In this document: positions 1-64,000 of the stretch, piece by piece | Layout: the number at the start of each line of letters is the position of its first letter | How positions within the stretch are numbered: the first letter of the stretch is position 1 | The notes under the pieces: model-generated | The model's database searches: none | Told to the model about the DNA's origin: nothing | The model's input: only the letters and a program-made list of their open reading frames with translations | Sequence record: MH494197.1 | Length of the DNA: 64,000 nucleotides | Source: Escherichia phage CMSTMSU | Strand: one strand, 5' to 3' | Program-made: the position numbers and the translations under genes

Positions 1-2216
1 TCACATCAAACGTTACGTTACCACCATTAACCAGAGAACCACACAACATCTCTTTAGCTAGTGGAACACGGATGTTTTGCTCAATAGTGCGTTTCATTGG
101 ACGTGCACCCATCCCAACTTTAACACCATTTGTTGCCAACCACTCACGTGCCGCTTTAGTCAGGAAACTTTAACTTTGCGGTCTTTGATTTGTTCATTCA
201 GACTACCCATGAACTTATCAATGATGCTGTCAATCGCTTCGCTGCTTAGGTCTTTGAATGTCACAATACTATCGATACGGTTGATGAATTCAGGTGGCAA
301 GAATGCTTTAATCGCTTTATCTTGTGCTGTATCACTACCGCTCATCCCAATACTACGCTTGGTTGAATCTGCTGCACCAAGGTTAGTTGTCATAATAACA
401 GTTACGTTATTGAAGTAAACAGTTTTACCTTGTGAACCAGTCAAACGTCCTTCGTCCAGAACCTGTAGGAAGGTTAGTAGTACTTTACGATCAGCTTTTT
501 CGATTTCATCAAGCAACAGTACTGCATTCGGGAACTGCTCAATCTTGTCGAGTAGCAGACCGTTACCGGAATCGTGACCAACATAGCCGGAGGTGAACCA
601 ATCAGTTTAGCAACAGTATGTTCCTGTGAAAACTCGGACATATCGAAACGAATCAGTTCAGAGCCAGTTGCATCAGCCAGTGCTTTGGTAATTTCAGTTT
701 TACCAGTACCAGATGGCCCAACAAACATGAATGCACCTTGAACACTTGATTTATCACGCAGACCAGCACGAGCTACCATCACGTTATCAACCAGTTTCTG
801 TACTGCTTCTTCTTGACCGTATACACGAGAACGTAGTGCATCTGGTAGATTACGCATACGTTCACTTTCAGTGCAAGCAACCACGTTAATATCTAGGTTT
901 GCGATACCTGCAACAACTTCTTGAATCAGTGCAACAGTGATGATGTTATCATCAGTTTCACGAGAACGTACTTTCGCTGCTGCCGCATCCATTAGGTCGA
1001 TTGCTTTGTCAGGGAAGTGTTTGTTCTTCAGGAACTTATCACTTAGTGTAATAACTGCATCCATTGCTTCAGTACTGAACTCTACGTTATGGAAAGTTTC
1101 ATAAGTAGATTTCAAACCATTCACAATCGCACGGGTTTCATCAATTGTTGGCTCAACTACATCAATTTTCATGAAACGGCGAGTTAGTGCACTATCTTTT
1201 CGATGTTTTACGATATTCATCGTAAGTTGTTGCACCGATTACACGAATCTCACCACGAGATAGTGCAGGTTTGAGCATGTTACTCATATCCATAGAACCG
1301 TTGCTTGCTGAACCAGCACCAACCATAATATGGATTTCATCGATGAACACAATAGTGTTTTCACGTTTCTTCAGTTCTTTGAGTAGGTTATCGATACGTT
1401 CTTCGAACTCACCACGGTACTTAGTACCAGCAGTCAGTGCACCTACGTTCAGAGACAGAATTTCAACATCTTTAAGATGCTCTGGTACTTCACCATCAGC
1501 GATTGCCTGTGCTAGACCATCAATGATTTGAGTTTTACCAACACCAGCTTCACCAGTCAGGATGGCATTCTTCTTAGTCTTACGGGCCAGAGTTTCAATC
1601 AGTGCAGAAAGCTCTTTCTGGCGACCAATCATTGGTCAAGTTTACCTTCTTTGCAAGTGCGGTTAGGTTAGTGGTGTAATCTTCTAAACCTTTTGTTTGG
1701 ACGATGGTTGTTGTTGTGCCACTTTTTCTCCCCAGTTGGCTCATCACTAATGCTTTGAAGGTTGATTCCGTTGTCGATTGCTTCTACGTGCTTCTGTAAA
1801 GTTCGTGCTGCTTCAGTACAAGTGATACCCTCTTCACGCAATGCTGCTTCTAGTGCAGTATTTGGGAATGACAAACACTCAAACAGTACAAAATAAGCAT
1901 CAATTGAGAAATCATCACGTTTAAGTTGCTCAATTACTGATTTCTTAGAAAGTTCCTGAACTACACGGTTCACAAGAAGTGATGTGCGGTTCGCTTCATC
2001 ACCATCAGCACTTTTAGGTGCATGTGGAATGTTGTATTTTTCAGATATGCAATCAAACGACCGTGTAGGTTGTCTGCATCGATGTTCATATCTTCAAATA
2101 CTGCTTTGATGCTATCGATTGTCAGTACTGTAGCACTTAGATGGTCAATAGTCAAGAAGGTATGACCCAGAGAAGTTGCCAGTTCGTCGCTTTTTGAATA
2201 ATTGGGTAAGATTCAT
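1..2216 (-). CDS. clpA: ClpA-like AAA+ unfoldase (Clp N-domain plus two AAA modules); 3' end runs off the window start; frame broken into at least 5 pieces
   Basis: ORFs 1970-2155, 1668-1973, 1192-1632, 474-1235, 160-516 together follow ClpA order: N-domain [11 protein letters not shown], Walker A GEAGVGKT, Walker B IVFIDEIH, second module GPSGTGKTE and [29 protein letters not shown] before ATG at 2216. Confidence 0.8.
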
Positions 2217-2254
2217 GTATTCTCCTAAATGAGTAGTCACTCTAATTAATAAAC

Positions 2255-2282
2255 ATTATATCACATTCTTTGCGTTTGTCAA
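2255..2282 (-). promoter_or_regulatory. sigma70-like promoter TTGACA-N16-TGATATAAT upstream of clpA-like gene
   Basis: Reverse complement reads TTGACA aacgcaaagaatgtga TATAAT with TG extended -10, about 40 nt upstream of the ATG at 2216. Confidence 0.45.
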
Positions 2283-2286
2283 CAAG

Positions 2287-2302
2287 GTAAATAAAGATAT
2301 AC
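2287..2302 (+). promoter_or_regulatory. late-promoter-like motif GTAAATAAAGATATAC
   Basis: Resembles the CTAAATA..GTATA motif found upstream of the fibre and tube genes; lies about 25 nt upstream of the ATG at 2326. Confidence 0.3.
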
Positions 2303-2325
2303 CCGATTTATTTTGGAGACAAACA

Positions 2326-3812
2326 TGGCATATAGAATGTGGAAAAAGGTAGAACCAATGATTACAAGTTCATTGACTCTGCCATAGCAGAACAATACAA
2401 CATCGGTGGTGTTGACATGTGGCTTTATGCCTATGTCGGACCAAAACAAGTCGCTGATAACACTGATTTATCATATGGCGGTGATTATTATGGATCAGAT
2501 AGTACCGTTGTGTCAAGCATTGGTGATTTAATTTTGGTGACACTCCAAGTCGTAACTATAATCTCGAAGCTATCACCTTAAGTTGCGTCTACCAAGTCCA
2601 AGAAGCAACTCCTGACTTGAAAATCCCGATTGTTCTTCAACTTTAACACTATGGACATCACAATTCATTATAACACAATGATTCAGCGTTTGGGAAGAAA
2701 AATTATGCCGTGACGTAATCGAACTTCCTAACTTACGTGATTTTGATGTACTTGGTAAAGATTCTGGTTTAAACCGCTTCTATGTAGTACAAGATGGGTT
2801 TAGAACGTCAGAAGGTTACTCAGTTACATGGCAACATCACATTTACAAACTCCGTGTTAAACCTCTTACTGATTCACCAGAGTACTCTGACCTTCTAGGT
2901 AACAATAACTACCCTGATGACCCAGATGATCCAAACAACGGCAATGGTAATACTGATGATGGCTCTTCAGAGAACAGCAGCTATGGTAATGAAATGGATA
3001 TTATGAACCGTATCATTATGCAAGCTGATGATGAAGTACCATACATTCATTTTACTAACGAACACTTGTTCGATGACAGACCAGATACTGTTGATTTGTC
3101 TAAGTATATGCTAAATGGATACGAATTACCAGAGGAACCAGCAAATAAAATGTATTTCCTCAAGAAAACTTACCCAGTACTGAAAGAACTATCTAATGAT
3201 ACATGGATTTCTGTAGAAGTCAAGCGTGGAACAATCTTTCCTCGCAAACCGATGGATGGTGACTTCTTCTTTAAAGAAAACGAGGCTGATGTCACTGGCT
3301 TCTCATTGTATCAATACGATAAATCTGCCAAAAGTGGCTAAATTGTGATGTTGAGTATACTACAGAAAGCACACCACCACAAGGGGTTGATGATTTTTAT
3401 ATTGAATACAAAGAACCACACATTTATCAGTACTTAAATGGTAAATGGGGAGAACCAGAAGTAACTTACGTTAATGACCCATTCACTTCTAATAGTGTTT
3501 ATGGAAATATCGATTCACAACAAGATTATCGTCCTAAGATTCCTCCAGCACGAGGTACAGTTCCTGAAGGTAACATGTTCCCAAGTGATGCAGTTGATGG
3601 TGATTACTACTATCGTACCGATTATACACCAGTAACCCTATGGGAATACAGTGCGTCCAAGAATTCTTGGGTGATTTTCGATTACGGTGGTAGAAAACCG
3701 TGGAAGGTGCAGATCTTGCTCTAACAGAATTTGTTAATAGCCCGAACCGTGTGCCATTACATGATGCAGTTAAACCTAATACAGTGTATCGTATACATAA
3801 GGATTCAGAATG
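2326..3812 (+). CDS. hypothetical virion (baseplate/tail?) protein, about 495 aa, frame broken
   Basis: Same-strand ORF pieces (2339-2581, 2994-3341 and unlisted frames between) read as one protein with an Asp/Pro/Gly-rich linker; stop overlaps the next start as ATGA at 3810. Function not recognised. Confidence 0.4.
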
Positions 3813-5132
3813 AAAATAGATTATTATTATGATGGTCAATTTCGTCGAGTACTGAAACATCTTATCAGAGTGTTTGGTGAATTTCAAGTACAAAATGGTG
3901 TTGATGCTGACGGAAAACCAAAATATAAGAAAGTTCCTTGCCGCTATGCAGATATTTCACGTATGGCAGCAGCAATTATTAATGGTAACAGTGAGAACGT
4001 GCTTCCAACAGCACCAATCATGACCATTAGTGTAAACCAACTTAAACTAGATCGCAAGTCAGTTCGTTCAAACGCAAATGAAACATTGGTTATGGGGACT
4101 AACAAGTCCCGAATTAACGAATATACTAAAGACTTAGATAAACAGTATAAAGTAACTCGTCATAACCCAGTACCTTGGACATTTACTTTTGATGTTAATA
4201 TTTGGGTTACACAAACACAAACCAAAATGGAACTATTTGAGCAAATTTCAACATTGTTTGCTCCTAGTATTCAATTACAACTCTCCGAGAACCCATTGGA
4301 TTGGACATCATTGAGTGATGTGGAGTTAATTGACTGTCAATTTACTACTCGTGGTTTCCCACAAGGAACCGATAGTGATTTGGATATAATGATTTTGACA
4401 TTTGAAACAACAATTTGGTTCTCTTTGCCAGCTATTGTTGAGAAACCAAAACTTATTCAACAAATTACCACCAATATTAAAGGTGCTCGTGATGAACTTG
4501 ATTTTGAAATTGGTAATTACTCGGATATCATTACTGATGTATTCACACCAAAGAACTTATGTATTAAAGTTGATGAAATAACAAACTCTGAACTTAATAT
4601 TCCAGATACTTACCAACTCACTCTTGTTAGTCAATCACTATCAGAAACATCACCAAATGGTGGAATTTATTCATGGGAAAAATACCTTAAGTACTTGGAC
4701 CCAGAATATGAAGACAAGACGGTTGGTATCAAATTCCAACAAGCTATAGAAGAGGACAACCCACTAAAAGGACACATCTCTTCATTTGGTGAAGGTGCTG
4801 AATCTAACAAGATTGTAGTTCAGCTTGATAATAGTAATTATACTGTTGATTATACAATACATGGATTCATTAGTAAAAGCTCTTTGTTATATAACGCACT
4901 GCCTGAACAATATTATGTAAATAATAGCATACATAACATCATTTACAAAGAGACTGAAATCCCAGCGAACTATTTGTTTAAAATTACCAATGATGGAGCA
5001 GAACTTATTGAGCCATCACTAGTACACAACTATGTTTATAATATGGAAGATAGTGGATATTATAGATATAATGACAAATTCAAATGGCATAAGAGTATTA
5101 TGTCAGTATATCGTCAGGGTATTGGAAAATAA
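3810..5132 (+). CDS. hypothetical protein, 440 aa, probably structural
   Basis: Intact 440-aa ORF translationally coupled to the upstream gene inside the structural block; no motif recognised. Confidence 0.55.
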   Translation: MKIDYYYDGQFRRVLKHLIRVFGEFQVQNGVDADGKPKYKKVPCRYADISRMAAAIINGNSENVLPTAPIMTISVNQLKLDRKSVRSNANETLVMGTNKSRINEYTKDLDKQYKVTRHNPVPWTFTFDVNIWVTQTQTKMELFEQISTLFAPSIQLQLSENPLDWTSLSDVELIDCQFTTRGFPQGTDSDLDIMILTFETTIWFSLPAIVEKPKLIQQITTNIKGARDELDFEIGNYSDIITDVFTPKNLCIKVDEITNSELNIPDTYQLTLVSQSLSETSPNGGIYSWEKYLKYLDPEYEDKTVGIKFQQAIEEDNPLKGHISSFGEGAESNKIVVQLDNSNYTVDYTIHGFISKSSLLYNALPEQYYVNNSIHNIIYKETEIPANYLFKITNDGAELIEPSLVHNYVYNMEDSGYYRYNDKFKWHKSIMSVYRQGIGK

Positions 5133-5161
5133 CTTTCACTGACAAATAAGGAGGTGTTGTT

Positions 5162-5623
5162 ATGAATGAAGCAGTAGGTGCTATATTTTTATCTAAAAGT
5201 ACTGGACATATGATGTTAAACTTGAGATCAGAAAGAAGTACGTATTCTAACAACTGGGCATTTGTTGGTGGGAAGCTTGAGTATAATGAAACTCCGTTAC
5301 AGGGTCTTATGCGTGAGATTAAAGAAGAGCTAGGTGATTCTATTCCAACGATAATAGATATTATACCATTTGATGTATTCTGTACGAAGAATGGTAAATT
5401 TAAATATTATTCATTTGTCATTGTAGTTGAAAATGAATTCGTACCTACTTTAAATCATGAGAGTTCGGGTTATGCATGGGTTAAGATTGGCTCATGGCCC
5501 AAACCATTACATCCGTGCAAAAACACATTACTTAACACAAATTTAATGAAGGATTTCTATTCATTGTGGGAAAGTATACGACAAGGTACACAGTTTGTCA
5601 ACAGCTTACCATATCGATATTAA
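5162..5623 (+). CDS. NUDIX hydrolase
   Basis: Nudix box GGKLEYNETPLQGLMREIKEELG (GX5EX7REUXEEXGU); RBS AAGGAGG 8 nt upstream. Confidence 0.75.
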   Translation: MNEAVGAIFLSKSTGHMMLNLRSERSTYSNNWAFVGGKLEYNETPLQGLMREIKEELGDSIPTIIDIIPFDVFCTKNGKFKYYSFVIVVENEFVPTLNHESSGYAWVKIGSWPKPLHPCKNTLLNTNLMKDFYSLWESIRQGTQFVNSLPYRY

Positions 5624-5625
5624 TA

Positions 5626-5655
5626 AAAAGGAGCCAATGGCTCCTTTTTCTTTAT
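5626..5655. terminator. bidirectional intrinsic terminator hairpin between convergent genes
   Basis: aaaaaGGAGCCaatGGCTCCtttttc: GC stem flanked by A-run and T-run. Confidence 0.5.
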
Positions 5656-6327
5656 ACCCCAATTAGTGGGATACCTGTTATGTTAAGTAGAACAGATGCT
5701 TGAAGCTTAACTGACTCACCTGCCGAAAGGTTGTTTACTATACCATCGACGCGGAACCCTAAGTTTTTATTAGAGTTGAGAGAGTTAATCACCCAGTTTT
5801 CGTAATCCGCTTTTGTAATACCATTCGGATTTGGGAGAGTTGGATCAACATCATTAATTACCATAGAAACATCCCAATTCGGGCGACTACTTGTAATTAC
5901 ATCCTTGATTGATTCTAGTTGTGTAATGCGACGTGGATCTGGAATCTGACTTGCACCAATTGAACCGAAAAATGTACCTTGGTTATCAACATAGAACTGA
6001 CCTTTAATGAAAAATGTTTTGAATTATACGGAAGAGAAACAATTTCACCTGATGAATCACTAACTTCACGAATCATAATTTTCAATTCATAAAAATAGTT
6101 ACTACCAAATTCAAACACACCAGTACCATTTGTGAATGTTGTCCAGTTATTTGAATCAACCTGTGAAGTACCACCCATATTGAAGTACGCTAATGGCTTA
6201 GTACTGTTACTTTGTGTAAATTCAATATATTTCTTACCTGTATCATAGTTGATATCAAGTAGTGTTGAGTACTCTTTATTTTCTGGACGAGATGTTTGAA
6301 TTTCACGCCATTCTTTATTTTTCATTA
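5652..6327 (-). CDS. hypothetical tail/fibre-associated protein (two ORF pieces)
   Basis: ORFs 5915-6325 and 5652-5864 in the same orientation; start ATG overlaps the upstream stop (TAATG). Confidence 0.35.
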
Positions 6328-6746
6328 GGACACGAAGGAATCACCATTACTGGTAAGAACCATACGACCCATAATACTATTTTCACCATCTGGTACTGTG
6401 TTGAAAATTGAAATCATTGGGATAGATGCCCAGTCAGCTTCAGATGCAGTATCTACTGGCTGACGAGCATTATCAACTAATGCAAGAAGTAGTTCGCCAG
6501 TGTTGCCAGTATTTCTGTACCAAATCTGACCATTAACGTTACCACGAGGTGCAGTAGCTCCACTGAAGTTCTCAACCAAGTGGAGGAAGTTTTCGTTCCA
6601 TGCTTGACCGTAACCAACTTTATTTCGACCTGCAAAGTTTAACGGTACTGGGTTACTACCGTTGGTTTGGTCCTAATATTACGTTATTTGGAATGGTAGC
6701 ATAAACGCTACCATTACTTCTATAAATTGTATAACTTACACTCATA
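6325..6746 (-). CDS. hypothetical fibre-like structural protein, about 140 aa, frame broken near N-terminus
   Basis: ATG at 6746 then MSVSYTIYRSNGSVYATIP..., continuing after a frameshift into ORF 6325-6579 (NVNGQIWYRNTGNTGELLLAL). Confidence 0.35.
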
Positions 6747-6951
6747 TCATCACCTTATTATTGTAGTTGGACACGAACTGTGTATTTGATTTGCAAAACA
6801 CGGTTAGCACTTTTCTCAACTGGGTGAAAAATAATATGGGTAAGTGGAATACCGCTATCACCATTTGTATATAAACCCAATTCGTCAAATACATATGTCC
6901 CATCCATGCTAGTACCAGAGCTAACACCTTGGTCAGATGGCTCACCTAAAC

Positions 6952-7364
6952 CTAATGTGCAAATACAGACGATATCAGTGTAAGCTTGGCACGGAATGTG
7001 AACAGTTGTAATGTTGTTATATTGTGAATCAATACCAGCAGAGATACGTGGGTTGATTTTTTCAGATAAGTCTGAGAATATAGACCACCGAAAGAAGTAA
7101 CGCGTGGTTTCTTGTATGTGATACGACCAGTACTCAAAACTACTGTTCCACCATTACCAAAACGCATCTCACTAATAGATCCAATAGGAATACCAGTACT
7201 ATCTTGATTATAAGCCAACGCATTAGCAATAGCAGTACTCATATTTTCAGGGTGAATTGCGTTTGATTTATCCAAAACGATTTTTGGTTAGATGGATCAG
7301 TAACGTCAGTAATTAGTACATGACCCTTAACAAATAGTTTTGGTTGTTCTGTTTCTAATTTCAT
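6952..7364 (-). CDS. hypothetical structural protein (fragmented; 3' end uncertain)
   Basis: ORF 6952-7275 plus an upstream in-phase segment starting at ATG 7364 (MKLETEQPKLFVKGHV...). Confidence 0.3.
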
Positions 7365-7408
7365 TTCTAATCCTTAGTAGTTAATTAAAATTTGTTCTAA
7401 CTTACCAG

Positions 7409-7870
7409 CTAAACTTTTTGTACATCAGATGGATACTTGCTAATGTAATCACGGTCAATACCGACTTTCAGATAGGTAAAGTTTCCGGTTAAGGTTTCAG
7501 CGAATGTACCAGTTGTACCTTGTTCTCTAATAAGGTCACCGCCATTTGGGTTAAGAATGACATTATCAGTAAATTCAAGATAGAAGTTGCAGCTTTCGGT
7601 AAATTTAATTGGGAACCAATCATCGTCAGATGGATTACTTGCCAGTGTAGCGAGTACGTAAATTCTACCAATGAAGTTACGTAGGGTAAAGGATATTGTA
7701 TGTAATCCTGTAGTACTACCATAATAGCCGCCACTAGCTAATGGTAATGTTTGTTCGTTCCAATGATAATCTAAGTTAGCAGGATACCAGCTATCTGATT
7801 CAGGAAATTCTTGCCATGAACCATCTTTAGTTTTTCTTTTGAAGAGGAAGTCTTTTGATCTTAATGCCAT
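7409..7870 (-). CDS. hypothetical structural protein, 153 aa
   Basis: ORF with RBS-like AAAAGGG upstream; divergent from the 7980 gene. Confidence 0.4.
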   Translation of the reverse strand: MALRSKDFLFKRKTKDGSWQEFPESDSWYPANLDYHWNEQTLPLASGGYYGSTTGLHTISFTLRNFIGRIYVLATLASNPSDDDWFPIKFTESCNFYLEFTDNVILNPNGGDLIREQGTTGTFAETLTGNFTYLKVGIDRDYISKYPSDVQKV

Positions 7871-7935
7871 TGTTAAGCCCTTTTAGTAGTGAACTTTCAT
7901 TTATTTATTAATGGCAACGAAATGTATTTTGTACT

Positions 7936-7955
7936 GATAAATATTGGTATATGAC
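7936..7955 (+). promoter_or_regulatory. late-promoter-like motif TGATAAATATTGGTATATGA
   Basis: Shares the (C/G)TAAATA..GTATAT core with the fibre-gene upstream motifs; 25-45 nt upstream of ATG 7980. Confidence 0.3.
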
Positions 7956-7979
7956 ATTAACTCATACAAGGGAAATATT

Positions 7980-9105
7980 ATGACAATTTCATTCAACAAT
8001 GGGTCAGGTGGTTCATGTAATAATTCTGGCATCAAAAGTTTAGTTATTAACGCTGCTGGACATTTAATTGTAACCTATTCCGACAATACAATCCAAGACC
8101 TAGGTCTAGTGGTTGGACAAAATGGTGCTAACGGTAGAAACTTTTATCCAAATGAGATAGGTTTTGAAGTTCCTAATGAACTCTTCCGTGTTGGTGAAGA
8201 ACTAGGGTGGTGTTATCTTAGTCTTGCAAACGGCACTAGTACTTTATATTTTAAATCAAACGATGCCCAAGAAACAATTAGTACTTGGAACCGTGTAGAG
8301 TTTGGTAAAGGTGATACTGGTGAAGCTGGTAAACCATTCCACATTGACAGTTCTGGTACGGCGTTTCCAACAACTGGTCTTTTCGATAATTACACATTCT
8401 ATAATACTGAAGATGGTAAATTATATTTCTATCAAAGCGTAACTGCAACATGGAGTGATGGTATTCCTTTCCGTGGTGAACAAGGTCTACGTGGTCGTTT
8501 CCATATTGATAGTACTGGTAGTCAATTCCCAAGCATTGATAATCTACCACAAGATTATTGCTTCTATAACACGACAGATGGTAATTTGTATTATGTCGAT
8601 ATCGTAACTACATCATCAACCCCAACTAAAGAGTGGAGTGCTGGTATCTTATTCCGTGGAAAAGACGGTGAAGAAGGTAAGCAAGGTGAACAAGGTATTC
8701 AGGGTGAACGGTAAAGATACAGTTGTTATCATCAACACTATTGATCATTCATGGACTAACGCATTGTTAGTTATTGGTACATGCCCTGCTGGATACCTAG
8801 TAACTAATATCGAAGTTGATATTAACCAAGCATATGATGAACCAGTAAATGAAATGTTTGTACGTTTCGGTGGTGAAGCACAAGAAGATATTGGTGGTAC
8901 TGTAATTGCACCTGTTGATTATTTCGATATCAACCGCAAAATGCGTTACATTGTTAACGAAACCAACCACGAAGTATCAAGTAAAGATGAAATCATTTCT
9001 TGTGTATTCAATGATTCCGTAAACAACAGTTCATTTGGTGAAATGAAGATCGTTTGTACTTTATCATGGCAAGCACCTATTCAGCCTATTCAAGATAACA
9101 TTTAA
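7980..9105 (+). CDS. fibre protein with collagen-like Gly-X-Y stretch and internal ~50-aa tandem repeat (one frameshift near 8700)
   Basis: GKDGEEGKQGEQGIQGER Gly-X-Y run; repeated block HIDSSGTAFPTTGLFDNYTFYNTEDGKLYFY / HIDSTGSQFPSIDNLPQDYCFYNTTDGNLYYV; ORFs 7944-8714 and 8638-9105 overlap in different frames. Confidence 0.55.
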
Positions 9106-9118
9106 AGAGGGTTGATAA

Positions 9119-9150
9119 ATGGCAGTTTTTCCAATTTAGAAGGGACCATG
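9119..9150 (+). other. conserved leader cassette copy 1: 6-codon uORF MAVFPI with stop 8 nt before main start
   Basis: ATGGCAGTTTTTCCAATTTAGAAGGGACCATG; 30 of 32 nt identical to 11263-11294. Confidence 0.5.
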
Positions 9151-11283
9151 ATGCCAACATTCAAGTTGGGTAAACGTGGTGCTTCTATTAATTTTGTAAA
9201 CGATTCTGTCGCAATCAAAGACTTTTAGGCGAAACGTTCCTACCTGTTAAGGTGGGAACTCCTAATGACGATGATTCCGCAGTAAACGTTAGGTATCTTG
9301 AAGATAACCCAAATGCTTTATTTGGCGTACTTCCACCAACAAATGACATTGGTAAAAATAACAACACTTATTTTCAAGTTGATTCTGAGGGTATTGTTGA
9401 TATCTTTGCAAAACAAATGATGTTTGGGTAAAATCATTATACATTAATAAAAATGTCCTTTCCAGTGTTAACGGTGCTGATTATATCGGACTTATTACTG
9501 GAGGAACACTTCAACAGGCACAGTTTTACATAACACCAGAAGAGTTTGGTGCAAAGGTGATGGCATCACTGATGACACGGCGGCGTTAACGCATGTGCAG
9601 TTTATGCTAAAGAACACAAAATCCAAATTCAAGCTGGTGGTAATTATCGTATCAGAACTGCTGTTTATTTGAATGATATTCAATGGTTTGGTGGTACAAT
9701 CACTGGTAACGGTGGCACAATGGTATCGGTACTGAATAGTACAATCCAACAAGCAACATTAACAGGATGTTATTTAAAATTCTTTGGTGGTAATGGTAAA
9801 TTTTATTTTAATAAATTTATTAATATTACAAGTACTGCTGCATTTCTAATGCAAGGTATGACTGAATCAGGTACTATCGACTTCTGCTTTAATGAAATGA
9901 CACAATGTAAGTACGGTGTTCTTCAGCAAGGCACTGGTGAAAAATGACAGTTGGGCGTTATTCATACAACCACATCCATGATATATATGGTGATGCAATT
10001 GAATTGAACGTAGTCAACTCACATTACCCAGACGGATTTGTAATAGAAGGCAACTTGATTGAAAACGTAGATGGTACAAATGCACCAATTCCTCTTTCAA
10101 ACTGGGGTATTGGTATCGGTGTTGCAGGTTCTGGTCCTTATGATGTGAATGCTGATGATTCACAATATGTAAAAAATTCGTTATAAAAATAACCGCTTGT
10201 ACAATGTCCGTCAATGTATTCACGTTGAGTTGGGTAAAGACTTTAAAATTCTCAATAATGAAGTTTATCCATCAACGTTGGTATCAATTGGTACTGGTTT
10301 GACAACCGCTGGTGTAATTACTTATGGTTCTGTTGATTTTATTATTGATGGCCTATCTGGGCATCTATTAAATGATCCATCAGTAACTAACCGTATGGTT
10401 TCTATTAACTGGGGCGTAACATCTGGTAAATTTGCTGGTCCTCCACGAAACTTTAAATTATGTAATCTCCACATTCCTGAGTCGTCTATTATTGTGTATA
10501 CTTCAGGCTCTGATAATTGGCTAAATACTACTGAACTTTCTAATATTACATGTAGTAGAATTCAATGGCGTGGATTGCCGTCATCTTCCAAGTTTAATAA
10601 TATCAGTACTAAAGAACTTGATGTTATTGGACAACACCTTGCAACTGAAGGTGAAGGAGGGGCTTATATACTCGCTCTAAATATACATATACCAACTGGA
10701 CTAATTGTGTTGTTCAAGATGATTGTAACATATCAAAATATAGTTTCTCAAGAATGTATGTTGACCGTATTGACCAATCATCTAATAACTTTAAAGTAAC
10801 CACTGCAATTGATGGAACGGGTCATCGTGGACCTGTAGTAATACCTGTAGTTGAACAGTATTACGTGCCTTATGATGTTTTTCCGGTGGGAGATATTTCC
10901 CAACAGGAACAATTATCCATAAACAATCAGGTGGAAAATTTATTGTTACAGTAGGTGGTTCTTTCTTTGGTCGATATGACACAATTAGACAAACAGTTGC
11001 AGGACAAACTTATATCGAAGCATTGGGTGTATCATGGGGTGATAATCAATATGCTAAAGCTGCTGGAACCGAAATCCTAATCACAGGAGCAGGGGAAAAT
11101 GGCGAAGATTTAAAACATATATCACTAGAGCAGTTTATGTTGTTAATAATGCGTATCGTATCGATATTGCCGATCCGATTGTTACTGCTACCGCAGCAGG
11201 GCATTATTGAAAGCTGCTCAACCAATAACATATATCACCCTATCTTAAAGGAGATTATAAAAATGGCAGTTTTTCTAATTTAG
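9148..11283 (+). CDS. tailspike-like receptor-binding protein with pectate-lyase-type beta-helix motif (heavily frame-broken; 3' end uncertain)
   Basis: Motif PEEFGAKGDGITDDTAAL at about 9535-9595; N-terminus MMPTFKLGKRGA paralogous to the 11292 gene; ORF pieces 9669-9947, 9944-10186, 10197-10799, 10754-10954, 11023-11283. Confidence 0.5.
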
Positions 11284-11294
11284 AAGGAACCATG
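11263..11294 (+). other. conserved leader cassette copy 2: 6-codon uORF MAVFLI
   Basis: ATGGCAGTTTTTCTAATTTAGAAGGAACCATG. Confidence 0.5.
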
Positions 11295-12157
11295 AAGAAG
11301 ACCTTCATACTTGGTAAAAATGGTGCACAAATTGCCACTAATGGTAATGTTGTTCAAATCCAGAACTACACGGGTACACAACTTCTTCCTGTTTCAGCAG
11401 GTGACCCAACCGCAAATACACACTTGGTTACATTGGGTTATTTGAATACACATAGCGGTGGTGGTGGCGGTTCCGGTATTTTACGTGGAACTATTGCACC
11501 ATCTGAATCAATCGGTGTAGATGGTGACGCTTACTTCTTAGTTGACAGTACTAATATTATTCAGATCTATATTAAAGACCTTGGTGTTTGGAAGCCTCTC
11601 CAAAGCACAACTCCGTACTGATAGTTCTTACGTTACTACTGAAATCGTTCCTGTATCGGCATTTACATTAGTTCACGGAACAACAGATCAATATACTTAT
11701 TCTTTACCTGAATCAGTACATGGTCGTGGTCCAGATATTATGGTTCAGCTACAGGGTGATCCCGGTAACATCCCACTTGACACTGTATTCCAAACTAACG
11801 TCACTGTGAGTGGTATTGGTGACATTACGATTGATGTTATTGGTCAAATTACTGAATACACAAGTGTCAAAGTCAACATCATAGGAGCAACAACAATGAC
11901 AGTACCTTATAGTAAATTAATTAATATAGCAGATTGGGTAGCATCTGGTGATGATTACACCATTACTGTTCCAGCGTCAGAACATAACCAAACACCTGAC
12001 AATTTGTATATTTCTATATATTCAAATAAAACACCGCAGTACAGCAGCATCACCATTTGAACTGGTAATAACCGAAACTCAAATTGATGCAAGTGGTAAT
12101 GTTACATTCACTTCTGATGAAGCGTTTAGTGGTAAAATAGTAATTTCCGGTAAATAA
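11292..12157 (+). CDS. fibre protein paralog with poly-Gly linker (frame-broken)
   Basis: N-terminus MKKTFILGKNGAQIA matches the 9148 gene N-terminus; HSGGGGGSG linker; ORFs 11292-11621, 11542-12060, 11948-12157. Confidence 0.45.
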
Positions 12158-12165
12158 AAAATAAT

Positions 12166-12198
12166 CCAGACTGCGTTCCATCGAGTCTGGATTTTTAT
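12166..12198 (+). terminator. intrinsic terminator
   Basis: CCAGACTgcgttccatcgAGTCTGG followed by ATTTTTAT. Confidence 0.6.
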
Positions 12199-12205
12199 AT
12201 TAATA

Positions 12206-12226
12206 ACTAAATATATGTATATTAAC
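12206..12226 (+). promoter_or_regulatory. late-promoter-like motif ACTAAATATATGTATATTAAC
   Basis: Near-identical motif at 17281-17300 upstream of the paralogous fibre gene; 46 nt upstream of ATG 12272. Confidence 0.4.
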
Positions 12227-12271
12227 AAGGTCAAATGTATTTTATGCTTTTGCCTATTTGGAGGGAACTAA

Positions 12272-15200
12272 ATGTACTCGATTAAAACAGATCTAGATAT
12301 AACTGGTGGTGCAACGGTTGGTAAAGATCTTCTTGTGAAAGGCGATGCAGTATTCAATAAAAATCTAACAGTTAATGGAACTGTAACTTTTGCTGACGCT
12401 GTATTCACTGCAATTGAAGCAGGAACTGTAGACATTTCATCTACACTAGATGTTGCTGGTAAAGCATCATTGAATGGTGGAATTGAAGTTCATGGTAATT
12501 CCGTAATTGGTAATTTGCCTGTTGGCTCTGATACTGCAACGATTAATTCTAATGCACAATTCCAAAGCCCAGTATCAATGGCAGGTAACCTAACACAAAC
12601 CGCTGGCACTGCTGTACTAAAAGATACCCAAGTGGCATCAATGGATGTTCTTGGAACTTCTTCATTTAAAGGTAATATTACTGCTGAAACTGGCACTACC
12701 GCAGCATTTGACAAAATAACTGCAACTGATGCAACATTCACAAACACTGCAACTACTGATATCACATCAACTGGAACTGCAAACTTTAAAGATGTGAATA
12801 TTTCCGGTACACTAGGTGGAACATTTAGTCTATCTGATGTTAATGCAACAACTCTAACTGTTTCTGGTTTAACCAGTCTACAAGGTGGTGTTACATTAGG
12901 TTCCAACATTACTGGTGTGAATAGTAGTGCAAACTTCCGTGATATTAAAATTGGTTCCAATGCTGCAAACACTAACTACCGTTTGAGCTTTAACTATTCT
13001 GCTCCAAGTCTTCGCCCAACTGTAATTCTACAGAACGAAATCCAATCAGAATTGATGTCTCCAGCTACCCTAAGTGTATTGAAAACTGCATCTTTTGGTG
13101 ATTCGTCATTATCCACTTTTGGTATTACTGGTAATGGTCTAAACAAACTAGATTACCTAACAGTATCTGGTAACTCTGTTCAAGATCCAGCAACTCCACT
13201 ATTACAAGTAACTTCAGGTAAAACTAAAGTTCATGATTTCGAAGTAACAGGAACTGCAACTATTCCTAACATTGAAAGTACTGGTACTGCTAATTTTAAT
13301 AACATCAACGTATCTGGTACACTCGGCGGTACTTTCAGTCTTGATGATATTGAAGCAAACACTCTAACTGTTTCTGGATTAACTAGCCTTGTTGGTGGTG
13401 TAACTTTAGGTGCTGATATTTCCGGTGCTAATAGTACTGCTAATTTTAAAGCAGTAAGTTTAGGACAAAACGCAGCCGATGCTAACGTTAAGTATGGTTT
13501 TGCTTATTCTGCCCGGTGCTCGTCCAACTGTAATTCTACAAAATGAAATTCAGTCTGAACTAGTATCTCCAGCAGTACTAAATGTACAAAAACTGCTACC
13601 TTTGGTGATGCATCTCTTGCAACCTATGGTATCACAGGTAACGGTCTAAACAAACTAGATTATCTATCTATTACTGGTAATGGTACACAAAGTCCAGCTA
13701 CCCCACAACTACAAGTAGCTGGTAAATCAGTACTAAATGATGTTGAATTCACTGGTACTGTAACTGGTCTAACTGTTGATGTGAGTGGACAAGATCTAAC
13801 TCCTAAATCAGTAGTTGCTGCTGAAGCAATCAAAGGTCAAACCCTTGAATCAGTTGGTCAAACCACCGTAGGAACTAACCTACAAGTTGGTGGAACTGCT
13901 AATGTTGTTGGTGCACTAACTGGTACTGCTGCTACCTTCACTGGTGATGTAAGTGCTGCTAAAGGTACTTTCAGTGGTGATGTTAGCGTTACTGGTCAAA
14001 CTGTAACTGTACGTGATTTAGTAGTAACTGGTACAACTACTGGTGTAACTGCCCAAGCTGATGTTGATGGTCTTGATATCGCCCCAAATAAAGTTGATGT
14101 TACAACAACACTATCTGTTGCTGGGGACACTACTTTAGCTGGCCTAACTGCTAGTTCAGTAACCAGTACTGGTGATGTTACTGGTGCGTCTGTATCTGGT
14201 AATACAGTAACTGCGGCTGGTGCACTATCTGGTGGTTCTCTTGCAGTAACTGGTGCTGGTTCTATGGCTTCACTAACTGTTCCAAGTATTACTGGTGACA
14301 CTACTTTTGCTAATAACGTAACTATTACTGGAACACTAACTCCGAGTAGTATAGATTTAAGCACTACTGATGTAAGTGCTGCTTCTTTAACAACTACTGG
14401 TAACGTAACTGTTGGTGGTTCTCTTGCAGTAACTGGTGCTATTGATTTGTCTGCTGCTGATGTAGTAACAAAATCAGTTAGTGCAACTAACCCAAGTACA
14501 TTTGGTGTAATTAATGCATCTTCTGTTGTCGCAACTGGTGACGTTTCAGGTGGCACTCTAACTACTACTGGTGCAGCGAAAGTAGGAACACTAACTAGTA
14601 CTGGTGTAGTATCTGGTTCGCGTTTGTCTTCTGGTACTGCAACAATCTCAACTTCTGTAACAGTTCCAACTTTACAAGCTGAAGCTGCTGGTGCTGGTAC
14701 ACTAAATCTAGCAAGTAATGTTGTCGCGGCAAAGATCTAACTGTCACTGGTGTATTCAAACCTGAAGGTGGTCTTGACCTAACAACTGTTGATATTACTG
14801 CAAACTCACTAACTACTACTGCTGATGTTAATGTTGGTGGAAACTTAGTAGTTGATGGTACTTTTGACCTAAGTGCTGCTGATGTGTCTGTGAAATCTCT
14901 TGCAAGTGCAGAGACAATTACAAGTGCTGGTGTTATTACCGTTACCGATTCAACCAATACTAGTTCGTTACCTAAAATTACTTCAACTGATGCAACACTC
15001 TTTACAGTAAATGCAGGTACTATTAATGCAACTGGCAACAGTGTACTACAAAGTGTATCAGCTACTCAAGTAACTGCAACTAGTGCTGAATTGACTGGTG
15101 TTGGTCTTGGTCTTCAAGTCGATAATGATGCAAACGTTGGTGGTGCATTATCTGTTGGTGGAATCGCAACTGTTGGTTCTTTAACAACAACTGCTGCTTC

Positions 15201-17201
15201 TCTTAATATTGCAAAAATACTGCAATCACTGGTGATTTAGCTGTATCTGGCACACTAACTGCTGGTTCAATCGACCTAAGCAATACTGATGTAACCGTTA
15301 AATCTCTTGATTCACTAGGTAACGCACACATTGCTGGTGACCTAACTGTAGATGGTGCATTCGACTTAAGTGCAACTAACCTTGTAGCTGCAAGTCTAGC
15401 AAGTACTGGTTCTACTACTGTTGGAACTGATCTAGTACTAACAACTGGTGTTGTGACTGGTAGCCCAGCTATCTCTGGTAATACAACAATCGGTGGAACT
15501 CTTGGTGTAACTGGTGCTGTTAACCTAACTGATATTGTTAATATCGGTAAGAAAGTAACAGTGAGTACTGGTGGTATTCAGGTAGTTGATGGTGGTATCA
15601 ATACTAACACAATTAACGTTTCTGGTGCTTCTACTCTAGCAGGAACTTCCATTACTGGAACTTTAGGTGTAACTGGTGCTTCTACTCTAGCAGGTGTATC
15701 TGCGACATCACTAACAGTTTCTGGTGACAGTACTGTTCAGAAACTAACTGTCCAAGGTGAATTGATCCCACAAGGTGGTCTTGACCTAAGCGGTGCAGAC
15801 ATTACTGCTAATAGTCTAACTACTGCAACAACTATCAATGCAACTGGCCTAAGTACTCTAAGTGGTGGTGTTAGTACTTCTACTGTGACTGCATCTGGTC
15901 TAGCAACTGTTGGAAGTTTAACTTCTACTGCAAACGCATCAGTTGGTGGCAATTTGGGTGTAACTGGAACTCTAGATGTTACTGGTGCTACTACTGTATC
16001 TTCACTAACAGCTACTGGTGCAGTGAAAACTGGCACAACCCTAACTGTTGGTACTCCAGTTGGTGAACAACCTGAAACTGTACAGATCATTCCAGATACT
16101 TATATTGCTGGTAAATTGCGTGTAATCGGCGGTATTAACGCTGAAATCGACGTAAGTGGTCAAACACTAGAACCATATGCAATTGAAGCTGCTGCAACAC
16201 TATCTGCTGTTGGTAACATTACTTCTGGTGCAACCATCGTTTCTAAAGCTGCAACAATTGGTGATGTTGGTTCACAAAACAACAACCTAACTGTTAATGG
16301 TAACGTAGTAACTAATGGTGACTTCACCGTTACTGGTGTACTAAATGCACAATTGAACCAAGCAGATTCCGATGTAGCTGTTAAATCTTTAACTGCAACT
16401 AATAACGTTGCGGCTGGTACTTCAATCACTGCTGGAACATCCATCACTGCATCAGGCTTACTAAAAGGTAATTCGTTAGAAGTCACCACTACTGGTTCAT
16501 TTGGTGGTGCAGTAACTATGTCAAGTGGTGCAAACATCACTGGTACTGTTGGTATCACTGCTGGTGACCTAACAGTAGGTGGTAATATCTCTGCAACTGG
16601 GACTGCTGGATTCGGTGCAACAACCGTTTCTACCATTACAACATCAGGTTTAGCTACACTTGCAAGTGCATCTGTAACTGGTGCTCTAACTGTAGGTGGT
16701 ACATTAACTGCAAATGGTAACACTGTGATTGGTGATGCTGCTGCTGATACTTTAACTGTAAATGCAACATCGACATTTAAAGAGAACGCAACATTTGATA
16801 AGAACCTAACAGTGACTGGTTCTATTAACACCACCACTGCAAACTTCACCACAAACAACATGGTAACTAAGAAATATTCTGTTATCCCTGCTAGTGTTAC
16901 TGCTTCTACTGCTGCTGTAGGTGGTACTTGGACACCAGATGGTACTACTAACGTATATCGCTTAACTCTTGACCAAAGTGTTACAATGGATTCCATCGCG
17001 GGTCTAATTGGTAGTGGTCAAGCATGTTCAGTGTATATCTATGTAACTCCATCTGTTGCTGATACTACTTTCACCTTCGGTGGTGCATACTCTGTAGTTT
17101 CTGGTACAGTAAGTGCTGTAGTTGGTCAAACAAGTATTATCCAAGTAATCTATGATGGTTTCAGTACTGTGTTTGATACCTTCGTTGCACAACGTGTATA
17201 A
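12272..17201 (+). CDS. giant tail fibre protein 1 (about 1640 aa; Thr/Gly/Ser/Val-rich repeats; several frameshifts)
   Basis: Same-strand ORFs 12272-13546, 13781-14740, 14884-15240, 15453-17201 with in-phase unlisted segments between; repeated LTVSG/VTGT motifs; C-terminal tip ...VYIYVTPSVADTTF...VIYDGFSTVFDTFVAQRV; RBS GGAGGGA. Confidence 0.7.
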
Positions 17202-17220
17202 CATTTTAAATTAATAATTA

Positions 17221-17250
17221 AAGCCAACTAAAATAGTTGGCTTTTTCTTT
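17221..17250 (+). terminator. intrinsic terminator
   Basis: AAGCCAACTaaaatAGTTGGCTTTTTCTTT. Confidence 0.55.
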
Positions 17251-17280
17251 GTATTAGATAATAGTGTTTTGTGAATTAAA

Positions 17281-17300
17281 CTAAATATAAGTATATTAAC
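17281..17300 (+). promoter_or_regulatory. late-promoter-like motif CTAAATATAAGTATATTAAC
   Basis: Matches 12206-12226. Confidence 0.4.
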
Positions 17301-17347
17301 AAAAGATGGGTTATGAATATATAGTTCATCGTTATAGGAGGGACTCT

Positions 17348-20300
17348 ATGTACTCGATTAAAACGGATCTTGATGTATCTGGTAATTCCACGGTAGGTAA
17401 GGATCTTTTGGTCAAAGGTAATGCAGTATTCAGTAATGACCTAACGGTTAATGGGGAAGTGTCTTTTGCTAACGCAGTATTCACTGCAATTACCGCTGGT
17501 TCTGTGAATGTCACAGGTGCATTGGATGTTGCTGGTAAGGCAACCTTATCCGGTGGTGCTGATGTTTCAGGTGCTGCGACATTTGCAGGAAACATTACTG
17601 CTGCTGACGGCACAACTGCAAAATTTGATAACTTAGAAGCTAATTCAGGATCATTTAATTCTGTTGAATCAACTGATATTACTTCAACTGGCACAGCAAC
17701 TTTTAAAGATGTAAACATTTCTGGTACACTTGGTGGTACTTTTAATCTTTCTGATATTAATGCTACAACACTTAATGTGTCTGGTGCTTCAGCACTAACT
17801 GGTTCAGTCACATTGGGTGCAAATATCACTGGTCTTGCAAGTACTGCAAACTTCCGTGATATTCGTATCGGGCCTAATGAAGAAGGTCAAGCATATAGAC
17901 TAAACTTTGGTTACACCGTTCGGACAACGACCAACCGTTCTTCTACAGAACGAAGTTCAATCCGAACTAATGTCTCCTGCTAAGTTGAATGTTCTACAAA
18001 CTGCAACATTTGGTGATTCTTCACTTTCAACTTACGGTATTACAGGTAATGGTTTAAACAAATTAGATTATGTAACTATTTCTGGTAACGCAATTCAATC
18101 ACCAACCACTCCTTTACTTGAAGTAACTAAAGGTAAAACTAAAGTTGTTGATTTAGAAGTGACTGGCGTAGCAACTATTCCTAATATCGAAAGTTCTGGT
18201 ACTGCAAACTTTAACAACATCAACGTATCTGGTACTATTGGTGGTAGTTTTGATTTAGATGATATCCAAGCAACAACATTATCAGTATCCGGTGCTTCAG
18301 CACTAACTGGTGCAGTTACATTGGGTGCAAACATCACTGGTCTAGCAAGTACTGCAACATTCAAAGCAATCAATTTGGGTCAAAATACCGCTGATGCTAA
18401 CGTTAAGCTAGGTTTTGCATATACTGCACCTAGTGCACGTCCAACAGTCTTGTTAGCAAACGAAGTTCAATCTGAACTAATGTCTCCTGCTAAGTTGAAC
18501 GTTCTACAAACTGCAACCTTCGGTTCTGCTGCACTATCTACCTATGGTATTACTGGTAATGGTCTAAACAAATTAGATTATCTAACAATTACTGGTAACG
18601 CAACACAAAACCCTGCTACTCCACAACTTCAAGTTGGTGGTAAAGCAATTCTTAATGATGTTGAATTTACAGGTACTGTAACTGGCCTAACTGTTGATGT
18701 GAGTGGACAAGATCTAACTCCTAAATCAGTAGTTGCTGCTGAAGCAATCAAAGGTCAAACTCTTGAATCAGTTGGTCAAACAACTGTAGGTTCATCTCTA
18801 CAAGTTGGTGGTACTGCAACTGTTACTGGTGCATTATCTGCTGCCGCTGGTACTTTCAGTGGTGATGTTAGTGGTTCTAAAGGTATCTTCAGTGATAGCG
18901 TATCCGGTACAAGTGCAACCTTTACTGGGGATGTTAGCGGTGATAACGCAACCTTTAGTGGCGATTTATCTGCTGTAGCTGGCACTTTCAGTGGTGATGT
19001 AACCGTAACTGGTCAAACAATCACTGTTAAAGACTTGGTAGTAACTGGAACTTCAACTGGTGTAACTGCAATCGCTGACGTTGACGGTCTTGATATTGCT
19101 CCAAACAAAGTTGATGTTACAACAACTCTATCTGTTGCTGGTGAATCAACTCTTGCTGGTGTTACAGCAACTTCAATCAATAGTACTGGTGCAATTGCAG
19201 GTACTGCAATTTCTGGCTCTACTATTACAGCAACTGGTGAAATTTCTGGTGCATCATCTGTAGTAACTGGTCTTTCTAAATCTGGTAGCGTTGAAACTGG
19301 TGCTCTAAAGGCATCTTCTGTTGAAACTGCAATCATTAGCAACACTGCTGGTGTGTCAATAACAAACAACACTTCAATTGCAGGTAATCTATCTGTAACT
19401 GGAACTGTTACCCCGTGCAATTGACCTAAGTACTACTGATATTGATGCTAAGTCTCTAACAACTACTGAAGGTGCTAACATTGGTGGTGACCTAGTTGTT
19501 GCAGGTACAGTTGATCTAAGTGCTGCTGACGTTGCTGTTAAATCTCTAACCAGTACTGGTGCAGTTATTAGTTCTGAAGGTACAGTAAGTAGTGTTCTAC
19601 CTAAACTTTCCAGTACTGAAGCTAATATTACCACAGTAACTGCAACCACTGCAAATGCTACCACACTAAATGTAACTGGTACATCAACTCTAGCTGGTGT
19701 TAACGCTTCTGGTGCTATTACTTCTGCAACTAACATTACCGCTACTGGTGTATTAAAGGTGCATCTGTTGAAACTGCGTCAATCAGCAATGCTGATGGTG
19801 TAGCAATTAACAATAACACTACAATCACTGGTAATTTGGACGTATCTGGGACATTGACCCGTGCAATTGACCTAAGTACTACTGATATTAGTTCTAAGTC
19901 TCTAACCACAACTGAAGGTGCTACAATTGGTGGCGATCTTGTGGTAGCAGGTACTGTTGATCTAAGTGCTGCTGATGTGTCGGTGAAATCTCTTGCAAGT
20001 GCAGAGACAATTACAAGTGCTGGTGTTATTACAGTTTCGGATACAGTGAATTCTAGCACTCTACCAAAACTAATTACTACTGATGCAACTATTGGTGCTG
20101 TCCATGCAGCTACTATTGAAACAACTGGTTCAAGTACACTAAAACAAGTATCTGCTACTGAAGTAACAGCTACAAGTATTGTACTAAATTCAGTTGGTGA
20201 AGGTTTACGTGTTGACAATAATGCAAACATTAATGGTATATTAAGTGTTAATAATATTACTTCTACCAATGATACTATTGCAATTGCGAAAAGTGCTGCT

Positions 20301-23050
20301 ATTACTGGTGATCTGACCGTATCTGGAACTGTTACCCCGGTGCAATTGACCTAAGTACTACCGATATTAGTTCTAAATCCTAAGTACTACTGAAGGTGCT
20401 ACAATTGGTGGTGACCTAGTTGTTAATGGTTCAATTGATTTAAGTTCTTCCAATGTTTCAGCAATTACCCTTGCTAGTTCTGGTAATACTACCGTTGGTG
20501 GTAACCTAGTACTAACAACTGGTGTTGTGACTGGCAGCCCATCTGTATCTGGTAACCTTTCAGTTGCAGGTACTGCGGCAGTAACTGGTGCAACTACCTA
20601 ACTGATATCGTAAATATCGGTAAGAAAGTAACTGTAAGCACTGGTGGTATTCAAGTAGTTGCAGGTGGTATTAATACCGACGCTATATTAGTATCCGGTG
20701 ATACAACTTTAAACAACACTACTGTAAACACTACCTTAAATGTAACTGGTCAAAGTACAGTTGCTGCACTAAGTGCTGCATCTTTGAATGTATCTGGTGA
20801 TAGTACTGTTCAAAACTAACAGTTGAAGGTGAATTGGTTCCACAAGGTGGTATCGACCTAACTGGTGCAGATATTTCTGCTAATAGTCTTGCAACTGCTT
20901 CAACAATCACTGCAACTGGACTAAGCACACTAAGTGGTGGTGTAAGTACTACTAATGTTACTGCATCTGGTACAGTGAATGCTGGTAGTTTGGATGTTAC
21001 TAACAACGCAACCGTTGGTGGTAATTTGGGTGTAACTGGTTCATTAACTTCTGGACCATTGAGTGTAACAGGCATTGCGAATATTACTGGTGTAACAACT
21101 GTTGGTTCATTGGTTTCCGGTGCTGTATCTGGTAGTACTGGTACATTTAGTTCAACATTAGGTGTAACTGGTGCAGCTACATTTGACAATGACGTAACTG
21201 TTGAAGGTGTATTCACCCCAGCAGGTGGTTTAGACCTAACAACTTCTGATATTACAGCTAAGAGTTTGTCAGTATCTGAAACTATTCACTCTGATGGTGC
21301 AGCTTCCTTTGGTGGTAACACAACAGTAGGTGGTACATTGGGTGTAACTGGTGCAGTAACTGCTCCATCGGCAACCCTAAGCGGTACTGGTACTGCACTA
21401 GCAGTAACTAATAATGCAACTATTGGTGGTACATTGGGTGTAACTGGTCAAGCAACACTTGGTTCTATAGTAACTTCTGGTGTATCTGCAACAAGTGGCT
21501 CTTTCAGTACTACTCTTGGCGTTACTGGTGCTGCGACATTTGGAAACGATGTAACTGTAGTTGGAACACTAACTCCGGTAGCTTAGATCTAACTGGTGCA
21601 GATATCTCTGCTAAAACACTAACTCTATCTGAAACATTAAATGCGACAGGTAATACTACCCTTGGTGGAACATTAGGTGTAACTGGTTTAGCAACAATTG
21701 GTGGAACACTAACGTCTGGTGCAGTAACTGCTCCATCTGCAACCTTGAATGGTTCAGGAACTGGTCTAGCAGTAACTAACAACGCAACCGTTGGTGGTAC
21801 ATTAGGTGTAGTTGGTCAAACAACACTAGGTTCTGTTAAAACTGGTGCAACTCTAACAGTTGGTACACCATTAGGTGAGCAGCCTGAAACTGTACAGATT
21901 ATGCCAGACACTTATATTGCTGGTAAACTACGTGTTGAGGGTGGTATTAACGCAGATATCGATGTTGGTGGACAAACACTAGAACCGTTTGCAGTAATAG
22001 CATCTGATTCTTTATCTTCTGCTGGTAATATTACTGCTGGTGCGGCAATTATTTCAAGTTCTGCAACAATTGGTGAAGTCGGTTCACAAAACAACAACCT
22101 AATCGTTAATGGTAACGTTGTAAACAACGGTAACTTCACTGTTACTGGTGTACTAAATGCACAATTGAACCAAGCAGATTCCGATGTAGCTGTTAAGTCT
22201 TTGACTGCAACTAACAACGTAGCTGCTGGAACCACATTAAGTGCAGGTACTGCAATTACTGCTGGTACTTCCATCACTGCAACTGGATTACTTAAAGGTA
22301 ATACTTTATTACTACTACTGGTTCATTTGGTGGTGCAGTAACTATGTCAAGTGGTGCAAACATCACTGGTACAGTGGGTATTACTGCTGGTAACCTAACA
22401 GTGGGTGGTGATATCTCTGCAACTGGCACTGCTGGATTCGGTGCAACAACCGTTTCTACAATTACAACATCAGGTTTGGCTACACTTGCAAGTACATCCG
22501 TTACTGGTAACGCAACAGTAGGTGGAACACTAGCAGTAACAGGAGCACTAACTGCGAATGGTAACGTAACATTAGGTGACGCAGCGGCTGACGTTCTAAC
22601 CGTTAATGCAACTTCATCATTTAAAGAAAATGCTGTGTTTGATAAGGCAGTAACAGTAACTGGTGAACTAACCACTACTAATGCTAACTTAACTACTACA
22701 ACAGTAACTACCAAAAGTATGATGTAATCCCAACTCAAGTTACATCATCAGTAATTGCTCCAACCGGAACATGGACTCCAGATGGTACAAGTAACGTGTA
22801 CTTCATCACTCTAGACCAAGATACCACGTTGGCTCCAATTACTGGCCTAATTGGTGGCGGTAAAGCTGCATCAGTATACATCTATGTTAAACAAGATACA
22901 ACTGGTAACAGAAACTTTACAACTGATGGTACTTATGCTGTTGTTGATGGTGAACTAAACAAAACTGCTGGTAGCGTGACCATTTACCAAGTAATTTATG
23001 ATGGTGTAAGTCCAGTTACTGATTTGTTCATTGCACAACGTACTGCTTAA
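17348..23050 (+). CDS. giant tail fibre protein 2 (paralog of fibre 1; about 1900 aa; several frameshifts)
   Basis: N-terminus MYSIKTDLDVSGNSTVGKDLLVKG matches fibre 1 MYSIKTDLDITGGATVGKDLLVKG; long near-identical nucleotide blocks shared with fibre 1; divergent but homologous C-terminal tip ending VIYDGVSPVTDLFIAQRTA. Confidence 0.7.
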
Positions 23051-23114
23051 TAATTATAATAAAAAACGGTGTCATCAATTATGGTGACACCATCTTAACA
23101 AGTGAGGTAGTTAT

Positions 23115-23891
23115 ATGTTTACATATGTAAAAGGTAGTTCTAAAGAAAATTATGAATTGGGTAACATCATCTCCAACCCAGTTGGTGTTAAGGGTTTAAA
23201 AGAACGCCGGGCAACTCCAGATGATGAACAAACATATCGTTATTTGTACAGTGATATTCGTGCACTTTATGGTATTTCAAGTAAAGATGGTTCTGAAATT
23301 GAACCTAATAACGCTGTTCGCAAAGAAGAGGGTTTCTGGTGGTTGGAATATAAGAATGTTGGTAATGTGAACGCAATTAATGAGAATTTGGAATATATTA
23401 AACTACAAGATAGTAATCAACCAGTCATCACATTCTTAGAAGAAGCAGAAGGTGAATATAAAGAGTTAACAGTACTGAAAACTTATAATTATGTTGATAT
23501 GGACATTGCAGCAGTTAAATCTGATCTGAAAGCACGCACAGTATCATCTCGTAGTGATCGTATTAATGCTGGTTATATGTTTAACGGTCATCGTTATAGT
23601 ACTGATCTAGCTGGTCGTCAAATGCTTCTTAATTATTATACACAAGTAACTTCCGGTTCAGATAGCGTTTCGATTTTCCTTGATGACGCAATTGTAAAAC
23701 TATCTGCTGCTGAAATGACTCAACTATACACTGAAGCATTTGCTATGGTTGAATCCCTATTTGCAGAGTGTAATAAGCAATGTGCTGACATTGATGCAGT
23801 TCCTGATGCTGATGAAGATGCAATTTATAAAGCACAACAGGCGGCTGTATGGGTATATGAAGGTATTGATATTCCTGAGCGTACTCGTTAA
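23115..23891 (+). CDS. hypothetical protein, 258 aa, immediately downstream of fibre 2 (possible fibre assembly/accessory protein)
   Basis: Intact ORF with RBS GAGG; position only; no motif recognised. Confidence 0.5.
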   Translation: MFTYVKGSSKENYELGNIISNPVGVKGLKERRATPDDEQTYRYLYSDIRALYGISSKDGSEIEPNNAVRKEEGFWWLEYKNVGNVNAINENLEYIKLQDSNQPVITFLEEAEGEYKELTVLKTYNYVDMDIAAVKSDLKARTVSSRSDRINAGYMFNGHRYSTDLAGRQMLLNYYTQVTSGSDSVSIFLDDAIVKLSAAEMTQLYTEAFAMVESLFAECNKQCADIDAVPDADEDAIYKAQQAAVWVYEGIDIPERTR

Positions 23892-23902
23892 TTTATATTT
23901 TT

Positions 23903-23936
23903 TTAAAGGTCAACTATGGTTGGCCTTTTCTTTTAT
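23903..23936 (+). terminator. probable intrinsic terminator
   Basis: AAAGGTCAACtatgGTTGGCCTTTTCTTTT (one G-U pair). Confidence 0.4.
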
Positions 23937-23982
23937 CTAAAATAAATACTTAATATATAATCTATTCTGAGGAAATATTTAA

Positions 23983-25943
23983 ATGAGTATAAATCGAATT
24001 AGAGGTGATGGTGGTGTAATTATAGATAGTCAGGCATTTCTAGAATTACCTAAAGCACCGACTAAAGAAACCGCTGATGTGGTTAGATCAGGGATGATTA
24101 GATACAATAAAGGATGGAAAGCATTTGAAGGTGTACTAGACTTTGAAGATGGTTCAATGGCATATCGACGTTTTGCAAACCTAGATGCAAACGGTAAACT
24201 TCTTACTTCCCAATTACCAGATTCAGTAACTAGTGGTTTACAATTTGTTGGTACATATAATCCCATCCCAGATGATATCGATCCACCTTTAGCACAAACT
24301 CCACTACCAGCACCATCACCATCGCTTAATGGTGATTATTATGTCGTTCGTGGTATAATGGATGCCGCACAAGCACATTATGAAGCAAATAATCCACAAA
24401 CAAGTCCTGTTACATTTACACCTACAAATCCAACTGGACAAGGTAATTGGATTGAAATTTTATATTATGTTGACTCTAATCCAAATATATCTGGTGCTAA
24501 ACTAGTAACATACGCTTTTGCTAGAATTATTACTGCATCTATTCCCAGTACTGGACATGATGGCCTTGAAAATTTAGCAACAGATACTGACTTGACCAAA
24601 CCATTTGCATCTGGTGTTCCAATGAACCAAACTGCACTTTCAGATGGCGATTGGATTATTATAACTGAAGATAAGAATATACGTCTTCGTCAGTCAAGAA
24701 CAAGCATTTCCGCTGCTTCAGTATTATATGACAATACTGTAATGATTGCAAATCATCGTCAATTTAGAACAAACGCAGGGACCGTTCAAACATCCATAGA
24801 TAACGTTGTGATTGAGTGTTTACGTAGAACTGGCGATTCCATGTATAATGATGGAACAGACGGCTCTGGGCGTTTTGGGGTGGTGTATGGCAGTGCAGCA
24901 GCACCAGCATTGACATTTAATAATAATCCGTTTGACCCAACGAACAACCCGTAATGACCCAACTAAGTGGTCCGATGCTAATACTGGTATATTCCATCCA
25001 GCAGATGATGCAATTGGTTTTACAACAGCCGGAACTGAGCGTGTTCGAATTAATAATGGAACACTAACATTATTCCAAACTACCGCTACACCAGCAGCTA
25101 CGCCAGTAATACGTTTTGATAATGCATCAAACACAAACGTAGGGATAAGTGCAAGTAGTAATATTATTTCTTTAAGTTCAATGAATAAAATTCAAGTTGA
25201 ATTTAAAAATGGTGAATCACATTTTCATGGAAATATTATTGTAGATGGATCAACATCACTAACAGGTGATTTAAACGCAGGTAACATCACTGCCAGCGGA
25301 ATTTAGTTGTTAAAGGTAATACAACACTAGGCGACACTACTGGCGACACTATTACAGTTAATGGTGTTAGTACTTATAATGCAAATACTAATTTCAATGG
25401 AACTAATAACAAATTCAAAACATAAACTTACTAGAGAATGGTGTATTCACATTAGAAAGTACTACAAACCAAAGTGATATAAAACTACTTGGTGCAGACT
25501 TACGTTTCACTATGGGAAGTTATGCTGATGTAAGTATATATGATAACGGTGTTATTCGTACTCGTTTCAACCGATATGGTATTCAATTACCAGTACTGGC
25601 TACAATTGATAACTCAGTTGGTGTTGATGGTATGATTGCATACTCAAATACCGAACGTACATCGATGCAGAAGGTCCAAGGACAATGGGTTCCAATTGGT
25701 TCTGGTTCTGTACGTACTGACCCGTTTACTGCGTCAGCGTGGGTTTTAAACGGCTCATATTACACATTAACAGTAACTGCTAGTAACATAGTAACTGCTG
25801 AAATTCAAGAACTCGTAAGTACTGGTGTTTACACTCGTGTTGAAGTTGATAGTGTCACATTCAATGGAACAAGCGTAGTGTTCAGTATTCCTGCAACTCC
25901 TGATGTGAGATTTGCCGGACGTACACTGGTTACATTAAGATAA
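23983..25943 (+). CDS. fibre-like protein (frame-broken)
   Basis: ORFs 23983-24954, 24932-25306, 25512-25943 on the same strand; Thr/Asn/Gly-rich fibre-like composition (GIFHPADDAIGFTTAGTERVRINNGTL). Confidence 0.45.
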
Positions 25944-25945
25944 TA

Positions 25946-25975
25946 AAAAGGAGACTTATGTCTCCTTTTCTTTAT
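25946..25975. terminator. bidirectional terminator hairpin between convergent genes
   Basis: aaaaGGAGACttatGTCTCCtttt; sequence context very similar to the 5626 hairpin. Confidence 0.5.
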
Positions 25976-26962
25976 ACAGCCATTGGTGCTTTGATCGTTG
26001 GCATTGGATCGTAATTAACTAATTTGAAAGAATCCATAGTGAAATCTTCAATATCAGTAATAGTAGGATCTAACCATAATTCTGGTAATGTACGTGGTTC
26101 ACGTTGGAGTTGCTCTTTTACTTGTTCAATATGGTTTTGATAGATATGGCAGTCGCCACCATTCCAAATAAATTCACCAACATCTAACCCTGTAATTTGT
26201 GCAATCATATGAGTTAGTAGTGAGTAACTACTAATATTAAATGGCACACCAAGGAATAGATCAGCACTACGTTGATGAAGAATACAACTTAGTTTACCCT
26301 GTACAACACAAAACTGCACAAAGCTATGACAGGGTGGCAAAGTCATAGCATCAAGCTCACCAACGTTCCATGCACTTAGAATGTGACGACGACCATATGG
26401 ATCAGTATTGATACCTTCAATAACTTGTTTTAGCTGGTCAGTTACGACGCATAATAACACCATGTGAACCAGTATAATCAATAACTTTATACCCTTTATC
26501 TTTTAGTTCTTGAATTTCTTCAGTACTGGAACTGAATTTATAATCTTCCCATTCACGCCATTGTTTACCATAAACTGGGCCAAGCTCACCATCAGAATAC
26601 CCAAGGCTTACACCTTGATTAAGGTAGTTGTCTGTCCAAATTGTTTTCTTTTCTACATCACGTGTCCCGTGTAAAATTTCACACAGACGACGCTCATCGT
26701 GAGAACCTTCAATAAACCATAACAATTCTGAAGTCATTGCTTTCCAAGCTAAACGTTTAGTAGTTACTGCTGGGAAACCTTCTTTTAGGTCAAAACGCAT
26801 TTGTTGTCCGATTAGCTTGATAGTGCCAACACCAGTACGATCAACGCTTTCGACACCTTGATCCAGAATTCTTTGATATAGTTCTTGTAGTTGTTTCATT
26901 TTACGTCCTTGAAAAATGTAATAAAGTGTTCCATGTGTTTTGTGTAGCATTACGTGAACCAA
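25972..26962 (-). CDS. thyA: thymidylate synthase (one frameshift near 26440-26480)
   Basis: N-part [36 protein letters not shown] and C-part [42 protein letters not shown] in adjacent frames. Confidence 0.85.
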
Positions 26963-27493
26963 TCCCAGTCCAGTTACCGTGTGGTGCTGGTATTGAGAAT
27001 GTTTCAGTAAACTCTTTCAGTACTGTATCATAATAAAATACAGAGCGAGTGTTCATATCATAACAATATATTTCTGGATTGTCAACTGAATCCATATACA
27101 TCTGTACGGCCCATGCAGTTCCACCTGAAACTTGCGTAGGTGATGTAATATTTGCAATACAATATACTCTTTTGTATTAAGTATCTGGTAACTATTCCTT
27201 GCAAGTAAGTTATATACATACGAACCGCTTAGGAACTTTACGGCGTAAAGAGTAACATGCAATGTTTAATTGTTTTAATATTGAACTATCACAAAGGATA
27301 TTGGGTGGAATTTCTAATATAGTATTTTCATCTACGCTGCTTTGGTGACCCTTGAATGAAAAATTTATTACTTCAAATCCATTGTCTTTTGCATAGATAG
27401 AAAAAGGCGGTCAGCACCTGCTGCCCGCCACTGAAACATACATTAGATAAACCATTGATTGCTTCATCTAATTCTATTTTATTCATTTATATT

Positions 27494-28143
27494 ATTTTGC
27501 TTTACGTTCTGCAAATGCCTGTTTAACTTTCTCAATTGCTTTGGTTTGTGAAATTCCTTCTGGGATTTCAATATAGAAAGTTTTGCTATCAGGTGCTACA
27601 GGTGTTGCTTGAACTTGTGGACGTAGAGATGGTTCTAAGTTGTAAGCACGTTCAAAGTGCTCTTTAGCCAACTGCTCATAACGTTGTGCATCTTTAAGTA
27701 GTTGCTCAACAATGGTAGCTTCTTCAACAGAAGTATCAACTTCTTGTGGCTTGAATGGGTTGTATTCTTTAACTTTACCATCTTCATGTTTTTAGCATCA
27801 TTATCATTGATTGCGTTGTTTAGAACATCAAGAGAAATCTTACTGTTTCCACCAACATGCATATCAATATCACAAGTACGTGCACGACGCAAATGTTGTA
27901 GATTATGAAGAACATCTAGCATTTTGCGACCGTCTAGATGACCAATCTTATGCATAACTTCCCACAAATCTACATTCGATTGACCTTGATTCATTACTAA
28001 ATCTGCAACAGATTGAGCATATGCTTCAGGAAGTGAGTCGCGATAAACAATGAGACAATGTTCTGGATCATCAGGAGTGAACGCCATACCACAAATACTC
28101 GTGAACCCGTATTACGTACTACACCAACGTGACGAATAGCCAT
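27494..28143 (-). CDS. hypothetical protein (frame-broken)
   Basis: ATG at 28143 with RBS GGAG (MAIRHVGVV...), continuing into ORF 27635-28087; function not recognised. Confidence 0.3.
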
Positions 28144-28176
28144 TATTATTCTCCTTTATTTTGTTCAGCAGCAGCT

Positions 28177-28377
28177 TGTGCAGCATCAGCTTCTTCTTGT
28201 GCTTTGATATCTTCGAGTGCAGAGTTAGCAAACTCAACAAACTTAGATACGACTGGAGCAACATCAACAAGTTCTTCGACTTTAAATGAATTACGAGCCA
28301 CAGCAGCTTCCATGATTTTAGCAGCGTTGATTAGGTCGATTAGTGTTAGTTGAATTTTTCTGGTTCTTGTTCCATTT
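28177..28377 (-). CDS. small acidic helical protein (below ORF-track size cutoff)
   Basis: MEAAVARNSFKVEELVDVAPVVSKFVEFANSALEDIKAQEEADAAQAAAEQNKGE; the overlapping plus-strand ORF 28129-28353 is low-complexity Ser/Ala and looks antisense. Confidence 0.3.
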
Positions 28378-28410
28378 TAATACTCTCCATGTATGTTGTT
28401 ACAAATATAA

Positions 28411-28440
28411 TTATATCACCTTTTTCCAAGCTGTCCCGCT
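28411..28440 (-). promoter_or_regulatory. sigma70-like extended -10 promoter (TGATATAAT) with CGGGACA upstream element
   Basis: Reverse complement gCGGGACAgcttggaaaaaggTGATATAAT; same architecture at about 59374-59405. Confidence 0.35.
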
Positions 28441-28445
28441 GAAAA

Positions 28446-28475
28446 AGTAGAAACGGAATTTTCCGTTCTCATTAT
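28446..28475 (-). terminator. intrinsic terminator after the VWA-domain gene
   Basis: Minus-strand hairpin AACGGAaaatTCCGTT followed by TCTACTTTTTC. Confidence 0.45.
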
Positions 28476-29889
28476 TTAGTACTTAGCTACGTTGACGCTT
28501 TTGTCAGCTTCATATTCGTAGTGTACAGTTTCGCCAAATGGTGCTTGTTTGTTAGGATTGCTGTGGATAACAAACAGTGTCTTACAGTAATCAGGATCAC
28601 CCCATGACTGCCACGGCTCACCATCGGTAAACATAATAAGCTGTTTAGGCTTATAGTTGTCATGCTTCATATGAACCCATACTGCTTCAAAGTCAGTACC
28701 ACCACCACCTTTCACTGGATATTCGAGAATCTTACTCTCTTCACCAGTTTTGTAATCTTTCACAGTATAAACTTCAGTATCGAACGTCATGATACGGATT
28801 TTAAATTGTTTAAACTGCTTAGTGATACCCAGTACTTCACTGATGAAATCACGGAGCATATCTTCAGAGATAGAACCGGATGCATCTAGTGCAATTGCAA
28901 TATCAATATCATCATCTGGTTTCATACCGGGAAGATTGGATTCCCGTAGAATGAACCAGAACTACCAAAACCAGCACCCCATGAACGACGATTAGGATTT
29001 TGATAAGTTGCATCAGACTTCAACCAGCTACGCAGTGTGCGGTGAAGTTTAGAACGCCAGTCAATCTTAGGTTCTTTGAAGTTGTTAATCATACGTGCGA
29101 TTTCAGCAGGAGTACCACCTGCACGAGCAGCATTCATCATTGCTGTTTTGAAATCATCCATATAATCACGTTTTTGTTTCTCACTTGAACCACCCTCTTG
29201 ACCTTCTTGTGGAACGTCATGCTGGTCGATTGTTGTACCTTTGCCTTTACCATCTTTGATATCACCAAAAGTACCGCGTGATTTACCTTCACCCTCACCA
29301 CTACCAGCCTGTGGATTTCCTTCACCTTCTCCGTCTTGATCCTGCTTATCTTCTTCTTCGAGAATATTATAAATCTCTTCAGCAGTCATACCATCGTACT
29401 TTTTATCGTACAGCCATTGGCTTTGGATTTTACCAATTTTATCACGAACAAGAATCTGGTTAATTGCATAGTCAGCAGCACGGTTATAACGCTGCGGGTC
29501 ACGCATACCACGACGCAAGAAGTGGTCATATGCACAGTGAAGAATTTCATGACAAATAACTGCAATCAGGTTTTCATCAGTCAAACCTTCTGTCATTTCT
29601 TTAAGTTGTTCTTCAGTTACTTCAGGATGTTTCTCACGAATTGCTTCTTCGTATGCTGACTTTTGGATTGGTCCTGAATACCCATGATGAATTCTACGTT
29701 GTAGAATAAATGCTTACCATCTACAGCCAAAGTACGACACCATGTGTTGTTTGCAACTGGACGCAGACGAGAAGCCAGTACACCAAAGAATGGGAATGTT
29801 AGCATTAAAGATGTGCGAGCTAAGATCAGACGATCTTGACATTCTTTCTGGAGAGCCGGAGTAACATCACTGAAACGTTTATCTGACAT
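28476..29889 (-). CDS. VWA-domain protein with N-terminal HExxH metallopeptidase-like domain (DUF2201-type; frame-broken)
   Basis: HEILH in AVICHEILHCAYDHF (ORF 28922-29596); VWA-like DIDIAIALDASGS...TDG (ORF 28476-28925); N-terminal LTFPFFG segment (ORF 29617-29889). Confidence 0.65.
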
Positions 29890-29962
29890 TTGTATTTCCT
29901 CGTTTAGTTAAGATAAAGAAGGATACCATGTGGTATCCTCCTTGTCAACACTCTTTTAATTA

Positions 29963-31288
29963 TTAACCAAGAGAGCGTGCTTTACGTACTAGGTCAGAGT
30001 ACTTCATAACGAAGTCTTTAAACGCTGGTACATCTTTAATCGTAATCGCTACTTTATGAAGCGTGATGGTACGAATCGCCAGTACTGCCAGTTCTGCTTG
30101 AGTTGCAGAGAAGTTATGGTCTAGGAAGGTGATGAAGTTGTTGCACAGCTTACCCCAATCTTCCACTGGTAGACGTTGTTCTTGCTTCTCATTGTAGAGG
30201 TCGATAATTTTGTAAACCAGATTCAGAGTGATGAAGTAGTTCGCGGAAATATCGAGCGAAGCATCAATCTCTTTAATCTCACCCTGTAGGATGGACATGG
30301 TATCTGGTAGTTTAGCTACGTTATCAACATACTCGATGTATTCAGTTGCTACGCCTTCACCAACACGACCTGCAATCATCGCACGGAACACTTCTTTATC
30401 AATGTTCTTAACTTTCTTCAGATCTTCGTAGCGTGCTACTGCTTCCCATGAACGTGGAGAAGTACCACCACAGTGAGAAGGATCTTGTGGGCTAAGGGTG
30501 TTGAAGTGTTTAGCACCAGTGTTGTTGATGAACGCTACAGTTGCTGGGTTCAAACGCTTGCCAATCGCATAATCGTTAATCCAATCTTGATGATAAGGAA
30601 TCATTTCGATGTGGGTCATACGGTCACGCAGTGGTGTAGCTAGAGAGAACGTTACACCGCCATCAGTTTCACGGTTACCTGCTGCGAGAATCAGTGCAGT
30701 CTTAGGTAGCTTCATCTCACCAACACAACGGTCGAGGATTAGCTGATAAGACGCTGCCTGTACAATCGGCATTGCAGAGTTGATTTCGTCAAACAGAATA
30801 ACACCTTTCCAATCTGGAGACAGTTTCAGTACTTTAGGTGCTGCCCACACAACTGCTGTTTCAGCGATGTAATCTTGTGCACTAGCCAGTTCAGATTCAA
30901 TCAGTTGCTTACCATCCATATCAAGGAACACTTTCTCTGGAACTGGGATACCACGAAGGTCACTTGGTTCAATCTGAGACAAACGGAAATCGATAAAGTT
31001 AGTGTCTTGGTCGATTAGTTTGGCTTCAAACGCTGCCAGTTCACGGCGAAGTTGATCAGCATTTTCAGTATCAGCTTCGATTTGTTGTTTCATGAACTCA
31101 ATTTTGCCACGTTATCTTTACGCAGTGGGTAGTTCTCATCAGCGTATTGACGTGCGATAGCAGATTTACCGATACGGGCTACCCCAAATCATCAGGCTAT
31201 CTTGAATCATGTCAGCCAGTGCCATTGCTTCTTTAGCTTTCTTAGGAGTCAGTTTTACGTTCAGGATATCGTTGTTTTGAGTAGACAT
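29963..31288 (-). CDS. MoxR/CobS-like AAA+ ATPase (frameshift near N-terminus)
   Basis: Walker B VILFDEINSA, sensor-like ATPLRDRMTH in the 376-aa ORF; GKS-containing Walker A-like segment (IGKSAIARQYA) in a shifted frame upstream; ATG 31288 with RBS AAAGGAAA. Confidence 0.7.
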
Positions 31289-31455
31289 GTATATTTTCCT
31301 TTTGTTGGATAAAATCGTTTAGGTTTCTATTATAGCCAATCCGTGGGCAAAGTAAAGGAACTGTGTTAAAAGAATTTTAACTTATCAGTTCCTTTGTTAC
31401 TTCATGAATCATCCGTGTATTTAAAAGGCATTTCTCTTTGCCGTCTTGATGTGTC

Positions 31456-31483
31456 ATTATATCACATCGTTCAGGCTTGTCAA
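31456..31483 (-). promoter_or_regulatory. sigma70 consensus promoter TTGACA-N16-TGATATAAT (proximal of tandem pair)
   Basis: Reverse complement TTGACA agcctgaacgatgtga TATAAT. Confidence 0.5.
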
Positions 31484-31545
31484 CAACTTTTTTATTTCTT
31501 TTCAATCTCACATCTTGTGATTTTGAAAACTTGCTTCGTGGTGGT

Positions 31546-31574
31546 CATTATAACACATCATTCGGCGTTGTCAA
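31546..31574 (-). promoter_or_regulatory. sigma70 consensus promoter TTGACA-N16-TGTTATAAT (distal of tandem pair)
   Basis: Reverse complement TTGACA acgccgaatgatgtgt TATAAT; lies in the second of two ~53-nt direct repeats (31453-31505, 31543-31596). Confidence 0.5.
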
Positions 31575-31977
31575 CATCTTTTTCTTTATTTTCGAAGCTA
31601 CATGTGCATCGAAAATAACATTCTAAAATCATCACCACACAATGTTAACTCTGTAACTATCATTTGCGTCGAGAGGTATATGTACTGCCCTTCTACATAG
31701 TAGGGTGAAGTACATATCCTATCAAGCGATGTAAAGATTATAGAACTTTTGAACTCTCTTTGCAAGGGGATTTTTGTAAATTCGTAAAGAATGTTTTCTT
31801 TACAAATTGTATATCCAAACTTGCTAAGTCTTAAACCACCGCCAGTTCTGAAATTTTCAAAATTGACATCAGAAGCATACGGTCTGTTAATTCAGCGTCT
31901 GATCCATGTACTTCTCTAACTTTTAAAAGTACATCGTTTTGAAATTCAGTACTGTTGTGTGGTTCAGGAATCATAAA

Positions 31978-33351
31978 TTACATCCCCACGAAACCCTGTC
32001 TTGCTGCATATGAAGGAGCATCTTTAACTTTATAGTCTTGGACACCATCTTTACCAATTTTCGGACCCATATCTTTGGTTCCGAAGCAGCAATCAGTGGA
32101 TTCATCAACTTCTTCAGTACTTTCATCATTATATCGAACATCCGATAAAATGTCACACGCTTTTGAAGCTTTTCTACGATTTCTTTTGATCTTCACCTGA
32201 TTTAACCTTATCCACAATGTGGATAAGGCATTCGGTGATATCTTTAAGTAAATCGGTGGCAACAGCATCAGAAGGAGTCTCAACTGCAAAACTTTCTTCT
32301 TCAGTAGATTCTTCACTAGAAGTGATTTCATCTAATGCTTCAACCAATTCACGATAATTATATCCCATCTTATTTGTCCCTAGAAATTGTTGATATTTCT
32401 TCTGGAGACTTTCGAAAATGTCTTCGACTTCTTCATCGCTTTCATCTTCTAGTTCTTCGTTACCTTCCACGGACTCATCACTCTCATTAACATTGAGTGG
32501 GTTGTCACCTAGAGCAGTACACGGAAACTTAGGTTCAAATTTGTGAACACGGTTCTCGTTACCGTCATTGTCATAGTACTCTGGTTCAGGACGATTGTCA
32601 ACATCTTCATCAACGACACGTCTCCAGTAGAACTTGTTACCCTTGGTAATAACAACAAAGTGGTCACCTTCTACACCATTAGTTTTAGCTTGACCGTCAC
32701 GAACAGCATCAGCTTCAGTGTTGTAAGGGCCAAAATCAGTACTGTCACCTTGTTCTTCATCTTCAGAGATGGTTAGGTCTGGTAGGAAAGTGTTTTCTTC
32801 AACTTTAACTTCAGTATCTGGGTTACCTTCTACAGAATATTCATCTTCTGGTTCGTCTTGAAGACCAGCTAGAGATAGCATACGACTGAAATCGAATTCT
32901 TCTTCGATGATTTCTTCTTCTTCCTCTTCTTCAACTGATTCTAGTTGAGGTTGACCGGAAAGATCTAAAGAAAACTCTTCTTCATCTGCAACACGGCTCT
33001 TCGAACTCTGCATCCATACTTACTTCTTCAGAATCACCACCAAAATCACCAGCTTCAGCAGATAGTGAGTCAGCAGCAACTTCTAATGGGTCTTCAACAG
33101 GTGCATCAATTGCACCATCCATTGAACCACCAACTTCTTCTTCTGCACCAGCACCAATTGAATCCATATCGAGTGGTGCGATTGGTGTAGAAAGGGTCAT
33201 TGACCCATAGAAGGAACTGGAGCAGCAACAGGAGAAGCTTGACGCTCGGCTTGACCAGCTAGTGCAAGCATACGAGATAGTGTTTCTAGATCTTCAGATT
33301 CTAGTCCTGCGATATCGATTTTAACTTGTGCTTCATTAATTTTTTAGCCAT
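31978..33351 (-). CDS. large highly acidic (Glu/Asp-rich) protein, about 450 aa (frame-broken)
   Basis: ORFs 32982-33200, 32174-33013, 31978-32331 plus N-terminal piece from ATG 33351; runs such as EEEEEEEIIEEEFDF; an A6 run near 33340 breaks the start. Confidence 0.5.
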
Positions 33352-33474
33352 TTTAAATAAATCCTTTTAGTTATCAATCATTCTTATTTAATGATTTTAA
33401 AATTTGCACTGTTTCATCCTTTTTACCAGATAGTAAAATGTCAGCAGCAATTAGAGAAACCTCATCACCACGCG

Positions 33475-34880
33475 TTAAGAGTACTGTAATTTTCTTAGCG
33501 TAAGGTGATTCTTTAATTCGTGAAGCCAATGATTGAACTTCATCACCGGAGCAGGAACTTCAGGTTCTGGCTCTGATACAGGTTCTGGTTCTTTAGTAGG
33601 TTCAGCTTTTGGTTCAACTACATCAGTACTTGATACTTCAGCATCTACTTTATCTTCAGGTTCTTCTTCTTTCTTATCAGCACGTTCTGCATCATAACGA
33701 GCAAGAATGTCATCAGCAGTTGATTTTGGAATCAATTTACCATCAGCACTAATAAAGCGGTTACCACCGATATAAGAATACTCTGTGCCTTTCTTAGATT
33801 TTACTTTAGTTCCGATTTTCATTGCACCAGAACTATTATGGCGAATTATATCACGTTGAGCAGCACGTTCAACACTTTTGCAGCACTAGAATTTAGTTGT
33901 TTTTAGTTTCTACATCAAACCATGCATTTTTTGTTTAATGTATGTTTTACCTTTATTTGAAGTAATGCGGTAACCATGTGGAACCACAACAGATTCAGTT
34001 TCTTCAATCTCTTCATCTGCTTCATTAATGGATTCTTTTGTTGCGAATACTGGCTGTTTTACTGGTTGTTTAGGTTGTTCTGGCTTTTCACCTGAACCAA
34101 AACGTTGTTCACCTGATTCATGATCACCAGTTAGTGAAGGAAAATCACCGGGTTAGCCTTAACAAATTGTTGATATGCATTAAAGATTACATGTGCATTT
34201 TGTTCTGGAATTACAACATTACCATCATTATCACAAAATTCTTTACCATTCCATTCTGAACGAGTATTACCTTGTACTAATGTAGATTTAATTGGAATTA
34301 GTTTGTTTTTGGTGCTAATTGGCGAGCAATACGCATACCTTCATCGGAAAGTTTACGTGTCATTGCTGGGTCAACTGGACGTCCAGATTTTGCATCAACA
34401 AAACGGTGATTTTAGGGATGAATTTAAATCCACTAACTTCCATACCTGCTGGAATAGAAATATCATCAGCATATGGTGGAAGGATATAGAATTTTAGGGA
34501 GTTCCATTCTTTTGTAGAGTTTCTTTTGAAACATTATATACACGGTGGTCATCTGCCATTAGTTCAGTGATAATTTCACTTTCAGTTAGTAGAATTCCAT
34601 CTTTAGAATTGAAACGATTTTCACCAAGAAATGTACACTCTTTACCTTCAAGAATATATTTTTACCAATTTTATATTCACTAGAAGATAGATTGTGCTCA
34701 ACAATCTGTTGTCGAGCACTTGCGTACATGGATGGGTATTTTTAGGGTCTACCATTAACATATTATTGTCGTTAAACCAGAAACCTTCTAGAAATACATA
34801 TTTGCCACCAGTGTGAGAAGTATATACATATCCATTAGGTACTGTGGTAGTTTCAGTACTGAAAAAATTATCCATGTGTT
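33475..34880 (-). CDS. hypothetical protein with Glu/Pro/Lys-rich linker (frame-broken; limits uncertain)
   Basis: ORFs 34648-34917 and 33475-33822 plus in-phase unlisted segments between them. Confidence 0.3.
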
Positions 34881-35079
34881 GATTCTCCTTAAGAAAGCAT
34901 ACGCAAAAGTTGTTCACGCTGCTCTGGACTTAATTTTTGTAGAGCATCAGGATACTAGAACCTTGTGCTTTTGGCTGTTCCTGTGGTGCTGGTTGTGGAG
35001 CATTGTCAGGTTGAGCTTGTGGTGCAGGACGTTGTTGTTCTTCACCTTTATCATCATCACGATAATCATTCATCAAGTC

Positions 35080-35431
35080 ACGTGCTGCTGCCAATAGAGC
35101 AGAACCAACATCTTTAGGAGTAAAAGTACGACGACTGTTATTTCCCGTGTTTTATATCAAGGTTATTTCCTTTGAAGAATTGTGCAACATCAGCATATGG
35201 TACTGATGGCTGTGCTTTACCGTATTTGCGACCAACATAGCGTTTAAATTCAGCCCAAAGACGGTTTGCTTCTGCACCAACTTCTTGTGCACCTTGTTCT
35301 ACTTGACCACTACCGAAAAAGCCTTTTACTTTTCCTTTTGCACTATCTACTGCACTTTGTGAACGACTATATGGACGAGCTTCATTTAGCTCTTCATCAT
35401 TATAGTCTAACATTTCATTAAGTATACTCAT
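35080..35431 (-). CDS. hypothetical protein (Gln/Pro-rich C-terminus)
   Basis: ORF 35138-35431, likely extended by a frameshift. Confidence 0.3.
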
Positions 35432-35960
35432 GTCTCAATCCTTTTACCAAAACCAGCACTCATATATTGAGAGTATTTATTGTCACTTTTAACTGCTTCA
35501 ATCGCATCTTTAACTGCGGTTACAGCACGTTCTTCACCAGCTAAATCATGGCTGTCTTCTGGTTTGCCAAAATCAACACCAATTACTGGTTCGTAATCGT
35601 CAAAGTCAATATCATCTTCGAGTTCGGTCATTTCTTGTTGACGTGGTTCATCTTTACTACGTACACGGATTAGAGCTTCAGTCATACTTAGTAGGTTGCC
35701 AATTTCATACATTAGTACGTTTGATTGAACACCACGGTGGCATTTGAAATCAAACATCCAAATTTCACCACAATCTAATTCATAAAAATCTAGTGGTCTT
35801 TCCATGAAAATAGTTTTCTTTAGTGCACCAATATCAAATGCATCATAACGATCCATTAGGCGTTGTGATACTTTACTTAGTTGCTCATTGGTAGGTTCAA
35901 CTGCAAACTTGACTCGGTATTCAAAACTGGTTTTTATCCGTTAGGATTTGTTGTAATCTA
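35428..35960 (-). CDS. hypothetical protein
   Basis: ORF 35428-35856 with upstream in-phase extension. Confidence 0.35.
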
Positions 35961-35989
35961 TTCATTTTAATAACTCCATAAGGTCGTTT

Positions 35990-36530
35990 AAGTTATTTAT
36001 TTCTGTTCATTGCTGCAAGCATTTCATTGCAGGTTTTATGTGCTACCGCCTGTCCTTCGATGGCTGTTGGGTCACCAACTGATTCAGGTTTCTTAGTTTT
36101 AAGGTTTAGATCGATTTCCATCTTATCTTTCTTGAGTTGAAGATCTACTAATTTAACGTCAGAATCAATGATTTTTGCATGAGCATCGAGAGCAATTTTA
36201 ACATAGAGTTTGCAGCGTTAATCATTTCTGCTGCAAAACGGTCTTCACAGTTGAAAGCACGGTCGAAAATATCTTCAAACTTACGTTCTGCCATCTGTGC
36301 TAAACGATCTAATTGAGTTTTTCTTGCTGTAATATCTGGAAGTTCACGCAACTGAACACGCATAGCTTTCAATTTTTCCATTGCAGCTTTTGCCTCTTCT
36401 AGTGAAATTTCAGTTTCACTCTGTTCATCTTCGTCATCCTGATACAAATCCATCTCTGTATCTTCTTCAGGCTCGGCCTGTCATTTCCATCCATTGTTTA
36501 GCACTAGGTAATCCCAGTGCTTCATCTACT
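35990..36530 (-). CDS. hypothetical acidic coiled-coil-like protein (scaffold-like?)
   Basis: ORF 36148-36453 plus flanking frames; charged helical sequence EEAKAAMEKLKAMRVQLRELPD. Confidence 0.3.
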
Positions 36531-36539
36531 TGTTGTTTA

Positions 36540-37004
<465 letters not shown>

Positions 37005-38094
37005 TTAAAAATCTCCTAATATGTTGCCTAATCCGAATTTTGAGCTTGCAGAAGAAACGATGCTTCCTAAACCAATAGCATTTGCACCTCTTGTCACTGC
37101 GGAACCTATGTTTCGGATGGTATCAGGAGTAATGTCACCACGAAGGATATCACCAGCACTACTGATTATATCACTAACTGATGTTCCTGCTCGGATAATT
37201 TTACCAACTGTCGAAATTCCTTTAGTTTTGTCATCAAGTTCACCAAAGTACTTAAAGAATCCACTCACACCAAGACCTTCAGTATCGGTGATGAGTTGTG
37301 CAATTTCCATTGTAGGGACACCAATACTCAAGTACCCTTCAGGACCAAAGTTGTTACACGCTTCATAACGCATAGTCAAAGATAATAGTGCTGGGTCACC
37401 TTCACTTTCCATAGATTTAGTTTCTAATTGTATATCTTCGATGAATACATTTATCATGTTATGAACTGTATAGGTTTCATTATCAATTTCATAGATATTA
37501 ATTGATTTGAAAAGTACTGGTTGTCGTAGTTACCATTGTTCATTACAGAACGACCCCAGTTTCCACCTAAACCATTGAAATTTTCTGGTGTACTGAGTAC
37601 GTCATTTCGGTAAGATTGTGGGTTCTTGTCAAAGAAGTCACCATAGTAGAACTTACGATATGCGTCCATTAAAAGATATCCAGCACCATCGACGGTATCA
37701 TAGAAAACAACATTACTGGGTTTATAAACAATATCACCAGTAACTAAACGTTTTTGTTGTATTGGTTTACGGTTTCAACACTGAAAGAAAAGCTAGGAAG
37801 TGTTACGTCTTTTACAAAGCACGATACATTATTAACATCAAAATCAGTATGTGTATCTGGGAGTTGAGTTTTAATAAAGTTCTTTGCGAACGGGTTAGTA
37901 CAAATTCGATAATAAAACTGTTCTTAAATTTTGGTAAATTATAGAATGAAAAACCCATTTCACCTGCTGTACCAAACACTCGTTGTGCAGCGTTATAATT
38001 TTCAAAAGCTGGATCTCTAATGATGTTGATATTGTCAATAACACCATTAACTATACTAGTTCCAGTACTGACAAATGAATCAAAAAATCACTCA
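37005..38094 (-). CDS. hypothetical tail/baseplate structural protein (frame-broken)
   Basis: ATG 38094 with RBS AAGGAG; ORFs 37454-37669 and 37005-37457 in phase after indels; sits between the tube genes and head-side genes. Confidence 0.4.
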
Positions 38095-38106
38095 TGGGTT
38101 ATCTCC

Positions 38107-38883
38107 TTATAATCCAATGCTACCGAAAACACGGTCAATGATATCTAATCCTTGGTTTACGTTTTCAGGTAAAAGTGAATTTATTCTAGTACTGTACATT
38201 TCTTCGATATTATCGAATTGGATACAATTATCAGGTTTTATTGTAATAACCATTTCAACAGGAGAACTTGAACTATAGTCAAGTGAATCATATGATATAT
38301 TTTGTATAACACATCCTGTTAGTACAAAGTACTCCATAACGCCAGCACTATTGTATGATGATCCACCAATGAACTGATCAACAGCGTTGACTAATCCAGT
38401 ATTGTTGGTAGCGGCAGTTGTTGCATTAACTAATGTGTTTCTTCCCAAGTCTTCTAGTGTATCATCAGAGTTGCGACCATTCAACATCTGAATGACAATT
38501 CCGAACTTATATGAACCATAATCATGGTCAGTTCTGGAAGTAATTCTTCGTTGAAAATCTAATTGTTTCTGTAATTGTCTTGACAAGGCTTTTGCTGATG
38601 CATTACCAACTGAATCACGGATAGTTAAAGTAATTGGGTCCCAATCGTGACTACCAATGTAAGATGTATTTGTTGTAAATTGATATAGTTTATGAGTACT
38701 GAAAGTAACAGTAGGTCTATCAACTTTATCAACATCTAATGCAATGTGATCACGCTCATCTATATCAGTACCGAAATTATATACAATAACACGAAATTTG
38801 TATTTTGCTTTCGGTTGTAACATTGAACGGTTACGTCCTGATGGTAGAGGAACGCCATATTTATTAATCATGTTATTTGCCAT
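38107..38883 (-). CDS. tail tube-like protein (gp19-like), 258 aa
   Basis: Directly downstream of sheath gene; N-terminus KAKYKFRVIVYNFG; C-terminal segment DSLDYSSSSPVEMVITIKPDN resembles the T4 tube C-terminus as I recall it; RBS AAAGAGG. Confidence 0.5.
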   Translation of the reverse strand: MANNMINKYGVPLPSGRNRSMLQPKAKYKFRVIVYNFGTDIDERDHIALDVDKVDRPTVTFSTHKLYQFTTNTSYIGSHDWDPITLTIRDSVGNASAKALSRQLQKQLDFQRRITSRTDHDYGSYKFGIVIQMLNGRNSDDTLEDLGRNTLVNATTAATNNTGLVNAVDQFIGGSSYNSAGVMEYFVLTGCVIQNISYDSLDYSSSSPVEMVITIKPDNCIQFDNIEEMYSTRINSLLPENVNQGLDIIDRVFGSIGL

Positions 38884-38905
38884 AGCAACCTCTTTTATTT
38901 TATAA

Positions 38906-38925
38906 GGTATTATACTTTATTTAGC
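38906..38925 (-). promoter_or_regulatory. late-promoter-like motif GCTAAATAAAGTATAATACC
   Basis: Same core as the fibre-gene motifs; 23-43 nt upstream of ATG 38883. Confidence 0.4.
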
Positions 38926-38955
38926 ATAAAAAGCCCCGAACTAGTTCGAGGCTTA
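38924..38955 (-). terminator. intrinsic terminator between the two tube paralogs
   Basis: Minus-strand hairpin AAGCCTCGAACtagTTCGGGGCTT followed by TTTTATG. Confidence 0.5.
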
Positions 38956-38970
38956 CGTTTAAAAGAAAAA

Positions 38971-39655
38971 TTAATTTTCGTAGAAGTTACTATCTGGTAG
39001 AGTAGTACTACTAATGTTGGTTTGTGCACCACTAATAGAGGTAGCAGTGGATGGGTTACCGAAACCAGTAATTTCATCACCGAACGCTTCACCATTAGGA
39101 CCGAGTTTTGCACAGCCGTCTGGTTGAATTGTCATAGAAATAACTTGTGCTTCACTTGAGGAATAATCCCAGTCACCAAAGTTACTAGATTCGATAAAGC
39201 AGCCTTGACATACCCAAGTACTCAAAGTACCTTCAAAAGGTTAGAAGTGTTTTCACTATTGGAGCCATCTAGCTCTTGAATCCACATTTCAAATTTGAAC
39301 TGGGAATCAGTCATACGAGATTCTTGACTGTAATAGTTAAATTCTTTACGCATTTGGTTATAAAGAGCTTTAGCAGAAGCATTACCAACTGAATCACGGA
39401 AAGCCACATCAATAGTATCCCAAGTATACTTACCTTTATAGTGAGCAGAACTGTTATAACTATGCACAGTGACGTTTTCATGTGATACAGATACAGCACC
39501 AACGGTGTTGGTATCTAGGTAATCATATTGCCATCGTCGTTAGCACCGAAGCCAAAGAAAACAACACGGAATTTATATTTTGCTTTAGGTTGTTTCATAG
39601 AGATACGACCACCGCCAGCGAGCGGAACGCCATATCGATCAAGCATTGTAGCCAT
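38971..39655 (-). CDS. tail tube-like paralog (frame-broken)
   Basis: N-terminus MATMLDRYGVPLAGGGRISMKQPKAKYKFRVV and internal RDSVGNASAKAL both match the 38107-38883 protein; RBS CAGGAGAA. Confidence 0.5.
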
Positions 39656-39997
39656 TTATATTCTCCTGTTATGGAATGACATCTTTATATTATTTATCTA
39701 TTACTTACACTTTTATTGAAGTATCTCATCAACAGGAAACCAATCTATATTCACACAATACAAGTACTTTTTCTTGTTTATGATCTGTATAGTTTACACC
39801 AACCGACCATTTACCATTTGTGTAAACATTGTATTCTCGAATTATACCGACAATGTTCCAAATTTTGTATAAAAGCTTTAAGGATTTTACGGCATCGTCC
39901 TGTGTCGCTACAGTTTTACTTACATCTTGTAATGTTTTTAAGTATTTCTTCCATATTATTCCTGATCGTTGAATTAATAACATAACGTATTTAATTT

Positions 39998-40027
39998 TAA
40001 ACAATAAAAGGAACCAAAAGGTTCCTT
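39998..40027 (-). terminator. intrinsic terminator after sheath gene
   Basis: Minus-strand GGAACCttttGGTTCC followed by TTTTATTGTTT. Confidence 0.5.
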
Positions 40028-40033
40028 AGTGTT

Positions 40034-42688
40034 TTATTGAGTCTTTTCAATACGAATAGGTACGTAAATGAAGTTGATAGACTTAGTAGGTTGGATTGCA
40101 ATATCCATCCAAAGTTCGTTACGGTCAATACGTTCAGAAGTGTTGTTACTTTCGTCACAAACTACTGCGAAGTTGTATAGACCTTGTTGTTGAACGATTT
40201 CAGCTAGAAGCTATTCACTACACCACTGAATTCCTGACGAGTACTTGGAGTATTCAAACGGAATAGGAATGGTTCAGAGATGATTTCTAGTTGACGACGA
40301 ATGTAAACAACCAAACGAGCAACGTTAACACGGCTTAGTGCAGAGGTTTGGTTAGCAGATAGTGTTTTATCACCATATACTAGCAAGCCACGGTTAGGAC
40401 GCATTGCAATTGGGTTAATGTTGTTGGTATACATCACGTCACGTTGACCTTGGTTGTATACTACTGGTTGATATTCACCTTCACTGTTAATGAAACCAGT
40501 ACTTGCAGCGTTGGTTACAACACCACGAGTAGTACCAGCAGGTGGATACCATACAAAACTAACACTATCACTGTACGCATAGGTACGCATTGCAACAGTA
40601 CTGCCGGAACCGCTACTTCTTCACCATCAACGTTAGTACTTAGACACCAGCCCATGTACTGAGCAGCATAATCATATGCAGAAGTACGGCCTACTGAACC
40701 ATTACTTGGTGCGTTATTCGCGTTAGTAGCCCATTCTTGAACTGCACTACCGTTTCCGGTTGGGTTCAAACGAGCAGGTACATCAGTTACAATGAACGCT
40801 GTTTCTTTACGATCAGTGTTTAGGGTAATACATTCATCTAGAGTTTCTACATAACCGGAACACAGATTAGGTTGAAGTCGATGAATTCAGAACGGATATC
40901 ATCATTACCGACGATTACAGCAGCTAGTGCTTCAACGATTAGTTTGCGTTGTGCTGCACGACCGAATAGACCTGCACCATCAAGACTAACACCACTAACA
41001 ACTTGCCATTGACCATTAACCATTTTCTTAACAACACCTTCGGTATTACCGAGGTCAATTGCAAGCATACCATTCTGATAAAGAGCAGCAGAAGCAACTT
41101 GTTCAGGGAAGTTAAAGTCAGCGAAAATCATACCGTTTAGAGTACTTTGGTCAGTATTGTCTAGTTTAACCCACTCACCATCAACGTTACGATAGAAATC
41201 ATAACCATCAATGCCTTGAGATAGAGGGCGTACCCAAATTAGGCGGTCAGCCGATGGCTCATCAACTTGAACGTATTTGTTATCTTCTTGTACTAGATCC
41301 CATTCGTCATTTGCAACATCTGCAATGTACATGGTAACAGTTAGGTTATCTGAATTACCGAAATCATACCAAATAGTACCGTCTTTAGCAATACTACGTG
41401 GAACAGAAGAGCTAACACGCAAGTTATTAACGTTAACTAGAGAATAGTTGTTACTATCTACAGTTAGTTTAGCTAGTTCATTCGCTGCAAAAATATCATC
41501 ACCGCTTTGGGTAACTTTAAAGCTATAACCTTTGGTGTTTGTAACTACCAAACCGCCATTAGATTCACGTTTGAATTTGAATCCATCATTGATAAGATCA
41601 GCACTAACATTTAGATTATCGATGATAGTTTGAGTATTAATTACGCCACCTTGTGGTACTGCAAGTACTTTAACAGATTTGTTTAGGTAAGCGAAAGTCA
41701 AATAACTATTTTCACCAGCTTGCTCAATAACAGTTTCACCTAGTGGTACTGCTGGAGCACTAATTGCTGATAGTTTTGCACTTTGAATATAGAAAGAGAA
41801 ACTCTTACTATCGTCATCAAAACGGCAAGCAATATAACTGTTGTTTAGTACACCACTCTTAGCTTCAACTTCTTGGAAAGAATTACCAGTATATGCTGGA
41901 ACGATATTCCAAACTTGAGTTAGAGATGCATAACGTTTTAGAACAAAGCGAGTGCCAAAATAGTTTGAACCATTTTGAGTATAACCATCACGAATCCATA
42001 CGTTACCTTGTTCAACAGTTGAACCAACTGGAACTTTGTTGATTGGTGATAGATAAGTTTCAACCTGTACTAGACCAGATGCTGCACGTTTGTACATAAG
42101 CATTTGACCATTACTTGGCTTATAACGTAGAACTAGATCATCAACGTTTAGACCAACTAGGCTAACATCGTCAACTTCTTCAGAACTTACGATGGTAACA
42201 GGCTTCAATTGCCAGTCATAGAAGCTGCTTGGGCTGTCTTTCTTAGCAACATAAGCTTCAATTTGTGATTGAGCAGCATCAAACCATAGAGTACCATTTG
42301 GTACTGGGCCAGTTGGTGCAGTTGCACTTGGTGATAGTTGAGCCAAATCGATATCAGCACGAATAACATATGCACGGTTGGTGATACCTAGATAAGAATA
42401 TACAGCATGTAGACCATATTCGTTTAGTTCGTCACCTTGAACAACTGAACCATTGTTCATTTGGAAAATTGGTGAGCCAAATGTATCTAGTGAGCTTTTC
42501 TGTGATGTTAGTAGCTGTAGTTTACCAGCGTTTGCTTTAGTGGTTCCGCAGCGATTGCACTGCTACCGGAACAAGTTTGTCTTCAGCAGTAGCGATTACA
42601 AATAGTGGTACTGTGCGAGCAGCAGCAGTACTCATACTTTCATCAGTTACTGAAATGGAAACGCCGGTGAGAGTAGATCTCCTGCCAT
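40034..42688 (-). CDS. tail sheath protein (about 880 aa; frame-broken)
   Basis: N-terminal region resembles the gp18 family (LLSP..., LHAVYSYLGITNRAYVIRA); C-terminus RVNVARLVVYIRRQLE and NELWMDIAIQPTKSINFIY; RBS GGAGG before ATG 42688. Confidence 0.85.
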
Positions 42689-42782
42689 ATTAAATCCTCC
42701 AAAAATAATTGGTTATTCGAATTATATTCGTATAGTCTTATTTATTGAAGGATTTGAATGTCAAGTCCTAATTGTTTTAATT

Positions 42783-43404
42783 TCACTTATTGGCATAAAT
42801 AACGCTCAATGCTTGTTGGTGCAACGCTTCAATTGTGCTATTATTTTGTACAATGATATCAGGATTATTGATACCAATCCACGCCCATTCAGATTCATGA
42901 ACTGATTCTAACTCAATTGGTTTCATGCTAATATCACCTTTATTAAAAGATGCTGCTAAACCATACCAGTGTGGGAGGGTACGCTGAACTTCAATCACAA
43001 TACCATTTAATGAACGAATCATTTTTAGTTCATTTGGGAATCGACAGTCAGTAATGATAATATTCCTTCAACAGATTGCATTGACTTCTAAACTATGGAC
43101 CCAAATATCATTATGAAAGTACTTACGCAAAATATTAGTACCGTAATTCTGTAATACCCATCGAGGGAAACATCATCACGCCCCAACTTCTCGCACCAGT
43201 ACTGGTCTGGCTCTTCACGGAGTTTACGACTTTCCTTAGTCGAACCCTCAAGCATTTCACGATCCATCCAAAGATAGCAGCAACTGAATCTTTAAGATTA
43301 GTTGCAAATGACATTCTTGTGTAACCATTATTGATAAAAGTTTCACCAAAAGTATCTTTGCCACTACCGATAGTACCGTTAATTGCAATTATTTGTCTTT
43401 CCAT
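42783..43404 (-). CDS. dNMP kinase-like P-loop protein (gp1-like; frame-broken)
   Basis: INGTIGSGKDTFGE ... KDSVAAIFGW resembles the T4 gene 1 N-terminus; RBS GGAGAAG. Confidence 0.5.
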
Positions 43405-43422
43405 AATACTTCTCCATGTATA

Positions 43423-43701
43423 TTATATAAGTACTACTAAATCCTTTCCTACTAAACATTCAAGTAATCCAACTATAAACTCACTCCCATAATATATAGT
43501 AACATAAGTGATGTAGAATGTTTCACCATTATCATCACGACATATACTCGCCCACGCGTTTATTCGATCTCTACCGAAAACATCTACGATTGATTCTTTT
43601 ATAAATTTCCAGTTCTTTTCGGTTGATTCATAATCCAATGTAGGTGCTCCACAAGTATATTTGTTATACATTGCATACACTGCATCTATGTTGTTATTCA
43701 T
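43423..43701 (-). CDS. hypothetical protein, 92 aa
   Basis: ORF only. Confidence 0.35.
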   Translation of the reverse strand: MNNNIDAVYAMYNKYTCGAPTLDYESTEKNWKFIKESIVDVFGRDRINAWASICRDDNGETFYITYVTIYYGSEFIVGLLECLVGKDLVVLI

Positions 43702-43744
43702 GTCAGGTTCCTTTAGATTAATATTATCATTATATCACAACATA

Positions 43745-43778
43745 TAAAAAGACCCCATATAGAGTCTTTTTTGTTTTA
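43745..43778 (-). terminator. hairpin with U-tracts on both strands (likely bidirectional terminator)
   Basis: aaaaAGACcccatatagaGTCTtttttgtttt. Confidence 0.4.
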
Positions 43779-43789
43779 TCCGATAATCA

Positions 43790-44563
43790 TTCCAAGTGGA
43801 TCACCACCATCTTTGTATCTCTTCAACTGTTCTTTAAGCTGTTCTTGAAGTTGTGCACCTTCATTACGTAATGTATCACCATCCATAGAGAATGTACCCT
43901 GTGGTCCGCAATGTAGCAAATTTAGCACGGTTGCGACCCAACATAATCATAGCTTCAGACAATGCCCAGTCACGTAGCCAAGGATAGCTTTGTTGACGTT
44001 GGAATAGCAATGGTTCAGGTATATTATGATATACATGTAATAGCACTTCTTCAGTACCACGAATATCACGGTCAATTATTAGTTTTTGGTCATTGGGTTG
44101 AACTGGAAGATGATTTCTCTACCAAACATACGCCCAACTAATTCTTGGAACTGAAAACTAAAATCATAAGTAGTTAAGTCATAACCACCAGCGTTACGTG
44201 CAGACGTTAAAAGGTAAGTGTTGGTAAATGCGAGTGAAAAAGGGTCTACTGAGTTACCACTTCCAGAACTTAGATAACCGTTACCATAACGATAAATCTG
44301 TTTGACAATTTCAACTTCAGTAGGGAGCATGTATACAGATTGTGAATCATAGAATTTCATGTTCAAGAATGCTTCTTCTTTGAAGCAGAACTCCATGCTC
44401 GGTAGTTTGATACCGCATTATCAATTGCAATTTCCAATTGACCATCAGTAATTTCAACTTCAACTGCACCAGCACCTAACATTTGAGTGATAACATCTTT
44501 CAGTTTTTCACGATGATCAAAGTTTGGAGCATCTGGGTTTCCACCCATATAATCGTAAGACAT
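43790..44563 (-). CDS. hypothetical late protein (frame-broken)
   Basis: ORFs 44363-44593 and 44079-44396; RBS GAGGTG; preceded by a late-type motif. Confidence 0.4.
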
Positions 44564-44581
44564 AAAAAGCACCTCATTAAT

Positions 44582-44601
44582 GTTTATATACATTATTTAG
44601 A
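44582..44601 (-). promoter_or_regulatory. late-promoter-like motif CTAAATAATGTATATAAACA
   Basis: Closest match to the fibre-gene motif CTAAATATATGTATATTAAC. Confidence 0.4.
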
Positions 44602-44770
44602 GGTGCTAATAGTTATTTGGAATTATACAAGCAATACAAGTATACCATAGGAGCAAAATGTTCGGTATCAACTAAGTATATTAACTGGGTGTCATATATA
44701 CCGTACAAATCTCGAAATTTATCTCTGTACAGCAACAATGACTTATTGTTGTGTGGGTCAACCCAGTACT

Positions 44771-45199
44771 TTAAGTCATTGTAGTGCAACGTGTTATTAC
44801 GGTAACCTGATAATATTTGTTTTTAGCCAACTTTTTACAATTACTTAGTAAATGCATGATGGCATCAGCGGTAAATGGTCCCAGTACTAAAACTTCTTCT
44901 CCATTACCGAAGATACTCAATGGTACAGATTGTTGTCCTGCTAGATATTCGATTTGTTCTAATTCGAAAATGTCATCAGCAGCATAAACAACCTGTTCCA
45001 TTTCATTATCTTTAATCCATGACTGCCAATGTTCTTTAAACTGCTTCGCTTCGTATTCCAGTACATAGTTAGGTGATTCTGGATTGTACTGATGTAGCAT
45101 TGTCATACCAGCCATAACCAGTTCTTTTGGTGATGGAGTAGAATCTTTCAGTACTACGATAGCTTGGATAGTTTTAACTTTAACGTTTTGAGCAGCCAT
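44771..45199 (-). CDS. hypothetical protein, 142 aa
   Basis: ORF only. Confidence 0.35.
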   Translation of the reverse strand: MAAQNVKVKTIQAIVVLKDSTPSPKELVMAGMTMLHQYNPESPNYVLEYEAKQFKEHWQSWIKDNEMEQVVYAADDIFELEQIEYLAGQQSVPLSIFGNGEEVLVLGPFTADAIMHLLSNCKKLAKNKYYQVTVITRCTTMT

Positions 45200-45535
45200 T
45201 AGATACCTCTATTATAGAATGATTTTGTTATCAGGAACAATCAGTGCTGGTTTTTCTTCGATAGCCTTGATTGCTTCAACATAAGCTTCAACTAGTGCAG
45301 GGTTTGCATCGCTGATGCTAATGATGTTGGATTTATAAAAATAACGCCTTTTTCAGAACTAATGAATTCTAGGTAATCACGTAGAATGATTTCACCTTGT
45401 TCGTCAGTACCTAGCTGTGCTGGGTAGTTAACTACTACTGCTTCTGGTGCATCATTTTGTAGAATTGCTAGTACTGCCAACGCTGTTGATGTTTAGTAGT
45501 TTAACGGTCATAGTCATTTTGTCAAGTCCTTTTGT

Positions 45536-46012
45536 TTATTTTAGAAAGTATAAGTGTTTTTCTGCATTAACCAGTCTGTGGTCAATGATTTCTTTGATAA
45601 CGTTCCAGTTACCACCGCCTAAATCGGCTCCAATTTTCGGGAAGTGTACATGAACAGTGCGTTCAACGTTACATAAGTAATTGAGTTGTTTGAAAACATC
45701 ATCGATTGCATCATAACTCACATACTTAGAACCGTCATTACCATAGTACTTTTGGGTAATGCAGTTTGCGATAAGCAAATCATCACTTATAGAAGAATAT
45801 GAAATTTGTCCTGTTCTTAGAAATCCCATTTCCTTTTCATATGCTTTATAATCATCATATGCCATCGGATAACGATTTCTTAGTTCTTTTGCAAAACCCG
45901 AACCCATCTTACCCTGTGCATTACAACCATGAGCGATTATATGCAACGCGGTTTGATCATCAGTAACAGTGTTGAACAATTCAAACAAATTACCTAGGTG
46001 TTCATGTATCAT
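45536..46012 (-). CDS. macro domain protein, TARG1/OARD1-like
   Basis: IIAHGCNAQGKMGSGFAKEL and HFPKIGADLGGGNWNVIKEII match the two conserved segments of TARG1-type macro domains as I recall them. Confidence 0.6.
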   Translation of the reverse strand: MIHEHLGNLFELFNTVTDDQTALHIIAHGCNAQGKMGSGFAKELRNRYPMAYDDYKAYEKEMGFLRTGQISYSSISDDLLIANCITQKYYGNDGSKYVSYDAIDDVFKQLNYLCNVERTVHVHFPKIGADLGGGNWNVIKEIIDHRLVNAEKHLYFLK

Positions 46013-46055
46013 TATATTCTCCGAAAGAAAGGACTCTGTAATCAGAGTCCTTAAT

Positions 46056-46319
46056 TTATATTTTATTCTTCTTCACCGAATCGAATTTTTTCAATTCTTT
46101 TCGTTGTTTGCGAGCAATGGTACTTTTGTGAAGTCTATTACCACGTTTTGTGTCTTTCGTAATGTACCATGAATCTTCTGGTGCATCATAATCACAATAA
46201 CCATCTTCTGTAATCGTCCCTAAGAAAGCAGACTTTTTAGGAATGGATGTTTGAGCTTTAGCAGCGAATTGGCCTTTTGCTAATTGTTCACGAAAACTGA
46301 GCATAATAGTATCTCCCAA
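46056..46319 (-). CDS. hypothetical basic protein, 87 aa
   Basis: ORF only; Lys/Arg-rich C-terminus. Confidence 0.3.
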   Translation of the reverse strand: MGDTIMLSFREQLAKGQFAAKAQTSIPKKSAFLGTITEDGYCDYDAPEDSWYITKDTKRGNRLHKSTIARKQRKELKKFDSVKKNKI

Positions 46320-46349
46320 ATTGTTACGAAGAACTTGTGTTCTTCATTA

Positions 46350-46592
46350 TTATTTAGGGTTGCTCGAAACCTCTACTGAAGCGATGAATGCCAAAATATC
46401 ATCTTTACTGAAAGCTTCAATAATATAAGCAACCGCTTTATCGTACTGTTCTTTCTTAGTAGTGTATTCTTTCATTTTGTGAATTTTACGTTGTGCTTTA
46501 ACTTTTGCAGCTTCCATATCAGGCATTTTAAATTCAACACCCAATGTGTCAGCTAAATGTTTTGCACGAGATGATACTTTATCAATATTCAT
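46350..46592 (-). CDS. hypothetical protein, 80 aa
   Basis: ORF only. Confidence 0.3.
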   Translation of the reverse strand: MNIDKVSSRAKHLADTLGVEFKMPDMEAAKVKAQRKIHKMKEYTTKKEQYDKAVAYIIEAFSKDDILAFIASVEVSSNPK

Positions 46593-46609
46593 TAATTCCA
46601 GCGACCTTC

Positions 46610-46849
46610 TTTAAGACCTTCAACGAAACCAGTACAGCCACGGAACGTAAACATCGTTTACGAAAATTTGTGGAACCTGTCGTACTGGCTCACCACATAG
46701 TTCAGATAGTTTAGCACCATCAATACCAGCGGTAACATATCGATAAACTCCATATCAAATTTGTTATTTTCACATACTGCTTTAGCAGTGTCGCAGAATT
46801 TACAACCAGTAGTGCGACCATAAATTTTAACTTTCATTTCTTTTCCTTT
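46610..46849 (-). CDS. glutaredoxin/NrdH-like redoxin (frame-broken)
   Basis: MKVKIYGRTTGCKFCDTAKAV with C-x-x-C; C-terminal part in a shifted frame. Confidence 0.5.
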
Positions 46850-47046
46850 ATTTCGTTGAAACATCGTAACAGCCTTTATTATACTGTTACACATTCGTTC
46901 AGTCAAATACTTTTGACAATCTAGTACATCAATGTACATGAACTTATCCAATTCTGGGTGACTTCTACCATATCTGTTTGTGTAAGTACTTTTACACTCC
47001 AACTCTTCTGGTATAGGCTTATCTTTGGCTGTATAGAAAAATAAAA

Positions 47047-47288
47047 CTAAACGTTTCCCTTTCTATACGATACATCACCAAGAAACAGAAGATCATCTTC
47101 ATCGATTTCATATCCTGTCTCTTCGTAGCATTCACGTACAGCAGCCTCTTTAAATGTTTCTGTACCTTCAGTTTTACCTTTAGGTAAGTCCCAGTGATTC
47201 TGTCCGTGTTGTATGCCCGATAAGTATCTGACCATCACGATAAAATATTATACCACAGCTATAACGCATAATCTTATCTCTTTATCAT
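47047..47288 (-). CDS. NUDIX hydrolase (second copy; frameshift near N-terminus)
   Basis: Nudix box GKTEGTETFKEAAVRECYEETGYEI. Confidence 0.6.
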
Positions 47289-47344
47289 CAAGTGATGTTC
47301 AGATACTAGTAATTATATCAGAAGATGTTAACTTGTCCCAGCTT

Positions 47345-48578
47345 TTAGAACATTTGCTTGATTGCTTCAATACGCAATTCAGCAACAAAATCACGAATCT
47401 CCGATGTTTGGAGTTCACCATCTTTCACTAACTGCTGAATATCAGGTAATTCAACATCAGTATAACGATCATAAACTTTAATAATCAAATCTTCAAGTTC
47501 AGAATCAATTTCTTTGTTCAAAATGAAGTTTTCCAGTACTTTGTAAAGGAAATCTTCACCACCATTGTTTTTGATATTCATATCCAGTAAGATTTGTCCC
47601 ATTTCAACTGGGGTCTTCTTACGGAAGGTTTTAATATCTTCACGGAAACGCTTGATGTAATTATAAACTTCACGTACTTAACTGGAACCTTAATGGAACC
47701 GTTAAGTACTGAATCATTATTTACTTCTTCATTTTCAAGAAGTACTGTCCATAAGAAATATGGTTTATATTCTTCTGTACAATTTACAGAGATAGAATCA
47801 ATTAATTCCAGACGTTTCTTGGTAACTGGAACTGTAGTAAATGCCTTTTCGTAATAACCAAATTGTACCAGAGTTTTGATAAACTTGGAAGGGTTTTCTT
47901 CAGAAAGTGCTTTTCGAATTCAACAAAACACGATCTGGAACTAGATGGTCTAGTTCACCAGTACTAACCATATCTTTACACATTGTCATAGTATCATCAT
48001 GGATTGTAAAGTCGGAGTAACGCGTAGCGAAACGGGCCAAACGTAGAACACGCAATGGATCTTCTTTAAAGTGTTCTGATACATGACGAAGTACTTTGTT
48101 CTTGATATCAGCTTTCCCGCCATAAGGGTCGATGTGAATCTGGAGTACTGGATCATATGCAATACTATTGATTGTGAGATCACGACGATATAGATCTTGT
48201 TCTAGTGTCACACCTTTGTATTCACTTCGAAACCACCATATCCAGTACCAGTTTTACGCTCAGTACGGGCTAATGCGTGTTCATTACCTTCTGGACTTAG
48301 ATATACAGGAAATCCTTACCTACTTGCTTGTATCCAATACTTTGCAAGTATTTAATATCGGATTCGGTAGCACCGACAATAACATAATCTTTGTCTTTTG
48401 CACGGATGCCCATTAAACGGTCACGAACGTAGCCACCAACCAAATACTTTTTCATATCATTCCCCATCAACCAATCACGTAGACGTTCCCAGAAGCCTTT
48501 TGGCTGATATTCTGGATATTCATATTCATCTGTTCCTTGCTCGGAAACACCCCAATCTTCTTCTAATACTGTAATCAC
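47345..48578 (-). CDS. CCA-adding tRNA nucleotidyltransferase family enzyme (frame-broken)
   Basis: [49 protein letters not shown]; preceded in frame by a 40-codon segment that is duplicated at 49587-49706. Confidence 0.7.
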
Positions 48579-48636
48579 AATGCCTCCAATTAAATTAATC
48601 TATCACGTAGACGGTCGTAATATTTTGCATGTATAT

Positions 48637-49011
48637 CTAGTATACACTGAAATGACGGATAGTCAATACTAAATGTATCATCAATGAACATGTACTGATC
48701 AAGTGTTTCAGGACCATTATCATAAACTGGCAATGAACCTTCTTTTTTAACAGTGTGTTCCACATCAAATCACATGTAGTATCGAAAATTGCGTATGCTA
48801 ATTCTATCTTACTTTTTCTAAGTGTAATTAATAATTCATCATTCTCTACTAACGCGTTTCGTATTTTTACACGTACTGTACCCTGAAATTTATTAGTGGT
48901 TAGTACTCTATATTGATTATACGAAATCATGCCTCGTATTTCAGTACTGATTTCTTGTTCAGAAAAGTACCTTAATGTACTGTGGAAATTTGGTATTTTA
49001 CGAATGTCCAT
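48637..49011 (-). CDS. hypothetical protein, member of a tandem paralog set
   Basis: C-terminal frame DQYMFIDDTFSIDYPSF parallels YLQYQFIDDTFGFDFELYN of the 48998-49408 ORF. Confidence 0.35.
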   Translation of the reverse strand: MDIRKIPNFHSTLRYFSEQEISTEIRGMISYNQYRVLTTNKFQGTVRVKIRNALVENDELLITLRKSKIELAYAIFDTTCDLMWNTLLKKKVHCQFMIMVLKHLISTCSLMIHLVLTIRHFSVY

Positions 49012-49408
49012 TCAAATTCCTTTCGTATATATGGTATACGTTCATTATACTATTATATAGTTCAAAGTCAAATCCAAATGTGTCATCAATGAACTGATAT
49101 TGTAGATACTCTTCATATGAAGCATCAATTGGTAATGAGCCAGAACGAATATCATCTGATTTAAAATCGTCAATATATCTTAATGTTATTTCTTCATCAA
49201 CAGTGATATCTATCATCAACGTATCGTCACTGTACCAAAGGTTATGTATACGGATGTAAAGTTTCTTAGCACGATTAAAACTAGATACATTGGTATTGCG
49301 ATGGAGTTTATCTAAGTTGAAGTAAAACCGGCTCGTTTTACTTATGTTTTTCATATGTTCTGCAATCGAATCAATTATATAATCAATGTTGAATGTTCTC
49401 ATAAACAA
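48998..49408 (-). CDS. hypothetical protein, tandem paralog
   Basis: See 48637-49011. Confidence 0.35.
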   Translation of the reverse strand: MFMRTFNIDYIIDSIAEHMKNISKTSRFYFNLDKLHRNTNVSSFNRAKKLYIRIHNLWYSDDTLMIDITVDEEITLRYIDDFKSDDIRSGSLPIDASYEEYLQYQFIDDTFGFDFELYNSIMNVYHIYERNLNGHS

Positions 49409-49508
49409 ATCTCATAGCGGTTTGTGTTTGGATTGTAGCAATAGGTATCATTAATTTTAACACGGTTTAAGTGTTATTGTTGTTCCTACTTCAGTACTGG
49501 GTTCTGCA

Positions 49509-49706
49509 TCACAATAAATCATCACACCAACGCCACAGATTAAAGCTAAGATACAAATAATAGCACATATTATATATTCCATCACTCCCCATCAGCCAAT
49601 CAAAGAGACGTTCCAAGAAGCCATTAGGCTTGTATTCTGGTTCTTTGTTCACGTCGGTTTCTTGTTCATAAACACCCAAATCTTCTTCAAGTATAATTGT
49701 ATTCAT
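49509..49706 (-). CDS. small acidic protein sharing its 40-aa N-terminus with the ORF upstream of the CCA gene
   Basis: MNTIILEEDLGVYEQETDVNKEPEYKPNGFLERLFDWLMG vs [39 protein letters not shown]. Confidence 0.35.
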   Translation of the reverse strand: MNTIILEEDLGVYEQETDVNKEPEYKPNGFLERLFDWLMGSDGIYNMCYYLYLSFNLWRWCDDLL

Positions 49707-50089
49707 TATATATTATACTCTATTATACCATCATCACTTTCACCAGACAACCACTTAATGTAATTTACTTTGTAGAAATTAATCAATGCATAAGTGCTGT
49801 ACTCAATCAACAAGTGATCTCTCAAGAATTCGTCTTGAGCATATCCATCTTCATCCAAATCTGTTGGAATATCAGTTTCTTTGTCTTGAATGTGTAAAGT
49901 TATTGTGTCTTTTGTTATACAAATTTTTATATGATTACAAATAGTAATGATGATTATGCTATATGTTCTATTGAAATATATTGTGAAATCTTCATTAATA
50001 TTATATCTTCGACTTTCTTCATATTTCTGATATGGGTCGAAATGTGATAAATTAACTTTAATTAATGTATTTCTCAACTTACACCTCAA
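49706..50089 (-). CDS. hypothetical protein, 127 aa
   Basis: ORF only; possibly related to the 48637-49408 paralogs. Confidence 0.3.
   Translation of the reverse strand: MRCKLRNTLIKVNLSHFDPYQKYEESRRYNINEDFTIYFNRTYSIIIITICNHIKICITKDTITLHIQDKETDIPTDLDEDGYAQDEFLRDHLLIEYSTYALINFYKVNYIKWLSGESDDGIIEYNI
49722..49755 (-). promoter_or_regulatory. sigma70-like promoter TTGTCT-N17-TGGTATAAT
   Basis: Extended -10 TGGTATAAT on the minus strand immediately upstream of ATG 49706. Confidence 0.35.
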
Positions 50090-50602
50090 TCATATAAAGT
50101 AATTATACATTTTATTGTACAATATAAAAGGTCTTTCACATTATCATAAGTAATATCAGATATATCATGAATTAATGATAACTGAAAAATGAAGCTTCGT
50201 CTATCTCTACTGGGATTATAACATCATAGTCTTCGTCAATTTTATGGGTGTAGTATTTTATGTGATCAGCATTCAACACAAGGTTGTATTTTGTATCATC
50301 TTCAATTAATCCGACAAATTGAGATTTTTGATTAATAAAAATCCAATCCCAACACAACGGTTATCTGGATATGGATAGTACCATCTATTAATAACTAGGT
50401 GTTCAGGTAAGTCCATATCATGTGTTGATATTAAAGATTTTACAATTCCCATCCGGAATAATTCATAATTAAAACTCCATAAGAAAAGGGACAGAATAAT
50501 CTCTGTCCCTTTATTATATCTTACTCTTCGTCTTCAGTCAAGTCTTCTTGAACTGGATGTTCGGGTGGTTACGGCGATGCAATTTGATGCTTTTGTCTTT
50601 AC

Positions 50603-50851
50603 CTAAGACAGTTTCCATTTTTCAAATGAATCACCAATTGCTTTGTATAAATCTGCATCATCGGCGGTGACAATCTTACCACCTGATGTTAAAGTTACGG
50701 AATATTGATTCTTATGCTCTTTCTTCACATGAACACCGATATAAAGTACTGAAGAATCACTAAATTTCGTTAGTACATTTGCTTCTGCATGAATCGCGTC
50801 ATTGATTGCTGGAGTAATATCAACATTACCTTGGATAACTAAATCTAGCAT
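50603..50851 (-). CDS. hypothetical protein, 82 aa
   Basis: ORF only. Confidence 0.3.
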   Translation of the reverse strand: MLDLVIQGNVDITPAINDAIHAEANVLTKFSDSSVLYIGVHVKKEHKNQYSVTLTSGGKIVTADDADLYKAIGDSFEKWKLS

Positions 50852-50865
50852 AATTTACCTACCTT

Positions 50866-51741
50866 TTAGAGTGAGCTTAACAGCAAATCCGCTCTGTTTG
50901 TAACTTGGCGATACCACAAGGAATTCATGATTTCTTTCTTGAACTTCTTAGGGTTATCCATTTTAACACTTTTCCAAAGTTTGTCAAATGTTGCCAACTT
51001 ATCAACGCCCATTGTGTATGACATTTCAAACAGGATACGCTGCTGTTCTTTTGTCAGATTAACTGCATCTTTCTTCTGCATCAATAGTGTAAAGTCCTCG
51101 TAAGTCCTTTTCATATCTTGCATTAAAAGTTTGTTGGCCTGTGCTTTGGTAATCCCGTTTCTGTACTTCATTGCATCAGAATCTTTCTTACCCAAATAAT
51201 GCCCATAACCAATTGTATAATTACCTTTCATGTCCTTATAGGGATGAAATTTAGAATTGTGGAAAGGAACTCCAACTTTCCCACCAAGTAATTTACGTTT
51301 GTTCTTGGACTGAAATTCAATAGAACCTTCAGCTTCTTTGATGTGATCGACAATTTCTGGATCTTTATAATCAAACAGTACAGTCACATCTGGTAACAAT
51401 ACGTTCTTCAAATCCTCTTTGTTGGGATAAAGATACCTGAGAAGTATGAAGAGTTGCATTTAAGTTGATATTCTTCAACAAAATGACATAATCTTCAATC
51501 TGTACATTTTAGGTTTAAATTTCTGTGCAATAGAATAATAACTATCTCCGGTTGAACCGTATAATGTTTCTCGCTGCTTGGAACTGCCTTTGGTACTGAT
51601 ACCTTTAGTAGTTCCTGCTTTTGAATTTACAACTTGTGGTTTTAAATTATGCACCTGACTTTCGTCTAATGATGATGCACGATCACTTTGAGAAAAACCA
51701 TAAAATCCAATCGCAGCGAATAGGGCTGATGAAACTAACAC
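50866..51741 (-). CDS. GH24 (T4-lysozyme-like) muramidase with LysM-like motif and N-terminal hydrophobic segment (one frameshift)
   Basis: GNYTIGYGH and SLWYRQVTNRADLL match T4 lysozyme motifs; LysM-like YGSTGDSYYSIAQKF; N-terminal Gly/Ala-rich LVSSALFAAIGFYGF. Confidence 0.7.
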
Positions 51742-51951
51742 GCCTATGGCAATTTTAGTTTTCAGTGCTTTTTCGCTTTTTCAAAACGCCTCCTTTGTTG
51801 GTTGTTAACAATGAGCAATCACAAAGAGGGCAAAGAGGCCATTTGCAAAAGCCTCATTGGACTTTCTACAGTACTCATTTGTTCTTTGGAACATTTAAGT
51901 AGTATAGCATACTTTTTAGTTATATCAAGACCTATTTACCAAATAACCACA

Positions 51952-52358
51952 TTAATCGTAGTATGTTCTACCAATGGTGATGTGATATTTGAAATATTTA
52001 GATGCCAAACCCAGTTCATTACGAATATGTGCAATGAAATCATCTTCAAACTCTATGATAAAGAATGACCGGTTTCTTATTGTCTTTTACTTCTTCGATG
52101 AAAGGATCGAACTTAATCTTAACTTTCATACCATCGTACTTTTCCAGTACTCTGGATTTGGTGGCACTTCACCACGAACGATACTGACATGTGCTCCCCA
52201 TTGTGGGTCTTTAATATCAATATGTAAGTCAGTTCTGATGAAGTACTGGTAGTATCGAACCAACTGTAATGGAAGTTGCAGTACTAACCAGAAGTCCTTC
52301 TTCTTTTCATAGTGCCACGATCTGGATCATACACCAGAGTTCCTTCCATTTCAATCAT
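51952..52358 (-). CDS. 2H phosphoesterase-like protein, about 135 aa (Acb1/LigT-like candidate; frame-broken; below track cutoff)
   Basis: Two H-x-S/T-x motifs, AHVSIV and YHITIG, about 68 residues apart, assembled from three frames on the minus strand. Confidence 0.4.
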
Positions 52359-52572
52359 ATTTTACCTATAAATTTACATATATATTTTTATTTTCAATAC
52401 GAACATAAGTTTCTAAAACATCTTTCGGAATTTTATTACTTGTTTTGTACCATGTAGTATTATCTACTAAAACAAAAGTTTCACCTTCAGTTTCACCAAA
52501 TGTACTTAGTGCATAAATGAAGTAGTTTGGTGATGCACTACAATAAACATCAGCATTAATTTCAATCATATT

Positions 52573-52704
52573 TTACACCACAATAAAGCTTAATACAACG
52601 AGTGTAATAAACACACCCACAATGGCGGTCATTTCAGGGTTAGCATCGTATGTATAACGGATGCACTTTAGAAAATCTTTACCAAACTTTTTTAGTCCAT
52701 TCAT
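52573..52704 (-). CDS. small membrane protein, 43 aa (below track cutoff)
   Basis: MNGLKKFGKDFLKCIRYTYDANPEMTAIVGVFITLVVLSFIVV with RBS AAAGGAAAA. Confidence 0.3.
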   Translation of the reverse strand: MNGLKKFGKDFLKCIRYTYDANPEMTAIVGVFITLVVLSFIVV

Positions 52705-53456
52705 ATATTTTCCTTTCATTTCTTGTGTAAAGGGTCGGCACTTTCATAATAGATTGTATCATTGTTTCGCTCAATAGTAAAACTCTTTTGACACAACTCT
52801 TCAGCTAAACCCTTAGCATAGTTTAATACATCTCGGTTGAGATATACTTCTTCTTTTGGGAAGCGTGGGTACTGAATAATACGAGCACACATTCCACTTT
52901 CAAGACCACCCGTGTAGATGTATTCACACGGAATCAATTGTACACAAAATCCAAGCTTGAATGCAAACTTTCGTGTGTACTCTCTTGCTGTTTGATATCA
53001 CCAGCAATATGAATATTCCAGTACTGTGTTTCAACTGTACCTTTGTCGATGTATTTCATACTCATCTCCAATTATAGCATAAAAATCCTACTTGCCCAAA
53101 TCTTCTATAATTCTTTTATGATATCATTGTTTTCCAGACATAAAGTACTGAAATTTCTACCTGTTTTTCATTGAGTTCATTAATCTCAAGCATAAGATAA
53201 CCATAAGTGATATCTTGAACCCTACTTCGTTTTACCCTTGAGTACAGTCTGATGGGTACAGATACGCGAGTATTCAAAAGAATTCTGATAAATCATAACG
53301 ATATACGGTATTCATTCTTGTAACGTTTACGACTGTACGATTCTAAACACTGTGGAAACGTCTATCAAACATACTACTTCTTAGTTGAAGTATGATTGGA
53401 TCTAACTTATGCGAGAAATACTTTTGATTATTTTATTAAATCTTGTTACATGTCGT

Positions 53457-53948
53457 TTACGCCATCTCATAATCAAACCTTAAAAATATAATAGGAAAGT
53501 ATTTTGTTTCCGAATCTGAAATACTGTTACAGTAATCTTTCAATTCATCATGGATAACATTCAAATGAATAGTAGGATAGTTCATAGGTTTCTGTACTGG
53601 GCCAGTGGCATATACGCAATCTGTTCTATCCCAACTTACATATTGGGTTGGGTAATTATCTTTAGTACGTTCTTCAATAATAATATTATATTCTGGTGTA
53701 TTGAATACATACATATCACATTGTGAAATGTACTGAACATTAAAATCACCATCAGTTAGATGGATCATGTTCCCATCGCAATATAAGCATGATGGTTCAG
53801 TGTATCCTAAAATTGAAGATAAAGTTCTGAAGTTTGCTCGGACCCAAATATACCAAATTCGTGTGTAAACAAATATCAATGAAACGTTTGAAGACTTCAG
53901 TTTCGTTATGCATATAGATACCTTAAAAGACCCACATAGTGAGGTCAA
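53457..53948 (-). CDS. hypothetical protein (probably frame-broken at N-terminus)
   Basis: ORF only. Confidence 0.3.
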   Translation of the reverse strand: MTSLCGSFKVSICITKLKSSNVSLIFVYTRIWYIWVRANFRTLSSILGYTEPSCLYCDGNMIHLTDGDFNVQYISQCDMYVFNTPEYNIIIEERTKDNYPTQYVSWDRTDCVYATGPVQKPMNYPTIHLNVIHDELKDYCNSISDSETKYFPIIFLRFDYEMA

Positions 53949-53965
53949 ACACTTTTAAACGTTAT

Positions 53966-54185
53966 CATCATCCAAAGCTTCACGGTAAACATAATAAACA
54001 TGCGTACCTAGAAGAACAATGAGTACAATGAATACTAACCAGAATGGTACAAAATGCAGTACAAGTGCAAATGCCATTACGGTAATAACCATCACTACTG
54101 AACTAAAAATAAGACTAGTCGCTTTTTAAATCCAGATAGTACATCATTCAAAACGCGTTTCATAAATGAATCAACCATTTTATTC
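53966..54185 (-). CDS. small two-TM membrane protein, about 73 aa (frame-broken)
   Basis: MVDSFMKRVLNDVLSGFKK then VVMVITVMAFALVLHFVPFWLVFIVLIVLLG; RBS AGGA overlapping the tdk 3' end. Confidence 0.3.
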
Positions 54186-54750
54186 CTCATATAATCCATA
54201 TAGCAAGTTCTGCATAGACTCTTGTATGATTCATCACCACCAATAAAGACTTTATCAGTACTTTCAACTATACGGGCATTCATAGTGGCTTCTTTGCCAC
54301 ACTTCTGATTCTCACACACGTTCTTAAGTTCATGTATGTCATCAGCTATTTCGAACAGTCTTTGTGAACCTTCAAAAGATTGATTCAAAATCTGTTCGTA
54401 TTCCATAACAGGAAACATCAACACCATAATTATCTGCTATATCAGCTAAATGGTCAATTTGTTCTCTGTTTAAAATTGACATTCATCAACATAGATACTG
54501 TTAATGTCAACGTCATTTTTGAGTGTTTCTTTAACTTTAAGAAGAACACTAATGTCATTTTTGGAATTACTTCAGCCACAGCTTCGATGCCAATTCTTGA
54601 AGTAATCTTTCCTGTTCCATAACGATCATCAAGTGCACTGGTTAAGTAAATTACCTTCATTCCATTTTTCTTATGGTTATATGCTTTTTGTAAAAGATGA
54701 GTACTTTTACCACTAGACATACTACCATAGTAATATACTAATTTACCCAT
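54095..54750 (-). CDS. tdk: thymidine kinase (frame-broken; 3' limit uncertain)
   Basis: P-loop YYYGSMSSGKST, DDRYGTGKITSRIG, C-terminal Cys cluster CGKEA...C..C; RBS AAGGA before ATG 54750. Confidence 0.8.
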
Positions 54751-55189
54751 TTTAATCCTTAAGTACGTGTGCTTACATTTTAATCTATTACCATAGGATG
54801 AAATTGGGATATTGAACATTTCTATTTTACCCTCTTTTAAAAGACGTAAAATATCTGGATCGTTTTGGTTTGTACACAATGAAGACCATTGACTTGAATT
54901 TCTAAACCATTCTTCAGAAATTCATAAATCTTCTGTCTACGCTTCCCACCGAAACTTTCATTTCGGATAACATCTCTTAGGTCTTTATATTCTTGTTTTA
55001 ATTTCCTGTCAAAAGTGTTCCATCTTTCTTTCTGATTTCTTCAATACACTTATATTGAGTTTGTCCTCTAAGAGCCATATTTGACCTCGTTGGGATATTT
55101 CTTCATTAACTCATGTAAACGTTGAATTTCCTGATTTTTCTTATGTTCTTCATCATACTTCTTAGAAAGATTCTTTCTTGTATTTGTTT

Positions 55190-55546
55190 CTAATAATCTA
55201 AAATTAGTACAGAATCTATCATTTTTAGCAACGTTCTTACGTAACGCATCAAAACAGTACTGAAATAGTTATCCAATGGAAAAGAAGTATCAGTGTAATT
55301 ATAAAAATCCATTACATTTGTCATGTTCACATGTTCAATTACCGCACCATTGTGCGTTACAATAAACATTATATCACCATAATTACAATTTGCATCAGTA
55401 CGGTACAGATATAAATGATCACGTAAATAATCTTTTAATTTATGTTCAATACCACTTTGTTCAGTACTTTGAAATACCAAAACTTCACCATAGATTGTAT
55501 TACCTTCATAATCATTTGGTTCGCGGATAATTGTAAGGTTATACAT
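55190..55546 (-). CDS. hypothetical protein
   Basis: ORF only. Confidence 0.35.
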   Translation of the reverse strand: MYNLTIIREPNDYEGNTIYGEVLVFQSTEQSGIEHKLKDYLRDHLYLYRTDANCNYGDIMFIVTHNGAVIEHVNMTNVMDFYNYTDTSFPLDNYFSTVLMRYVRTLLKMIDSVLILDY

Positions 55547-55554
55547 ATAACTCC

Positions 55555-55845
55555 TTATACCGGAGATACGGTACTCAGCATTAGTAGAGCAGTGTTTTCA
55601 TCAATTTCATGTTGATTGTCGCACACTAGTGTTTCCAATAGGTCTGGATTGTAATAATAATGTTCATAATCTGTATCATTTGGAATATGGTGATAGGTGA
55701 ATACAATGTCAAATACATCATCATCATTTTCACTTTTGAAACGCTTTAATTCTTCTACACTTTCAACAAAACCATACTCTTCAAAAGCAGTAGTACCATC
55801 AGTAAGTTTCATCCATGCACTTGCGACAATTTTCATAAATTTCAA
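55555..55845 (-). CDS. hypothetical acidic protein
   Basis: ORF only. Confidence 0.35.
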   Translation of the reverse strand: MKFMKIVASAWMKLTDGTTAFEEYGFVESVEELKRFKSENDDDVFDIVFTYHHIPNDTDYEHYYYNPDLLETLVCDNQHEIDENTALLMLSTVSPV

Positions 55846-55904
55846 ATCCTTATTCTTTTGTAATGTTTAGTTTAGAAACGAAATGGTTTTTGCTTCTTCA
55901 AATG

Positions 55905-56432
55905 TCATTGAAGTATATACTGGTTCCAATTATCGTCAAGATCTGTAAGTACTTTAACTTCCATTACATCTTCAGGTGTGTAGAATTGCCATGTGTTATG
56001 ATCTGGTTCATAATTAGGGTCTAGTGTGAAAACTGTTCCATTCTGACCATAAACTTGTCCATCCTCTAATAGCTCACGAAATAAGTCTTCCCCAGTTGTT
56101 GGGTCTTCGTATGCATTATAAAAGGAAAACAACATTCTCAACATCAGTTCGGTAGTACCATCGTCTTCATCATATTCAACCAAACGGTCCTGATGAAATA
56201 CTAGGTCAATAGCACCAATGCGAGGTTTATTATGTGGAGTTTTGATTTCTTGCTGGGAATTGTAATCCATACGTTCAGTACTGATGAATACACCACTTGG
56301 TGTGATTTCAATACCAGATACATTTTCTGGTGAATAATAAGAGTCACACATATCATCAATATGCATGTGCTCATGATACACTTCCATTTCAGGGTTCTGC
56401 ATCAACAGTGCTGCTAGGTCTTTTGCTTTCAA
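55905..56432 (-). CDS. hypothetical protein, paralog of 57204-57782
   Basis: Shared N-terminus MKAKDLAALLMQNPEMEVYH vs MKSHDLAKLLLSQPNLDIYH and shared ITPSGVF / YTPEDV motifs. Confidence 0.4.
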   Translation of the reverse strand: MKAKDLAALLMQNPEMEVYHEHMHIDDMCDSYYSPENVSGIEITPSGVFISTERMDYNSQQEIKTPHNKPRIGAIDLVFHQDRLVEYDEDDGTTELMLRMLFSFYNAYEDPTTGEDLFRELLEDGQVYGQNGTVFTLDPNYEPDHNTWQFYTPEDVMEVKVLTDLDDNWNQYILQ

Positions 56433-57021
56433 TCTTCAATCTCCATAGAGTCATCACTTTCGTAATCATCACTAGTGTACTTAGTTTTACCTCAATACCA
56501 TTCTCATGAAGGTATGTGATAAAGCCATTACCATGAACGAATTGATTATAATATGTATTTTCTTCTACATGTGAGTCATAATCATCTTCGTAATATGTGG
56601 GCATTGTAACATCATGACCAGCACTTTGCAAGTACTGGAACAATTCTTTCAGAACTACTTCGATATCACCTTCTTCTGTGCCATAACAATATGCAGGTTC
56701 ACCGTGAGTGAATTTGAATCCTTTACAGGAAACTGTATAAATGTCACTCATGTTCATACCACAATCATCACATTCATGTATAGAACAATGCTGGTGGAAT
56801 TTAATCTTTTGATTTGCATTTAGAAAATCCTGTAAAGATGTAGTAGACATTGGACTATCAGCACCATCATACCACAGTGATGTATATGGCTGAACTGAAC
56901 TAATATCAATACAGAATCCTTCACGCTCACATTTTCGAGCGAATTCTTCAGTAGTTAGTTTGTTACCAAAAGAAATCTCAAATTCATAACTAGACATATC
57001 AATATCAGTACTGTAAATCAA
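56389..57021 (-). CDS. hypothetical Cys/His-rich protein
   Basis: ORF; cluster HQHCSIHECDDCG. Confidence 0.35.
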   Translation of the reverse strand: MIYSTDIDMSSYEFEISFGNKLTTEEFARKCEREGFCIDISSVQPYTSLWYDGADSPMSTTSLQDFLNANQKIKFHQHCSIHECDDCGMNMSDIYTVSCKGFKFTHGEPAYCYGTEEGDIEVVLKELFQYLQSAGHDVTMPTYYEDDYDSHVEENTYYNQFVHGNGFITYLHENGIEVKLSTLVMITKVMTLWRLKIESKRPSSTVDAEP

Positions 57022-57203
57022 TGTACCATCATATGTAATATGGAGTTTAGAATCTGCGTCAAAAGACGATCTGAAATAGCTTCATAATCATCTTCAGGAA
57101 CTGCTTCAATAAGACGGGCCATTAGTCCAGATGTTACGCGTAATCACTCATTTTTAATCCTTTTTTTATTTTTCAAGTTTATCAATAATAGAAGGTGATA
57201 CTT

Positions 57204-57782
57204 TTACATTGAATTCAGAATCAGGAAAATCTTTAGAAAATGAATCAATTTGTTCTTGTGAAAGTTCTTCTTTTGTGGAAATAACATTTTAACTAAATTT
57301 TTACCACATTCAATTGCTTCATCATACGACATAGTTTCCCATGTTCCATGCCAAGTACTAGGTTCATATTCTGTCAGTACAGAAATGAAATCAATATCAT
57401 CGGGTGTATACCAAACAGCATTTTGATTCCCTGATGGTGCTGATTGATTTTTACCTAATAAAACAATTGGCTTTTCATAAGGAATGTTAAATATCAACCC
57501 AGATTCTAAGTTAAGAACAGTTTGAATAGATGAACCCTCCAATTTTGGAGTAATAGTACCATCCTTAAAGAAAATTTGTACATGACCCAAGAGTGGGGTT
57601 TCATATGGTGTAAGTACATTTTCAGAAACTGATGTGGGTTTTGCCGTTGTGAAAATACCAGATGGGGTGACCATTAATTTATTATCAAAATTCTGATAAT
57701 GCAATTCACTATCCACATCATAATGATAAATGTCTAGATTTGGTTGAGATAGTAGTAATTTTGCTAAATCATGAGATTTCAT
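57204..57782 (-). CDS. hypothetical protein, paralog of 55905-56432
   Basis: RBS GGAGA before internal ATG (MKSHDLAKLL). Confidence 0.4.
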   Translation of the reverse strand: MKSHDLAKLLLSQPNLDIYHYDVDSELHYQNFDNKLMVTPSGIFTTAKPTSVSENVLTPYETPLLGHVQIFFKDGTITPKLEGSSIQTVLNLESGLIFNIPYEKPIVLLGKNQSAPSGNQNAVWYTPDDIDFISVLTEYEPSTWHGTWETMSYDEAIECGKNLVKMLFPQKKNFHKNKLIHFLKIFLILNSM

Positions 57783-57810
57783 TTTATTTCTCCAAAGAAA
57801 AGGAGAGTCA

Positions 57811-57832
57811 CAATGACTCTCCATATATTTTA
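57811..57832 (-). terminator. intrinsic terminator (perfect 9-bp stem)
   Basis: GGAGAGTCAttgTGACTCTCC followed on the minus strand by TTTTCTTT. Confidence 0.5.
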
Positions 57833-57837
57833 TTGTA

Positions 57838-58268
57838 AAACTTTGAGTTTGTAAAGCATTCCTTCACAAAAACTCATAATGTCTTCTAGCGTGTTAGTAC
57901 TACCATAGTCTTCAGCCTCTTCTAGCATAGCATGAATGGCTTTACATTGACTAACATATTCTTCAAGAATTGGTACACAATCCTCGATAGGGTAAAACGA
58001 TAACTGTTACCAGTACCTACCTGCAATGCCCGCGAGTGTTCATAATACCCTCTACAAATGCATCAACGTACTCAGGTAACTCTTTGTATAGTTCATCCAA
58101 TTGTAGGTGCTTCGTGTAGAAATGGCTCTGTAAATGCCAGTTGTGAGCAGCAGCACTTAAAAATAAACTATTCTCAATAAATGTAAGTAGTACTTCATCA
58201 TAAGAACTATCTTCTTCAGTATCTCCGATAAAGTCCATTACATGTCGTAAATCATTAATATTTTCCAT
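57838..58268 (-). CDS. Dps/ferritin-like four-helix-bundle protein (one frameshift)
   Basis: AAAHNWHLQSHFYTKHLQLDELYKELPEYVDAFVEGI resembles the Dps helix pair; RBS AAGGAGAG. Confidence 0.4.
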
Positions 58269-58444
58269 AAATCTCTCCTTAGAGTTATTCTATGGTATTT
58301 AGTTAATAATAAAGGTAACTTCAGGATTCATTTCTGAAACTGCATTTCTCTTACTTCTATTCCATAGTACTCTATTGTTATATAATGAAGAATCACAAAT
58401 TATAAGTAAGCAATTCCTTAATCTACTTACAGTACTTTGATTAC

Positions 58445-58726
58445 TTAAATCAGTTTCTGTAACAAAAATACATTATCAGGAACTTCTACAGGAATTGATT
58501 TATCAAAGAAGAAAACTACAATAGGTCTGTTTGTATGAACTAAATTAATAAAGTCTAAAATACTGTTATAAAATTCAGTTCCTTTGTTTAAACTTAATGG
58601 ATCTTTGATTCTCTTCAAATAGGTCTGAACCAAATTATGATCGCTTTTGATTTGATACTCAAAATATTCTTTGAATAACATTTGTGTTAATTCAGATGTA
58701 TTGGATATTTTCGTTGTGTTACTCAT
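58445..58726 (-). CDS. hypothetical protein, 93 aa
   Basis: ORF only. Confidence 0.3.
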   Translation of the reverse strand: MSNTTKISNTSELTQMLFKEYFEYQIKSDHNLVQTYLKRIKDPLSLNKGTEFYNSILDFINLVHTNRPIVVFFFDKSIPVEVPDNVFLLQKLI

Positions 58727-58918
58727 TCACTTCGTTCTCTCGTAACTCAAGAAGTCACTACGTTTACTTCGTAAACTAGTTCCTTCTGAAAATGATAATG
58801 TACTTTAAAAGCTTGACGGATTTGTTGAGGACTATTTCATCCCCGAGGAAGAAGGTAATAAAAAGAGACAATTAAGTCTCTCTGACGATGATGGCATCGG
58901 ATATTATCGAATTGCGAA

Positions 58919-59097
58919 TTTCTCAAATTTTGGACGGATCTTTCCTGTACCAAAATTTAGAGAAAAGCGGGTTGCTCGGTTTCTCTCTATCGCAGTCATA
59001 TGCAACGGTCGCTGGTCTTTTCATCAACAGCACTCAGTACTAAACTCTATTCGATCAAAGTAGTACCTGTTCTCAAATTTTGGACGCAACTTTCTTG
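58919..59097. repeat. two copies of a ~28-nt direct repeat (TTCTCAAATTTTGGACG...) about 150 bp apart in a relatively GC-rich noncoding stretch
   Basis: 58919-58946 atttctcaaattttggacggatctttcctg and 59070-59097 gttctcaaattttggacgcaactttcttg; each contains its own hairpin. Confidence 0.5.
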
Positions 59098-59295
59098 TAA
59101 AATCGCGTCCACAATCCTGAACTCCTTAGCAAATTCGTAAGGTGCGAACCTTATACATCTATCTAGGAACTCTCTGTGTGCTTGGAGTTCTTTATACAGC
59201 CGTGTCGCCGTGATTCGTGGTCTTATCTCGTGTTTGTTTGATTGCCAGTACTCTAACAGGTTTCTTTTGCTGTTCGCTACAACGGTAAAGCTCAT
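59047..59295 (-). CDS. hypothetical basic protein, 82 aa
   Basis: ORF with RBS AAGGA; preceded at about 59374-59405 by CGGGACA-N14-TGATATAAT. Confidence 0.35.
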   Translation of the reverse strand: MSFTVVANSKRNLLEYWQSNKHEIRPRITATRLYKELQAHREFLDRCIRFAPYEFAKEFRIVDAILQESCVQNLRTGTTLIE

Positions 59296-59565
59296 CTATC
59301 CTTTACATTTTCAAGAGAAGTAGGTTCTCATTATCCATTTTTCAATGTCCGTTGTCATTTTACAATATACATTATATCACTAGGATGTATTATGTCCCGT
59401 TACATGTATACCTTTTTCAAATCCTTGGAACAACGGTCAAAATTGTGTTGATGAATTCGACATCCTCTTTGATATTGGAGTCTATAGCATCATTCTCGTT
59501 TCTTGTTGTGTTCCTGTATTTGTGTTCAGGGTGATTGTATACCACCTTGACTACATTATTTAGGT

Positions 59566-59811
59566 CTACAAAAATGACGATTTTTGCGTATAGGAAGCCT
59601 GAAGCTTGATGAGTTTACCATCGTTTTGTAGATTAGTCTTGTGAATTAGTTCTTCAATACCATCTAAATGGCTATAGCTATCCTGTTCTTTGACGAATGT
59701 AACAGTTACCAGTACTGACTTCTCATCTCCAAAGTCAGAGATATTTTTAACAGCACTGATGATTTCTAAGTTTGAAAAATCTAATTCTTTTAGCATTACA
59801 AATATTTCCAC
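59566..59811 (-). CDS. hypothetical protein
   Basis: ORF only. Confidence 0.3.
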   Translation of the reverse strand: MEIFVMLKELDFSNLEIISAVKNISDFGDEKSVLVTVTFVKEQDSYSHLDGIEELIHKTNLQNDGKLIKLQASYTQKSSFL

Positions 59812-60152
59812 AAAGTTCGATAAGTGATAATTTCTTCTCTGGTAACAGAAACTTCATAGCACTTAACACCATCAGTTTCATTTCTGAATGGTTCTGCTGG
59901 TCTATCTTCTGTTAAACCTCGTTCATACGTACAATGATAATATTTGTTCGTGTTCATGTCAAGAAAAACTAGATCAAATTCTTCTGTCCATCGTCTATGC
60001 CCTTTACTTTCATTACTAATGATTTTGTACTTAACATCGGGATTGAATGATTCAGTACTGTCATCCCATGTACCATAGTCAGTATATTCATCATCTTCAT
60101 CTAACTCTGCCAGATGCCACATTAACTGTGGTAAAAAGATTTTAGATTTCAT
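59796..60152 (-). CDS. hypothetical acidic protein
   Basis: ORF only. Confidence 0.35.
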   Translation of the reverse strand: MKSKIFLPQLMWHLAELDEDDEYTDYGTWDDSTESFNPDVKYKIISNESKGHRRWTEEFDLVFLDMNTNKYYHCTYERGLTEDRPAEPFRNETDGVKCYEVSVTREEIITYRTLWKYL

Positions 60153-60402
60153 TTATTTTCTCCAAAAATAGGGACTCGATTTCTCAAGTCCCTATCATAA
60201 CATATTAATTGTGATTATTCAATTTCTTTTGTTCTTTTTAGAGCTTTCATATGTCAAAATCACGAACATGCCATATATGGTCGGTTTCCCATAGTTCTGT
60301 ACGTAAACGGCGTTCTTCCAATTCTTCTGGAGTAGGAATTTTAGATTTCTTCTTATCTTTATTGAAAAATCATTCATATGTTCTTCCAGTAGATTTCTAC
60401 CC

Positions 60403-60807
60403 TTAACTTTTTCGGAATTCATCTACTGATTCAGTTTTATTAGAACGAAGACTGTTACAACGTGAACACATGGTGTTGTAATTTGACTCTAAATCAGGTC
60501 CACCCTTAGATGCTAGTTGGTTATGATCTACTGTCATCAGTACTTCATATAGACCACAAACTGCATAGACATTTAAGTGAGGTTTACCATATACCGGATC
60601 AGTGCTATGTGAACGCTCAATGCGAACTTCAGTGGCTTCAATACCACACGCAACGCATTTACAATTCTTAACGAATGTAAGTACTTTTTGTGGGAAGTAT
60701 CGGAAAGTAACACCGTTATATGTATAGCGTTTCATCTGTGTACTTCTTTGATTTAACTCATCAAGAAGTGATAGTTTGGCAACATAGTAGACCTGATATT
60801 TTGACAT
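60403..60807 (-). CDS. HNH endonuclease
   Basis: HNH core TVDHNQLASKGGPDLESNYNTMCSRCNSLR plus upstream Cys pair CKCVAC. Confidence 0.7.
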   Translation of the reverse strand: MSKYQVYYVAKLSLLDELNQRSTQMKRYTYNGVTFRYFPQKVLTFVKNCKCVACGIEATEVRIERSHSTDPVYGKPHLNVYAVCGLYEVLMTVDHNQLASKGGPDLESNYNTMCSRCNSLRSNKTESVDEFRKS

Positions 60808-60919
60808 TTTTAATCCTCGGATTTAATTTTAACCTTAACATCTTGATTTTGTAAATCACGAATAGTTTTAATTAATGCATCATGTTTTAGTGCACAGTCA
60901 TTGTACATTGCATCCCATT

Positions 60920-61123
60920 TTACGAGTACTGCAAGAATTTCAGCACCATCATATCCTCTGAACCCGTTTTATCGACCATGATTTTACTTGGTAGTGGTGT
61001 ATTTTCGTCACAACGTTCAAGTAAGATTTCTTGTTCTACAATTGGTTTAGGTTGATACTTAATTTCTTCAGCACAACCACTAATTAATAGAAAAGAAATT
61101 GCAAATACTAAAGCGTATTTCAT
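60920..61123 (-). CDS. small lipoprotein (o-spanin-like candidate)
   Basis: Signal peptide plus lipobox MKYALVFAISFLLISGC; Pro-containing mature part; start ATG overlaps upstream stop (ATGA). Confidence 0.5.
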   Translation of the reverse strand: MKYALVFAISFLLISGCAEEIKYQPKPIVEQEILLERCDENTPLPSKIMVDKTGSEDMMVLKFLQYS

Positions 61124-61492
61124 TTGAATTTATTCCTCGCTGCAAGGGAATTCTGTTTAAGTTCATTCAGAAGTTTAACGCCATCTTCATCTAGACATAC
61201 GTTTTTGTAAACTTCTCTTTCTACTATAATAGGCACTTGTGTCTCGATAACTTTAGCATTATCTTGCATTATCTTTTTGGTTTCTATATAGTTTTTGCAT
61301 TTTCTTGCTGCATCTTAGCGAGTGCAGAATCAACTTTCTTTTCTATTTTTGGTCAATACTTTCTTTATAACCAGTATAATAAGTATTTGCTGACCATCCA
61401 CCGTAAACACAACCTGCCATTACTCCTACTACCAAAATTGGTTTCCAATATGGTATTAAAACTTTTGAAACAATAATTTCTAGTACACTCAT
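61121..61492 (-). CDS. type II membrane protein with N-terminal TM and charged helical domain (i-spanin-like candidate; frame-broken)
   Basis: MSVLEIIVSKVLIPYWKPILVVGVMAGCVYGGW then Lys/Glu/Gln-rich segment; RBS AGGAGA. Confidence 0.4.
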
Positions 61493-61717
61493 AATAACAT
61501 CTCCTATAGTTGGTAATATTATTTAGAGTGTACTATATTATATGTTTACAACATTTTTGAATATGATCTACGAGTTTATACAGTTTAGTGTTTTCATTCT
61601 CGTATTCCAAATCAACTTCAACTTTGAATTCTTCTTCAAGTTCCATGATCATTTCAATCCAGTCAAGCCAATCGAATTTAAATTTTTCCACGACTTCACA
61701 TTTAGTAAGATGGAAGT

Positions 61718-63159
61718 TCATTGATACATCTTTTTCGGATGCATTTTGTCGCGACTTGTAATGAATTTGACAATTGCTTTTTCAACGTCAGTTAGTTCAC
61801 GTGTGCGATATTCTGGTTCAAGATACCATTCGCCATTATTGATAGCTTCCAACGAAAGTCTAAGTTCATGCATTAGTTTATAACGATCAGTACTTTTATG
61901 GATGCGGTTAACTTCGCGATTCAGTACACGTAGTGCGTCTTTGATTTGTTCGTTTAGCATAACAATCCTCTTATTTTTTCTGTACCATTGCATTTCACGG
62001 ATATCTAATAGTACCTTCGTAGCCAACTTTATGTTTGGTCGCTTCGGTAGATGGGTCTTATGATACGCCACATTTCGGATGTAGCCTTTTCGTTGAAATA
62101 ATCCATAACTTCTTGATACAACCACTTCCCGTTACGAATGTCCATCAACATAGCAGCATCCGGTCGGTGAACTTGGATGATGCCAGTTTCAAGTGCTTCC
62201 TGTGCTGTATTCAGCAGCCTGATTATGCATAGCATGTTTGCAGTCATAACCGTGGTGTGATTCAAGAATAGCACGTTTGGCATTACGATTCTGCTTCCAT
62301 TTGTGATAACTCTTACGGTTCTCACTATTTTCTTTGTATTCCTTTTCATTGAATTTTACAATGAGTTCAGGACGAACTTTCAATTCTTCTGTAGTACGTT
62401 CTTTGTTGAAGTAACGTAGTGAACCATCAGCATTCACTGTACTTTCATTCGGGTTGATAATTACCCCAAAGATGTTTTCACCGTAATGGATTAGTTCATA
62501 TCCAGAATTGTAATTCAATAAATTGAAATCACGATCTAATACTTTATCAGTACTATAATTATGTACTAAACGTACAAAATGATATTGTTTCAATGCTTGT
62601 GTTGAAACTTAATAAGTATCACGCATGTATTTTTCAAAATCAATTTTTGTAGCATTGAATGGGTGAAGATTGGATTTATTCAAACGTCAGAATATCATTC
62701 GTCAACTGGATGTTCTTCTAAAATTTCATTTAGTTTACGTTCAGCAATTCGTTCCTTATCGAGCCAGCCGTGGTGATTAGACATACGCTTAACCTGATTG
62801 TATGCATATCCACTGTATGAGTGTGCAATCTTTGAACTCAATAATTGCTGATTGAATGAGCGTAGATAGTCATAGATTTCAGTACTTTCTACGATGTGTT
62901 CCGGTTTAACCCATAGTGATTCAAGAATGTTTGGGTTAGCTTCAGTATGAACTTAAGTACTGATTGATTTCATAAAATTTAGTATCTTCTTCAGAAGTAT
63001 CTGAAACTTCCTTAACATTAAAAAAGGAGTTAGGATATATTCTTTGTTTGCAAGGAAGATACCACGATAATCTGTATCACTTTCTGGTGTGCTTGTGCCA
63101 TACGCCTGTGAACCAGCTAAGTGTTTCACAATAGTTTGTTCTAGAAAATTGTTTTTCAT
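61718..63159 (-). CDS. nucleotidyltransferase-fold (Pol-beta-like) protein, about 480 aa (heavily frame-broken)
   Basis: N-terminal LAGSQAYGTSTPESDTDYRGIF fits the G[GS]x9-13 D-h-[DE] motif; ORFs 62953-63159, 62189-62593, 62029-62349, 61718-62125 on the same strand. Confidence 0.35.
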
Positions 63160-63586
63160 AAGTAAATCGTTAACTCCTTTAGAAAACCATTATAGTATCG
63201 TTTAAAATCATGATCCAGTACTTGATAGTCATTGTAACTAAATCCAAGATTGATGATGGTATCTTCTTGGAAGAATTTCTCTTCATTCATTACTTCGATG
63301 GGTTCGTATTCTTTCCCACCTTTATATACTTTGTAAAGAACATACCATCATTGTTAATTTCAACGTACATGAAATTATTTTCTGGATCTCGTGGACACAC
63401 AATGTTTAGTGAACTTGTCCCATTGTTATTATATTCGTATGAAATAATATCAAAAGAATCGATACCATAACATTTGGACTTTTCTTTGTCACCAAGACTT
63501 TTCTATCTGTACTCATATTGCGTATAGTACTGTAGATATCATCGATTGTAGTCATAATTAACCACCGTACTTTGACTTATATGTTT

Positions 63587-63979
63587 CTAAAGATAAAGAA
63601 ATGCGATTTTGCTTTTAATTCTTTCATCAATATCCTTTGAATTCTTAACACTTCTGTATACATCAGCTAATAAATTATAATCTTCTTTATTTGAGCTATG
63701 TAATGCCCAACCTATATCTGTTTTGATTCGAACATATGCTTTATTTGATGTGAAATAAAAATTGAATCCGTTAGACCCATCAAAAATATCATAAGTATTT
63801 ACCCAATCTCCATAAGGAAAACTCATTGGTACTGACTCATAATCAATGGTGATATCCGATAAATTTTTAGAACAGTACTTTACAAAGTGGTAAACAATCG
63901 GATCACATTTTGATAATTCGTATTTGTATTCAATGATAGTTTTTCTATTAGTATCATTGATGGCATATTCTTTTATCAA
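63587..63979 (-). CDS. hypothetical protein, 130 aa
   Basis: ORF only. Confidence 0.35.
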   Translation of the reverse strand: MIKEYAINDTNRKTIIEYKYELSKCDPIVYHFVKYCSKNLSDITIDYESVPMSFPYGDWVNTYDIFDGSNGFNFYFTSNKAYVRIKTDIGWALHSSNKEDYNLLADVYRSVKNSKDIDERIKSKIAFLYL

Positions 63980-64000
63980 TGGACTTTTTGATGATAAGAG

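Follow-up and report, generated by a model that had tools for sequence, protein, structure and literature searches.

The clpA gene of an Asteriusvirus-type jumbo coliphage and its possible place in a phage-encoded ClpAPS protease

Location and extent of the clpA gene

Positions 1-2282 of the window, meaning the whole 64-kb stretch of DNA that was analysed, are identified by alignment as the clpA locus of a jumbo myovirus that infects E. coli and belongs to the Asteriusvirus type (121Q/PBECO4/RaK2-like). The gene lies on the minus strand and starts with an ATG at position 2216. Three-frame translation and base-by-base alignment to Ecwhy_1 and fEgEco12 place codons 1-742 of 762 at positions 1..2216. 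The 3' end of the gene lies beyond the left edge of the window, so that the final 20 codons and the stop codon are absent (62 nt missing). In the relatives the intact coding sequence is 2289 nt, corresponding to 762 amino acids, and is annotated as 'ClpA-like protein' or 'clpA'.

Over its entire length the window is collinear with the genomes of Asteriusvirus-type jumbo phages. Compared with nine jumbo coliphages it shows 98.4-99.2% nucleotide identity, and the ClpA coding sequence is intact in every annotated record; the identity to Turkey3, WPEC5 and fEgEco12 is 98-99%. Structural genes flank the locus on both sides. In the relatives these neighbours form blocks of structural genes (tail sheath stabiliser, structural proteins, a 3323-aa protein), and clpA is divergent in orientation from the adjoining genes. 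The collinearity and the structural genes on either side bear out the sequence-only reading of the window, which called the gene phage-encoded. A location in flanking bacterial DNA was checked and is rejected, since the surrounding sequence aligns to jumbo phage genomes.

Frameshifts in the clpA reading frame

As given, the gene is not a single open reading frame but is split into ORF fragments of 61-253 aa in the ORF listing. Alignment to the relatives reveals 11 single-base deletions on the minus strand, located after positions 2196 (two bases), 2028, 1728, 1695, 1653, 1636, 1210, 1201, 589 and 165. Seven of these are found in runs of A4-A7 and three in CCC runs, while one is outside homopolymers. 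There are no insertions in clpA. The flanking DNA has the same character, with 57 deletions and no insertions in 11.3 kb compared with Ecwhy_1, and 222 short deletions and a single insertion in 42 kb of the window compared with fEgEco12. The deletion-only error rate is approximately 0.5% over the 53 kb of phage genes that flank clpA.

With the 11 bases restored, ClpA is 100% identical to the Ecwhy_1 protein (QAY00476.1), and the 18 base substitutions that separate the two genes are all synonymous. Because the deletion-only homopolymer pattern extends to the neighbouring DNA, and because the repaired protein is identical and the substitutions are synonymous, the frameshifts are almost certainly a sequencing artefact caused by under-calling of homopolymers, in a gene that is intact. 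The other reading of the 11 frame-breaking deletions in the sequence as given, namely that they are genuine and that clpA is a decaying pseudogene in the present phage, is highly improbable: 10 of the 11 fall in homopolymers with no insertion among them, the flanking phage genes show the same rate, and neither the 18 synonymous substitutions nor the exact match of the repaired protein to the relatives agrees with decay. The earlier description of a full-length ClpA is therefore right once the 11 bases are restored, but not for the window copy as given, which is not a single ORF and whose frames had been corrected silently. The homopolymer deletions, at about 0.5%, also mean that apparent pseudogenes and frameshifts elsewhere in the window should be distrusted.

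Domain architecture

The repaired protein begins with a divergent double-repeat Clp N-terminal domain (aa 1-150; positions 1770..2216, minus strand, as are all positions below). The Pfam Clp_N match is marginal, with 21.3 bits where the cutoff is 20.7, and covers the first repeat only. HHalign aligns the domain to the N-domain of E. coli ClpA over 121 columns with 95% probability (E 4e-8). An AF2 model (pLDDT 84, pTM 0.81) gave a top 50 in a Foldseek search of PDB consisting entirely of Clp/Hsp100 N-domains, with the best TM-score for that of E. coli ClpA (0.65/0.73).

The D1 AAA+ module (aa 179-440; 906..1687) is recognized by Pfam AAA (102.8 bits) and AAA_lid_9 (74.3 bits). The motif table places its Walker A GEAGVGKT at 1554-1531, pore-1 loop KYRGEF at 1422-1405, Walker B VFIDEIH at 1350-1330 and Arg fingers LTRRF at 1187-1173. 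The D2 module (aa 441-741; 5..905) matches Pfam AAA_2 (167.6 bits) and ClpB_D2-small (76.9 bits) and contains Walker A GPSGTGKT (719-696), pore-1 GYVG (588-577), Walker B LLLDEIEK (519-496), the Arg finger FINRID (288-271) and sensor-2 GARPMKR (109-89). The Walker motifs, whose loss after error correction had been regarded as a possible objection, survive the correction. The D2 motifs, as well as the pore loop and Arg fingers of D1, are kept across the sampled phage clade, with single conservative changes only in the most divergent members.

The best NCBIfam model is ClpA, TIGR02639, which aligns collinearly and without a break (3-741 against 5-733 of 734). Although ClpA is the top-scoring family, the score of 751.6 bits is below the equivalog cutoff of 993.15, and because of this the phage protein should, by its sequence, be filed as ClpA-like or ClpA-family rather than as an equivalog of the bacterial ClpA. 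In PDB the best match is to E. coli ClpA (17-741 against 20-734, E 6e-178). Compared with that protein (PDB 1KSF/1R6B, 6W1Z) the phage protein is collinear in its N-D1-D2 order, lacks a middle domain, has a similar length (762 versus 758 aa) and shares Walker A and B, the KYR and GYVG pore loops, the Arg fingers and sensor-2, whereas the overall identity is only 41%, with 20% in the N-domain, 50% in D1 and 44% in D2. ClpB/Hsp104 and ClpC/ClpE also have two class-1 AAA+ modules and Clp_N and give strong PDB matches, but they possess a coiled-coil middle domain that the phage protein lacks: ClpA models and structures align uninterrupted, those of ClpB and ClpC in two stretches. ClpB in addition has no ClpP-docking loop, for which the phage protein has a candidate. 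Pfam, NCBIfam, the PDB match, HHalign and AF2/Foldseek thus agree with the assignment first made by eye, that is, a ClpA-type protein in which the N-domain and the two AAA modules are all present.

Promoter and transcription unit

Upstream of clpA, also on the minus strand, there is a -35 hexamer TTGACA at 2277..2282 and an extended -10 element, TGATATAAT, at 2255..2263, with TG at 2263-2262 and TATAAT at 2260-2255. The spacer between the two hexamers is 16 nt. The site scores 12/12 plus TG, is the sole perfect site within the first 12 kb and is the same in Ecwhy_1 and fEgEco12. In slurp01, at 84% nucleotide identity, the extended -10 is fully conserved and TAGACA is found in place of TTGACA. 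Perfect extended -10 sigma-70 sites occur three times in the 64 kb, compared with a random expectation that we estimate at <0.1. The gene is thus predicted to have its own consensus promoter, as had been proposed; the N16 of that proposal is correct as the spacing between the hexamers, but not as the distance to TGATATAAT.

A Shine-Dalgarno sequence AGGAG is read directly at 2222..2226, separated by 5 nt from the start codon, and in the relatives a bidirectional terminator lies 5 nt past the clpA stop (shown in Ecwhy_1). As predicted from these signals, clpA is a self-contained transcription unit, with a perfect sigma-70 promoter, an extended -10, a strong ribosome binding site and, in the relatives, a terminator. 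Scans of the whole window for tRNA genes and Rfam families found nothing, and the tandem promoters at approximately 31.5 kb therefore drive no known RNA gene.

Distribution and origin of phage ClpA

The Asteriusvirus ClpA-like proteins (Ecwhy_1 QAY00476.1, fEgEco12 XBS49409.1, slurp01 SCA80456.1, and those of 121Q, PBECO4 and phAPEC6) have the same length, neighbourhood, promoter and terminator. Nothing biological sets the window copy apart from these genes; it merely carries the sequencing deletions and is short of the last 62 nt. Among the jumbo coliphages the identity of the repaired protein ranges from 100% (Ecwhy_1, fEgEco12, EC.P1) down to 93% (slurp01, Sharanji). The family and the architecture are shared with RaK2 gp069, GAP32, CBB, Serratia BF, Salmonella SE_PL/Munch, PA5oct and Agrobacterium Atu_ph07 gp292, phages that likewise carry their own ClpP and ClpS. 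The identity to these other jumbo-phage proteins is lower, from 75% (RaK2) to 39-41% (Atu_ph07, PA5oct, more distant), and the N-domain and the docking tripeptide vary between the lineages.

The ClpA clade, at an identity of at least 60%, comprises 70 phage records, many of them with an annotated ClpA, and the gene, which all 121Q/RaK2-like giant phages of enterobacteria have, is not the unusual cargo that it was first taken for. It is already known, being annotated as ClpA in dozens of jumbo-phage genomes and mentioned in two comparative papers. One describes ClpA as 'highly conserved in most Rak2-like phages' (Attai 2018, PMC6102473) and the other notes the jumbo-phage ClpA and proposes a translocase or assembly role (Iyer et al. 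2021, PMC7824862). Phage ClpA forms a deep clade of its own, with 54-100% identity within the clade and at most 45% to bacterial ClpA. Because the clade is set apart from bacterial ClpA to this extent, the sequences point to an old acquisition and not to a recent capture from the host.

The ClpP clade and the ClpS-like clade each comprise 71 records, with host-genus breakdowns nearly identical to that of ClpA. Judged from these counts, ClpA, ClpP and the ClpS-like protein co-occur almost strictly in about 70 phage genomes.

Partner genes in the relatives

Neither clpP, clpS nor clpX was found in the window by tblastn with E. coli ClpP, ClpS and ClpX and GAP32 ClpS as queries, in accordance with what had been reported for clpS and clpP. 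The only weak match was that of ClpX to the AAA+ region of clpA. The absence of partner genes should not, however, be concluded from a 64-kb slice of a genome of roughly 360 kb. Every close relative encodes a ClpP approximately 87 kb from clpA and, on the side opposite clpP, a ClpS-fold protein approximately 81 kb from it. Distances of about 80-87 kb separate the three genes, which share no operon. The earlier statement that the unfoldase must rely on host ClpP or serve as a chaperone was drawn from the window only and is undermined by the relatives, which encode both partners.

The ClpP of the relatives matches Pfam CLP_protease with 143 bits, and the triad S97/H122/D171 is conserved in five lineages together with G68 and M98. 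The ClpP of the phage clade also has a conserved C-terminal extension. RefSeq and PHROG-style labels would make this ClpP a head-maturation protease. This is rejected since a separate T4 gp21-like prohead protease adjoins the capsid gene in phAPEC6 and Sharanji; for phAPEC6 the separate gp21-like protease has been described, as has a list of 62 virion proteins without any Clp protein (PMC7247149). In CBB one peptide of ClpP was found in a virion preparation (PMC5259590). The possibility that a second 'ClpP-like' gene (121Q gp473, fEgEco12 g214) encodes a ClpP2 partner was rejected, given its Pfam score of only 16.7-20.6 bits, a hydrophobic, signal-like N-terminus and catalytic residues that align poorly. 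The 'ClpYQ-like' protease (gp475/g216) has no Pfam match and was likewise dropped.

The ClpS-like protein is recognized mainly by its fold. The fEgEco12 protein scores 15.6 in Pfam, below the cutoff of 23, while HHalign gives 90.8% to ClpS. The AF2 model (pLDDT 84) gave a Foldseek search of PDB in which the top 35 matches are all ClpS; for the 30 strongest the target-normalised TM is mostly 0.8-0.9, and most of these superpose with an rmsd of approximately 1-2 A over 77-87 columns. The positions N34, D35, T38, M40 and H66, which we take to form the N-degron pocket of E. coli ClpS, read D, D, T, A and N in the phage protein and are invariant in the clade. Of E79, E82 and K84, presumably the positions of E. 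coli ClpS that contact ClpA, one in three is kept according to the alignment (E79), and E82 and K84 differ. The N-terminal 70 aa of the phage protein are predicted by AF2 to be folded and not disordered; E. coli ClpS feeds a disordered NTE into the ClpA pore (PMC9663308).

The interface between ClpA and ClpP

The putative ClpP-docking loop of phage ClpA, KRSIGMSG (aa 623-630; 337..360, minus strand), was located by alignment to E. coli ClpA. Where an IGF/L loop was to be looked for in D2 a loop is present, but its tripeptide reads IGM, at the site homologous to I617-G618-L619 of E. coli ClpA, and the loop is two residues shorter than that of E. coli. In the phage clade the tripeptide is IGM, LGL, IGV, IGA, IGG, LGM, LGF, LGH, MNM, MSM or TAI, the last three without the central Gly, as against IG[LF] in the sampled bacterial ClpA. 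Such variation could mean that the constraint on docking is relaxed; the hydrophobic character of the loop is kept in most phage lineages.

The docking pocket on the side of ClpP was compared at the residues given in bioRxiv 10.1101/820209 (L23, L48, F49, A52, Y60, Y62, F82, I90, M92, F112, L114, L189 and R192). In Asteriusvirus ClpP two of the 12 hydrophobic residues are unchanged (Y62 and M92), as is the electrostatic R192. The changes include Y60T, F82S, L114G and F49W, and most positions are still hydrophobic. By this alignment the phage pocket is remodelled compared with that of E. coli. Residue 192 of ClpP is R together with IGM or LGM and K together with IGV or MNM, which is suggestive of covariation between the tripeptide and the pocket, but the five lineages compared are far too few to claim it.

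These data bear on the possibility that phage ClpA docks on host E. coli ClpP and redirects the host peptidase to substrates chosen by the phage. The hydrophobic-Gly-hydrophobic IGM at the site of the E. coli IGL, the 44% identity of D2 to that of E. coli ClpA and the abundance of host ClpP speak for it. It is nevertheless distinctly improbable, given that the phage lineage carries a catalytically intact ClpP of its own and that the loop differs from that of E. coli ClpA in length and in its third residue. Docking is very sensitive to such changes; in ClpXP, I268L, F270L, changes in loop length or R192K in ClpP each abolish it (PMC7112951). The pocket of phage ClpP has moreover changed along with the loop, and this suggests a private interface. 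Because neither the pocket nor the loop has kept its E. coli form, a pairing of phage ClpA with phage ClpP appears likelier than the use of host ClpP.

Proposed function

Taken as a whole, the comparisons make it most likely, with a probability of roughly 0.6 for the entire explanation, that ClpA serves as the unfoldase in a ClpAPS protease encoded by the phage. Host RNA polymerase would transcribe clpA early, with no need for phage factors. Transcription of clpP and of the IF3-clpS operon is likely to be similar because their promoters are of the same kind: in the relatives that of clpP is TAGACA-16-TATAAT with TG, of the same class as the clpA promoter, and that of the operon is TTGACA-17-TATAAT. 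The ClpA hexamer would then dock via its IGM loops on the ClpP tetradecamer of the phage, the ClpS-like adaptor would hand substrates to ClpA through the divergent N-domain, and the resulting protease would degrade selected host or phage proteins during infection. Against this model stand the non-canonical and variable tripeptide, the TIGR02639 score below the cutoff, the dispersal of the three genes, the folded N-terminus of the ClpS-like protein, the change at two of its three presumed ClpA contacts and the CBB ClpP peptide in the virion preparation.

E. coli ClpA by itself has chaperone activity on RepA, and phage ClpA might similarly need no ClpP and work alone as an unfoldase, chaperone or translocase, perhaps in the folding or assembly of virion proteins or in head packaging. 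The position of clpA between blocks of structural genes and the poorly constrained docking tripeptide are in line with such a function, as is the role proposed by Iyer et al. (PMC7824862). It is still unlikely, as the gene is divergent from its neighbours, is preceded by a promoter of the sigma-70 type and not of the late type, and has a terminator that insulates it, while the co-occurrence with the ClpP and ClpS-like genes is nearly strict, the hydrophobicity of the loop is kept in most lineages and the virion proteome of phAPEC6 is without Clp proteins (PMC7247149).

The clpA gene as a finding adds little, being real, ordinary and known already. The co-conservation of the ClpA, ClpP and ClpS-like proteins in about 70 genomes, the remodelled interfaces and the similar promoters make the proposed phage ClpAPS protease worth a test at the bench. 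No experimental study of a phage-encoded ClpAPS machine was found in a literature search, and the papers on phAPEC6, Sharanji and fEgEco12, in which temporal expression was sought, make no mention of Clp. A machine of this kind, if real, could shed light on the reshaping of the host proteome by giant phages and could supply an orthogonal degradation system for synthetic biology.

A more far-reaching version can be put forward only tentatively. RaK2/121Q-like phages may carry a complete proteolysis system that is insulated from the host and is used early to destroy chosen host proteins such as defence or stress factors, with no cross-talk with host ClpAPS. It would consist of an adaptor of ClpS fold that has an additional folded domain at the N-terminus and a changed pocket (gatekeeper Met to Ala), a ClpA whose N-domain is at about 20% identity to that of the host, and a ClpP with remodelled pockets and a conserved C-terminal tail, with putative sigma-70-type promoters on all three genes.

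The clpA gene and its reading frame

On the minus strand, window positions 1-2300 unmistakably encode a Clp/Hsp100 protein, although its translation is split across all three frames; the ORF listing of the region holds fragments of 61-253 amino acids only. The gene starts with the ATG at 2216 (minus strand), preceded by AGGAG at 2226-2222, and continues past the left window edge. With megablast the region is 98.4-99.2% identical to nine jumbo coliphages of 352-384 kb (Turkey3, WPEC5, WPEC3, EC.P1, vB_Ec-M-J, fEgEco12, Ecwhy_1, TH47 and BF17) and about 84% identical to the 121Q/PBECO4/slurp01 group. The adjoining 19.7 kb match the relatives in the same manner, and fEgEco12 aligns with window positions 22217-64000 in a single collinear 40.7-kb match (99.0%). 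The matches across the window place the clpA locus deep within phage DNA, with structural-gene blocks on either side, and confirm that the gene is phage-encoded.

Compared with Ecwhy_1, clpA in the window lacks 11 single bases and has gained none; seven of the missing bases belong to A4-A7 runs and three to CCC runs, and one lies elsewhere. In the flanking 11.3 kb, 57 deletions, no insertions and 80 substitutions separate the window from Ecwhy_1, and 32 of these deletions fall within homopolymers of at least four bases, which make up 5% of the bases. A further 42 kb, aligned with fEgEco12, has 222 short deletions and one insertion. Over the whole window single-base deletions amount to about 0.5% relative to close relatives, concentrated in homopolymers of at least four bases, with insertions almost absent. 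All 18 substitutions in clpA are synonymous. This deletion-only homopolymer pattern, with synonymous substitutions only, argues that the frameshifts are under-calling of homopolymers in a gene under purifying selection, not decay. That clpA, broken as it stands, is a true pseudogene in this phage is scarcely credible, since the deletions bear the signature of under-calling and the protein, with the 11 bases restored, is 100% identical to that of Ecwhy_1. The sequence-only reading was right that a clpA-type gene is present, but sequencing errors interrupt its ORF in the window. Owing to the systematic deletions, most long genes of the window are expected to appear frameshifted.

Domain architecture and distribution of phage ClpA

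The Pfam domains of the clpA product are AAA (the first AAA+ module, D1), AAA_lid_9, AAA_2 (the second, D2) and ClpB_D2-small. The top NCBIfam model is ClpA TIGR02639, matched in one collinear stretch at 751.6 bits, short of the 993 set as its equivalog cutoff; the alignment to ClpB models falls into two pieces. E. coli ClpA is the closest solved structure (residues 20-734, E 6e-178), with an identity of 41% overall, 20% in the N-domain, 50% in D1 and 44% in D2. The N-domain is just above the Pfam threshold and was also found by profile comparison (95% probability, E 4e-8). In a fold search with its AF2 model (pLDDT 84, pTM 0.81) the best 50 PDB matches were all Clp/Hsp100 N-domains, E. coli ClpA-N being first in both TM-score and identity. 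These results together bear out the proposed full-length ClpA type with an N-domain and both AAA modules. In the repaired protein each AAA+ module has its Walker A and Walker B motifs and its pore loop (KYR in D1, GYVG in D2), and the Arg fingers and sensor-2 are likewise present. Across the 26 phage-clade members sampled, all these motifs are kept, the most divergent members showing only single conservative changes. Among the folded parts, the N-domain evolves fastest within the clade; its identity drops from 77% to 30%, against about 90% to 58-65% for D1 and D2.

The phage ClpA proteins, from contigs of 330-385 kb, form a separate clade with 54-100% identity; bacterial ClpA stands apart with no more than 45%. 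The acquisition is judged from the sequences to be old. Copies with at least 60% identity occur in 70 records of the phage collection, with hosts including Escherichia, Klebsiella, Salmonella, Erwinia, Yersinia and Cronobacter, and more distant copies are found in PA5oct-like phages, Atu_ph07 and uncultured megaphages. Iyer et al. (PMC7824862) place ClpA with the AAA+ chaperones in subgroup 2.2 of the jumbo phages. Within this group of phages the gene belongs to the well-conserved core, had already been annotated and is on record in the literature, and its description as unusual cargo does not hold.

Partner genes outside the window

Homology search found no clpP, clpS or clpX in the 64-kb window, in agreement with the earlier remark that clpS and clpP were not visible there. 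The window corresponds to approximately 105.9-170.3 kb of fEgEco12, in which clpP is located at 80.5 kb, clpA at 168.1 kb and a clpS-like gene at 251.8 kb, so both partner genes fall outside it. The argument that ClpA would have to borrow host ClpP fails on the whole genome type, as the relatives encode both ClpP and a ClpS-like protein.

An E. coli ClpP query finds a full-length homologue in 121Q (36% identity, 90% of the query). Every close relative of the window encodes this ClpP, and so does the RaK2-like group throughout (71 records, E <=1e-40). The protein matches Pfam CLP_protease with 143 bits and retains S97/H122/D171 and G68/M98 in five lineages. The neighbours of clpP are a DNA ligase, phosphoesterase and dCMP deaminase cluster, not head genes. 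In phage phAPEC6 the prohead protease is a separate, gp21-like protein, and the virion proteome includes no Clp protein (PMC7247149). The clpP neighbourhood (fEgEco12 74.5-87.2 kb, locus L007; 121Q 209.4-220.0 kb, locus L004) has three further genes: g214/gp473, a second but weak ClpP-like gene whose product has a hydrophobic N-terminus; g216/gp475, a 'ClpYQ-like' protease that matches no Pfam family; and g200/gp457, a 75-aa DnaJ zinc-finger-like 'chaperone'.

The ClpS-like gene was reached by stepping through the protein of jumbo phage GAP32. It is found in 71 records with a host breakdown near that of ClpA and ClpP. Essentially one set of approximately 70 RaK2-like genomes carries all three genes, ClpA, ClpP and the divergent ClpS-like one. 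A ClpP-independent chaperone or assembly role for phage ClpA is rather unlikely. In fEgEco12 the gene lies at 251,795-252,340 (locus L006, 2989-3534), 13 nt downstream of the gene for phage translation initiation factor IF3, and encodes 181 amino acids. The core aligns with ClpS (HHalign 90.8%), and for the AF2 model (pLDDT 84) the best 35 PDB matches are all ClpS, the 30 strongest mostly with a target-normalised TM of 0.8-0.9; as modelled, the core is a ClpS fold. The invariant residues D82, D83, T86, A88 and N114 align with N34, D35, T38, M40 and H66 of E. coli ClpS, the five positions that form the N-degron pocket. A change of the ClpS gatekeeper Met to Ala broadens specificity, and structures of the Caulobacter M53A mutant, with the matching gatekeeper change, are among the PDB matches. 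The core is flanked by a predicted folded N-terminal domain (residues 6-64; three strands and two helices, AF2) and a predicted C-terminal helix, whereas E. coli ClpS has a disordered N-terminal extension (PMC9663308). The Asteriusvirus protein scores under the Pfam cutoff, a possible reason why earlier work overlooked it (Iyer et al., PMC7824862).

The docking loop and the ClpP pocket

A ClpP-docking IGF/L loop in D2 had been named as a feature to check. The loop is found at the homologous site but reads I-G-M where E. coli ClpA has I617-G618-L619, and is two residues shorter. The tripeptide is IG[LF] in the sampled bacterial ClpA sequences and unusually variable in the phage clade (IGM, LGL, LGM, IGV, IGA, IGG, LGF, LGH, MGM, VGM, MNM, MSM and TAI). 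ClpP holds the IGL loop of ClpA by 12 hydrophobic residues (bioRxiv 10.1101/820209). Two of these, Y62 and M92, are kept in phage ClpP, as is the electrostatic contact R192; striking pocket changes are Y60T, F82S, L114G, F49W and A52S. All phage ClpPs compared (four lineages: L007 6001-6696, L008, L009 and L010) share a C-terminal extension of about 17 amino acids, consensus NE.GK.LVKRRGGVEEWV, which is absent from E. coli ClpP and directly follows the C-terminal strand supplying L189 and R192 to the docking pocket.

In ClpXP, docking is lost even with I268L or F270L, with a loop of altered length or with R192K in ClpP (PMC7112951). Given this sensitivity and the remodelling of both sides, we infer that the phage ClpA loop and phage ClpP pocket co-evolved, and host ClpP is a less likely partner than phage ClpP. 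Use of host ClpP by phage ClpA is quite improbable for this reason, and because this genome type carries its own ClpP. Phage ClpA would most likely be the unfoldase of a phage-encoded ClpA-ClpP-ClpS machine (probability about 0.6). What deserves pursuit is the possibility of a phage N-degron protease orthogonal to that of the host.

Promoters and terminators

The clpA promoter, TTGACA-16-TATAAT with an extended -10 TG (2282-2255, minus strand), scores 12/12 and is the sole perfect site within the first 12 kb. It is unchanged in Ecwhy_1 and fEgEco12, while slurp01 differs solely in the -35 (TAGACA). The consensus promoter thus stands as first described, except that the 'N16' is actually the spacing between the hexamers. 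In the relatives a strong bidirectional intrinsic terminator with a 12-bp stem and flanking A- and T-tracts starts 5 nt past the clpA stop, just left of window position 1 (11378-11405 of the Ecwhy_1 locus L001). In Ecwhy_1 it separates clpA from a convergent gene for a 3323-aa hypothetical protein. With its own promoter and terminator, clpA is monocistronic and divergent from its structural neighbours. The clpP promoter of the relatives, TAGACA-16-TATAAT with TG, closely resembles that of clpA, and the IF3 gene has a perfect TTGACA-17-TATAAT. These promoters would fit transcription of clpA, clpP and IF3-clpS-like by host RNA polymerase.

A terminator-like hairpin (11 pairs, then a T-rich tail) occupies 2351-2380 (minus strand). 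It is located some 70 nt upstream of the -35 of clpA, inside the divergent structural gene at its 5' end, and is conserved in Ecwhy_1 (L001 8920-8949). It might shield clpA against antisense read-through.

Tandem perfect 12/12 sigma-70 promoters of the clpA class, with extended -10, are present at 31574-31547 and 31483-31456 (minus strand) in the form GTTGACAA-N11-TGTG(A/T)TATAATG. Their position corresponds to a 317-bp gap upstream of g308 of fEgEco12, a 442-aa 'ATPase' with weak AAA/MoxR-like Pfam matches only, the window counterpart of which is a 376-aa ORF at 29963-31093. The long leader that follows has no tRNA or Rfam match. At 28435, 47337 and 59396 (minus strand) there are promoter-like sequences, GGACA-N13/14-TGATATAAT, in which the extended -10 is perfect but the -35 weak. 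Together with the clpA, clpP and g214 promoters, the window sites suggest a phage promoter class defined chiefly by TGnTATAAT.

Follow-up and report, generated by a model that had tools for sequence, protein, structure and literature searches.

The window, by which we mean the whole 64-kb stretch of DNA analysed here, comes from a jumbo E. coli phage of the PBECO4/121Q-like group (Asteriusvirus), with fEgEco12 as its nearest relative. Over all 64 kb it is colinear with the PBECO4/121Q-like jumbo myophages fEgEco12 (PP777464), EC.P1 (PQ657772), WPEC5, Ecwhy_1 and TH47, and, leaving gaps aside, it is ~ 99.5% identical to fEgEco12, with 328 mismatched positions among 63,991 columns. The window and these relatives have the same genes, comprising a ClpA-like gene, two long fibres, a colanidase spike, a sheath, tube paralogs, thyA, tdk, a lysozyme and a CCA-type enzyme. 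Gene identities were verified by Pfam searches with the intact reference copies, in which the tube proteins had no match, and the MoxR label of the AAA ATPase gene corresponds to a single weak AAA match. No tRNA or Rfam family was found in the window, and an Rfam search of the intact EC.P1 region that corresponds to the second half of the window found none either. The features and their coordinates are presented in Table 1.

Reading frames in the window are extensively broken. The longest raw open reading frame encodes 582 aa, whereas the same genes of the relatives encode proteins of up to 1,906 aa, and 66 of the 76 fully covered coding sequences carry at least one frameshifting indel. Frame breaks in conserved genes are therefore pervasive, as the initial annotation had stated, and lie far beyond chance; every gene that it named as split (ClpA, thyA, tdk, sheath, tube paralog, lysozyme, CCA enzyme, MoxR, VWA and the fibres) contains such events. 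The ten genes free of frameshifts are short and almost devoid of homopolymer runs of at least 6 and of CCWGG motifs, with a mean of 0.2 such sites per gene versus 1.4 in the broken genes. Repairing the indels alone, and nothing else, reopened 92 of the 95 stop-free intervals of at least 100 aa found in the reference. A lone internal stop persisting in the lysozyme gene after repair was considered as a nonsense mutation and rejected, as a patch with a 2-bp deletion (~ 51630) is 1–2 bp away and gap placement is arbitrary there.

Table 1 Features of the window and the indel events recorded in them
Feature	Coordinates	Strand	Observations
Whole window	1..64000		Consensus of a PBECO4/121Q-like jumbo phage, very probably full of errors
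ClpA-like AAA+ gene	1..2216	-	10 deletion events (window 1-2220); 3' end outside the window
Destroyed Dcm site, example	2620..2635		References ATCCC[AG]GATT; window ATCCCGATT
Long tail fibre 1	12272..17201	+	1,644 aa in relatives; 4 frameshifting deletions
Run in long fibre 1	13588..13592	+	A5 in the window; A6 in 3/3 references
Long tail fibre 2	17348..23050	+	1,906 aa in relatives; 11 deletions, 10 frameshifting
Dcm site with exactly 3 bases deleted (CC[CTG]GG)	23200..23215	+	Gene 23115-23891 still in frame
Run in virion structural gene	33341..33346	-	T6 on the + strand (A6 at codons 3-5, gene 32370-33351); 7 in 3/3 references
Tail sheath gene	40034..42688	-	887 aa in relatives; 7 deletions, 6 frameshifting
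Lysozyme/LysM gene	50866..51784	-	7 frameshifts
Intergenic patch of clustered atypical deletions	58840..59190		Around hairpin-forming sequence (CCCCCCGCAGGGG in references)
Probable local consensus collapse in nucleotidyltransferase gene	62686..62698	-	8 window bases for 41 reference bases
thyA			1 event
tdk			6 events
Tube paralogs			4 and 2 events
CCA/poly(A)-polymerase-family enzyme			5 events
AAA ATPase			2 events
VWA-like DUF2201 protein			3 events
Colanidase spike			12 events

These data raise a key question: do the frame breaks belong to the phage or to the way in which its sequence was obtained? Relative to fEgEco12, the window contains 278 deletions and a single insertion (binomial p = 6e-82), and the comparison is similarly one-sided against EC.P1 (284:3) and Ecwhy_1 (303:18). 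Such a strong deletion bias is expected when native Dcm-methylated DNA is sequenced by nanopore and the consensus is left unpolished. The deletions remove 350 bases, or 0.54% of the sequence, which corresponds to ~ Q22.6 against fEgEco12; the window is thus ~ 350 bases shorter than its relatives, solely through what appear to be deletion errors. The single-base character ascribed to the breaks holds for most of them, with 222 of the 278 deletions being 1 bp long, but not for all, as deletions of 2, 3 and 4 bp were also present (43, 10 and 3, respectively). Three references agree with each other against the window at 251 of 270 deletion loci, which are thus private to it. TH47 (MT446416), an unannotated record flagged UNVERIFIED, served as a fourth reference and concurs, with 178 gaps in the window versus 21 in TH47; the suspicion that TH47 itself has the same error profile was ruled out by its normal run spectrum and its 31 CCWGG sites in 47.5 kb. 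The natural background is given by EC.P1 versus fEgEco12, with 12 gap openings per 331 mismatches, against 251 deletion loci per 169 substitutions in the lineage of the window. By context, the deletions comprise 195 that shorten a homopolymer, 43 at CCWGG and 40 other small deletions in local patches.

For the largest class, the chance of shortening depends almost deterministically on run length. With increasing length of the reference run, the rate rises steeply from 0.4% (length 2) through 1.3% (3), 5.5% (4) and 43% (5) to 93% (6), 95% (7) and 100% (8–9), and the run spectrum of the window is accordingly truncated, with 17 runs of at least 6 compared with 78–80 in each relative. The two runs that the initial annotation singled out as break sites, the A6 near 33340 and the poly-A run near 13585-13592, were located exactly, each being one base shorter than in all three references. 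Its attribution of the indels to homopolymers in general holds for ~ 70% of the deletions (195/278, counted in runs of at least 3) and for ~ 170 of the 278 when runs of at least 4 are counted, as it had proposed, the rest lying outside such runs; it does not cover the ~ 15% at CCWGG, a component that it had overlooked, or the ~ 14% belonging to neither class.

The second class is defined by the Dcm motif. All 45 CCWGG sites of the reference are damaged in the window (41 by deletion and 4 by substitution), and not a single CCWGG is left in it, versus 48.6 ± 6.6 expected from shuffled sequences. Control motifs were hit at 0–7% (GGWCC 2/27, GATC 3/114, CCGG 0/26), so the systematic damage at CCAGG/CCTGG does not extend to them; in particular, a check of the Dam (GATC) sites for surplus deletions found none. 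The substituted sites read CCTGG>CACGG in three cases and CCTGG>CCCGG in one. An exact 39-mer across one of the Dcm-site deletions matched nothing in collections of viral, genome and metagenome contigs, and the best phage records, at ~ 99% identity, were different sequences. Deamination of 5-methylcytosine yields C>T, a pattern that these substitutions do not display, and we know of no mutational process that strips 1–3 bases at all 45 CCWGG sites.

Could the indels nevertheless be real, with the window representing a decaying or defective phage copy (a non-viable variant, for instance, or a remnant) in which genes are becoming pseudogenes? Pseudogenised or defective prophage remnants do contain frameshift-broken genes like those of the window, and the large proportion of frameshifted genes would agree with decay. 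Two further observations point in the same direction: deletions lie 2.9 times more densely in intergenic DNA, and runs of length 4 are shortened more often in intergenic (13%) than in coding DNA (5%; p = 0.009). The length-4 difference has the direction that selection would give, although sequence context can also explain it. The overall intergenic excess was examined as a sign of selection and discarded, since after per-run normalising it disappears for runs of at least 6, the shortened fraction being 91% between genes and 96% within them.

Decay, however, should bring insertions, nonsense changes and a relaxed dN/dS, and the indels of the window run almost entirely in one direction. Among 128 private coding substitutions, 103 are synonymous, 25 are non-synonymous and none is nonsense; the synonymous share of 80%, against 22% expected for random changes (p = 6e-44), gives no sign of relaxed selection on the affected frames. 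Furthermore, 93–100% of the runs of at least 6 were shortened at a private substitution divergence of only 0.26%, and the complete loss of CCWGG sites has no counterpart among known mutational processes. The breaks track sequence context deterministically, whereas those of prophage remnants accumulate at random. Unlike such remnants, the window has no bacterial flanks: it is colinear with virion-derived genomes, and a megablast of 8 kb against plasmids and complete E. coli genomes returned no match. We therefore regard a decaying copy as exceedingly improbable. The behaviour of the runs of at least 6, the success of the repair and the synonymous bias all indicate errors that are blind to coding potential and overlie intact genes. 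Its private substitutions, 169 in number and 80% synonymous within genes, mark the window as a distinct isolate.

A further alternative is that the runs are sites of programmed ribosomal frameshifting or of slippage during transcription, in which case the split genes would still be expressed; many breaks do coincide with slippery A/T runs. A programmed site should be conserved in close relatives, yet the breaks are not: relatives that are ~ 99.5% identical with gaps ignored have one more base at these runs, and their frames are uninterrupted at the positions of the breaks. Moreover, recoding would have to act in 66 of 76 genes with up to 12 events in each, and the breaks at CCWGG have no slippery sequence. 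The probability of this explanation is practically negligible.

The frame breaks are thus almost certainly a sequencing artefact and not biology. The initial annotation had already favoured uncorrected long-read or homopolymer-prone sequencing over pseudogenes, and this diagnosis is borne out by the 278:1 ratio, the privacy of the deletions, their dependence on run length, their blindness to coding, the synonymous excess and the restored frames.

Another important question is which technology produced these errors. Most of them concern homopolymer length, a weakness common to flow-based chemistries, so 454, Ion Torrent or PacBio CLR might be considered as sources. The 454 and Ion Torrent platforms read amplified, methylation-free templates and both over-call and under-call runs, and the errors of PacBio CLR are mainly random insertions, which are averaged out in the consensus. 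Errors independent of methylation and running in both directions would thus be anticipated from flow chemistry; instead, the damage is specific to CCWGG and the deletions are one-sided, a combination that neither 454 nor Ion Torrent fits. Since all 45 Dcm sites were destroyed and none remains against ~ 49 expected, nanopore sequencing of native methylated DNA is the better candidate, and Dcm errors combined with homopolymer errors are what has been published for nanopore (PMC6591954). An origin on one of the other platforms appears very improbable.

On the evidence of the sequence comparisons, the frame breaks are in all probability consensus errors of an Oxford Nanopore assembly of native phage DNA that was never polished and not re-basecalled with a methylation-aware model. 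The comparisons show directly that the indels run one way, depend on sequence context, are private to the window and are blind to selection; the sequencing platform and the methylation of the DNA by Dcm are what we infer, very strongly. Under this explanation, the basecaller would under-count single-letter runs, the loss becoming more certain the longer the run. The Dcm methylase of the host would place 5-methylcytosine at CC(A/T)GG and so distort the current signal, and a basecalling model untrained on 5mC would drop or miscall 1–3 bases at every such site. The two processes together would account for 86% of the errors, while the remaining 14% would be small local patches of consensus breakdown.

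A profile of this kind has been described by Wick, Judd & Holt 2019 (Genome Biol 20:129, PMC6591954) for R9-era default models. In native Enterobacteriaceae DNA, the errors of default ONT basecallers are dominated by Dcm motifs, followed by homopolymer length, at a consensus of ~ Q22, and errors outside these two categories are counted as a smaller class of their own, as in the window (PMC6591954). The accuracies are also comparable, Q22.6 for the window and Q21.9 for the last Albacore version (PMC6591954). The proportions of the two main classes differ: in the window, whose platform we infer, homopolymer deletions outnumber Dcm errors (195 vs 43), whereas Dcm errors make up ~ 70% in Klebsiella (PMC6591954). 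This difference is likely due to composition, the phage being AT-rich (~ 37% GC), and Dcm errors are likely the fewer because 64 kb contain 45 CCWGG sites against ~ 240 runs of at least 5.

The 40 atypical deletions require separate consideration. Nearly half of them (19/40) cluster at 56–64 kb in tight patches, and a search by eye for a motif shared among the 40 found none evident. Several lie in purine-rich or hairpin contexts. A mixed reading would accept that most of the changes are artefactual but hold that a minority of atypical ones is genuine, or marks a second feature of the DNA by which basecalling is upset at these places. The clustering, with several events beside hairpin-forming sequence, and the replacement of 41 bases by 8, whose net loss (33 bases) is divisible by 3, would suit this reading. 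On the other hand, all atypical events are deletions private to the window, most of them would shift the frame, they have no visible common motif, and an error class outside Dcm and homopolymers was also recorded by Wick et al. (PMC6591954). We consider the mixed reading unlikely, and rather improbable the particular proposal that within this set of 40 deletions, including the 41-to-8 replacement, a minority represents real isolate differences or else reflects a second feature or modification of the DNA, so far unrecognised, by which nanopore basecalling is locally disturbed.

In practice, gene calls, proteins, pseudogene counts, motif-avoidance statistics and recoding claims derived from this window or assembly are unreliable until polishing. 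The total absence of CCWGG could be misread as restriction-site avoidance, and the split genes as small novel ORFs, as pseudogenes or as cases of programmed frameshifting. Such assemblies can be recognised by three warning signs: a CCWGG count of 0 versus ~ 49 expected, which needs no reference; the near absence of runs of at least 6, judged by relatives or by the expected run spectrum; and one-sided deletions against close relatives, for which close relatives are required. They also allow other findings from the same window to be discounted or re-evaluated.

As for the phage itself, the sequence beneath the errors points to an ordinary and viable phage related to fEgEco12 and EC.P1 (~ 99.5% identical with gaps left out), with genes that would be intact. 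The error pattern further implies that the packaged DNA of this jumbo phage was essentially fully Dcm-methylated, because all 45 CCWGG sites were destroyed. If Dcm methylation is indeed present at essentially every site, the phage would have been grown on a dcm+ host and would carry ordinary methylatable cytosine.

Megablast against the phage collection showed that the window is colinear end to end with PBECO4/121Q-like jumbo E. coli myophages (Asteriusvirus), its nearest relatives being fEgEco12, EC.P1, WPEC5 and Ecwhy_1 (~98-99% identity, gaps counted). Blocks of 25,000 window bases each pair with 25,078-25,139 bases in the closest relatives; thus, the window is systematically shorter. The relatives possess long intact genes (fibre genes of 4,935 and 5,721 nt, a ClpA-like gene of 2,289 nt and a sheath gene of 2,664 nt), whereas their counterparts in the window are frameshifted, and the longest raw ORF is 582 aa. 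The window was aligned to three references (fEgEco12, PP777464; EC.P1, PQ657772; Ecwhy_1, MH791411), and the EC.P1 annotation was projected onto it. At least one frameshifting indel was found in 66 of the 76 fully covered CDS, including every gene named in the initial annotation, which had correctly reported pervasive frame breaks; the other ten CDS are short and nearly devoid of long runs or CCWGG sites. Pfam searches of the intact reference copies agreed with the proposed ClpA-like AAA+ protein, thymidylate synthase, thymidine kinase, sheath, lysozyme (with LysM), CCA enzyme (CCA/poly(A)-polymerase head domain) and VWA protein (VWA-like DUF2201). For the ATPase called MoxR and the tube proteins, the breaks were verified, but the same searches yielded a weak AAA match for the former and no match for the latter. 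Both homopolymer sites singled out in that annotation were exact (see the table). The two long tail-fibre genes are paralogous, with common segments of ~0.7-1.2 kb (77-84% nucleotide identity, off-diagonal BLAST).

Coordinates of the features discussed (window positions)
Position	Feature	Observation
12272-17201	Long tail-fibre gene	Paralog of the next fibre gene
13588-13592	Homopolymer in fibre gene	A5; A6 in all three references
17348-23050	Long tail-fibre gene	Paralog of the preceding fibre gene
33341-33346	Homopolymer	T6; T7 in all three references
50112-50466	Small gene	Opposite 18080-18496 of L004, the EC.P1 counterpart of the window's second half
58727-59400	~690 bp region	Free of annotated CDS in EC.P1 and Ecwhy_1
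~58.84 kb	Hairpin CCCCCCGCAGGGG	Surrounded by a deletion patch
58922 and 59072	28-nt motif CTCAAATTTTGGACGSAWCTTTCYTGTA	Two copies, spacing 150 bp
62686-62698	Patch in nucleotidyltransferase gene	8 bases for 41 in all three references; net loss 33

The indels are one-sided. Against fEgEco12, the window has 278 deletions, 1 insertion (binomial p = 6e-82) and 328 mismatches; the corresponding deletions and insertions are 284 and 3 against EC.P1, and 303 and 18 against Ecwhy_1. The three references together oppose the window at 251 of 270 deletion loci, and comparison with a fourth genome, TH47 (MT446416), placed 178 gaps in the window against 21 in TH47 itself. Gap openings are rare between references (12 per 331 mismatches for EC.P1 and fEgEco12); in the window's lineage, 169 substitutions are accompanied by 251 deletion loci. 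Ecwhy_1 and TH47 are both marked UNVERIFIED in GenBank. Ecwhy_1 differs from both other references by deletions at ~14 loci and by 18 insertion events; some errors may therefore lie in its own sequence. Opposite both long fibre genes, TH47 aligns as one hybrid copy, where the alignment leaps from ~16,700 to ~21,800 of the window and the stretch is ~5 kb shorter; ~2 kb of TH47 align neither to the window nor to fEgEco12. The small gene at 50112-50466 is divergent in EC.P1 (417 nt vs 381 nt in fEgEco12, 26 non-synonymous differences), suggesting a cassette exchange in EC.P1 rather than a feature of the window.

A key question is whether the broken genes are pseudogenes or sequencing errors. Four tests agree that the genes underneath are intact. 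When only the missing bases were put back and all substitutions were left as they stand, stop-free intervals of at least 100 aa in the reference were recovered exactly in 92 of 95 cases; the exceptions were an antisense ORF, the nucleotidyltransferase gene (an unalignable patch inside) and the lysozyme gene, whose one leftover stop is 1-2 bp away from a deletion patch of 2 bp with arbitrary gap placement. Substitutions private to the window lineage comprised 103 synonymous, 25 non-synonymous and 0 nonsense changes (80% synonymous, where random changes would give 22%; p = 6e-44), indicating that this lineage was under strong purifying selection on the very frames that its supposed 251 deletions would destroy. 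The deletions themselves are blind to coding potential: among runs of 6 or more, 96% in coding and 91% in intergenic DNA are shortened, and the 2.9-fold higher raw deletion density in intergenic DNA is explained by a 3.4-fold higher run density there. Fourth, the ten CDS spared by frameshifts are the short ones noted above, with hardly any long runs or CCWGG sites. One-sided, private, run-length-bound and coding-blind deletions over intact frames thus support sequencing error over pseudogenes, as initially proposed.

Following the scheme of Wick et al., with homopolymers taken as runs of 3 or more, the 278 deletions were sorted into 195 homopolymer, 43 Dcm and 40 other events. The shortened fraction of reference runs climbs with length almost deterministically: 0.4% (length 2), 1.3% (3), 5.5% (4), 43% (5), 93% (6), 95% (7) and 100% (8-9), with losses of 2-3 bases frequent at runs of 7 or more. 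Because long runs are shortened, the run spectrum of the window is truncated, with 17 runs of 6 or more vs 78-80 per relative and with G or C runs of at most 4. The homopolymer origin assigned to the breaks therefore holds for only ~70% of events, and their single-base nature for most, ~20% being losses of 2-4 bases.

Most non-homopolymer deletions fall at CCWGG (CC[A/T]GG), the motif methylated by E. coli Dcm, a class that had gone unnoticed. Not one of the 45 CCWGG sites of fEgEco12 is undamaged in the window: 41 have lost 1-3 bases and 4 carry substitutions, while control motifs are barely affected (GGWCC 2/27, CGWCG 1/20, GATC 3/114, CCGG 0/26; Fisher p = 5e-13); the Dam sites, GATC, thus gave no comparable signal. 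CCWGG is entirely absent from the window, where dinucleotide-preserving shuffles predict 48.6 ± 6.6 occurrences. Deamination of 5-methylcytosine produces C>T changes and does not match the substituted sites (CCTGG>CACGG, n=3; CCTGG>CCCGG, n=1).

The 40 deletions outside both classes are all private to the window and share no motif that we could see; 19 lie in tight patches at 56-64 kb, among them the patch around the hairpin at ~58.84 kb and the one at 62686-62698. The loss at 62686-62698 is far above the typical error size; either the consensus collapsed locally, or the difference is real and in frame. For the atypical deletions, local consensus breakdown is the likeliest explanation, and a few could be real. 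Region 58727-59400, opposite which fEgEco12 has only two tiny annotated ORFs, also contains hairpin-forming sequences; no repeat of its 28-nt motif is expected by chance, tRNA and Rfam searches of the region gave no match, and it may have a regulatory function or encode a small RNA.

Taken together, the deletion bias, run-length dependence, complete failure at the Dcm motif and overall error of 0.54% (Q22.6) point to a single cause. Amplification-based flow chemistries are blind to methylation and over-call runs as well, and PacBio errors consist mostly of random insertions; given the Dcm signal, the suggested long-read or homopolymer-prone sequencing, itself supported, narrows to what we infer to be Oxford Nanopore sequencing of native, Dcm-methylated virion DNA. 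Under default-model basecalling, bases would be lost in runs, and methylated CCWGG would be misread as deletions or substitutions at every site. These features match the published profile of nanopore consensus from native enterobacterial DNA with default basecalling: Dcm-motif errors, arising from models untrained on Dcm-methylated DNA, are followed by homopolymer-length errors as the next largest class, at ~Q22 (Wick et al. 2019, PMC6591954). In the window, by contrast, homopolymer errors dominate, which reflects an AT-rich phage genome in which A/T runs abound and CCWGG sites are few.

The frame breaks are thus almost certainly an artefact of sequencing and assembly, not biology, and the practical use of this finding is a warning on this assembly: gene, pseudogene and small-ORF calls, apparent recoding sites and apparent CCWGG avoidance in this window are untrustworthy before polishing. 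Basecalling failure at 45 of 45 CCWGG sites further implies that the packaged phage DNA was probably near-completely Dcm-methylated, which would mean that the phage was propagated on a dcm+ host and that its cytosines are unmodified and open to methylation.

Follow-up and report, generated by a model that had tools for sequence, protein, structure and literature searches.

Motif sites and genes in the window

The window, i.e., the entire stretch of ~64 kb that was analysed, is part of the genome of a Rak2-like (Asteriusvirus-type) jumbo coliphage and has 99% identity to fEgEco12, WPEC5, EC.P1 and WPEC3. The sites listed in Table 1 precede, among others, fibre, tail, tube, sheath and neck genes and an Rz-like spanin gene; the latter is a lysis gene and, therefore, a late gene. 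Two window-specific insertions had no Pfam match, and the label 'starvation-inducible transcriptional regulator' was rejected for one window gene, which merely encodes a DUF5856 protein. The window sequence carries many sequencing errors. All genome-wide statistics were computed from the near-identical WPEC3 (1-328 kb of 384 kb).

A sequence-only reading of the window had described a recurrent motif ahead of structural genes. All six sites cited there are present in the window; the clean WPEC3 sequence has each of them without any difference, so the sequencing errors leave them unaffected. The list is incomplete by at least 11 sites of this type. The extended pattern TAAATA-N2-3-GTATA has five matches in the window compared to 0.38 ± 0.58 in shuffled sequences, and none of 100 shuffles reached five. 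All five are intergenic and in sense orientation to the following gene, a structural one whose start is 30-60 nt away. Those of the two fibre genes arose by gene duplication and are almost identical; they are, therefore, not independent. The hexamer TAAATA itself is depleted in the window (38 copies vs. 91 ± 9 expected), and 18 of the 38 copies precede a gene start in sense orientation by no more than 60 nt. Some copies are not promoters, for example those at 28473 in the window and at 87700 and 89352 in WPEC3 (inside sigma-70-type spacers).

Table 1. Candidate late promoter sites with the hexamer TAAATA in the window.
Site	Position	Strand	Context
TAAATA	2288..2293	+	31 nt before virion structural gene 2325; identical in G17 and WPEC3
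TAAATA	7902..7907	-	31 nt before gene 7374-7870 (-); back-to-back with 7938 site; PWM 13.0 bits
TAAATA (GATAAATATTGGTATAT)	7938..7943	+	36 nt before tail protein gene 7980
TAAATA (CTAAATATATGTATATT)	12208..12213	+	58 nt before ATG (12272) of tail fibre gene 1; terminator hairpin upstream
TAAATA (CTAAATATAAGTATATT)	17282..17287	+	60 nt before SD-preceded start (17348) of tail fibre gene 2; also 18 nt before in-frame ATG at 17306; paralogous copy of 12208 site
TAAATA	23943..23948	+	34 nt before 654-aa gene at 23983; terminator hairpin upstream
TAAATA	33385..33390	-	33 nt before virion structural gene 32369-33351; in 3' end of upstream gene
TAAATA	35474..35479	-	42 nt before gene 34889-35431; in 3' end of upstream gene
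TAAATA	35994..35999	-	28 nt before virion structural gene 35435-35965
TAAATA (CTAAATAAAGTATAAT)	38918..38923	-	34 nt before tail tube gene 38107-38883; directly after terminator hairpin 38954-38931; kept in G17, RaK2, CBB and GAP32
TAAATA	39691..39696	-	35 nt before tail tube gene 38971-39655; PWM 13.3 bits
TAAATA	39988..39993	-	33 nt before small ORF 39811-39954; directly after terminator hairpin 40027-40008
TAAATA	42739..42744	-	50 nt before tail sheath gene 40034-42688
TAAATA (CTAAATAATGTATATA)	44594..44599	-	30 nt before neck/adaptor gene 43776-44563
TAAATA (weaker candidate)	46351..46356	-	46 nt before hypothetical gene 46063-46304
TAAATA (weaker candidate)	58296..58301	-	27 nt before DUF5856 gene 57830-58268
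TAAATA (CTCTAAATAATATTACC)	61520..61525	-	27 nt before Rz-like spanin gene 61120-61492

Core sequence and conservation

The motif had been proposed as a CTAAATA core followed by GTATA, which holds in part. TAAATA is the informative, invariant core, and positions -15 to -2 relative to it carry at most 0.28 bit each (45 non-redundant genome-wide sites). The leading C was rejected: CTAAATA is not enriched in the window (12 copies vs. 15.6 expected), and C is a minority base in front of TAAATA, found in only 10 of the 45 sites (A 25, G 6, T 4). Concerning the GTATA half, an AT-rich stretch is indeed present, but its role as a second recognition element was dismissed, since it varies across genera (spacing 1-4 nt; TATACG, TATAAAG, GATAAA) and T4 sites show a TATA stretch equally often (32% vs. 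36%, T4 sites and the sites here being alike). The (G)TATA half would be the AT-rich start region. What is found at the sites is a single -10-type element containing TAAATA without a conserved -35 element, as in T4-type late promoters. At the position 6 nt past the core, purines occur in 36 of the 45 sites (A 27, G 9, T 9, C 0).

Before the tube2, tube3, sheath and neck genes, TAAATA is invariant in G17, RaK2, CBB and GAP32, and the flanking sequences diverge. Each of the nine window sites checked is kept in G17.

Position, gene class and avoidance in the genome

Motif discovery in upstream regions, which had been recommended as a check, was performed as an unbiased k-mer search in all upstream regions of WPEC3 and returned TAAATA as the top 6-mer. 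The zone from -70 to -15 relative to the start codons comprises 5.0% of the sequence and contains 72 of the 175 TAAATA copies (41%; WPEC3, 1-328 kb), whereas other A4T2 hexamers have merely 6.5-13% of their copies there. Orientation within this zone is strongly biased, with 72 sense and 6 antisense copies (p = 2e-15), and distances of 20-49 nt to the start codon are the most frequent. GTATAAT is also enriched upstream of WPEC3 genes.

Sense copies shortly upstream are found before late genes (virion, morphogenesis, lysis), as is characteristic of T4-type late promoters. Of 49 genes for structure or lysis, 23 are preceded by TAAATA, as are 12 of 16 RCC1-like paralogues, compared to 36 of 527 others (odds ratio 12, p = 2e-12). 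When only WPEC3 genes preceded by a gap of ≥ 40 nt are counted, the hexamer is found before 16 of 20 structural genes vs. 23 of 203 others. A separate TAAATA is missing from about half of the annotated structural genes, presumably owing to their location inside operons.

An equal frequency of the motif inside coding sequence would have spoken against promoters. The opposite was observed in WPEC3: TAAATA is depleted 2.6-fold on the sense strand of coding sequences (50 copies vs. ~130 expected) and 9-fold on the antisense strand (18 vs. ~160 expected), whereas control hexamers are not depleted. This avoidance is a signature at the level of DNA, not of mRNA.

Hairpins around the sites

At three genes, the site coincides with a possible hairpin. 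The site at 2288 is in the loop of a hairpin with arms 2274-2280 and 2318-2324, whose 3' arm lies between the SD and the ATG (z = -2.7). At the sheath gene, an anti-SD arm (42745-42756) just upstream of the site pairs with the SD arm (42692-42702), and the 13-bp stem is kept in five phages. The neck site is in the loop of a hairpin formed by GCACCTC (44600-44606) and GAGGTGC (44569-44575), which is predicted to sequester the SD. RBS-masking hairpins were rejected as a general property of the promoters: 16 of 58 sites reach dG ≤ -8 vs. 12.5 expected, and merely four sites stand out.

The T4 genes e, soc, 49 and I-TevI have late promoters inside RBS-masking hairpins (PMC3014915), and some of the window sites resemble them in that the loop holds the motif, immediately behind the anti-SD arm. 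For genes 2325, sheath and neck, the promoter would lie inside a hairpin, the upstream arm of which masks the ribosome-binding site; as for T4 e, soc and 49, transcripts initiated at the late promoter would then be the only translatable ones. This effect on translation is inferred.

Sigma factors and co-activators

T4 late promoters are read by gp55 together with gp33 and the gp45 sliding clamp. A gp55-type late sigma factor, as implied by the sequence-only reading, is indeed encoded by the genome: a gp55-family homologue was found in near-identical genomes ~21 kb left of the window, thus outside the window itself, beside a gp47 homologue as in T4. In WPEC3, the protein corresponds to CDS382, taken from Met34. 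It contains a ~125-aa insertion after the first helix, which is without recognisable relative, and it lacks the C-terminal LDFL clamp-binding tail of the T4 protein. The gp55-like protein has no match in Pfam or NCBIfam, a single-sequence phmmer search against the PDB gave noise alone, and the family shows no resemblance to gp33. In addition, the phage encodes an RpoD-like (sigma-70-family) sigma factor with regions 2 and 3 (WPEC3 CDS182).

The search for a gp33 homologue, which had been suggested as well, detected none. Using phmmer on 588 WPEC3 proteins (1-328 of 384 kb), T4 gp33, gp45, gp62 and DsbA gave nothing below E = 0.05, a threshold at which distant homologues could escape; RpbA gave nothing in a pairwise search of the WPEC3 proteins. 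Clamp candidates beside the gp44 clamp loader gene were rejected, as they belong to unrelated PHROGs or are virion proteins. Two published analyses likewise detected none (PMC3622015, PMC5259590); Iyer et al. (PMC7824862) state that gp33 orthologues are generally present in group-2 jumbo phages. The T4 activation mechanism is not simply transferable, because no gp33, gp45 or gp62 was detected and the sigma factor has no LDFL tail.

A tentative and rather doubtful proposal is that Rak2-like jumbo phages use T4-type late promoters without replication-coupled activation, whereby the insertion or some further partner would replace co-activator and clamp, leaving a self-sufficient minimal late sigma factor. 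The strong antisense avoidance of TAAATA would fit a sigma factor firing at any copy of the hexamer.

Interpretation and alternative explanations

Based on position, gene class, avoidance in coding sequence, conservation and the gp55 homologue, the sites are very probably T4-type late promoters of a Rak2-like jumbo coliphage, read by a gp55-related phage sigma factor, which supports the late-promoter reading proposed earlier. Late in infection, this factor would take the place of sigma-70 on the core of the host RNA polymerase. Its target would be (a/c)TAAATA, a lone -10-type element located at about -12 to -6 and not accompanied by a -35 element, and the first transcribed nucleotide would be a purine ~6 nt downstream, within the AT-rich (G)TATA stretch. 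The typical unit would consist of a terminator hairpin, TAAATA, a leader of ~30 nt with SD, and the start codon ATG of a gene for structure, morphogenesis or lysis.

The phage-encoded sigma-70-family factor raises the alternative that this RpoD-like protein or host sigma-70 reads the promoters, with (G)TATAAT/TATATT as -10 box and TAAATA as part of the spacer or an extended element. The enrichment of GTATAAT upstream of genes fits this, as do several sites (RCC1-like array, tube gene) with a good TATAAT 3 nt past TAAATA. However, TAAATA is the part which is invariant across genera, whereas the downstream stretch varies in spacing and sequence, and its variants TATACG, TATAAAG and GATAAA do not end in the T that is essential in a -10 hexamer. 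The arrangement of a sigma-70-type promoter (-35 TTGACA, 16-18 nt spacer, -10 TATAAT) was not found at the sites: nothing is conserved at -35 (< 0.3 bit), and sigma-70-like sites between 36 and 46 kb are as numerous as expected (35 vs. 37.6 ± 6.8), with none at TAAATA sites. The gp55-dependent T4 promoters also have the same AT-rich pattern downstream. Recognition by a sigma-70-type factor is considered improbable.

Still less probable is a signal in the leader RNA (processing, stability or enhancement of translation) instead of a promoter. The fairly fixed distance of 20-49 nt to the start codons and the occasional embedding of the motif in conserved RNA hairpins would agree with such a function, but avoidance is strongest on the antisense strand, which is part of no mRNA. 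Furthermore, the motif often lies directly behind a terminator, its place in a hairpin loop just after the anti-SD arm is the arrangement of T4 late promoters (PMC3014915), and a cognate sigma factor is present. A functionless, compositional feature of AT-rich intergenic DNA is refuted by the statistics and can practically be dismissed. In its favour are the AT-richness of intergenic regions and the lack of enrichment of CTAAATA alone, but hexamers of matched composition behave differently, the orientation bias is pronounced, and the motif shows conservation across genera, association with a gene class and avoidance elsewhere. With late promoters as the preferred reading, late transcription units can be annotated in this phage group, in the window those of the fibre, tail, tube, sheath, neck and spanin genes.

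Comparison with known late promoters

The T4 late element is TATAAATA at -13 to -6 (PMC1524935). The sites described here share with it a single short A/T-rich -10-type element without -35 and the common core TAAATA; they are located before structural and lysis genes, and the homologous sigma gene adjoins gp46/47 genes. At the position 6 nt past the core, T4's own TATAAATA sites have a purine in 16 of 19 cases (A 11, G 5, T 3, C 0). In contrast to T4, position -12 has A more often than C, and position -13 shows no conservation. The complete TATAAATA has just nine copies in 328 kb of WPEC3 and none in the window; the latter is due to the general avoidance of TAAATA, not to a lack of T4-type promoters. 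Differences also concern the proteins, i.e., the insertion and missing tail of the sigma factor and the gp33, gp45 and gp62 homologues not found.

Distant T4 relatives likewise relax or change the first positions and keep TAAATA: the late promoter of Aeromonas phage Aeh1 is CTAAATA, and that of RB49, KVP40 and S-PM2 is NATAAATA (Nolan et al. 2006, PMC1524935). At -12, Aeh1 has C, which is also the base in 10 of the 45 sites described here. Since A, not C, is most common at this position, the motif is not a fixed CTAAATA of the Aeh1 type.

The closest match is found in the sister phages CBB and GAP32, in which this late motif was predicted earlier; it is, hence, already known and nothing new in kind. 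Buttimer et al. (2017, PMC5259590; see also Abbasifar et al. 2014, cited there) predicted ATAAATA as late motif at 35 sites before structural genes in CBB and GAP32. Phage group, consensus, A/T-rich downstream stretch and position before structural genes agree, and the tube, sheath and neck sites of the window can be aligned with their orthologues in CBB and GAP32. Those authors also found the gp55-like gene and did not find gp33 and gp45. For the coliphage relatives fEgEco12 and Sharanji, no promoter analysis was found in the open literature. The predictions for CBB and GAP32 were obtained by MEME on upstream regions of structural genes and concern other genera; they are extended here to coliphage members of the group, with hexamer avoidance, orientation statistics, the purine at the putative start site and the hairpin architecture added.

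Sequence comparison and gene map

The window was assigned by megablast to a Rak2-like, Asteriusvirus-type jumbo coliphage. Identity was 98.6-99.0% across the window length for the Escherichia phages fEgEco12, WPEC5, EC.P1, WPEC3, vB_Ec-M-J and BF17, ~86% for phAPEC6, PBECO4, 121Q and G17, and ~70% for RaK2, CBB, GAP32 and Eneladusvirus phages. Compared with the 99%-identical WPEC3, the window carries 273 small deletions (e.g. at 163, 589, 2628, 4111 and 13515), of which 184 lie in homopolymer runs and 43 adjoin CCWGG. This site occurs 48 times in the matching WPEC3 stretch and not once in the window, and the phage encodes a Dcm methyltransferase; the pattern suggests a nanopore assembly, left unpolished, of Dcm-methylated DNA. 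Because of these deletions, ORFs including the long fibre and sheath genes are broken, and the WPEC3 gene map was therefore transferred to window coordinates. WPEC3 positions 1-328,000 were assembled and 588 genes were called, in agreement with the annotation in the compared stretch (213-246 kb). Features are listed in the table.

Coordinates of features (window positions unless WPEC3 is named)
Feature	Position	Strand	Remark
Tail and fibre genes	left 26 kb	+	
Structural genes including tube, sheath and neck	26-45 kb	-	
Mostly small non-structural genes	45-64 kb		
Genes preceded by the motif	2325; 7870(-); 7980 (tail protein); 23983		further: both fibre genes, three minus-strand virion genes, two tube genes, sheath, neck, Rz-like spanin
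Divergent intergenic region	7871-7979		back-to-back TAAATA, 7902(-) and 7938(+), for opposite-strand genes
Small ORF annotated in WPEC3	7901-7996	-	overlaps both the 7902 and 7938 sites; probably not a gene
Large paralogous tail-fibre genes	12272-17201; 17348-23050		72-84% identical in parts; promoter regions near-identical; single fibre gene at this place in G17
Hairpin, gene 2325	arms 2274-2280 and 2318-2324	+	
Hairpin, sheath gene	arms 42745-42756 and 42692-42702	-	
Hairpin, neck gene	arms 44600-44606 and 44569-44575	-	
Sigma-70-looking promoters	47236-47344; 51895-51951; 59296-59399	-	TTGAYA-N17-(G)ATATAAT or TATACT type
Stretches missing from WPEC3	49504-50461 (~960 bp); 57151-57785 (~630 bp)		
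ORFs of these stretches	49706-50089; 57204-57824	-	no Pfam match
'Starvation-inducible transcriptional regulator' of WPEC3	57830-58268	-	sole Pfam match DUF5856 (1e-27); preceded by TAAATA site 58296
Array of ~16 RCC1-like paralogous genes	WPEC3 27,280-47,580		outside the window; most genes with their own near-identical promoter copy (tTAAATAtagtataatgaataaaggagg) behind a terminator
gp55 homologue	WPEC3 191,439-192,377	-	outside the window

Motif definition and predicted start-site geometry

The sequence-only reading had named a CTAAATA..GTATA motif upstream of six structural genes, and all six were found in place. TAAATA-N2-3-GTATA has five matches in the window (0.38 expected; none of 100 shuffles reached five). 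Each of them lies between genes, in the orientation of the gene that follows, with 30-60 nt separating it from that gene's start. The sixth cited site, at 2288, reads TAAATA-AA-GATATAC. The fibre-1 and fibre-2 sites are copies arising from gene duplication. All cited motifs are identical in WPEC3 and hence untouched by the sequencing errors of the window.

Unbiased k-mer enrichment was performed on all sense-oriented upstream non-coding DNA of WPEC3 1-328,000. TAAATA ranked first among 6-mers and ATAAATA among 7-mers; in the same sequence, eight of nine copies of TATAAATA lie upstream of genes in sense orientation. CTAAATA is not enriched on its own in the window (12 copies, 15.6 expected), and the motif is not bound to a leading C: at 45 non-redundant WPEC3 sites the core is preceded by A (25), C (10), G (6) or T (4), and no position further upstream is conserved. 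The base 6 nt after the core is A at 27 of these sites, G at 9, T at 9 and never C. At 36% of them there is a TATA stretch 2-5 nt beyond the core, compared with 6% of other TAAATA copies. T4's own TATAAATA sites, taken from 66 kb of T4 sequence, behave alike in both respects (A 11, G 5, T 3, C 0; TATA after 6 of 19 elements). As the T4 late element spans -13 to -6 (PMC1524935), the purine falls at the expected +1. By this T4-matched geometry the GTATA half, put forward as part of the motif, would straddle the start point as an AT-rich initiation region and is not a second recognition element.

Position, avoidance and gene class

In WPEC3 (1-328 kb), 72 of 175 TAAATA copies (41%) lie at -70 to -15 from start codons, a zone making up 5.0% of the two-strand sequence. 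The same zone contains only six antisense copies (p = 2e-15), and the fourteen other A4T2 hexamers place 6.5-13% of their copies there. TAAATA is the rarest A4T2 hexamer (about 445-540 copies expected from Markov models). In the window, both strands together hold 38 copies against 91 +/- 9 expected, 18 of them in sense orientation no more than 60 nt ahead of a gene start; TATAAATA is absent (6.9 expected). A weight matrix trained solely on sites outside the window region gave 17 matches in the window, where shuffled sequence gave 33 +/- 5.5; 11 of these matches precede a gene by 10-70 nt.

Of 49 WPEC3 genes with a structural or lysis annotation, 23 carry the motif upstream, as do 12 of 16 RCC1-like paralogues, compared with 36 of the remaining 527 (odds ratio 12, p = 2e-12). 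Restricting the count to genes that have 40 nt or more of non-coding DNA ahead of them gives 16 of 20 structural genes versus 23 of 203 others. Sites outside the window include those before the genes for the major head protein, the prohead protease, baseplate proteins and an endonuclease VII (gp49) homologue.

Each of the nine window sites that were checked is retained in G17. TAAATA stands unchanged and in register ahead of the tube2, tube3, sheath and neck orthologues of G17, RaK2, CBB and GAP32, phages of three genera whose coding DNA is ~70% identical to the window. The flanks diverge, and the downstream stretch varies (TATAAT, GATAAA, TATACA or TATACG, spacer 1-4 nt).

Alternative readings

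Equal frequency inside coding sequence was looked for; instead, TAAATA is depleted there 2.6-fold in sense and 9-fold in antisense orientation, and control hexamers show no depletion. The antisense strand of genes shows the strongest avoidance (18 copies, ~160 expected). That avoidance extends to the non-transcribed strand argues against a signal acting at the mRNA level and is expected of a short, self-sufficient promoter element. Against a reading of the TAAATA sites as sigma-70 promoters, sigma-70-type matches in 36-46 kb number 35, at chance level (37.6 +/- 6.8 expected), and none coincided with a TAAATA site there. A terminator hairpin immediately precedes each of the sites at 38918 and 39988. 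The sigma-70-looking promoters in the table sit among the non-structural genes on the right of the window and are probably an early or middle class separate from the TAAATA class.

Position, gene class, conservation and avoidance all support the interpretation of the sequence-only reading, and the TAAATA sites are very probably T4-type late promoters served by a gp55-type sigma factor.

Comparison with T4 and related phages

At three window sites (hairpins in the table) the promoter lies in the loop of a hairpin formed between an upstream arm and the Shine-Dalgarno or start region; transcripts begun at the late promoter would lack this masking arm. Conservation across genera concerns sheath and neck: the 13-bp sheath stem is kept in all five phages and the neck stem with a U-A to C-G exchange. 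T4 genes e, soc, 49 and I-TevI are known to be organised in this way (PMC3014915); e, soc and 49 are translated from late transcripts only. As a general promoter property the hairpin was rejected (16 of 58 sites genome-wide at or below -8 kcal/mol, 12.5 expected).

The search for late-sigma genes returned a gp55 homologue but, among the 588 WPEC3 proteins, no gp33. Relative to T4 gp55, an alpha/beta domain of ~125 residues with no recognisable relative is inserted after the first helix of the homologue, and the LDFL clamp-binding tail found at the C-terminal end of T4 gp55 and of T4 gp33 is missing. Met34 is probably its true start, given low pLDDT over the first 35 residues and a family length of ~286 aa. 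With T4 gp33, gp45, gp62 and DsbA as queries, nothing was found among the 588 WPEC3 proteins, and the sigma family shows no resemblance to gp33. The RaK2 and CBB papers report no gp45 (PMC3622015, PMC5259590); Iyer et al. describe gp33 orthologues in group-2 jumbo phages in general (PMC7824862). That the promoters are run by a modified gp55 without gp33 and the clamp machinery is doubtful; if true, some novelty would lie there only.

No promoter analysis was found in open papers on coliphage relatives, nor published transcript mapping for the Rak2-like group. Elements of this kind are already known, also in this phage group. Using MEME, Buttimer et al. found ATAAATA, followed by an A/T-rich stretch, at 35 places ahead of CBB structural genes, noted the same motif in GAP32, reported a gp55-like gene but no gp33 or gp45, and likened the motif to T4's TATAAATA (PMC5259590). 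Distant T4 relatives relax the first positions of the late element, which in Aeh1 is CTAAATA (PMC1524935).

What the first reader, a model, noticed from the sequence alone, without database searches (positions are those of the whole stretch)
9490..10950. Pectate-lyase-fold tailspike signature (likely polysaccharide depolymerase)
The motif PEEFGAKGDGITDDTAAL is characteristic of right-handed beta-helix depolymerase tailspikes. It points to a capsule or LPS-degrading receptor-binding protein, which is host-range relevant and potentially useful as an enzyme.
Basis: partly seen in the sequence, partly recalled or inferred. Interest (0 to 1): 0.5.

Follow-up and report, generated by a model that had tools for sequence, protein, structure and literature searches.

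The report
Known colanidase tailspike, broken by sequencing errors
This is the already known colanic-acid-degrading tailspike gene of a giant E. coli phage (Asteriusvirus), and its many apparent frameshifts are sequencing errors of the nanopore type, not biology, so the finding is correct but ordinary.

Summary
The motif is real, but it exists only when read across a one-base deletion. PEEFGAK lies in frame 2 (9536-9556) and GDGITDDTAAL in frame 1 (9556-9588). The final L comes from a second deletion; the true residue is V.

The full gene spans window 9119-11248 (+). It is the orthologue of Escherichia phage Ecwhy_1 gene 205, annotated "colanic acid-degrading protein" (713 aa). Restoring 12 missing bases gives a protein that differs from Ecwhy_1 at 1 of 713 residues.

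Residues 96-712 match the solved colanidase tailspike gp150 of phage phi92 (PDB 6E0V; E = 4e-233, about 56% identity). An AlphaFold2 model of a 99%-identical relative superposes on 6E0V (TM 0.92). More distant matches are classic right-handed beta-helix tailspikes.

The frameshifts are artefacts found across the whole window:
- There are 295 deletions against 18 insertions relative to Ecwhy_1.
- None of 47 CCWGG (Dcm) sites survives.
- Homopolymers of 6 bases or more are shortened in about 90% of cases.
- 36 of 37 checked genes are hit, including the tail sheath gene.

Colanic acid as substrate is inferred from phi92 gp150, whose activity was shown biochemically. Nothing here is new, so interest is low.

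The parts
9119..11248 (+). Complete colanidase-type tailspike gene. It would be 2142 nt (713 codons plus stop) when intact, but is 2130 nt here because 12 single bases are missing. Orthologue of Ecwhy_1 gene 205, PBECO4 AGC35227.1 and 121Q gene 573.
   Evidence: Global alignment to MH791411.1 and repair of the gaps; the repaired protein differs at 1 of 713 residues (A599T). The reading-frame map of the 13 segments is.
9105..9111 (+). Shine-Dalgarno-like AAGAGGG, 7 nt upstream of the ATG. It follows directly on the stop codon of the upstream fibre gene.
   Evidence: Read directly from the sequence. Its function is inferred.
9119..9427 (+). N-terminal module of about 104 aa, proposed to anchor the spike in the virion. 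It is specific to RaK2-like jumbo phages and absent from the phi92 gp150 match.
   Evidence: The PDB and PHROG matches start at residue 94-96. The module recurs at 41% identity in the next gene. It is found alone or at N-termini in RaK2, Serratia phage BF and Xanthomonas phage XbC2. Model confidence is low here (pLDDT 27-66).
9536..9588 (+). It is the N-terminal cap of the beta-helix and is split between frames 2 and 1 by the deletion at 9552.
   Evidence: Sub-threshold match to PF12708 positions 6-86 and to End_N_terminal. The same motif occurs in the Lam55A-type beta-1,3-glucanase 5M5Z.
9533..10640 (+). Right-handed parallel beta-helix body, residues about 140-510.
   Evidence: AlphaFold2 model of the 99%-identical P0001 has pLDDT mostly above 90 here. 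Superposition on 6E0V and other tailspikes.
9989..10015 (+). GDAIELNVV, containing invariant D294, E297 and N299. These are candidate catalytic carboxylates.
   Evidence: Invariant in all 35 aligned homologues, down to 24% identity. Coordinates. The catalytic role is inferred, not shown.
10100..10129 (+). NWGIGIGVAG, containing invariant W331 and the G-I-G-I-G run, one helix turn after GDAIELNVV.
10209..10235 (+). RQCIHVELG, containing invariant Q368, H371 and E373, one further turn on. This is the second group of candidate catalytic residues.
10641..11245 (+). C-terminal region, residues about 511-713. It is homologous to the C-terminal part of phi92 gp150.
   Evidence: The alignment to 6E0V continues to residue 712. 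The model is mostly confident apart from 569-578.
10165..10170 (+). Example of an artefact site. The A-run reads A6 here, A7 in Ecwhy_1 (in frame) and A8 in vB_Ec-M-J, where it splits the annotated gene in two.
11263..12160 (+). Next gene, the Ecwhy_1 gene 206 orthologue ('structural protein', 299 aa). It starts with the same MAVFSNLEGTM... N-terminal module and is also broken by deletions.
   Evidence: tblastn E = 6e-21, 41% identity over 104 aa. It carries 7 missing bases.

Best explanation
Window 9119-11248 (+) encodes the colanidase-type tailspike of an Asteriusvirus, a jumbo myovirus of E. coli related to 121Q and PBECO4. In the real phage the gene is almost certainly intact (713 aa).

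The 12 frameshifts are single-base deletions introduced by sequencing or assembly. Their pattern is typical of uncorrected nanopore data: shortened homopolymers and miscalled Dcm-methylated CCWGG sites.

The protein has three parts:
1. An N-terminal module of about 104 aa that is shared with the neighbouring fibre gene and with other RaK2-like jumbo phages. It presumably docks the spike onto the branched tail-fibre apparatus (inferred).
2. A right-handed parallel beta-helix (about residues 140-510).
3. A C-terminal domain.

By homology with phi92 gp150 (56% identity), which has been shown to hydrolyse colanic acid, the helix most likely binds and cleaves the colanic acid exopolysaccharide made by stressed or mucoid E. 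coli. This would let the virion tunnel through the slime layer to its cell-surface receptor. The likely catalytic residues are the invariant carboxylates D294 and E297, plus E373 with H371, on consecutive turns of the helix (inferred).
For: Identity and synteny:
- 99.1% nucleotide identity to Ecwhy_1, vB_Ec-M-J and EC.P1. The same gene is annotated there as colanic acid-degrading protein or colanidase tailspike.
- PBECO4 and 121Q orthologues are 713 aa.

Repair:
- Restoring 12 bases gives a 713-aa ORF with one substitution relative to Ecwhy_1.

Artefact:
- 295 deletions against 18 insertions over 62.7 kb.
- 0 of 47 CCWGG sites retained, against 109 of 114 GATC, 23 of 24 CCGG and 24 of 28 GGWCC.
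- The fraction of homopolymers shortened rises with run length: 1%, 6%, 42%, 89%, 89% and 100% for lengths 3 to 8.
- 36 of 37 checked genes carry indels, including tail sheath, neck and thymidylate synthase. The rate in this gene (5.6 per kb) matches the window mean (about 5 per kb).

Family:
- PDB 6E0V/6E0W, phi92 gp150: E = 4.3e-233 over residues 96-712.
- PHROG 6117 'colanic acid degradation': E = 3.5e-252.
- Homologues carry precomputed PF27800.

Fold:
- AlphaFold2 model with pLDDT 82 matches 6E0V at TM 0.92 and rmsd 2.9 A, then other beta-helix tailspikes.

Activity of the reference enzyme:
[quoted passage not shown] The source is PMC13450770 citing Xu et al. 2025, Int J Biol Macromol 303:140646.

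Conserved residues:
- D294, E297, N299, W331, Q368, H371 and E373 are invariant in 35 homologues.

Context:
- The gene lies in a + strand block of tail-fibre and structural genes.
Against: - No enzymatic, virion-proteomic or oligomerisation data exist for this phage. Substrate specificity is extrapolated across 56% identity.
- Which residues are catalytic in gp150 was not checked against the structure paper or against model coordinates.
- The structure model is of a 99%-identical relative (P0001).
- The sequencing platform is inferred from the error pattern, not known.
- From my own recollection, not verifiable here because the paper is not held: Kim et al. 2015 (Appl Environ Microbiol 81:900) reported that a colanic-acid-overproducing mutant resisted PBECO4 until an external colanidase was supplied. 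If so, the Asteriusvirus enzyme may be weak on, or not specific for, that polymer.
Confidence: 0.9

Rival explanations
1. The fold and role are the same (virion beta-helix depolymerase), but the substrate is a different polysaccharide, such as an O-antigen, a group 1/4 capsule or another exopolysaccharide. On this view the label 'colanidase' was carried over by annotation.
For: Identity to the only biochemically characterised close relative is 56%, and tailspike specificity can change at that distance. Annotations in the genus are inconsistent: 'degrading', 'biosynthesis', 'tailspike' and 'hypothetical' all occur. My unverified recollection of Kim et al. 2015 (see evidence against the best explanation) points the same way.
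Against: The alignment to gp150 is gap-poor along the whole helix and C-terminal domain. The family's conserved core is also homologous to WcaM of the colanic acid gene cluster, which ties the family to this polymer. Relatives are spread over phages of E. coli K-12, Salmonella, Cronobacter, Enterobacter and Kosakonia, and these hosts share colanic acid rather than one K or O type.
Confidence: 0.12
2. The gene is a true pseudogene: a decaying tailspike that this phage no longer needs.
For: There are 12 frame disruptions in 2.1 kb of the window sequence.
Against: The same density of indels hits 36 of 37 genes, including essential ones. Errors are almost all deletions at homopolymers and at every CCWGG site. 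Apart from the indels the protein is 712/713 identical to an intact relative, and neutral decay would not leave it so.
Confidence: 0.02
3. The gene is a WcaM-type 'colanic acid biosynthesis' auxiliary metabolic gene expressed in the host, rather than a virion protein.
For: Several GenBank records call it colanic acid biosynthesis protein. PHROG 6117 is filed under 'moron, auxiliary metabolic gene and host takeover'. The core matches the WcaM models at E = 9e-27.
Against: The WcaM score is 94 bits against a cut-off of 808, and only residues 262-466 align. The best match is a solved tailspike. The gene has a fibre-type N-terminal module shared with the adjacent structural gene and sits within the tail-fibre block.
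Confidence: 0.02
4. The frame changes are programmed recoding, or reflect a genuine avoidance of CCWGG sites by the phage.
For: The window contains no CCWGG at all.
Against: Relatives that are 98-99% identical have 47 such sites at the same positions. In the window each is replaced by a 1-3 base deletion or a miscall that breaks the reading frame. Twelve shifts per gene, in every gene, is not a known recoding regime.
Confidence: 0.01

Closest known systems
Ecwhy_1 gene 205 (QAY00484.1), BF17 'colanic acid biosynthesis protein' (P0001), vB_Ec-M-J EcMJ_307/308 'colanidase tailspike', PBECO4 AGC35227.1, 121Q gene 573 (Asteriusvirus orthologues)
   Same: Same gene at the same locus. It is 99% (Ecwhy_1, BF17) to 85% (121Q/PBECO4 type) identical in protein, has the same 713-aa length and has the same neighbours.
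   Different: There is only one amino-acid difference from Ecwhy_1 after repair. The window copy carries 12 artefactual deletions.
Phage phi92 gp150 colanidase tailspike (PDB 6E0V, 6E0W)
   Same: Residues 96-712 are homologous (E = 4e-233, 55-56% identity). The model superposes at TM 0.92 and rmsd 2.9 A. It is a beta-helix tailspike, and colanic acid hydrolysis is documented for gp150.
   Different: The N-terminal attachment module differs. The jumbo-phage module (residues 1-95) has no counterpart in the gp150 match. In phi92-like proteins the N-terminus is longer and carries PF26208 (P0004, P0006-P0008: about 804 aa). The phage family also differs: about 148 kb Justusliebigvirus against about 350-380 kb Asteriusvirus.
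Other phage colanidases (NST1 CAE of Firozi et al. 2010; J8-65; tailspike colanidases of small podoviruses such as forsur and aldrigsur)
   Same: They have the same proposed role. The podovirus proteins labelled 'tailspike colanidase' align over residues 115-710 at 32-33% identity. The colanidase halo and synergy phenotype is described in PMC4179555.
   Different: These are distant in sequence and have P22-type head-binding (PF09008) or other N-terminal adaptors. The direct relationship to NST1 CAE was not tested here.
WcaM (colanic acid gene cluster protein of E. coli and Salmonella; TIGR04004 / NF007517)
   Same: The conserved core (residues 262-466) is homologous (E = 9e-27). A WcaM-like protein keeps all invariant residues of the family.
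   Different: The phage protein scores 94 bits against an equivalog cut-off of 808, so it is not WcaM. WcaM is a 464-aa cellular protein without the tailspike N- and C-terminal parts.
Classic beta-helix tailspikes (P22/Sf6/HK620, CBA120 TSP2/3) and Pfam PF12708
   Same: Same fold class and same modular logic of an adaptor followed by a beta-helix enzyme. The N-cap motif FGAxGDGxTDDTxA is shared with PF12708 members.
   Different: Sequence identity is only 6-13%. The PF12708 score is below the gathering threshold (17 against 27 bits).

Membership tests
phi92 gp150-type colanidase tailspike (PHROG 6117 / PF27800) | Sequence homology across the whole enzymatic part | tested here: met
   PDB 6E0V E = 4.3e-233, residues 96-712 against 11-623. 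PHROG 6117 E = 3.5e-252, profile positions 93-709 of 711. All 45 homologues carry precomputed PF27800. PF27800 itself is not in the local Pfam copy.
phi92 gp150-type colanidase tailspike (PHROG 6117 / PF27800) | Right-handed parallel beta-helix fold | tested here: met
   AlphaFold2 model of the 99%-identical P0001, pLDDT 82. Foldseek match to 6E0V at TM 0.92 and rmsd 2.9 A. The repaired window protein itself could not be submitted.
phi92 gp150-type colanidase tailspike (PHROG 6117 / PF27800) | Conserved active-site residues | tested here: inconclusive
   D294, E297, N299, W331, Q368, H371 and E373 are invariant in 35 homologues and present in the repaired window protein. Which residues are catalytic in gp150 could not be verified.
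phi92 gp150-type colanidase tailspike (PHROG 6117 / PF27800) | Hydrolysis of colanic acid | not testable with these tools
   Known for gp150 only, from the literature. Inferred here at 56% identity.
phi92 gp150-type colanidase tailspike (PHROG 6117 / PF27800) | Homotrimeric virion-attached spike | not tested
   Only a monomer was modelled. Context within the tail-fibre gene block, and an N-terminal module shared with the adjacent structural gene, support virion attachment.
   17 bits against a cut-off of 27. Only residues 143-225 align, which is the N-cap with the motif.
Pectate / polysaccharide lyase (enzymatic class) | Beta-elimination mechanism | not testable with these tools
   The closest characterised enzyme is described as hydrolysing a glycosidic bond. 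The term 'pectate lyase' applies here to the fold only.
WcaM equivalog (TIGR04004 / NF007517) | Score at or above the curated cut-off over the full length | tested here: not met
   93-94 bits against 795-808. Only profile positions 160-354 of 464 align.
Asteriusvirus genome (origin of the window) | Collinear, near-identical DNA across the window | tested here: met
   Window 1-62689 aligns to MH791411.1 at 98.3% in one piece and 62698-64000 at 99.2%. The taxonomy of the hits is Asteriusvirus.

The most novel reading that the evidence does not exclude
The most novel reading that the evidence does not exclude concerns the host rather than the phage. A proven phage colanidase family and the cellular protein WcaM share a beta-helix core in which the same residues are invariant (D294, E297, N299, W331, Q368, H371, E373). 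WcaM has no assigned biochemical function as far as I know. WcaM may therefore be an endogenous colanic-acid glycanase that trims or releases the polymer, by analogy with BcsZ, AlgL and PslG in other exopolysaccharide operons. On this view the phage tailspike module was captured from, or shares ancestry with, the host's own wcaM.

A second and weaker reading is that the Asteriusvirus enzyme has drifted to another substrate.
Probability: 0.3. Interest if true: 0.4.

Novelty: already known. Interest (0 to 1): 0.1.

Why it matters
Biologically the finding adds little. The gene, its fold and its likely activity are already annotated in at least nine near-identical Asteriusvirus genomes, and the homologous enzyme of phi92 has both a crystal structure and biochemistry.

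The practical value is a warning about data quality. This window has about 5 indels per kb, placed systematically at homopolymers and at every Dcm site. Any 'frameshift', 'pseudogene' or 'short ORF' finding from it should be discounted until the sequence is polished. The complete loss of CCWGG also suggests, as an inference, that the phage DNA was Dcm-methylated and hence grown on a dcm+ host.

For applied work, the repaired 713-aa sequence is a usable candidate colanidase, for example against mucoid or biofilm E. coli, or for producing colanic acid oligosaccharides.

Tried and rejected
I used the 99%-identical database protein P0001 with a 35-sequence alignment instead.
- The Pfam scan of the intact orthologue gave only two sub-threshold hits, PF12708 and End_N_terminal.
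- No tRNA genes were found in the window.
- The paper by Kim et al. 2015 on PBECO4 and a colanic-acid-degrading enzyme (PMC4292498) is not held. Searches of papers that cite it gave only indirect statements.
- A search for a demonstrated WcaM hydrolase function produced no paper whose title or abstract addressed it; none of the listed papers was opened.
- I considered and rejected a true pseudogene, programmed frameshifting, genuine CCWGG avoidance and a WcaM-type metabolic gene (see rival explanations).
- The low-confidence N-terminal 135 residues of the model (pLDDT 27-66) could not be assigned a fold.

Full report
**1. What is in the sequence**

Six-frame listing of 7000-14000 shows no long ORF across the flagged interval. 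It shows a chain of short + strand ORFs in alternating frames. Three-frame translation shows PEEFGAK in one frame and GDGITDDTAAL in another. The exact positions are 9536-9556 (frame 2) and 9556-9588 (frame 1), and no frame holds the contiguous 18-mer.

**2. Origin of the window**

Megablast of 9000-12000 against phage genomes gives 99.1% identity over 100% of the query to Escherichia phages Ecwhy_1, vB_Ec-M-J and EC.P1. It gives about 80% identity to 121Q, PBECO4 and others. All are jumbo myoviruses of the genus Asteriusvirus. The whole window is collinear with Ecwhy_1: positions 1-62689 align at 98.3% and 62698-64000 at 99.2%. In Ecwhy_1 the region holds one intact 2142-nt gene, Ecwhy1_205, annotated 'colanic acid-degrading protein' (713 aa). 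It is flanked by genes annotated as structural or tail-fibre proteins.

**3. The frameshifts are artefacts**

Alignment to Ecwhy_1 places the gene at window 9119-11248 with 12 single-base deletions. Filling them in gives a 713-aa protein that differs from Ecwhy_1 at one residue, A599T. Several results show the deletions are not biological.

- Across the window there are 295 deletions against 18 insertions.
- Their placement is systematic, as the two tables below show.
- Of 37 checked genes, 36 carry indels, including tail sheath, neck protein, thymidylate synthase and the large fibre genes. The rate in the tailspike gene (5.6 per kb) is the same as the window mean of about 5 per kb.

| Site type | Sites unchanged in the window |
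|---|---|
| CCWGG | 0 of 47 (most collapsed to CC-GG, CC--G or C--GG) |
| GATC | 109 of 114 |
| CCGG | 23 of 24 |
| GGWCC | 24 of 28 |

| Homopolymer length | Fraction shortened |
|---|---|
| 3 | 1% |
| 4 | 6% |
| 5 | 42% |
| 6 | 89% |
| 7 | 89% |
| 8 | 100% |

A phage with such lesions in every gene could not be viable, and a decaying pseudogene would not stay 712/713 identical at the protein level.

Shortened homopolymers together with errors at the Dcm motif are, to my knowledge, the classic signature of uncorrected Oxford Nanopore assemblies of DNA from dcm+ E. coli. CCWGG is the Dcm 5mC motif, and nanopore signal detects methylation there (PMC8495745). The platform itself is inferred, not known.

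One detail is telling. The A-run at 10165-10170 is A6 in the window, A7 in Ecwhy_1 (in frame) and A8 in vB_Ec-M-J. In vB_Ec-M-J that single difference splits the gene into two annotated 'colanidase tailspike' CDSs.

**4. What the protein is**

- The intact orthologue matches PHROG 6117 'colanic acid degradation' at E = 3.5e-252.
- Residues 96-712 match the crystal-structure sequence of phi92 gp150 (PDB 6E0V, 6E0W) at E = 4.3e-233.
- Pfam gives only sub-threshold hits for the motif region: PF12708 at 17 bits against 27, and End_N_terminal. The motif alone is suggestive, not diagnostic.
- A search of the large protein collection found 45 relatives, all with precomputed PF27800. They range from 99% identity (BF17) and 85% (121Q type) to 24-30% identity.
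- These relatives carry varied N-terminal adaptors: PF26208, PF18668, the P22 head-binding domain PF09008 and the tail-collar domain PF12571.
- Across 35 aligned sequences, D294, E297, N299, W331, the GIGIG run, Q368, H371 and E373 are invariant.

**5.

An AlphaFold2 model was built from that alignment with P0001 as target. P0001 is 708/713 identical to Ecwhy_1. The model has mean pLDDT 82, and above 90 for most of residues 140-510. It consists of a long series of short strands.

Foldseek against the PDB returns 6E0V first, described as 'Apo crystal structure of the colanidase tailspike protein gp150 of Phage Phi92' (E = 9e-61, TM 0.92 by target length, rmsd 2.9 A, 55% identity). After that come AlgE epimerases and the tailspikes of CBA120, HK620, Sf6, phi297 and Acinetobacter phages. 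The beta-helix prediction is therefore met.

In the model the motif forms the N-terminal cap: a strand at 149-153 and a helix at 155-168. It is not a catalytic element.

**6. Architecture and mechanism**

Residues 1 to about 104 are not part of the gp150 match. They recur at 41% identity (E = 6e-21) at the start of the next gene, window 11263 onward. They are also found in RaK2, Serratia phage BF and Xanthomonas phage XbC2. In RaK2 the syntenic slot between mutT and thymidylate synthase holds a stand-alone 115-aa ORF061 consisting of this module.

I infer that this module is the adaptor that plugs different distal proteins into the branched fibre apparatus of RaK2-like jumbo phages. I also infer that the colanidase beta-helix is a horizontally exchanged cassette. 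The same cassette occurs in phi92-like phages, phAPEC8-like phages and small podoviruses.

phi92 gp150 is reported to hydrolyse colanic acid at the beta-1,4 linkage between glucose and fucose (PMC13450770 citing Xu et al. 2025). Colanidase-producing phages make spreading halos on mucoid E. coli and help other phages reach the cell (PMC4179555).

The most likely function here is the same: degrading the colanic acid slime so that the virion reaches its receptor.

- Shown: homology, fold, conserved residues and gene context.
- Inferred: substrate, catalytic residues, trimer formation and virion location.

**7. Comparison and novelty**

The gene is an orthologue of already annotated genes in at least nine near-identical genomes. 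It is a clear member, by sequence and by fold, of the gp150 colanidase family.

It is not a PF12708 member by the curated threshold. It is not WcaM either (94 bits against a cut-off of 808), which means the 'colanic acid biosynthesis protein' label on some records is a mis-transfer. Nothing about the gene is new.

The one loosely interesting side observation is the shared, fully conserved core with WcaM-like proteins. It hints that the cellular WcaM might itself be a colanic acid glycanase. I did not pursue this beyond family scans and one literature search that produced no paper whose title or abstract addressed it.

**8. Verdict**

- Observation: partly confirmed. The motif is stitched across a frameshift, its last residue is wrong, and the coordinates cover about two thirds of the gene.
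- Interpretation: supported and sharpened to a colanidase-type beta-helix tailspike.
- Frameshifts: sequencing artefacts.
- Novelty: already known.
- Interest: low.

Noticed in passing
window 1-64000: The whole window carries systematic errors relative to a 98-99% identical genome. There are 295 deletions against 18 insertions. None of 47 CCWGG sites survives, while GATC, CCGG and GGWCC are largely intact. About 90% of homopolymers of 6 bases or more are shortened. Any ORF-level finding from this window needs frame repair first.
   Followed up: yes
L002 (OQ718158.1 vB_Ec-M-J) 3121-5263; window 10165-10170: The public record vB_Ec-M-J annotates two 'colanidase tailspike' CDSs. Over the gene it differs from Ecwhy_1 only by A8 against A7 in one homopolymer, so the split is probably also a sequencing error in that record.
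   Followed up: yes
window 9119-9427 and 11263-11591; L006 (RaK2) 6001-6348: An N-terminal module of about 104 aa (MAVFSNLEGTM...) is shared by the tailspike and the next structural gene (41% identity). It exists as a stand-alone 115-aa ORF061 at the syntenic position in Klebsiella phage RaK2. It is probably a common docking adaptor of RaK2-like jumbo phages.
   Followed up: partly
window 9900-10510 (protein residues 262-466): The conserved core is homologous to WcaM of the bacterial colanic acid gene cluster (E = 9e-27, far below the equivalog cut-off). A WcaM-like protein (P0045) keeps every invariant residue of the phage family. This explains the 'colanic acid biosynthesis protein' mis-annotations and hints that WcaM may be a glycanase.
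   Followed up: partly
window 12272-17201 and 17348-23050: These are two very large paralogous fibre genes, annotated 'long tail fiber proximal subunit' (1644 and 1899 aa in Ecwhy_1). Their internal segments cross-match at 73-83% nucleotide identity. The second carries apparently genuine in-frame differences from Ecwhy_1, for example an 18-nt insertion at 22528.
   Followed up: no
window 45655-45870, about 50900-51784 and 61971-63159: These patches have much denser indels and mismatches than the window average. The lysozyme gene has 28 indel bases per kb and the nucleotidyltransferase gene has 14 per kb. They are either locally divergent sequence or low-coverage assembly.
   Followed up: no
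window 7980-9104: The upstream fibre gene (Ecwhy_1 gene 204 orthologue, 375 aa) contains a short collagen-like G-X-Y run (GKDGEEGKQGEQGIQGER), around 8660-8714. A CCAGG-site deletion at 8710 breaks the frame there.
   Followed up: no
PHROG 6117 (database annotation): The PHROG family that holds these tailspikes is categorised as 'moron, auxiliary metabolic gene and host takeover', although its members are tailspike proteins. The category label is misleading.
   Followed up: no

What the first reader, a model, noticed from the sequence alone, without database searches (positions are those of the whole stretch)
12272..23050. Two tandem giant mosaic tail-fibre paralogs with exchanged modules and divergent tips
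The two ~5-kb genes share start, RBS and upstream motif, and contain long near-identical nucleotide blocks (for example 13781-13870 vs 18705-18790, 14862-14950 vs 19955-20040, 16280-16680 vs 22090-22500) separated by divergent blocks. Their C-terminal ~120 residues are homologous but clearly different. This pattern suggests recent duplication with ongoing module exchange and two receptor specificities.
Basis: seen in the sequence. Interest (0 to 1): 0.62.

Follow-up and report, generated by a model that had tools for sequence, protein, structure and literature searches.

The report
Tandem giant fibre genes, jumbo coliphage
The window carries two already-annotated, side-by-side giant fibre genes of a 121Q-like jumbo E. 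coli phage; they come from an old duplication kept partly alike by later gene conversion, and in this copy both are broken only by nanopore-type sequencing errors.

Summary
The two paralogous fibre genes are real and lie exactly at 12272-17201 and 17348-23050. Neither gene is an open reading frame in this window, however. Gene 1 is cut by 4 deletions and gene 2 by 11.

These breaks are sequencing errors. All 63 indels against the 99%-identical phage fEgEco12 are deletions in the window, at homopolymers or CCWGG (Dcm) sites. The 64-kb window has no CCWGG at all, and the sheath and tube genes are broken too.

In at least 10 public Asteriusvirus genomes the pair is intact (1644 and 1906 aa in fEgEco12) and annotated as tail fibre.

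The duplication is old, not recent (overall dS 0.75). Tip type 1 is shared with the distant Turkey5 clade, and tip type 2 is the conserved ancestral tip of single-gene phages such as 121Q.

Exchange between the copies is supported. Three low-dS blocks group the paralogs of one genome together, and phage TH47 carries a gene1-shaft/gene2-tip hybrid whose crossover lies in one of those blocks.

Two receptor specificities remain untested. The feature is ordinary and already known.

The parts
12166..12196 (+). Hairpin CCAGACT...AGTCTGG followed by a T run. It looks like the terminator of the upstream structural-protein gene.
   Evidence: Read. It is conserved in fEgEco12 and 121Q.
12207..12228 (+). 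Copy 1 of the shared 22-nt upstream motif CTAAATATATGTATATTAACAA. It is a putative fibre-gene promoter element (inferred).
   Evidence: only 2 matches in 64 kb, against 0.01 expected. A related sequence lies upstream of 121Q gene 571.
12260..12265 (+). Ribosome-binding site GGAGGG of gene 1.
12272..17201 (+). Fibre gene 1, the orthologue of fEgEco12 g317 (4935 nt, 1644 aa when intact). In the window it is broken by 4 deletions, located after 13514 (2 nt, CCWGG), 13587, 14730 and 15212 (each 1 nt, A runs).
12467..12625 (+). Segment of about 53 aa near the N-terminus that is present in gene 1 and in 121Q gp571 but absent from gene 2.
   Evidence: Alignment gap. The 121Q gene is collinear with gene 1 here.
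12770..13765 (+). Internal tandem duplication of a module of about 170 aa in gene 1 (12770-13261 vs 13280-13765; 69% nt, 58% aa).
13620..13890 (+). Block A, a low-dS (0.25) tract shared with gene 2 at about 18540-18810. Local identity reaches 98%.
14837..14970 (+). Block B, a low-dS (0.27) tract shared with gene 2 at about 19930-20065.
16212..16690 (+). Block C, a low-dS (0.19-0.33) tract shared with gene 2 at about 22024-22515. It contains an 18-nt hexapeptide repeat (16413-16450) and the TH47 crossover (about 16330-16420).
16869..17198 (+). C-terminal tip domain, type 1: an all-beta domain of about 105 aa.
   Evidence: AF2 gives pLDDT of about 85-92 for this part. The identical tip occurs in 8 phages, and a 70%-identical tip in Turkey5 and JNE01.
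17220..17250 (+). Intrinsic-terminator-like hairpin (11 bp) plus T run between the two genes.
17281..17302 (+). Copy 2 of the shared 22-nt upstream motif.
17336..17342 (+). Ribosome-binding site of gene 2. It reads AGGAGGG here because one G of the run is lost in the window.
17348..23050 (+). Fibre gene 2, the orthologue of fEgEco12 g316 (5721 nt, 1906 aa when intact). In the window it is broken by 11 deletions totalling 18 nt, located after 17921, 19414, 19754, 19860, 20338, 20378, 20596, 20811, 21576, 22308 and 22712.
17688..18634 (+). Internal duplication of the same ~170-aa module in gene 2 (74% nt, 63% aa).
19296..20460 (+). Three copies of a module of about 150 aa in gene 2 (79-83% nt).
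21034..21800 (+). Segment of about 255 aa specific to gene 2, itself built of repeats of about 120 aa.
22715..23047 (+). C-terminal tip domain, type 2. It is 94-100% aa identical to the tip of the single fibre gene of 121Q, JP4, TH47 and vB_Ec-M-J.
23115..23891 (+). Downstream virion protein of 258 aa with a DUF4376 domain. Its position directly after the giant fibre gene is conserved across genera, and there is only one copy for the two fibre genes.
   Evidence: Pfam PF14301 at E 2.8e-9. Synteny is shown. The CBB orthologue CBB_225 was found in virions.

Best explanation
The window is a stretch of an Asteriusvirus-type (121Q/PBECO4-like) jumbo E. coli myophage. Positions 12272-23050 hold two adjacent paralogous genes for giant fibre proteins. 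Each gene has its own copy of a shared upstream motif and a ribosome-binding site, and a terminator lies between them.

Shown:
- In nature both genes are intact (1644 and 1906 aa) and under purifying selection.
- Both share a conserved 65-aa N-terminal segment.
- Both have a long Thr/Gly/Ser/Val-rich shaft built of repeated 120-170-aa modules whose copy number varies between phages.
- Both end in a ~105-aa all-beta C-terminal domain.

History, inferred from incongruent similarities:
- A single ancestral gene, still single in 121Q, phAPEC6 and JP4, was duplicated in tandem together with its promoter region. This happened before the fEgEco12-like and Turkey5-like lineages split.
- The downstream copy kept the ancestral tip. 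The upstream copy acquired a divergent tip.
- Later, homologous recombination between the copies homogenised three blocks (gene conversion). In TH47 it fused the two genes into one hybrid.

The many frameshifts in this window are not biological. They are uncorrected nanopore-type deletions at homopolymers and Dcm-methylated CCWGG sites.

Function, inferred:
- Both proteins form trimeric fibres of roughly 105-125 nm.
- Both dock to the same virion site through the shared N-terminus.
- They present two different distal domains, so the virion carries two fibre types.
- Whether the two tips bind different host receptors is not shown.
For: Identity and annotation:
- The region is 99% identical to fEgEco12, WPEC5 and EC.P1, where two intact CDSs are annotated as tail fibre.
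- Both proteins hit PHROG 4549.
- phAPEC6 gp256 and CBB_226 were detected in virions by mass spectrometry.
- A phiTE tail-fibre chain (PDB 9CUY_g) matches at E 1e-28 to 3e-31.

Sequencing errors:
- 63 of 63 indels are deletions in the window: 41 in homopolymers and 15 at CCWGG.
- All 18 CCWGG sites of the fEgEco12 stretch are corrupted. The window has 0 CCWGG against 47 expected from composition, while GATC is untouched.
- The sheath, tube and other genes are also frameshifted.

Selection: dN/dS between fEgEco12 and Ecwhy_1 is 0.11 for gene 1 and 0.17 for gene 2.

Age of the duplication:
- Overall dS between the copies is 0.75.
- Tip 1 groups with the Turkey5 gene 1 tip. Tip 2 groups with the 121Q tip at 94% aa and 80% nt.
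- The locus holds a single gene in 121Q, JP4 and phAPEC6, between the same neighbours.

Exchange between the copies:
- Blocks with dS 0.2.
- Block C is 91.8% identical between the paralogs but only 69% identical to the Turkey5 orthologue.
- The TH47 crossover is 100% gene 1 on one side and 100% gene 2 on the other.
- The middle of gene 2 is replaced in vB_Ec-M-J.
- Repeat number differs in JP4.

Anchor and tip:
- The N-terminal anchor is conserved across genera, with one copy per genome except in the two-gene clades.
- The tip model is confident, and tip differences lie more in loops (55%) than in strands (34%), p = 0.03.
Against: - No read data are available, so the claim of sequencing error rests on error signatures and on comparison with relatives.
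- TH47 is an UNVERIFIED, unannotated record, so its hybrid gene could be an assembly collapse at the 95-98% identical block.
- Single-copy ancestry is inferred from outgroup synteny only. The 121Q architecture (gene 1-type N-terminus with gene 2-type tip) would equally fit a TH47-like deletion from a two-gene ancestor.
- Trimer formation, fibre length, docking site and any receptor binding are inferences. The shaft-module model failed (pLDDT 39.5).
Confidence: 0.8

Rival explanations
1. The frameshifts are real, so the two genes are decaying pseudogenes, or are expressed through programmed or phase-variable frameshifting at homopolymers.
For: In the window gene 1 has 4 frame breaks and gene 2 has 11. 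Many sit in A/T runs, which can act as slippery or phase-variable tracts.
Against: - The same kind of deletion hits intergenic DNA and essential genes: sheath in 5 frame pieces, tube in 4.
- Every indel is a deletion.
- Every CCWGG site is corrupted, and none is left in 64 kb.
- Ten relatives up to 99% identical have intact ORFs with dN/dS 0.11-0.17.
Confidence: 0.03
2. The tandem pair is an assembly artefact, either an expanded repeat or two alleles from a mixed population joined head to tail.
For: The window comes from an error-prone long-read assembly. One relative, TH47, shows a single gene at the locus.
Against: - The same two-gene arrangement, with a unique 146-nt spacer carrying its own terminator and promoter motif, is present in at least 10 independently sequenced phages from Finland, Poland, the Czech Republic, China and elsewhere.
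- The copies are only 72-77% identical, too different to arise by repeat expansion in an assembler.
Confidence: 0.02
3. The giant proteins are not baseplate long tail fibres. They are the ~120-nm 'hairs' or whiskers seen on the sheath and capsid of 121Q, phAPEC6, fEgEco12 and CBB. The two paralogs would then give two kinds of hair.
For: - CBB hairs measure 119 +/- 10 nm and end in tiny globules, while baseplate fibres are only 28.6 nm. The hair gene product is unassigned.
- 121Q has long fibres around the capsid and sheath. phAPEC6 and fEgEco12 are hairy with six short baseplate fibres.
- Scaling from the phiTE long tail fibre (512 A; taken here to be the 793-aa homologous chain, which the paper did not confirm) gives about 100 nm for CBB_226 and 106 and 123 nm for genes 1 and 2.
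- The N-terminus is unrelated to the baseplate-binding N-terminus of phiTE; the match to phiTE starts at residue 213 of that chain.
Against: - The only solved homologue is a baseplate-attached fibre.
- The gene sits in a baseplate and tailspike gene neighbourhood.
- GAP32 has the homologue but has not been reported as hairy.
- The length estimate is a crude scaling, and the identity of phiTE chain g as the long tail fibre was not confirmed.
Confidence: 0.2
4. The C-terminal domain is a docking module for another virion protein, most plausibly the DUF4376 protein encoded just downstream, rather than the receptor-binding site. On this reading the divergent tip 1 reflects a changed or lost partner, not a second receptor.
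For: - Tip 2 is 94-100% aa identical across Asteriusvirus although synonymous sites are near saturation (80% nt or less).
- The domain and the DUF4376 gene are syntenic in phages of Escherichia, Salmonella, Erwinia, Pectobacterium, Yersinia and Cronobacter.
- CBB_225 is an abundant virion protein.
Against: - The domain sits at the extreme C-terminus in nearly all of 886 representative proteins, the usual place for a receptor-binding tip.
- No interaction was tested.
Confidence: 0.3

Closest known systems
Asteriusvirus giant fibre protein: 121Q gp571, phAPEC6 gp256, fEgEco12 g316 and g317, BF17 ORF310 and ORF311 (annotated 'long tail fiber proximal subunit')
   Same: - Same locus, between the 299-aa structural-protein gene and the DUF4376 gene.
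- Same N-terminal 65 aa (82% identical to 121Q).
- Same repeat modules and the same C-terminal domain.
- 99% nt identity to fEgEco12, WPEC5 and EC.P1.
- The BF17 paper already mentions the two long fibre ORFs.
   Different: - 121Q, phAPEC6 and JP4 have one gene where this lineage has two.
- The copy in this window is frameshifted by sequencing errors.
- I did not find the age of the duplication, the conversion tracts or the TH47 hybrid described in the papers I read.
Tail fibre of Pectobacterium phage phiTE (PDB 9CUY/9MJN chain g, 793 aa; probably its long tail fibre)
   Same: Significant sequence similarity (E 1e-28 to 3e-31) covers one ~170-aa module, part of the shaft and the C-terminal domain. 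The phiTE fibre is described as a trimeric, highly extended beta-helical fibre.
   Different: - phiTE's N-terminal baseplate-binding bundle (residues 14-171, the only part modelled) has no counterpart here.
- The proteins here are 2-2.4 times longer.
- phiTE is a 140-150-kb Certrevirus, not a jumbo phage.
T4 gp34, long tail fibre proximal subunit (the source of the GenBank product name)
   Different: There is no detectable sequence or Pfam relationship, and no gp35/36/37-type partners next to it. The product name is a historical label, not a tested homology.
Modular exchange and duplication of phage receptor-binding genes, for example the T-even gp37/gp38 mosaics and the paired lateral fibres LtfA/LtfB of T5-like phages (from general knowledge, not tested here)
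   Same: Conserved anchor, variable shaft and tip; conserved blocks serving as recombination points; tandem paralogs with different tips.
   Different: Here the tip is the most conserved part in one copy. The proteins are unusually long, and specificity has not been measured.

Membership tests
Asteriusvirus/CBB-GAP32-type giant fibre protein (PHROG 4549) | Significant match to the family profile | tested here: met
   phrog_4549 'tail fiber protein' at E 1.4e-182 (gene 1) and 4.2e-203 (gene 2), using the intact fEgEco12 orthologues.
Asteriusvirus/CBB-GAP32-type giant fibre protein (PHROG 4549) | Conserved N-terminal ~65-aa segment (MYSIKTDLD...) | tested here: met
   It is 82% identical to 121Q and 58-69% identical in Erwinia, Yersinia, Salmonella, Pectobacterium and Xanthomonas jumbo phages. 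Both window genes start with it.
Asteriusvirus/CBB-GAP32-type giant fibre protein (PHROG 4549) | C-terminal ~105-aa all-beta domain (W-T-P-D ... D-x-F-x-x-Q-R; precomputed as PF26209 on database homologues) | tested here: met
   Alignments A2 and A3 have 14-17 invariant columns. Homologues carry PF26209. That model is absent from the local Pfam copy, so it was not scored directly.
Asteriusvirus/CBB-GAP32-type giant fibre protein (PHROG 4549) | Synteny: preceded by tailspike and structural genes, followed by a DUF4376 virion protein | tested here: met
Asteriusvirus/CBB-GAP32-type giant fibre protein (PHROG 4549) | Incorporation into the virion | not testable with these tools
   Shown only for orthologues: phAPEC6 gp256 (15 peptides) and CBB_226 (10 peptides) by mass spectrometry.
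Intact protein-coding gene in this window | Uninterrupted reading frame from start to stop | tested here: not met
   Gene 1 has 4 frame breaks and gene 2 has 11. They are attributed to sequencing error.
T4 gp34-type long tail fibre proximal subunit | Sequence or profile similarity to gp34, with gp35/36/37-type partners nearby | tested here: not met
Recent tandem duplication | Near-identical copies with low synonymous divergence throughout | tested here: not met
   Overall dS is 0.75, above 1 over much of the length, and aa identity is 54%. The two tip types are shared with a clade whose orthologues have dS of about 0.9.
Gene conversion between paralogs (concerted evolution) | Tracts where paralogs of one genome are closer to each other than to their orthologues, flanked by regions that group by orthology | tested here: met
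   Blocks A, B and C are 86-92% identical between the paralogs, against 69-84% to Turkey5 gene 1 and 76-78% to 121Q. The tip and N-terminus group by orthology. dS is 0.2 inside the blocks and above 1 outside. No formal GENECONV or GARD test was run.

The most novel reading that the evidence does not exclude
The giant fibre proteins may be the gene products, still unassigned in the papers I read, of the ~120-nm hairs that decorate the sheath and capsid of 121Q-, phAPEC6- and CBB-type jumbo phages. On this reading the C-terminal beta domain, possibly capped by the DUF4376 protein, is the small terminal globule seen by EM. The fEgEco12-type lineage would then carry two kinds of hair with different tips, kept partly alike by gene conversion.
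Probability: 0.2. Interest if true: 0.55.

Novelty: already known. Interest (0 to 1): 0.22.

Why it matters
For phage biology this is a routine case. Fibre genes duplicate, gain and lose repeat modules, and recombine at conserved blocks. This pair is already deposited and annotated in about ten genomes.

Three points are still useful:
- The window is an unpolished long-read assembly. Any gene-level reading of it, such as pseudogenes, recoding or small ORFs, will be misled by deletions at homopolymers and Dcm sites.
- The conserved blocks, especially 16212-16690 and 22024-22515, are natural splice points for engineering shaft and tip swaps in these therapeutic-candidate jumbo phages. TH47 looks like a natural example.
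- The mismatch between a fibre predicted to be longer than 100 nm and the 29-nm baseplate fibres seen by EM makes the identity of the 'hairs' a testable question.

Tried and rejected
- Stop-codon reassignment as the cause of the broken ORFs. Rejected: the breaks are frame changes caused by 1-4-nt deletions, not in-frame stops.
- Pfam on the full proteins, the tips and the N-terminus. Nothing was significant, only sub-threshold Bactofilin-like beta-helix noise.
- Word-indexed homologue searches gave very few hits: 1, 6 and 1. The multiple alignments for structure prediction were therefore shallow.
- AF2 of the 170-aa shaft module failed (mean pLDDT 39.5) and was not used.
- blastp self-comparison reported only the identity hit. 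It was replaced by a diagonal BLOSUM scan.
- I tried to confirm from the phiTE paper that chain g is the long tail fibre. It could not be confirmed from the main text.
- No tRNA genes are present in the window. Short tandem repeats in the genes are limited to 15-18-nt units.

Full report
**What the window is.**
Megablast of 12272-23050 finds seven complete jumbo coliphage genomes that cover the whole query at 96.8-99.1% identity. They are WPEC5, fEgEco12, EC.P1, Ecwhy_1, WPEC3, BF17 and Turkey3. More distant matches (about 74%) are to 121Q, PBECO4-like phages and others. Several of these records are classified in the genus Asteriusvirus. In fEgEco12 and Ecwhy_1 the region holds two adjacent intact CDSs, both annotated 'long tail fiber proximal subunit'. 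In fEgEco12 they are 4935 nt (1644 aa) and 5721 nt (1906 aa).

**Checking the observation.**
In the window itself, however, neither gene is open. The longest ORFs are 424, 319, 118 and 582 aa in gene 1, and gene 2 falls into about nine pieces. The pieces lie in different frames.

Alignment of 22.8 kb of the window to fEgEco12 shows 143 substitutions and 63 internal indels. Every indel is a deletion in the window:
- 41 lie in homopolymers of three or more bases;
- 15 lie at CCWGG;
- 7 lie elsewhere.

All 18 CCWGG sites of the fEgEco12 stretch are corrupted in the window, 15 by deletion and 3 by substitution. The whole 64-kb window contains no CCWGG, against about 47 expected from base composition. 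GATC sites are unaffected (42 vs 40). The tail sheath gene is split into 5 frame pieces, a tail tube gene into 4, and other genes similarly.

This is the known error signature of uncorrected nanopore data from Dcm-methylated DNA (my knowledge of the platform). I conclude that the frameshifts are sequencing artefacts: 4 deletions totalling 5 nt in gene 1, and 11 deletions totalling 18 nt in gene 2. They are not pseudogenisation or recoding.

The similarity claims hold:
- The genes are collinear paralogs with HSPs of 76% over 1232 nt, 72% over 1208 nt and 77% over 1069 nt.
- They are 54% identical in protein.
- The three quoted blocks are 81/84, 80/86 and 355/413 identical.
- Identity in 90-nt windows runs from about 40% to 98%.
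- Both genes start ATGTACTCGATTAAAAC behind GGAGGG.
- A 22-nt motif (CTAAATATANGTATATTAACAA) occurs only at 12207 and 17281 in the 64 kb, against 0.01 expected by chance.
- A terminator-like hairpin at 17220-17244 separates the genes.
- The last 148 residues are 58% identical.

**Anatomy.**
Each protein has four parts.
- An N-terminal segment of about 65 aa. It is 82% identical to 121Q and 58-69% identical in jumbo phages of Erwinia, Serratia, Yersinia, Salmonella, Klebsiella, Pectobacterium, Cronobacter and Xanthomonas. It occurs once per genome, except in the two-gene phages and in Xanthomonas phage XaC1.
- Two copies of a ~170-aa module (58-63% aa identity between copies).
- A long Thr/Gly/Ser/Val-rich shaft with further repeats of 120-166 aa. 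Gene 2 has three ~150-aa units and an extra ~255-aa repeat-built segment.
- A C-terminal domain of about 105 aa.

Pfam finds nothing significant. PHROGs places both proteins in phrog_4549, 'tail fiber protein'.

The only solved relative by sequence is a 793-aa tail-fibre chain of Pectobacterium phage phiTE (9CUY_g, E 1e-28 to 3e-31). It matches one 170-aa module, part of the shaft and the C-terminal domain. The phiTE paper describes its long tail fibre as a trimer of 512 A with a highly extended beta-helix, of which only the N-terminal baseplate-binding part was modelled. I could not confirm from the text that chain g is that fibre.

AF2 on a shallow alignment gives a confident all-beta model of the tip, with pLDDT 85-92 for residues 50-146 and nine strands. 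Its structural matches are weak:
- Foldseek finds nothing below E 0.13.

A profile of the tip domain finds 886 representative proteins at E <= 1e-3. The domain is almost always at the extreme C-terminus, in proteins of 116 to 2303 aa. The shaft-module model failed (pLDDT 39.5).

**Context.**
Upstream lie a 375-aa tail protein, a 713-aa colanic-acid-degrading tailspike-like protein and a 299-aa structural protein. Downstream lie a 258-aa virion protein with DUF4376 (E 2.8e-9) and a 654-aa structural protein. The pairing of giant fibre gene with a following DUF4376 gene is conserved in CBB, Erwinia, Salmonella, Yersinia and EJP2 phages, and a gene follows similarly in Certrevirus CR8. The two fibre genes here share one DUF4376 gene. 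Orthologues phAPEC6 gp256, CBB_226 and CBB_225 were detected in virions by mass spectrometry.

**History of the pair.**
121Q, phAPEC6 and JP4 have a single gene (1841, 1841 and 2129 aa) between the same neighbours. Two genes occur in eight fEgEco12-like phages. They also occur in Turkey5 and JNE01, whose upstream gene has a tip 70% identical to tip 1.

Tip 2 is 94-100% identical in protein to the tip of 121Q, JP4, TH47 and vB_Ec-M-J. It is only about 80% identical to the 121Q tip in DNA, which indicates strong purifying selection. It also resembles the cross-genus consensus more than tip 1 does.

Between close orthologues both genes are under purifying selection, with dN/dS 0.11 and 0.17. Gene 1, gene 2, the Turkey5 genes and 121Q are all separated by dS of about 0.9-1.0. 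Gene 1 and gene 2 within fEgEco12 show dS 0.75.

Sliding-window dS is about 0.2 in three blocks and above 1 over much of the rest. The blocks are gene 1 residues about 481-540, 860-900 and 1333-1466. In those blocks gene 1 is closer to gene 2 of the same genome (86-92%) than to Turkey5 gene 1 (69-84%) or to 121Q (76-78%). At the N-terminus, a middle segment and the tip, it is closer to Turkey5 gene 1.

That incongruence is the signature of an old duplication followed by gene conversion between the tandem copies. The duplication is therefore not recent. Whether the single-gene state is ancestral cannot be settled here:
- Outgroups favour it: there is one gene in CBB, Erwinia, Salmonella and other jumbo phages.
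- Against it, 121Q has a gene 1-type N-terminal architecture and a gene 2-type tip. That pattern would also result from a deletion between paralogs.

**Direct examples of exchange.**
- TH47 has one 1652-aa gene. It is 93-100% identical (60-nt windows) to fEgEco12 gene 1 up to about window 16330-16420, and essentially identical (95-100% per window, 100% beyond block C) to gene 2 from about window 22260 onward. The switch lies inside block C, next to an 18-nt repeat. The record is UNVERIFIED, so an assembly collapse cannot be excluded.
- vB_Ec-M-J shares gene 1 and the first ~1.4 kb of gene 2 at 95.5% identity. Its gene 2 middle is only 67% identical and its 3' part 83%.
- JP4 differs from 121Q by extra repeat units, 288 aa in all.

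**How it most likely works.**
Shown: there are two separately promoted genes, and orthologous evidence indicates that the family's protein is in the virion. Both keep the same conserved N-terminal segment and end in homologous but distinct domains. The differences between the tips are concentrated in two loops; 55% of loop positions differ against 34% of strand positions (p = 0.03).

Inferred: both proteins trimerise, attach through the shared N-terminus to the same kind of site, and display two different distal domains.

Whether these domains bind two host receptors is open. The cross-genus conservation of the domain, its synteny with a DUF4376 virion protein, and the weak fold hits to fibre-junction domains make a protein-docking role a serious alternative.

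A further alternative concerns where the fibres sit. Scaling from phiTE gives fibres of about 106 and 123 nm. The baseplate fibres seen on these phages are short (28.6 nm in CBB). The unassigned hairs on sheath and capsid are 119 nm, with small terminal globules. A 2026 review that I read still does not name a hair gene product.

**Novelty and verdict.**
The genes are already in public records and are annotated. The BF17 paper mentions the two long fibre ORFs. Duplication, repeat turnover and recombination of fibre genes are standard phage biology.

The finding is real but ordinary. Its 'recent duplication' reading is wrong, and its 'two specificities' reading is untested. The most practical result is that this window is an unpolished long-read assembly whose frameshifts are artefacts.

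Noticed in passing
window 1-64000: The whole window has no CCWGG site, against about 47 expected and 18 in the matching 22.8 kb of fEgEco12. It carries about 2.8 single-to-few-base deletions per kb at homopolymers and Dcm sites, while GATC sites are intact. This is the signature of an unpolished nanopore assembly of DNA grown on a dcm+ host, so every ORF call in the window is unreliable.
   Followed up: yes
window 40037-42665 (-), 37008-38087 (-), 33377-34875 (-), 47348-48455 (-): The tail sheath, a tail tube paralog, a 503-aa structural protein and a tRNA nucleotidyltransferase are each split into 4-5 frame pieces by the same errors. Three adjacent tail-tube-like genes are annotated in fEgEco12 (g297-g299).
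   Followed up: partly
window 23115-23891 (+): A 258-aa DUF4376 virion protein is encoded directly after fibre gene 2. The same pairing follows the giant fibre gene in phages of several genera. Gene 1 has no such partner of its own.
   Followed up: partly
L005 (TH47, MT446416) 9001-13959: A single hybrid fibre gene (gene 1 shaft plus gene 2 tip) in an UNVERIFIED, unannotated record. It is either a natural deletion by recombination between the paralogs or an assembly collapse.
   Followed up: partly
L004 (vB_Ec-M-J) 5001-9921 and 1826-3968: In this relative gene 1 is annotated as two CDSs (1049 aa plus a 582-aa remainder), and the colanidase tailspike is also split in two. This probably reflects frameshift errors in that record too.
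   Followed up: no
window ~9100-11250 (+), equivalent to L001 2826-4967: A 713-aa colanic-acid-degrading tailspike-like protein (phrog_6117; weak pectate-lyase and endosialidase N-terminal hits) lies two genes upstream of the fibres. In JP4 the corresponding CDS is only 606 nt.
   Followed up: no
column places_in_record: The 10.8-kb query matches 3-5 places per genome in the closest relatives. This suggests that further genes elsewhere in these genomes, outside this window, share fibre modules.
   Followed up: no
window 16413-16450 and 22242-22281: An 18-nt (hexapeptide AGTSIT-like) tandem repeat lies inside conserved block C, with 2 copies in gene 1 and 3 in gene 2. It sits right at the TH47 crossover.
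   Followed up: partly
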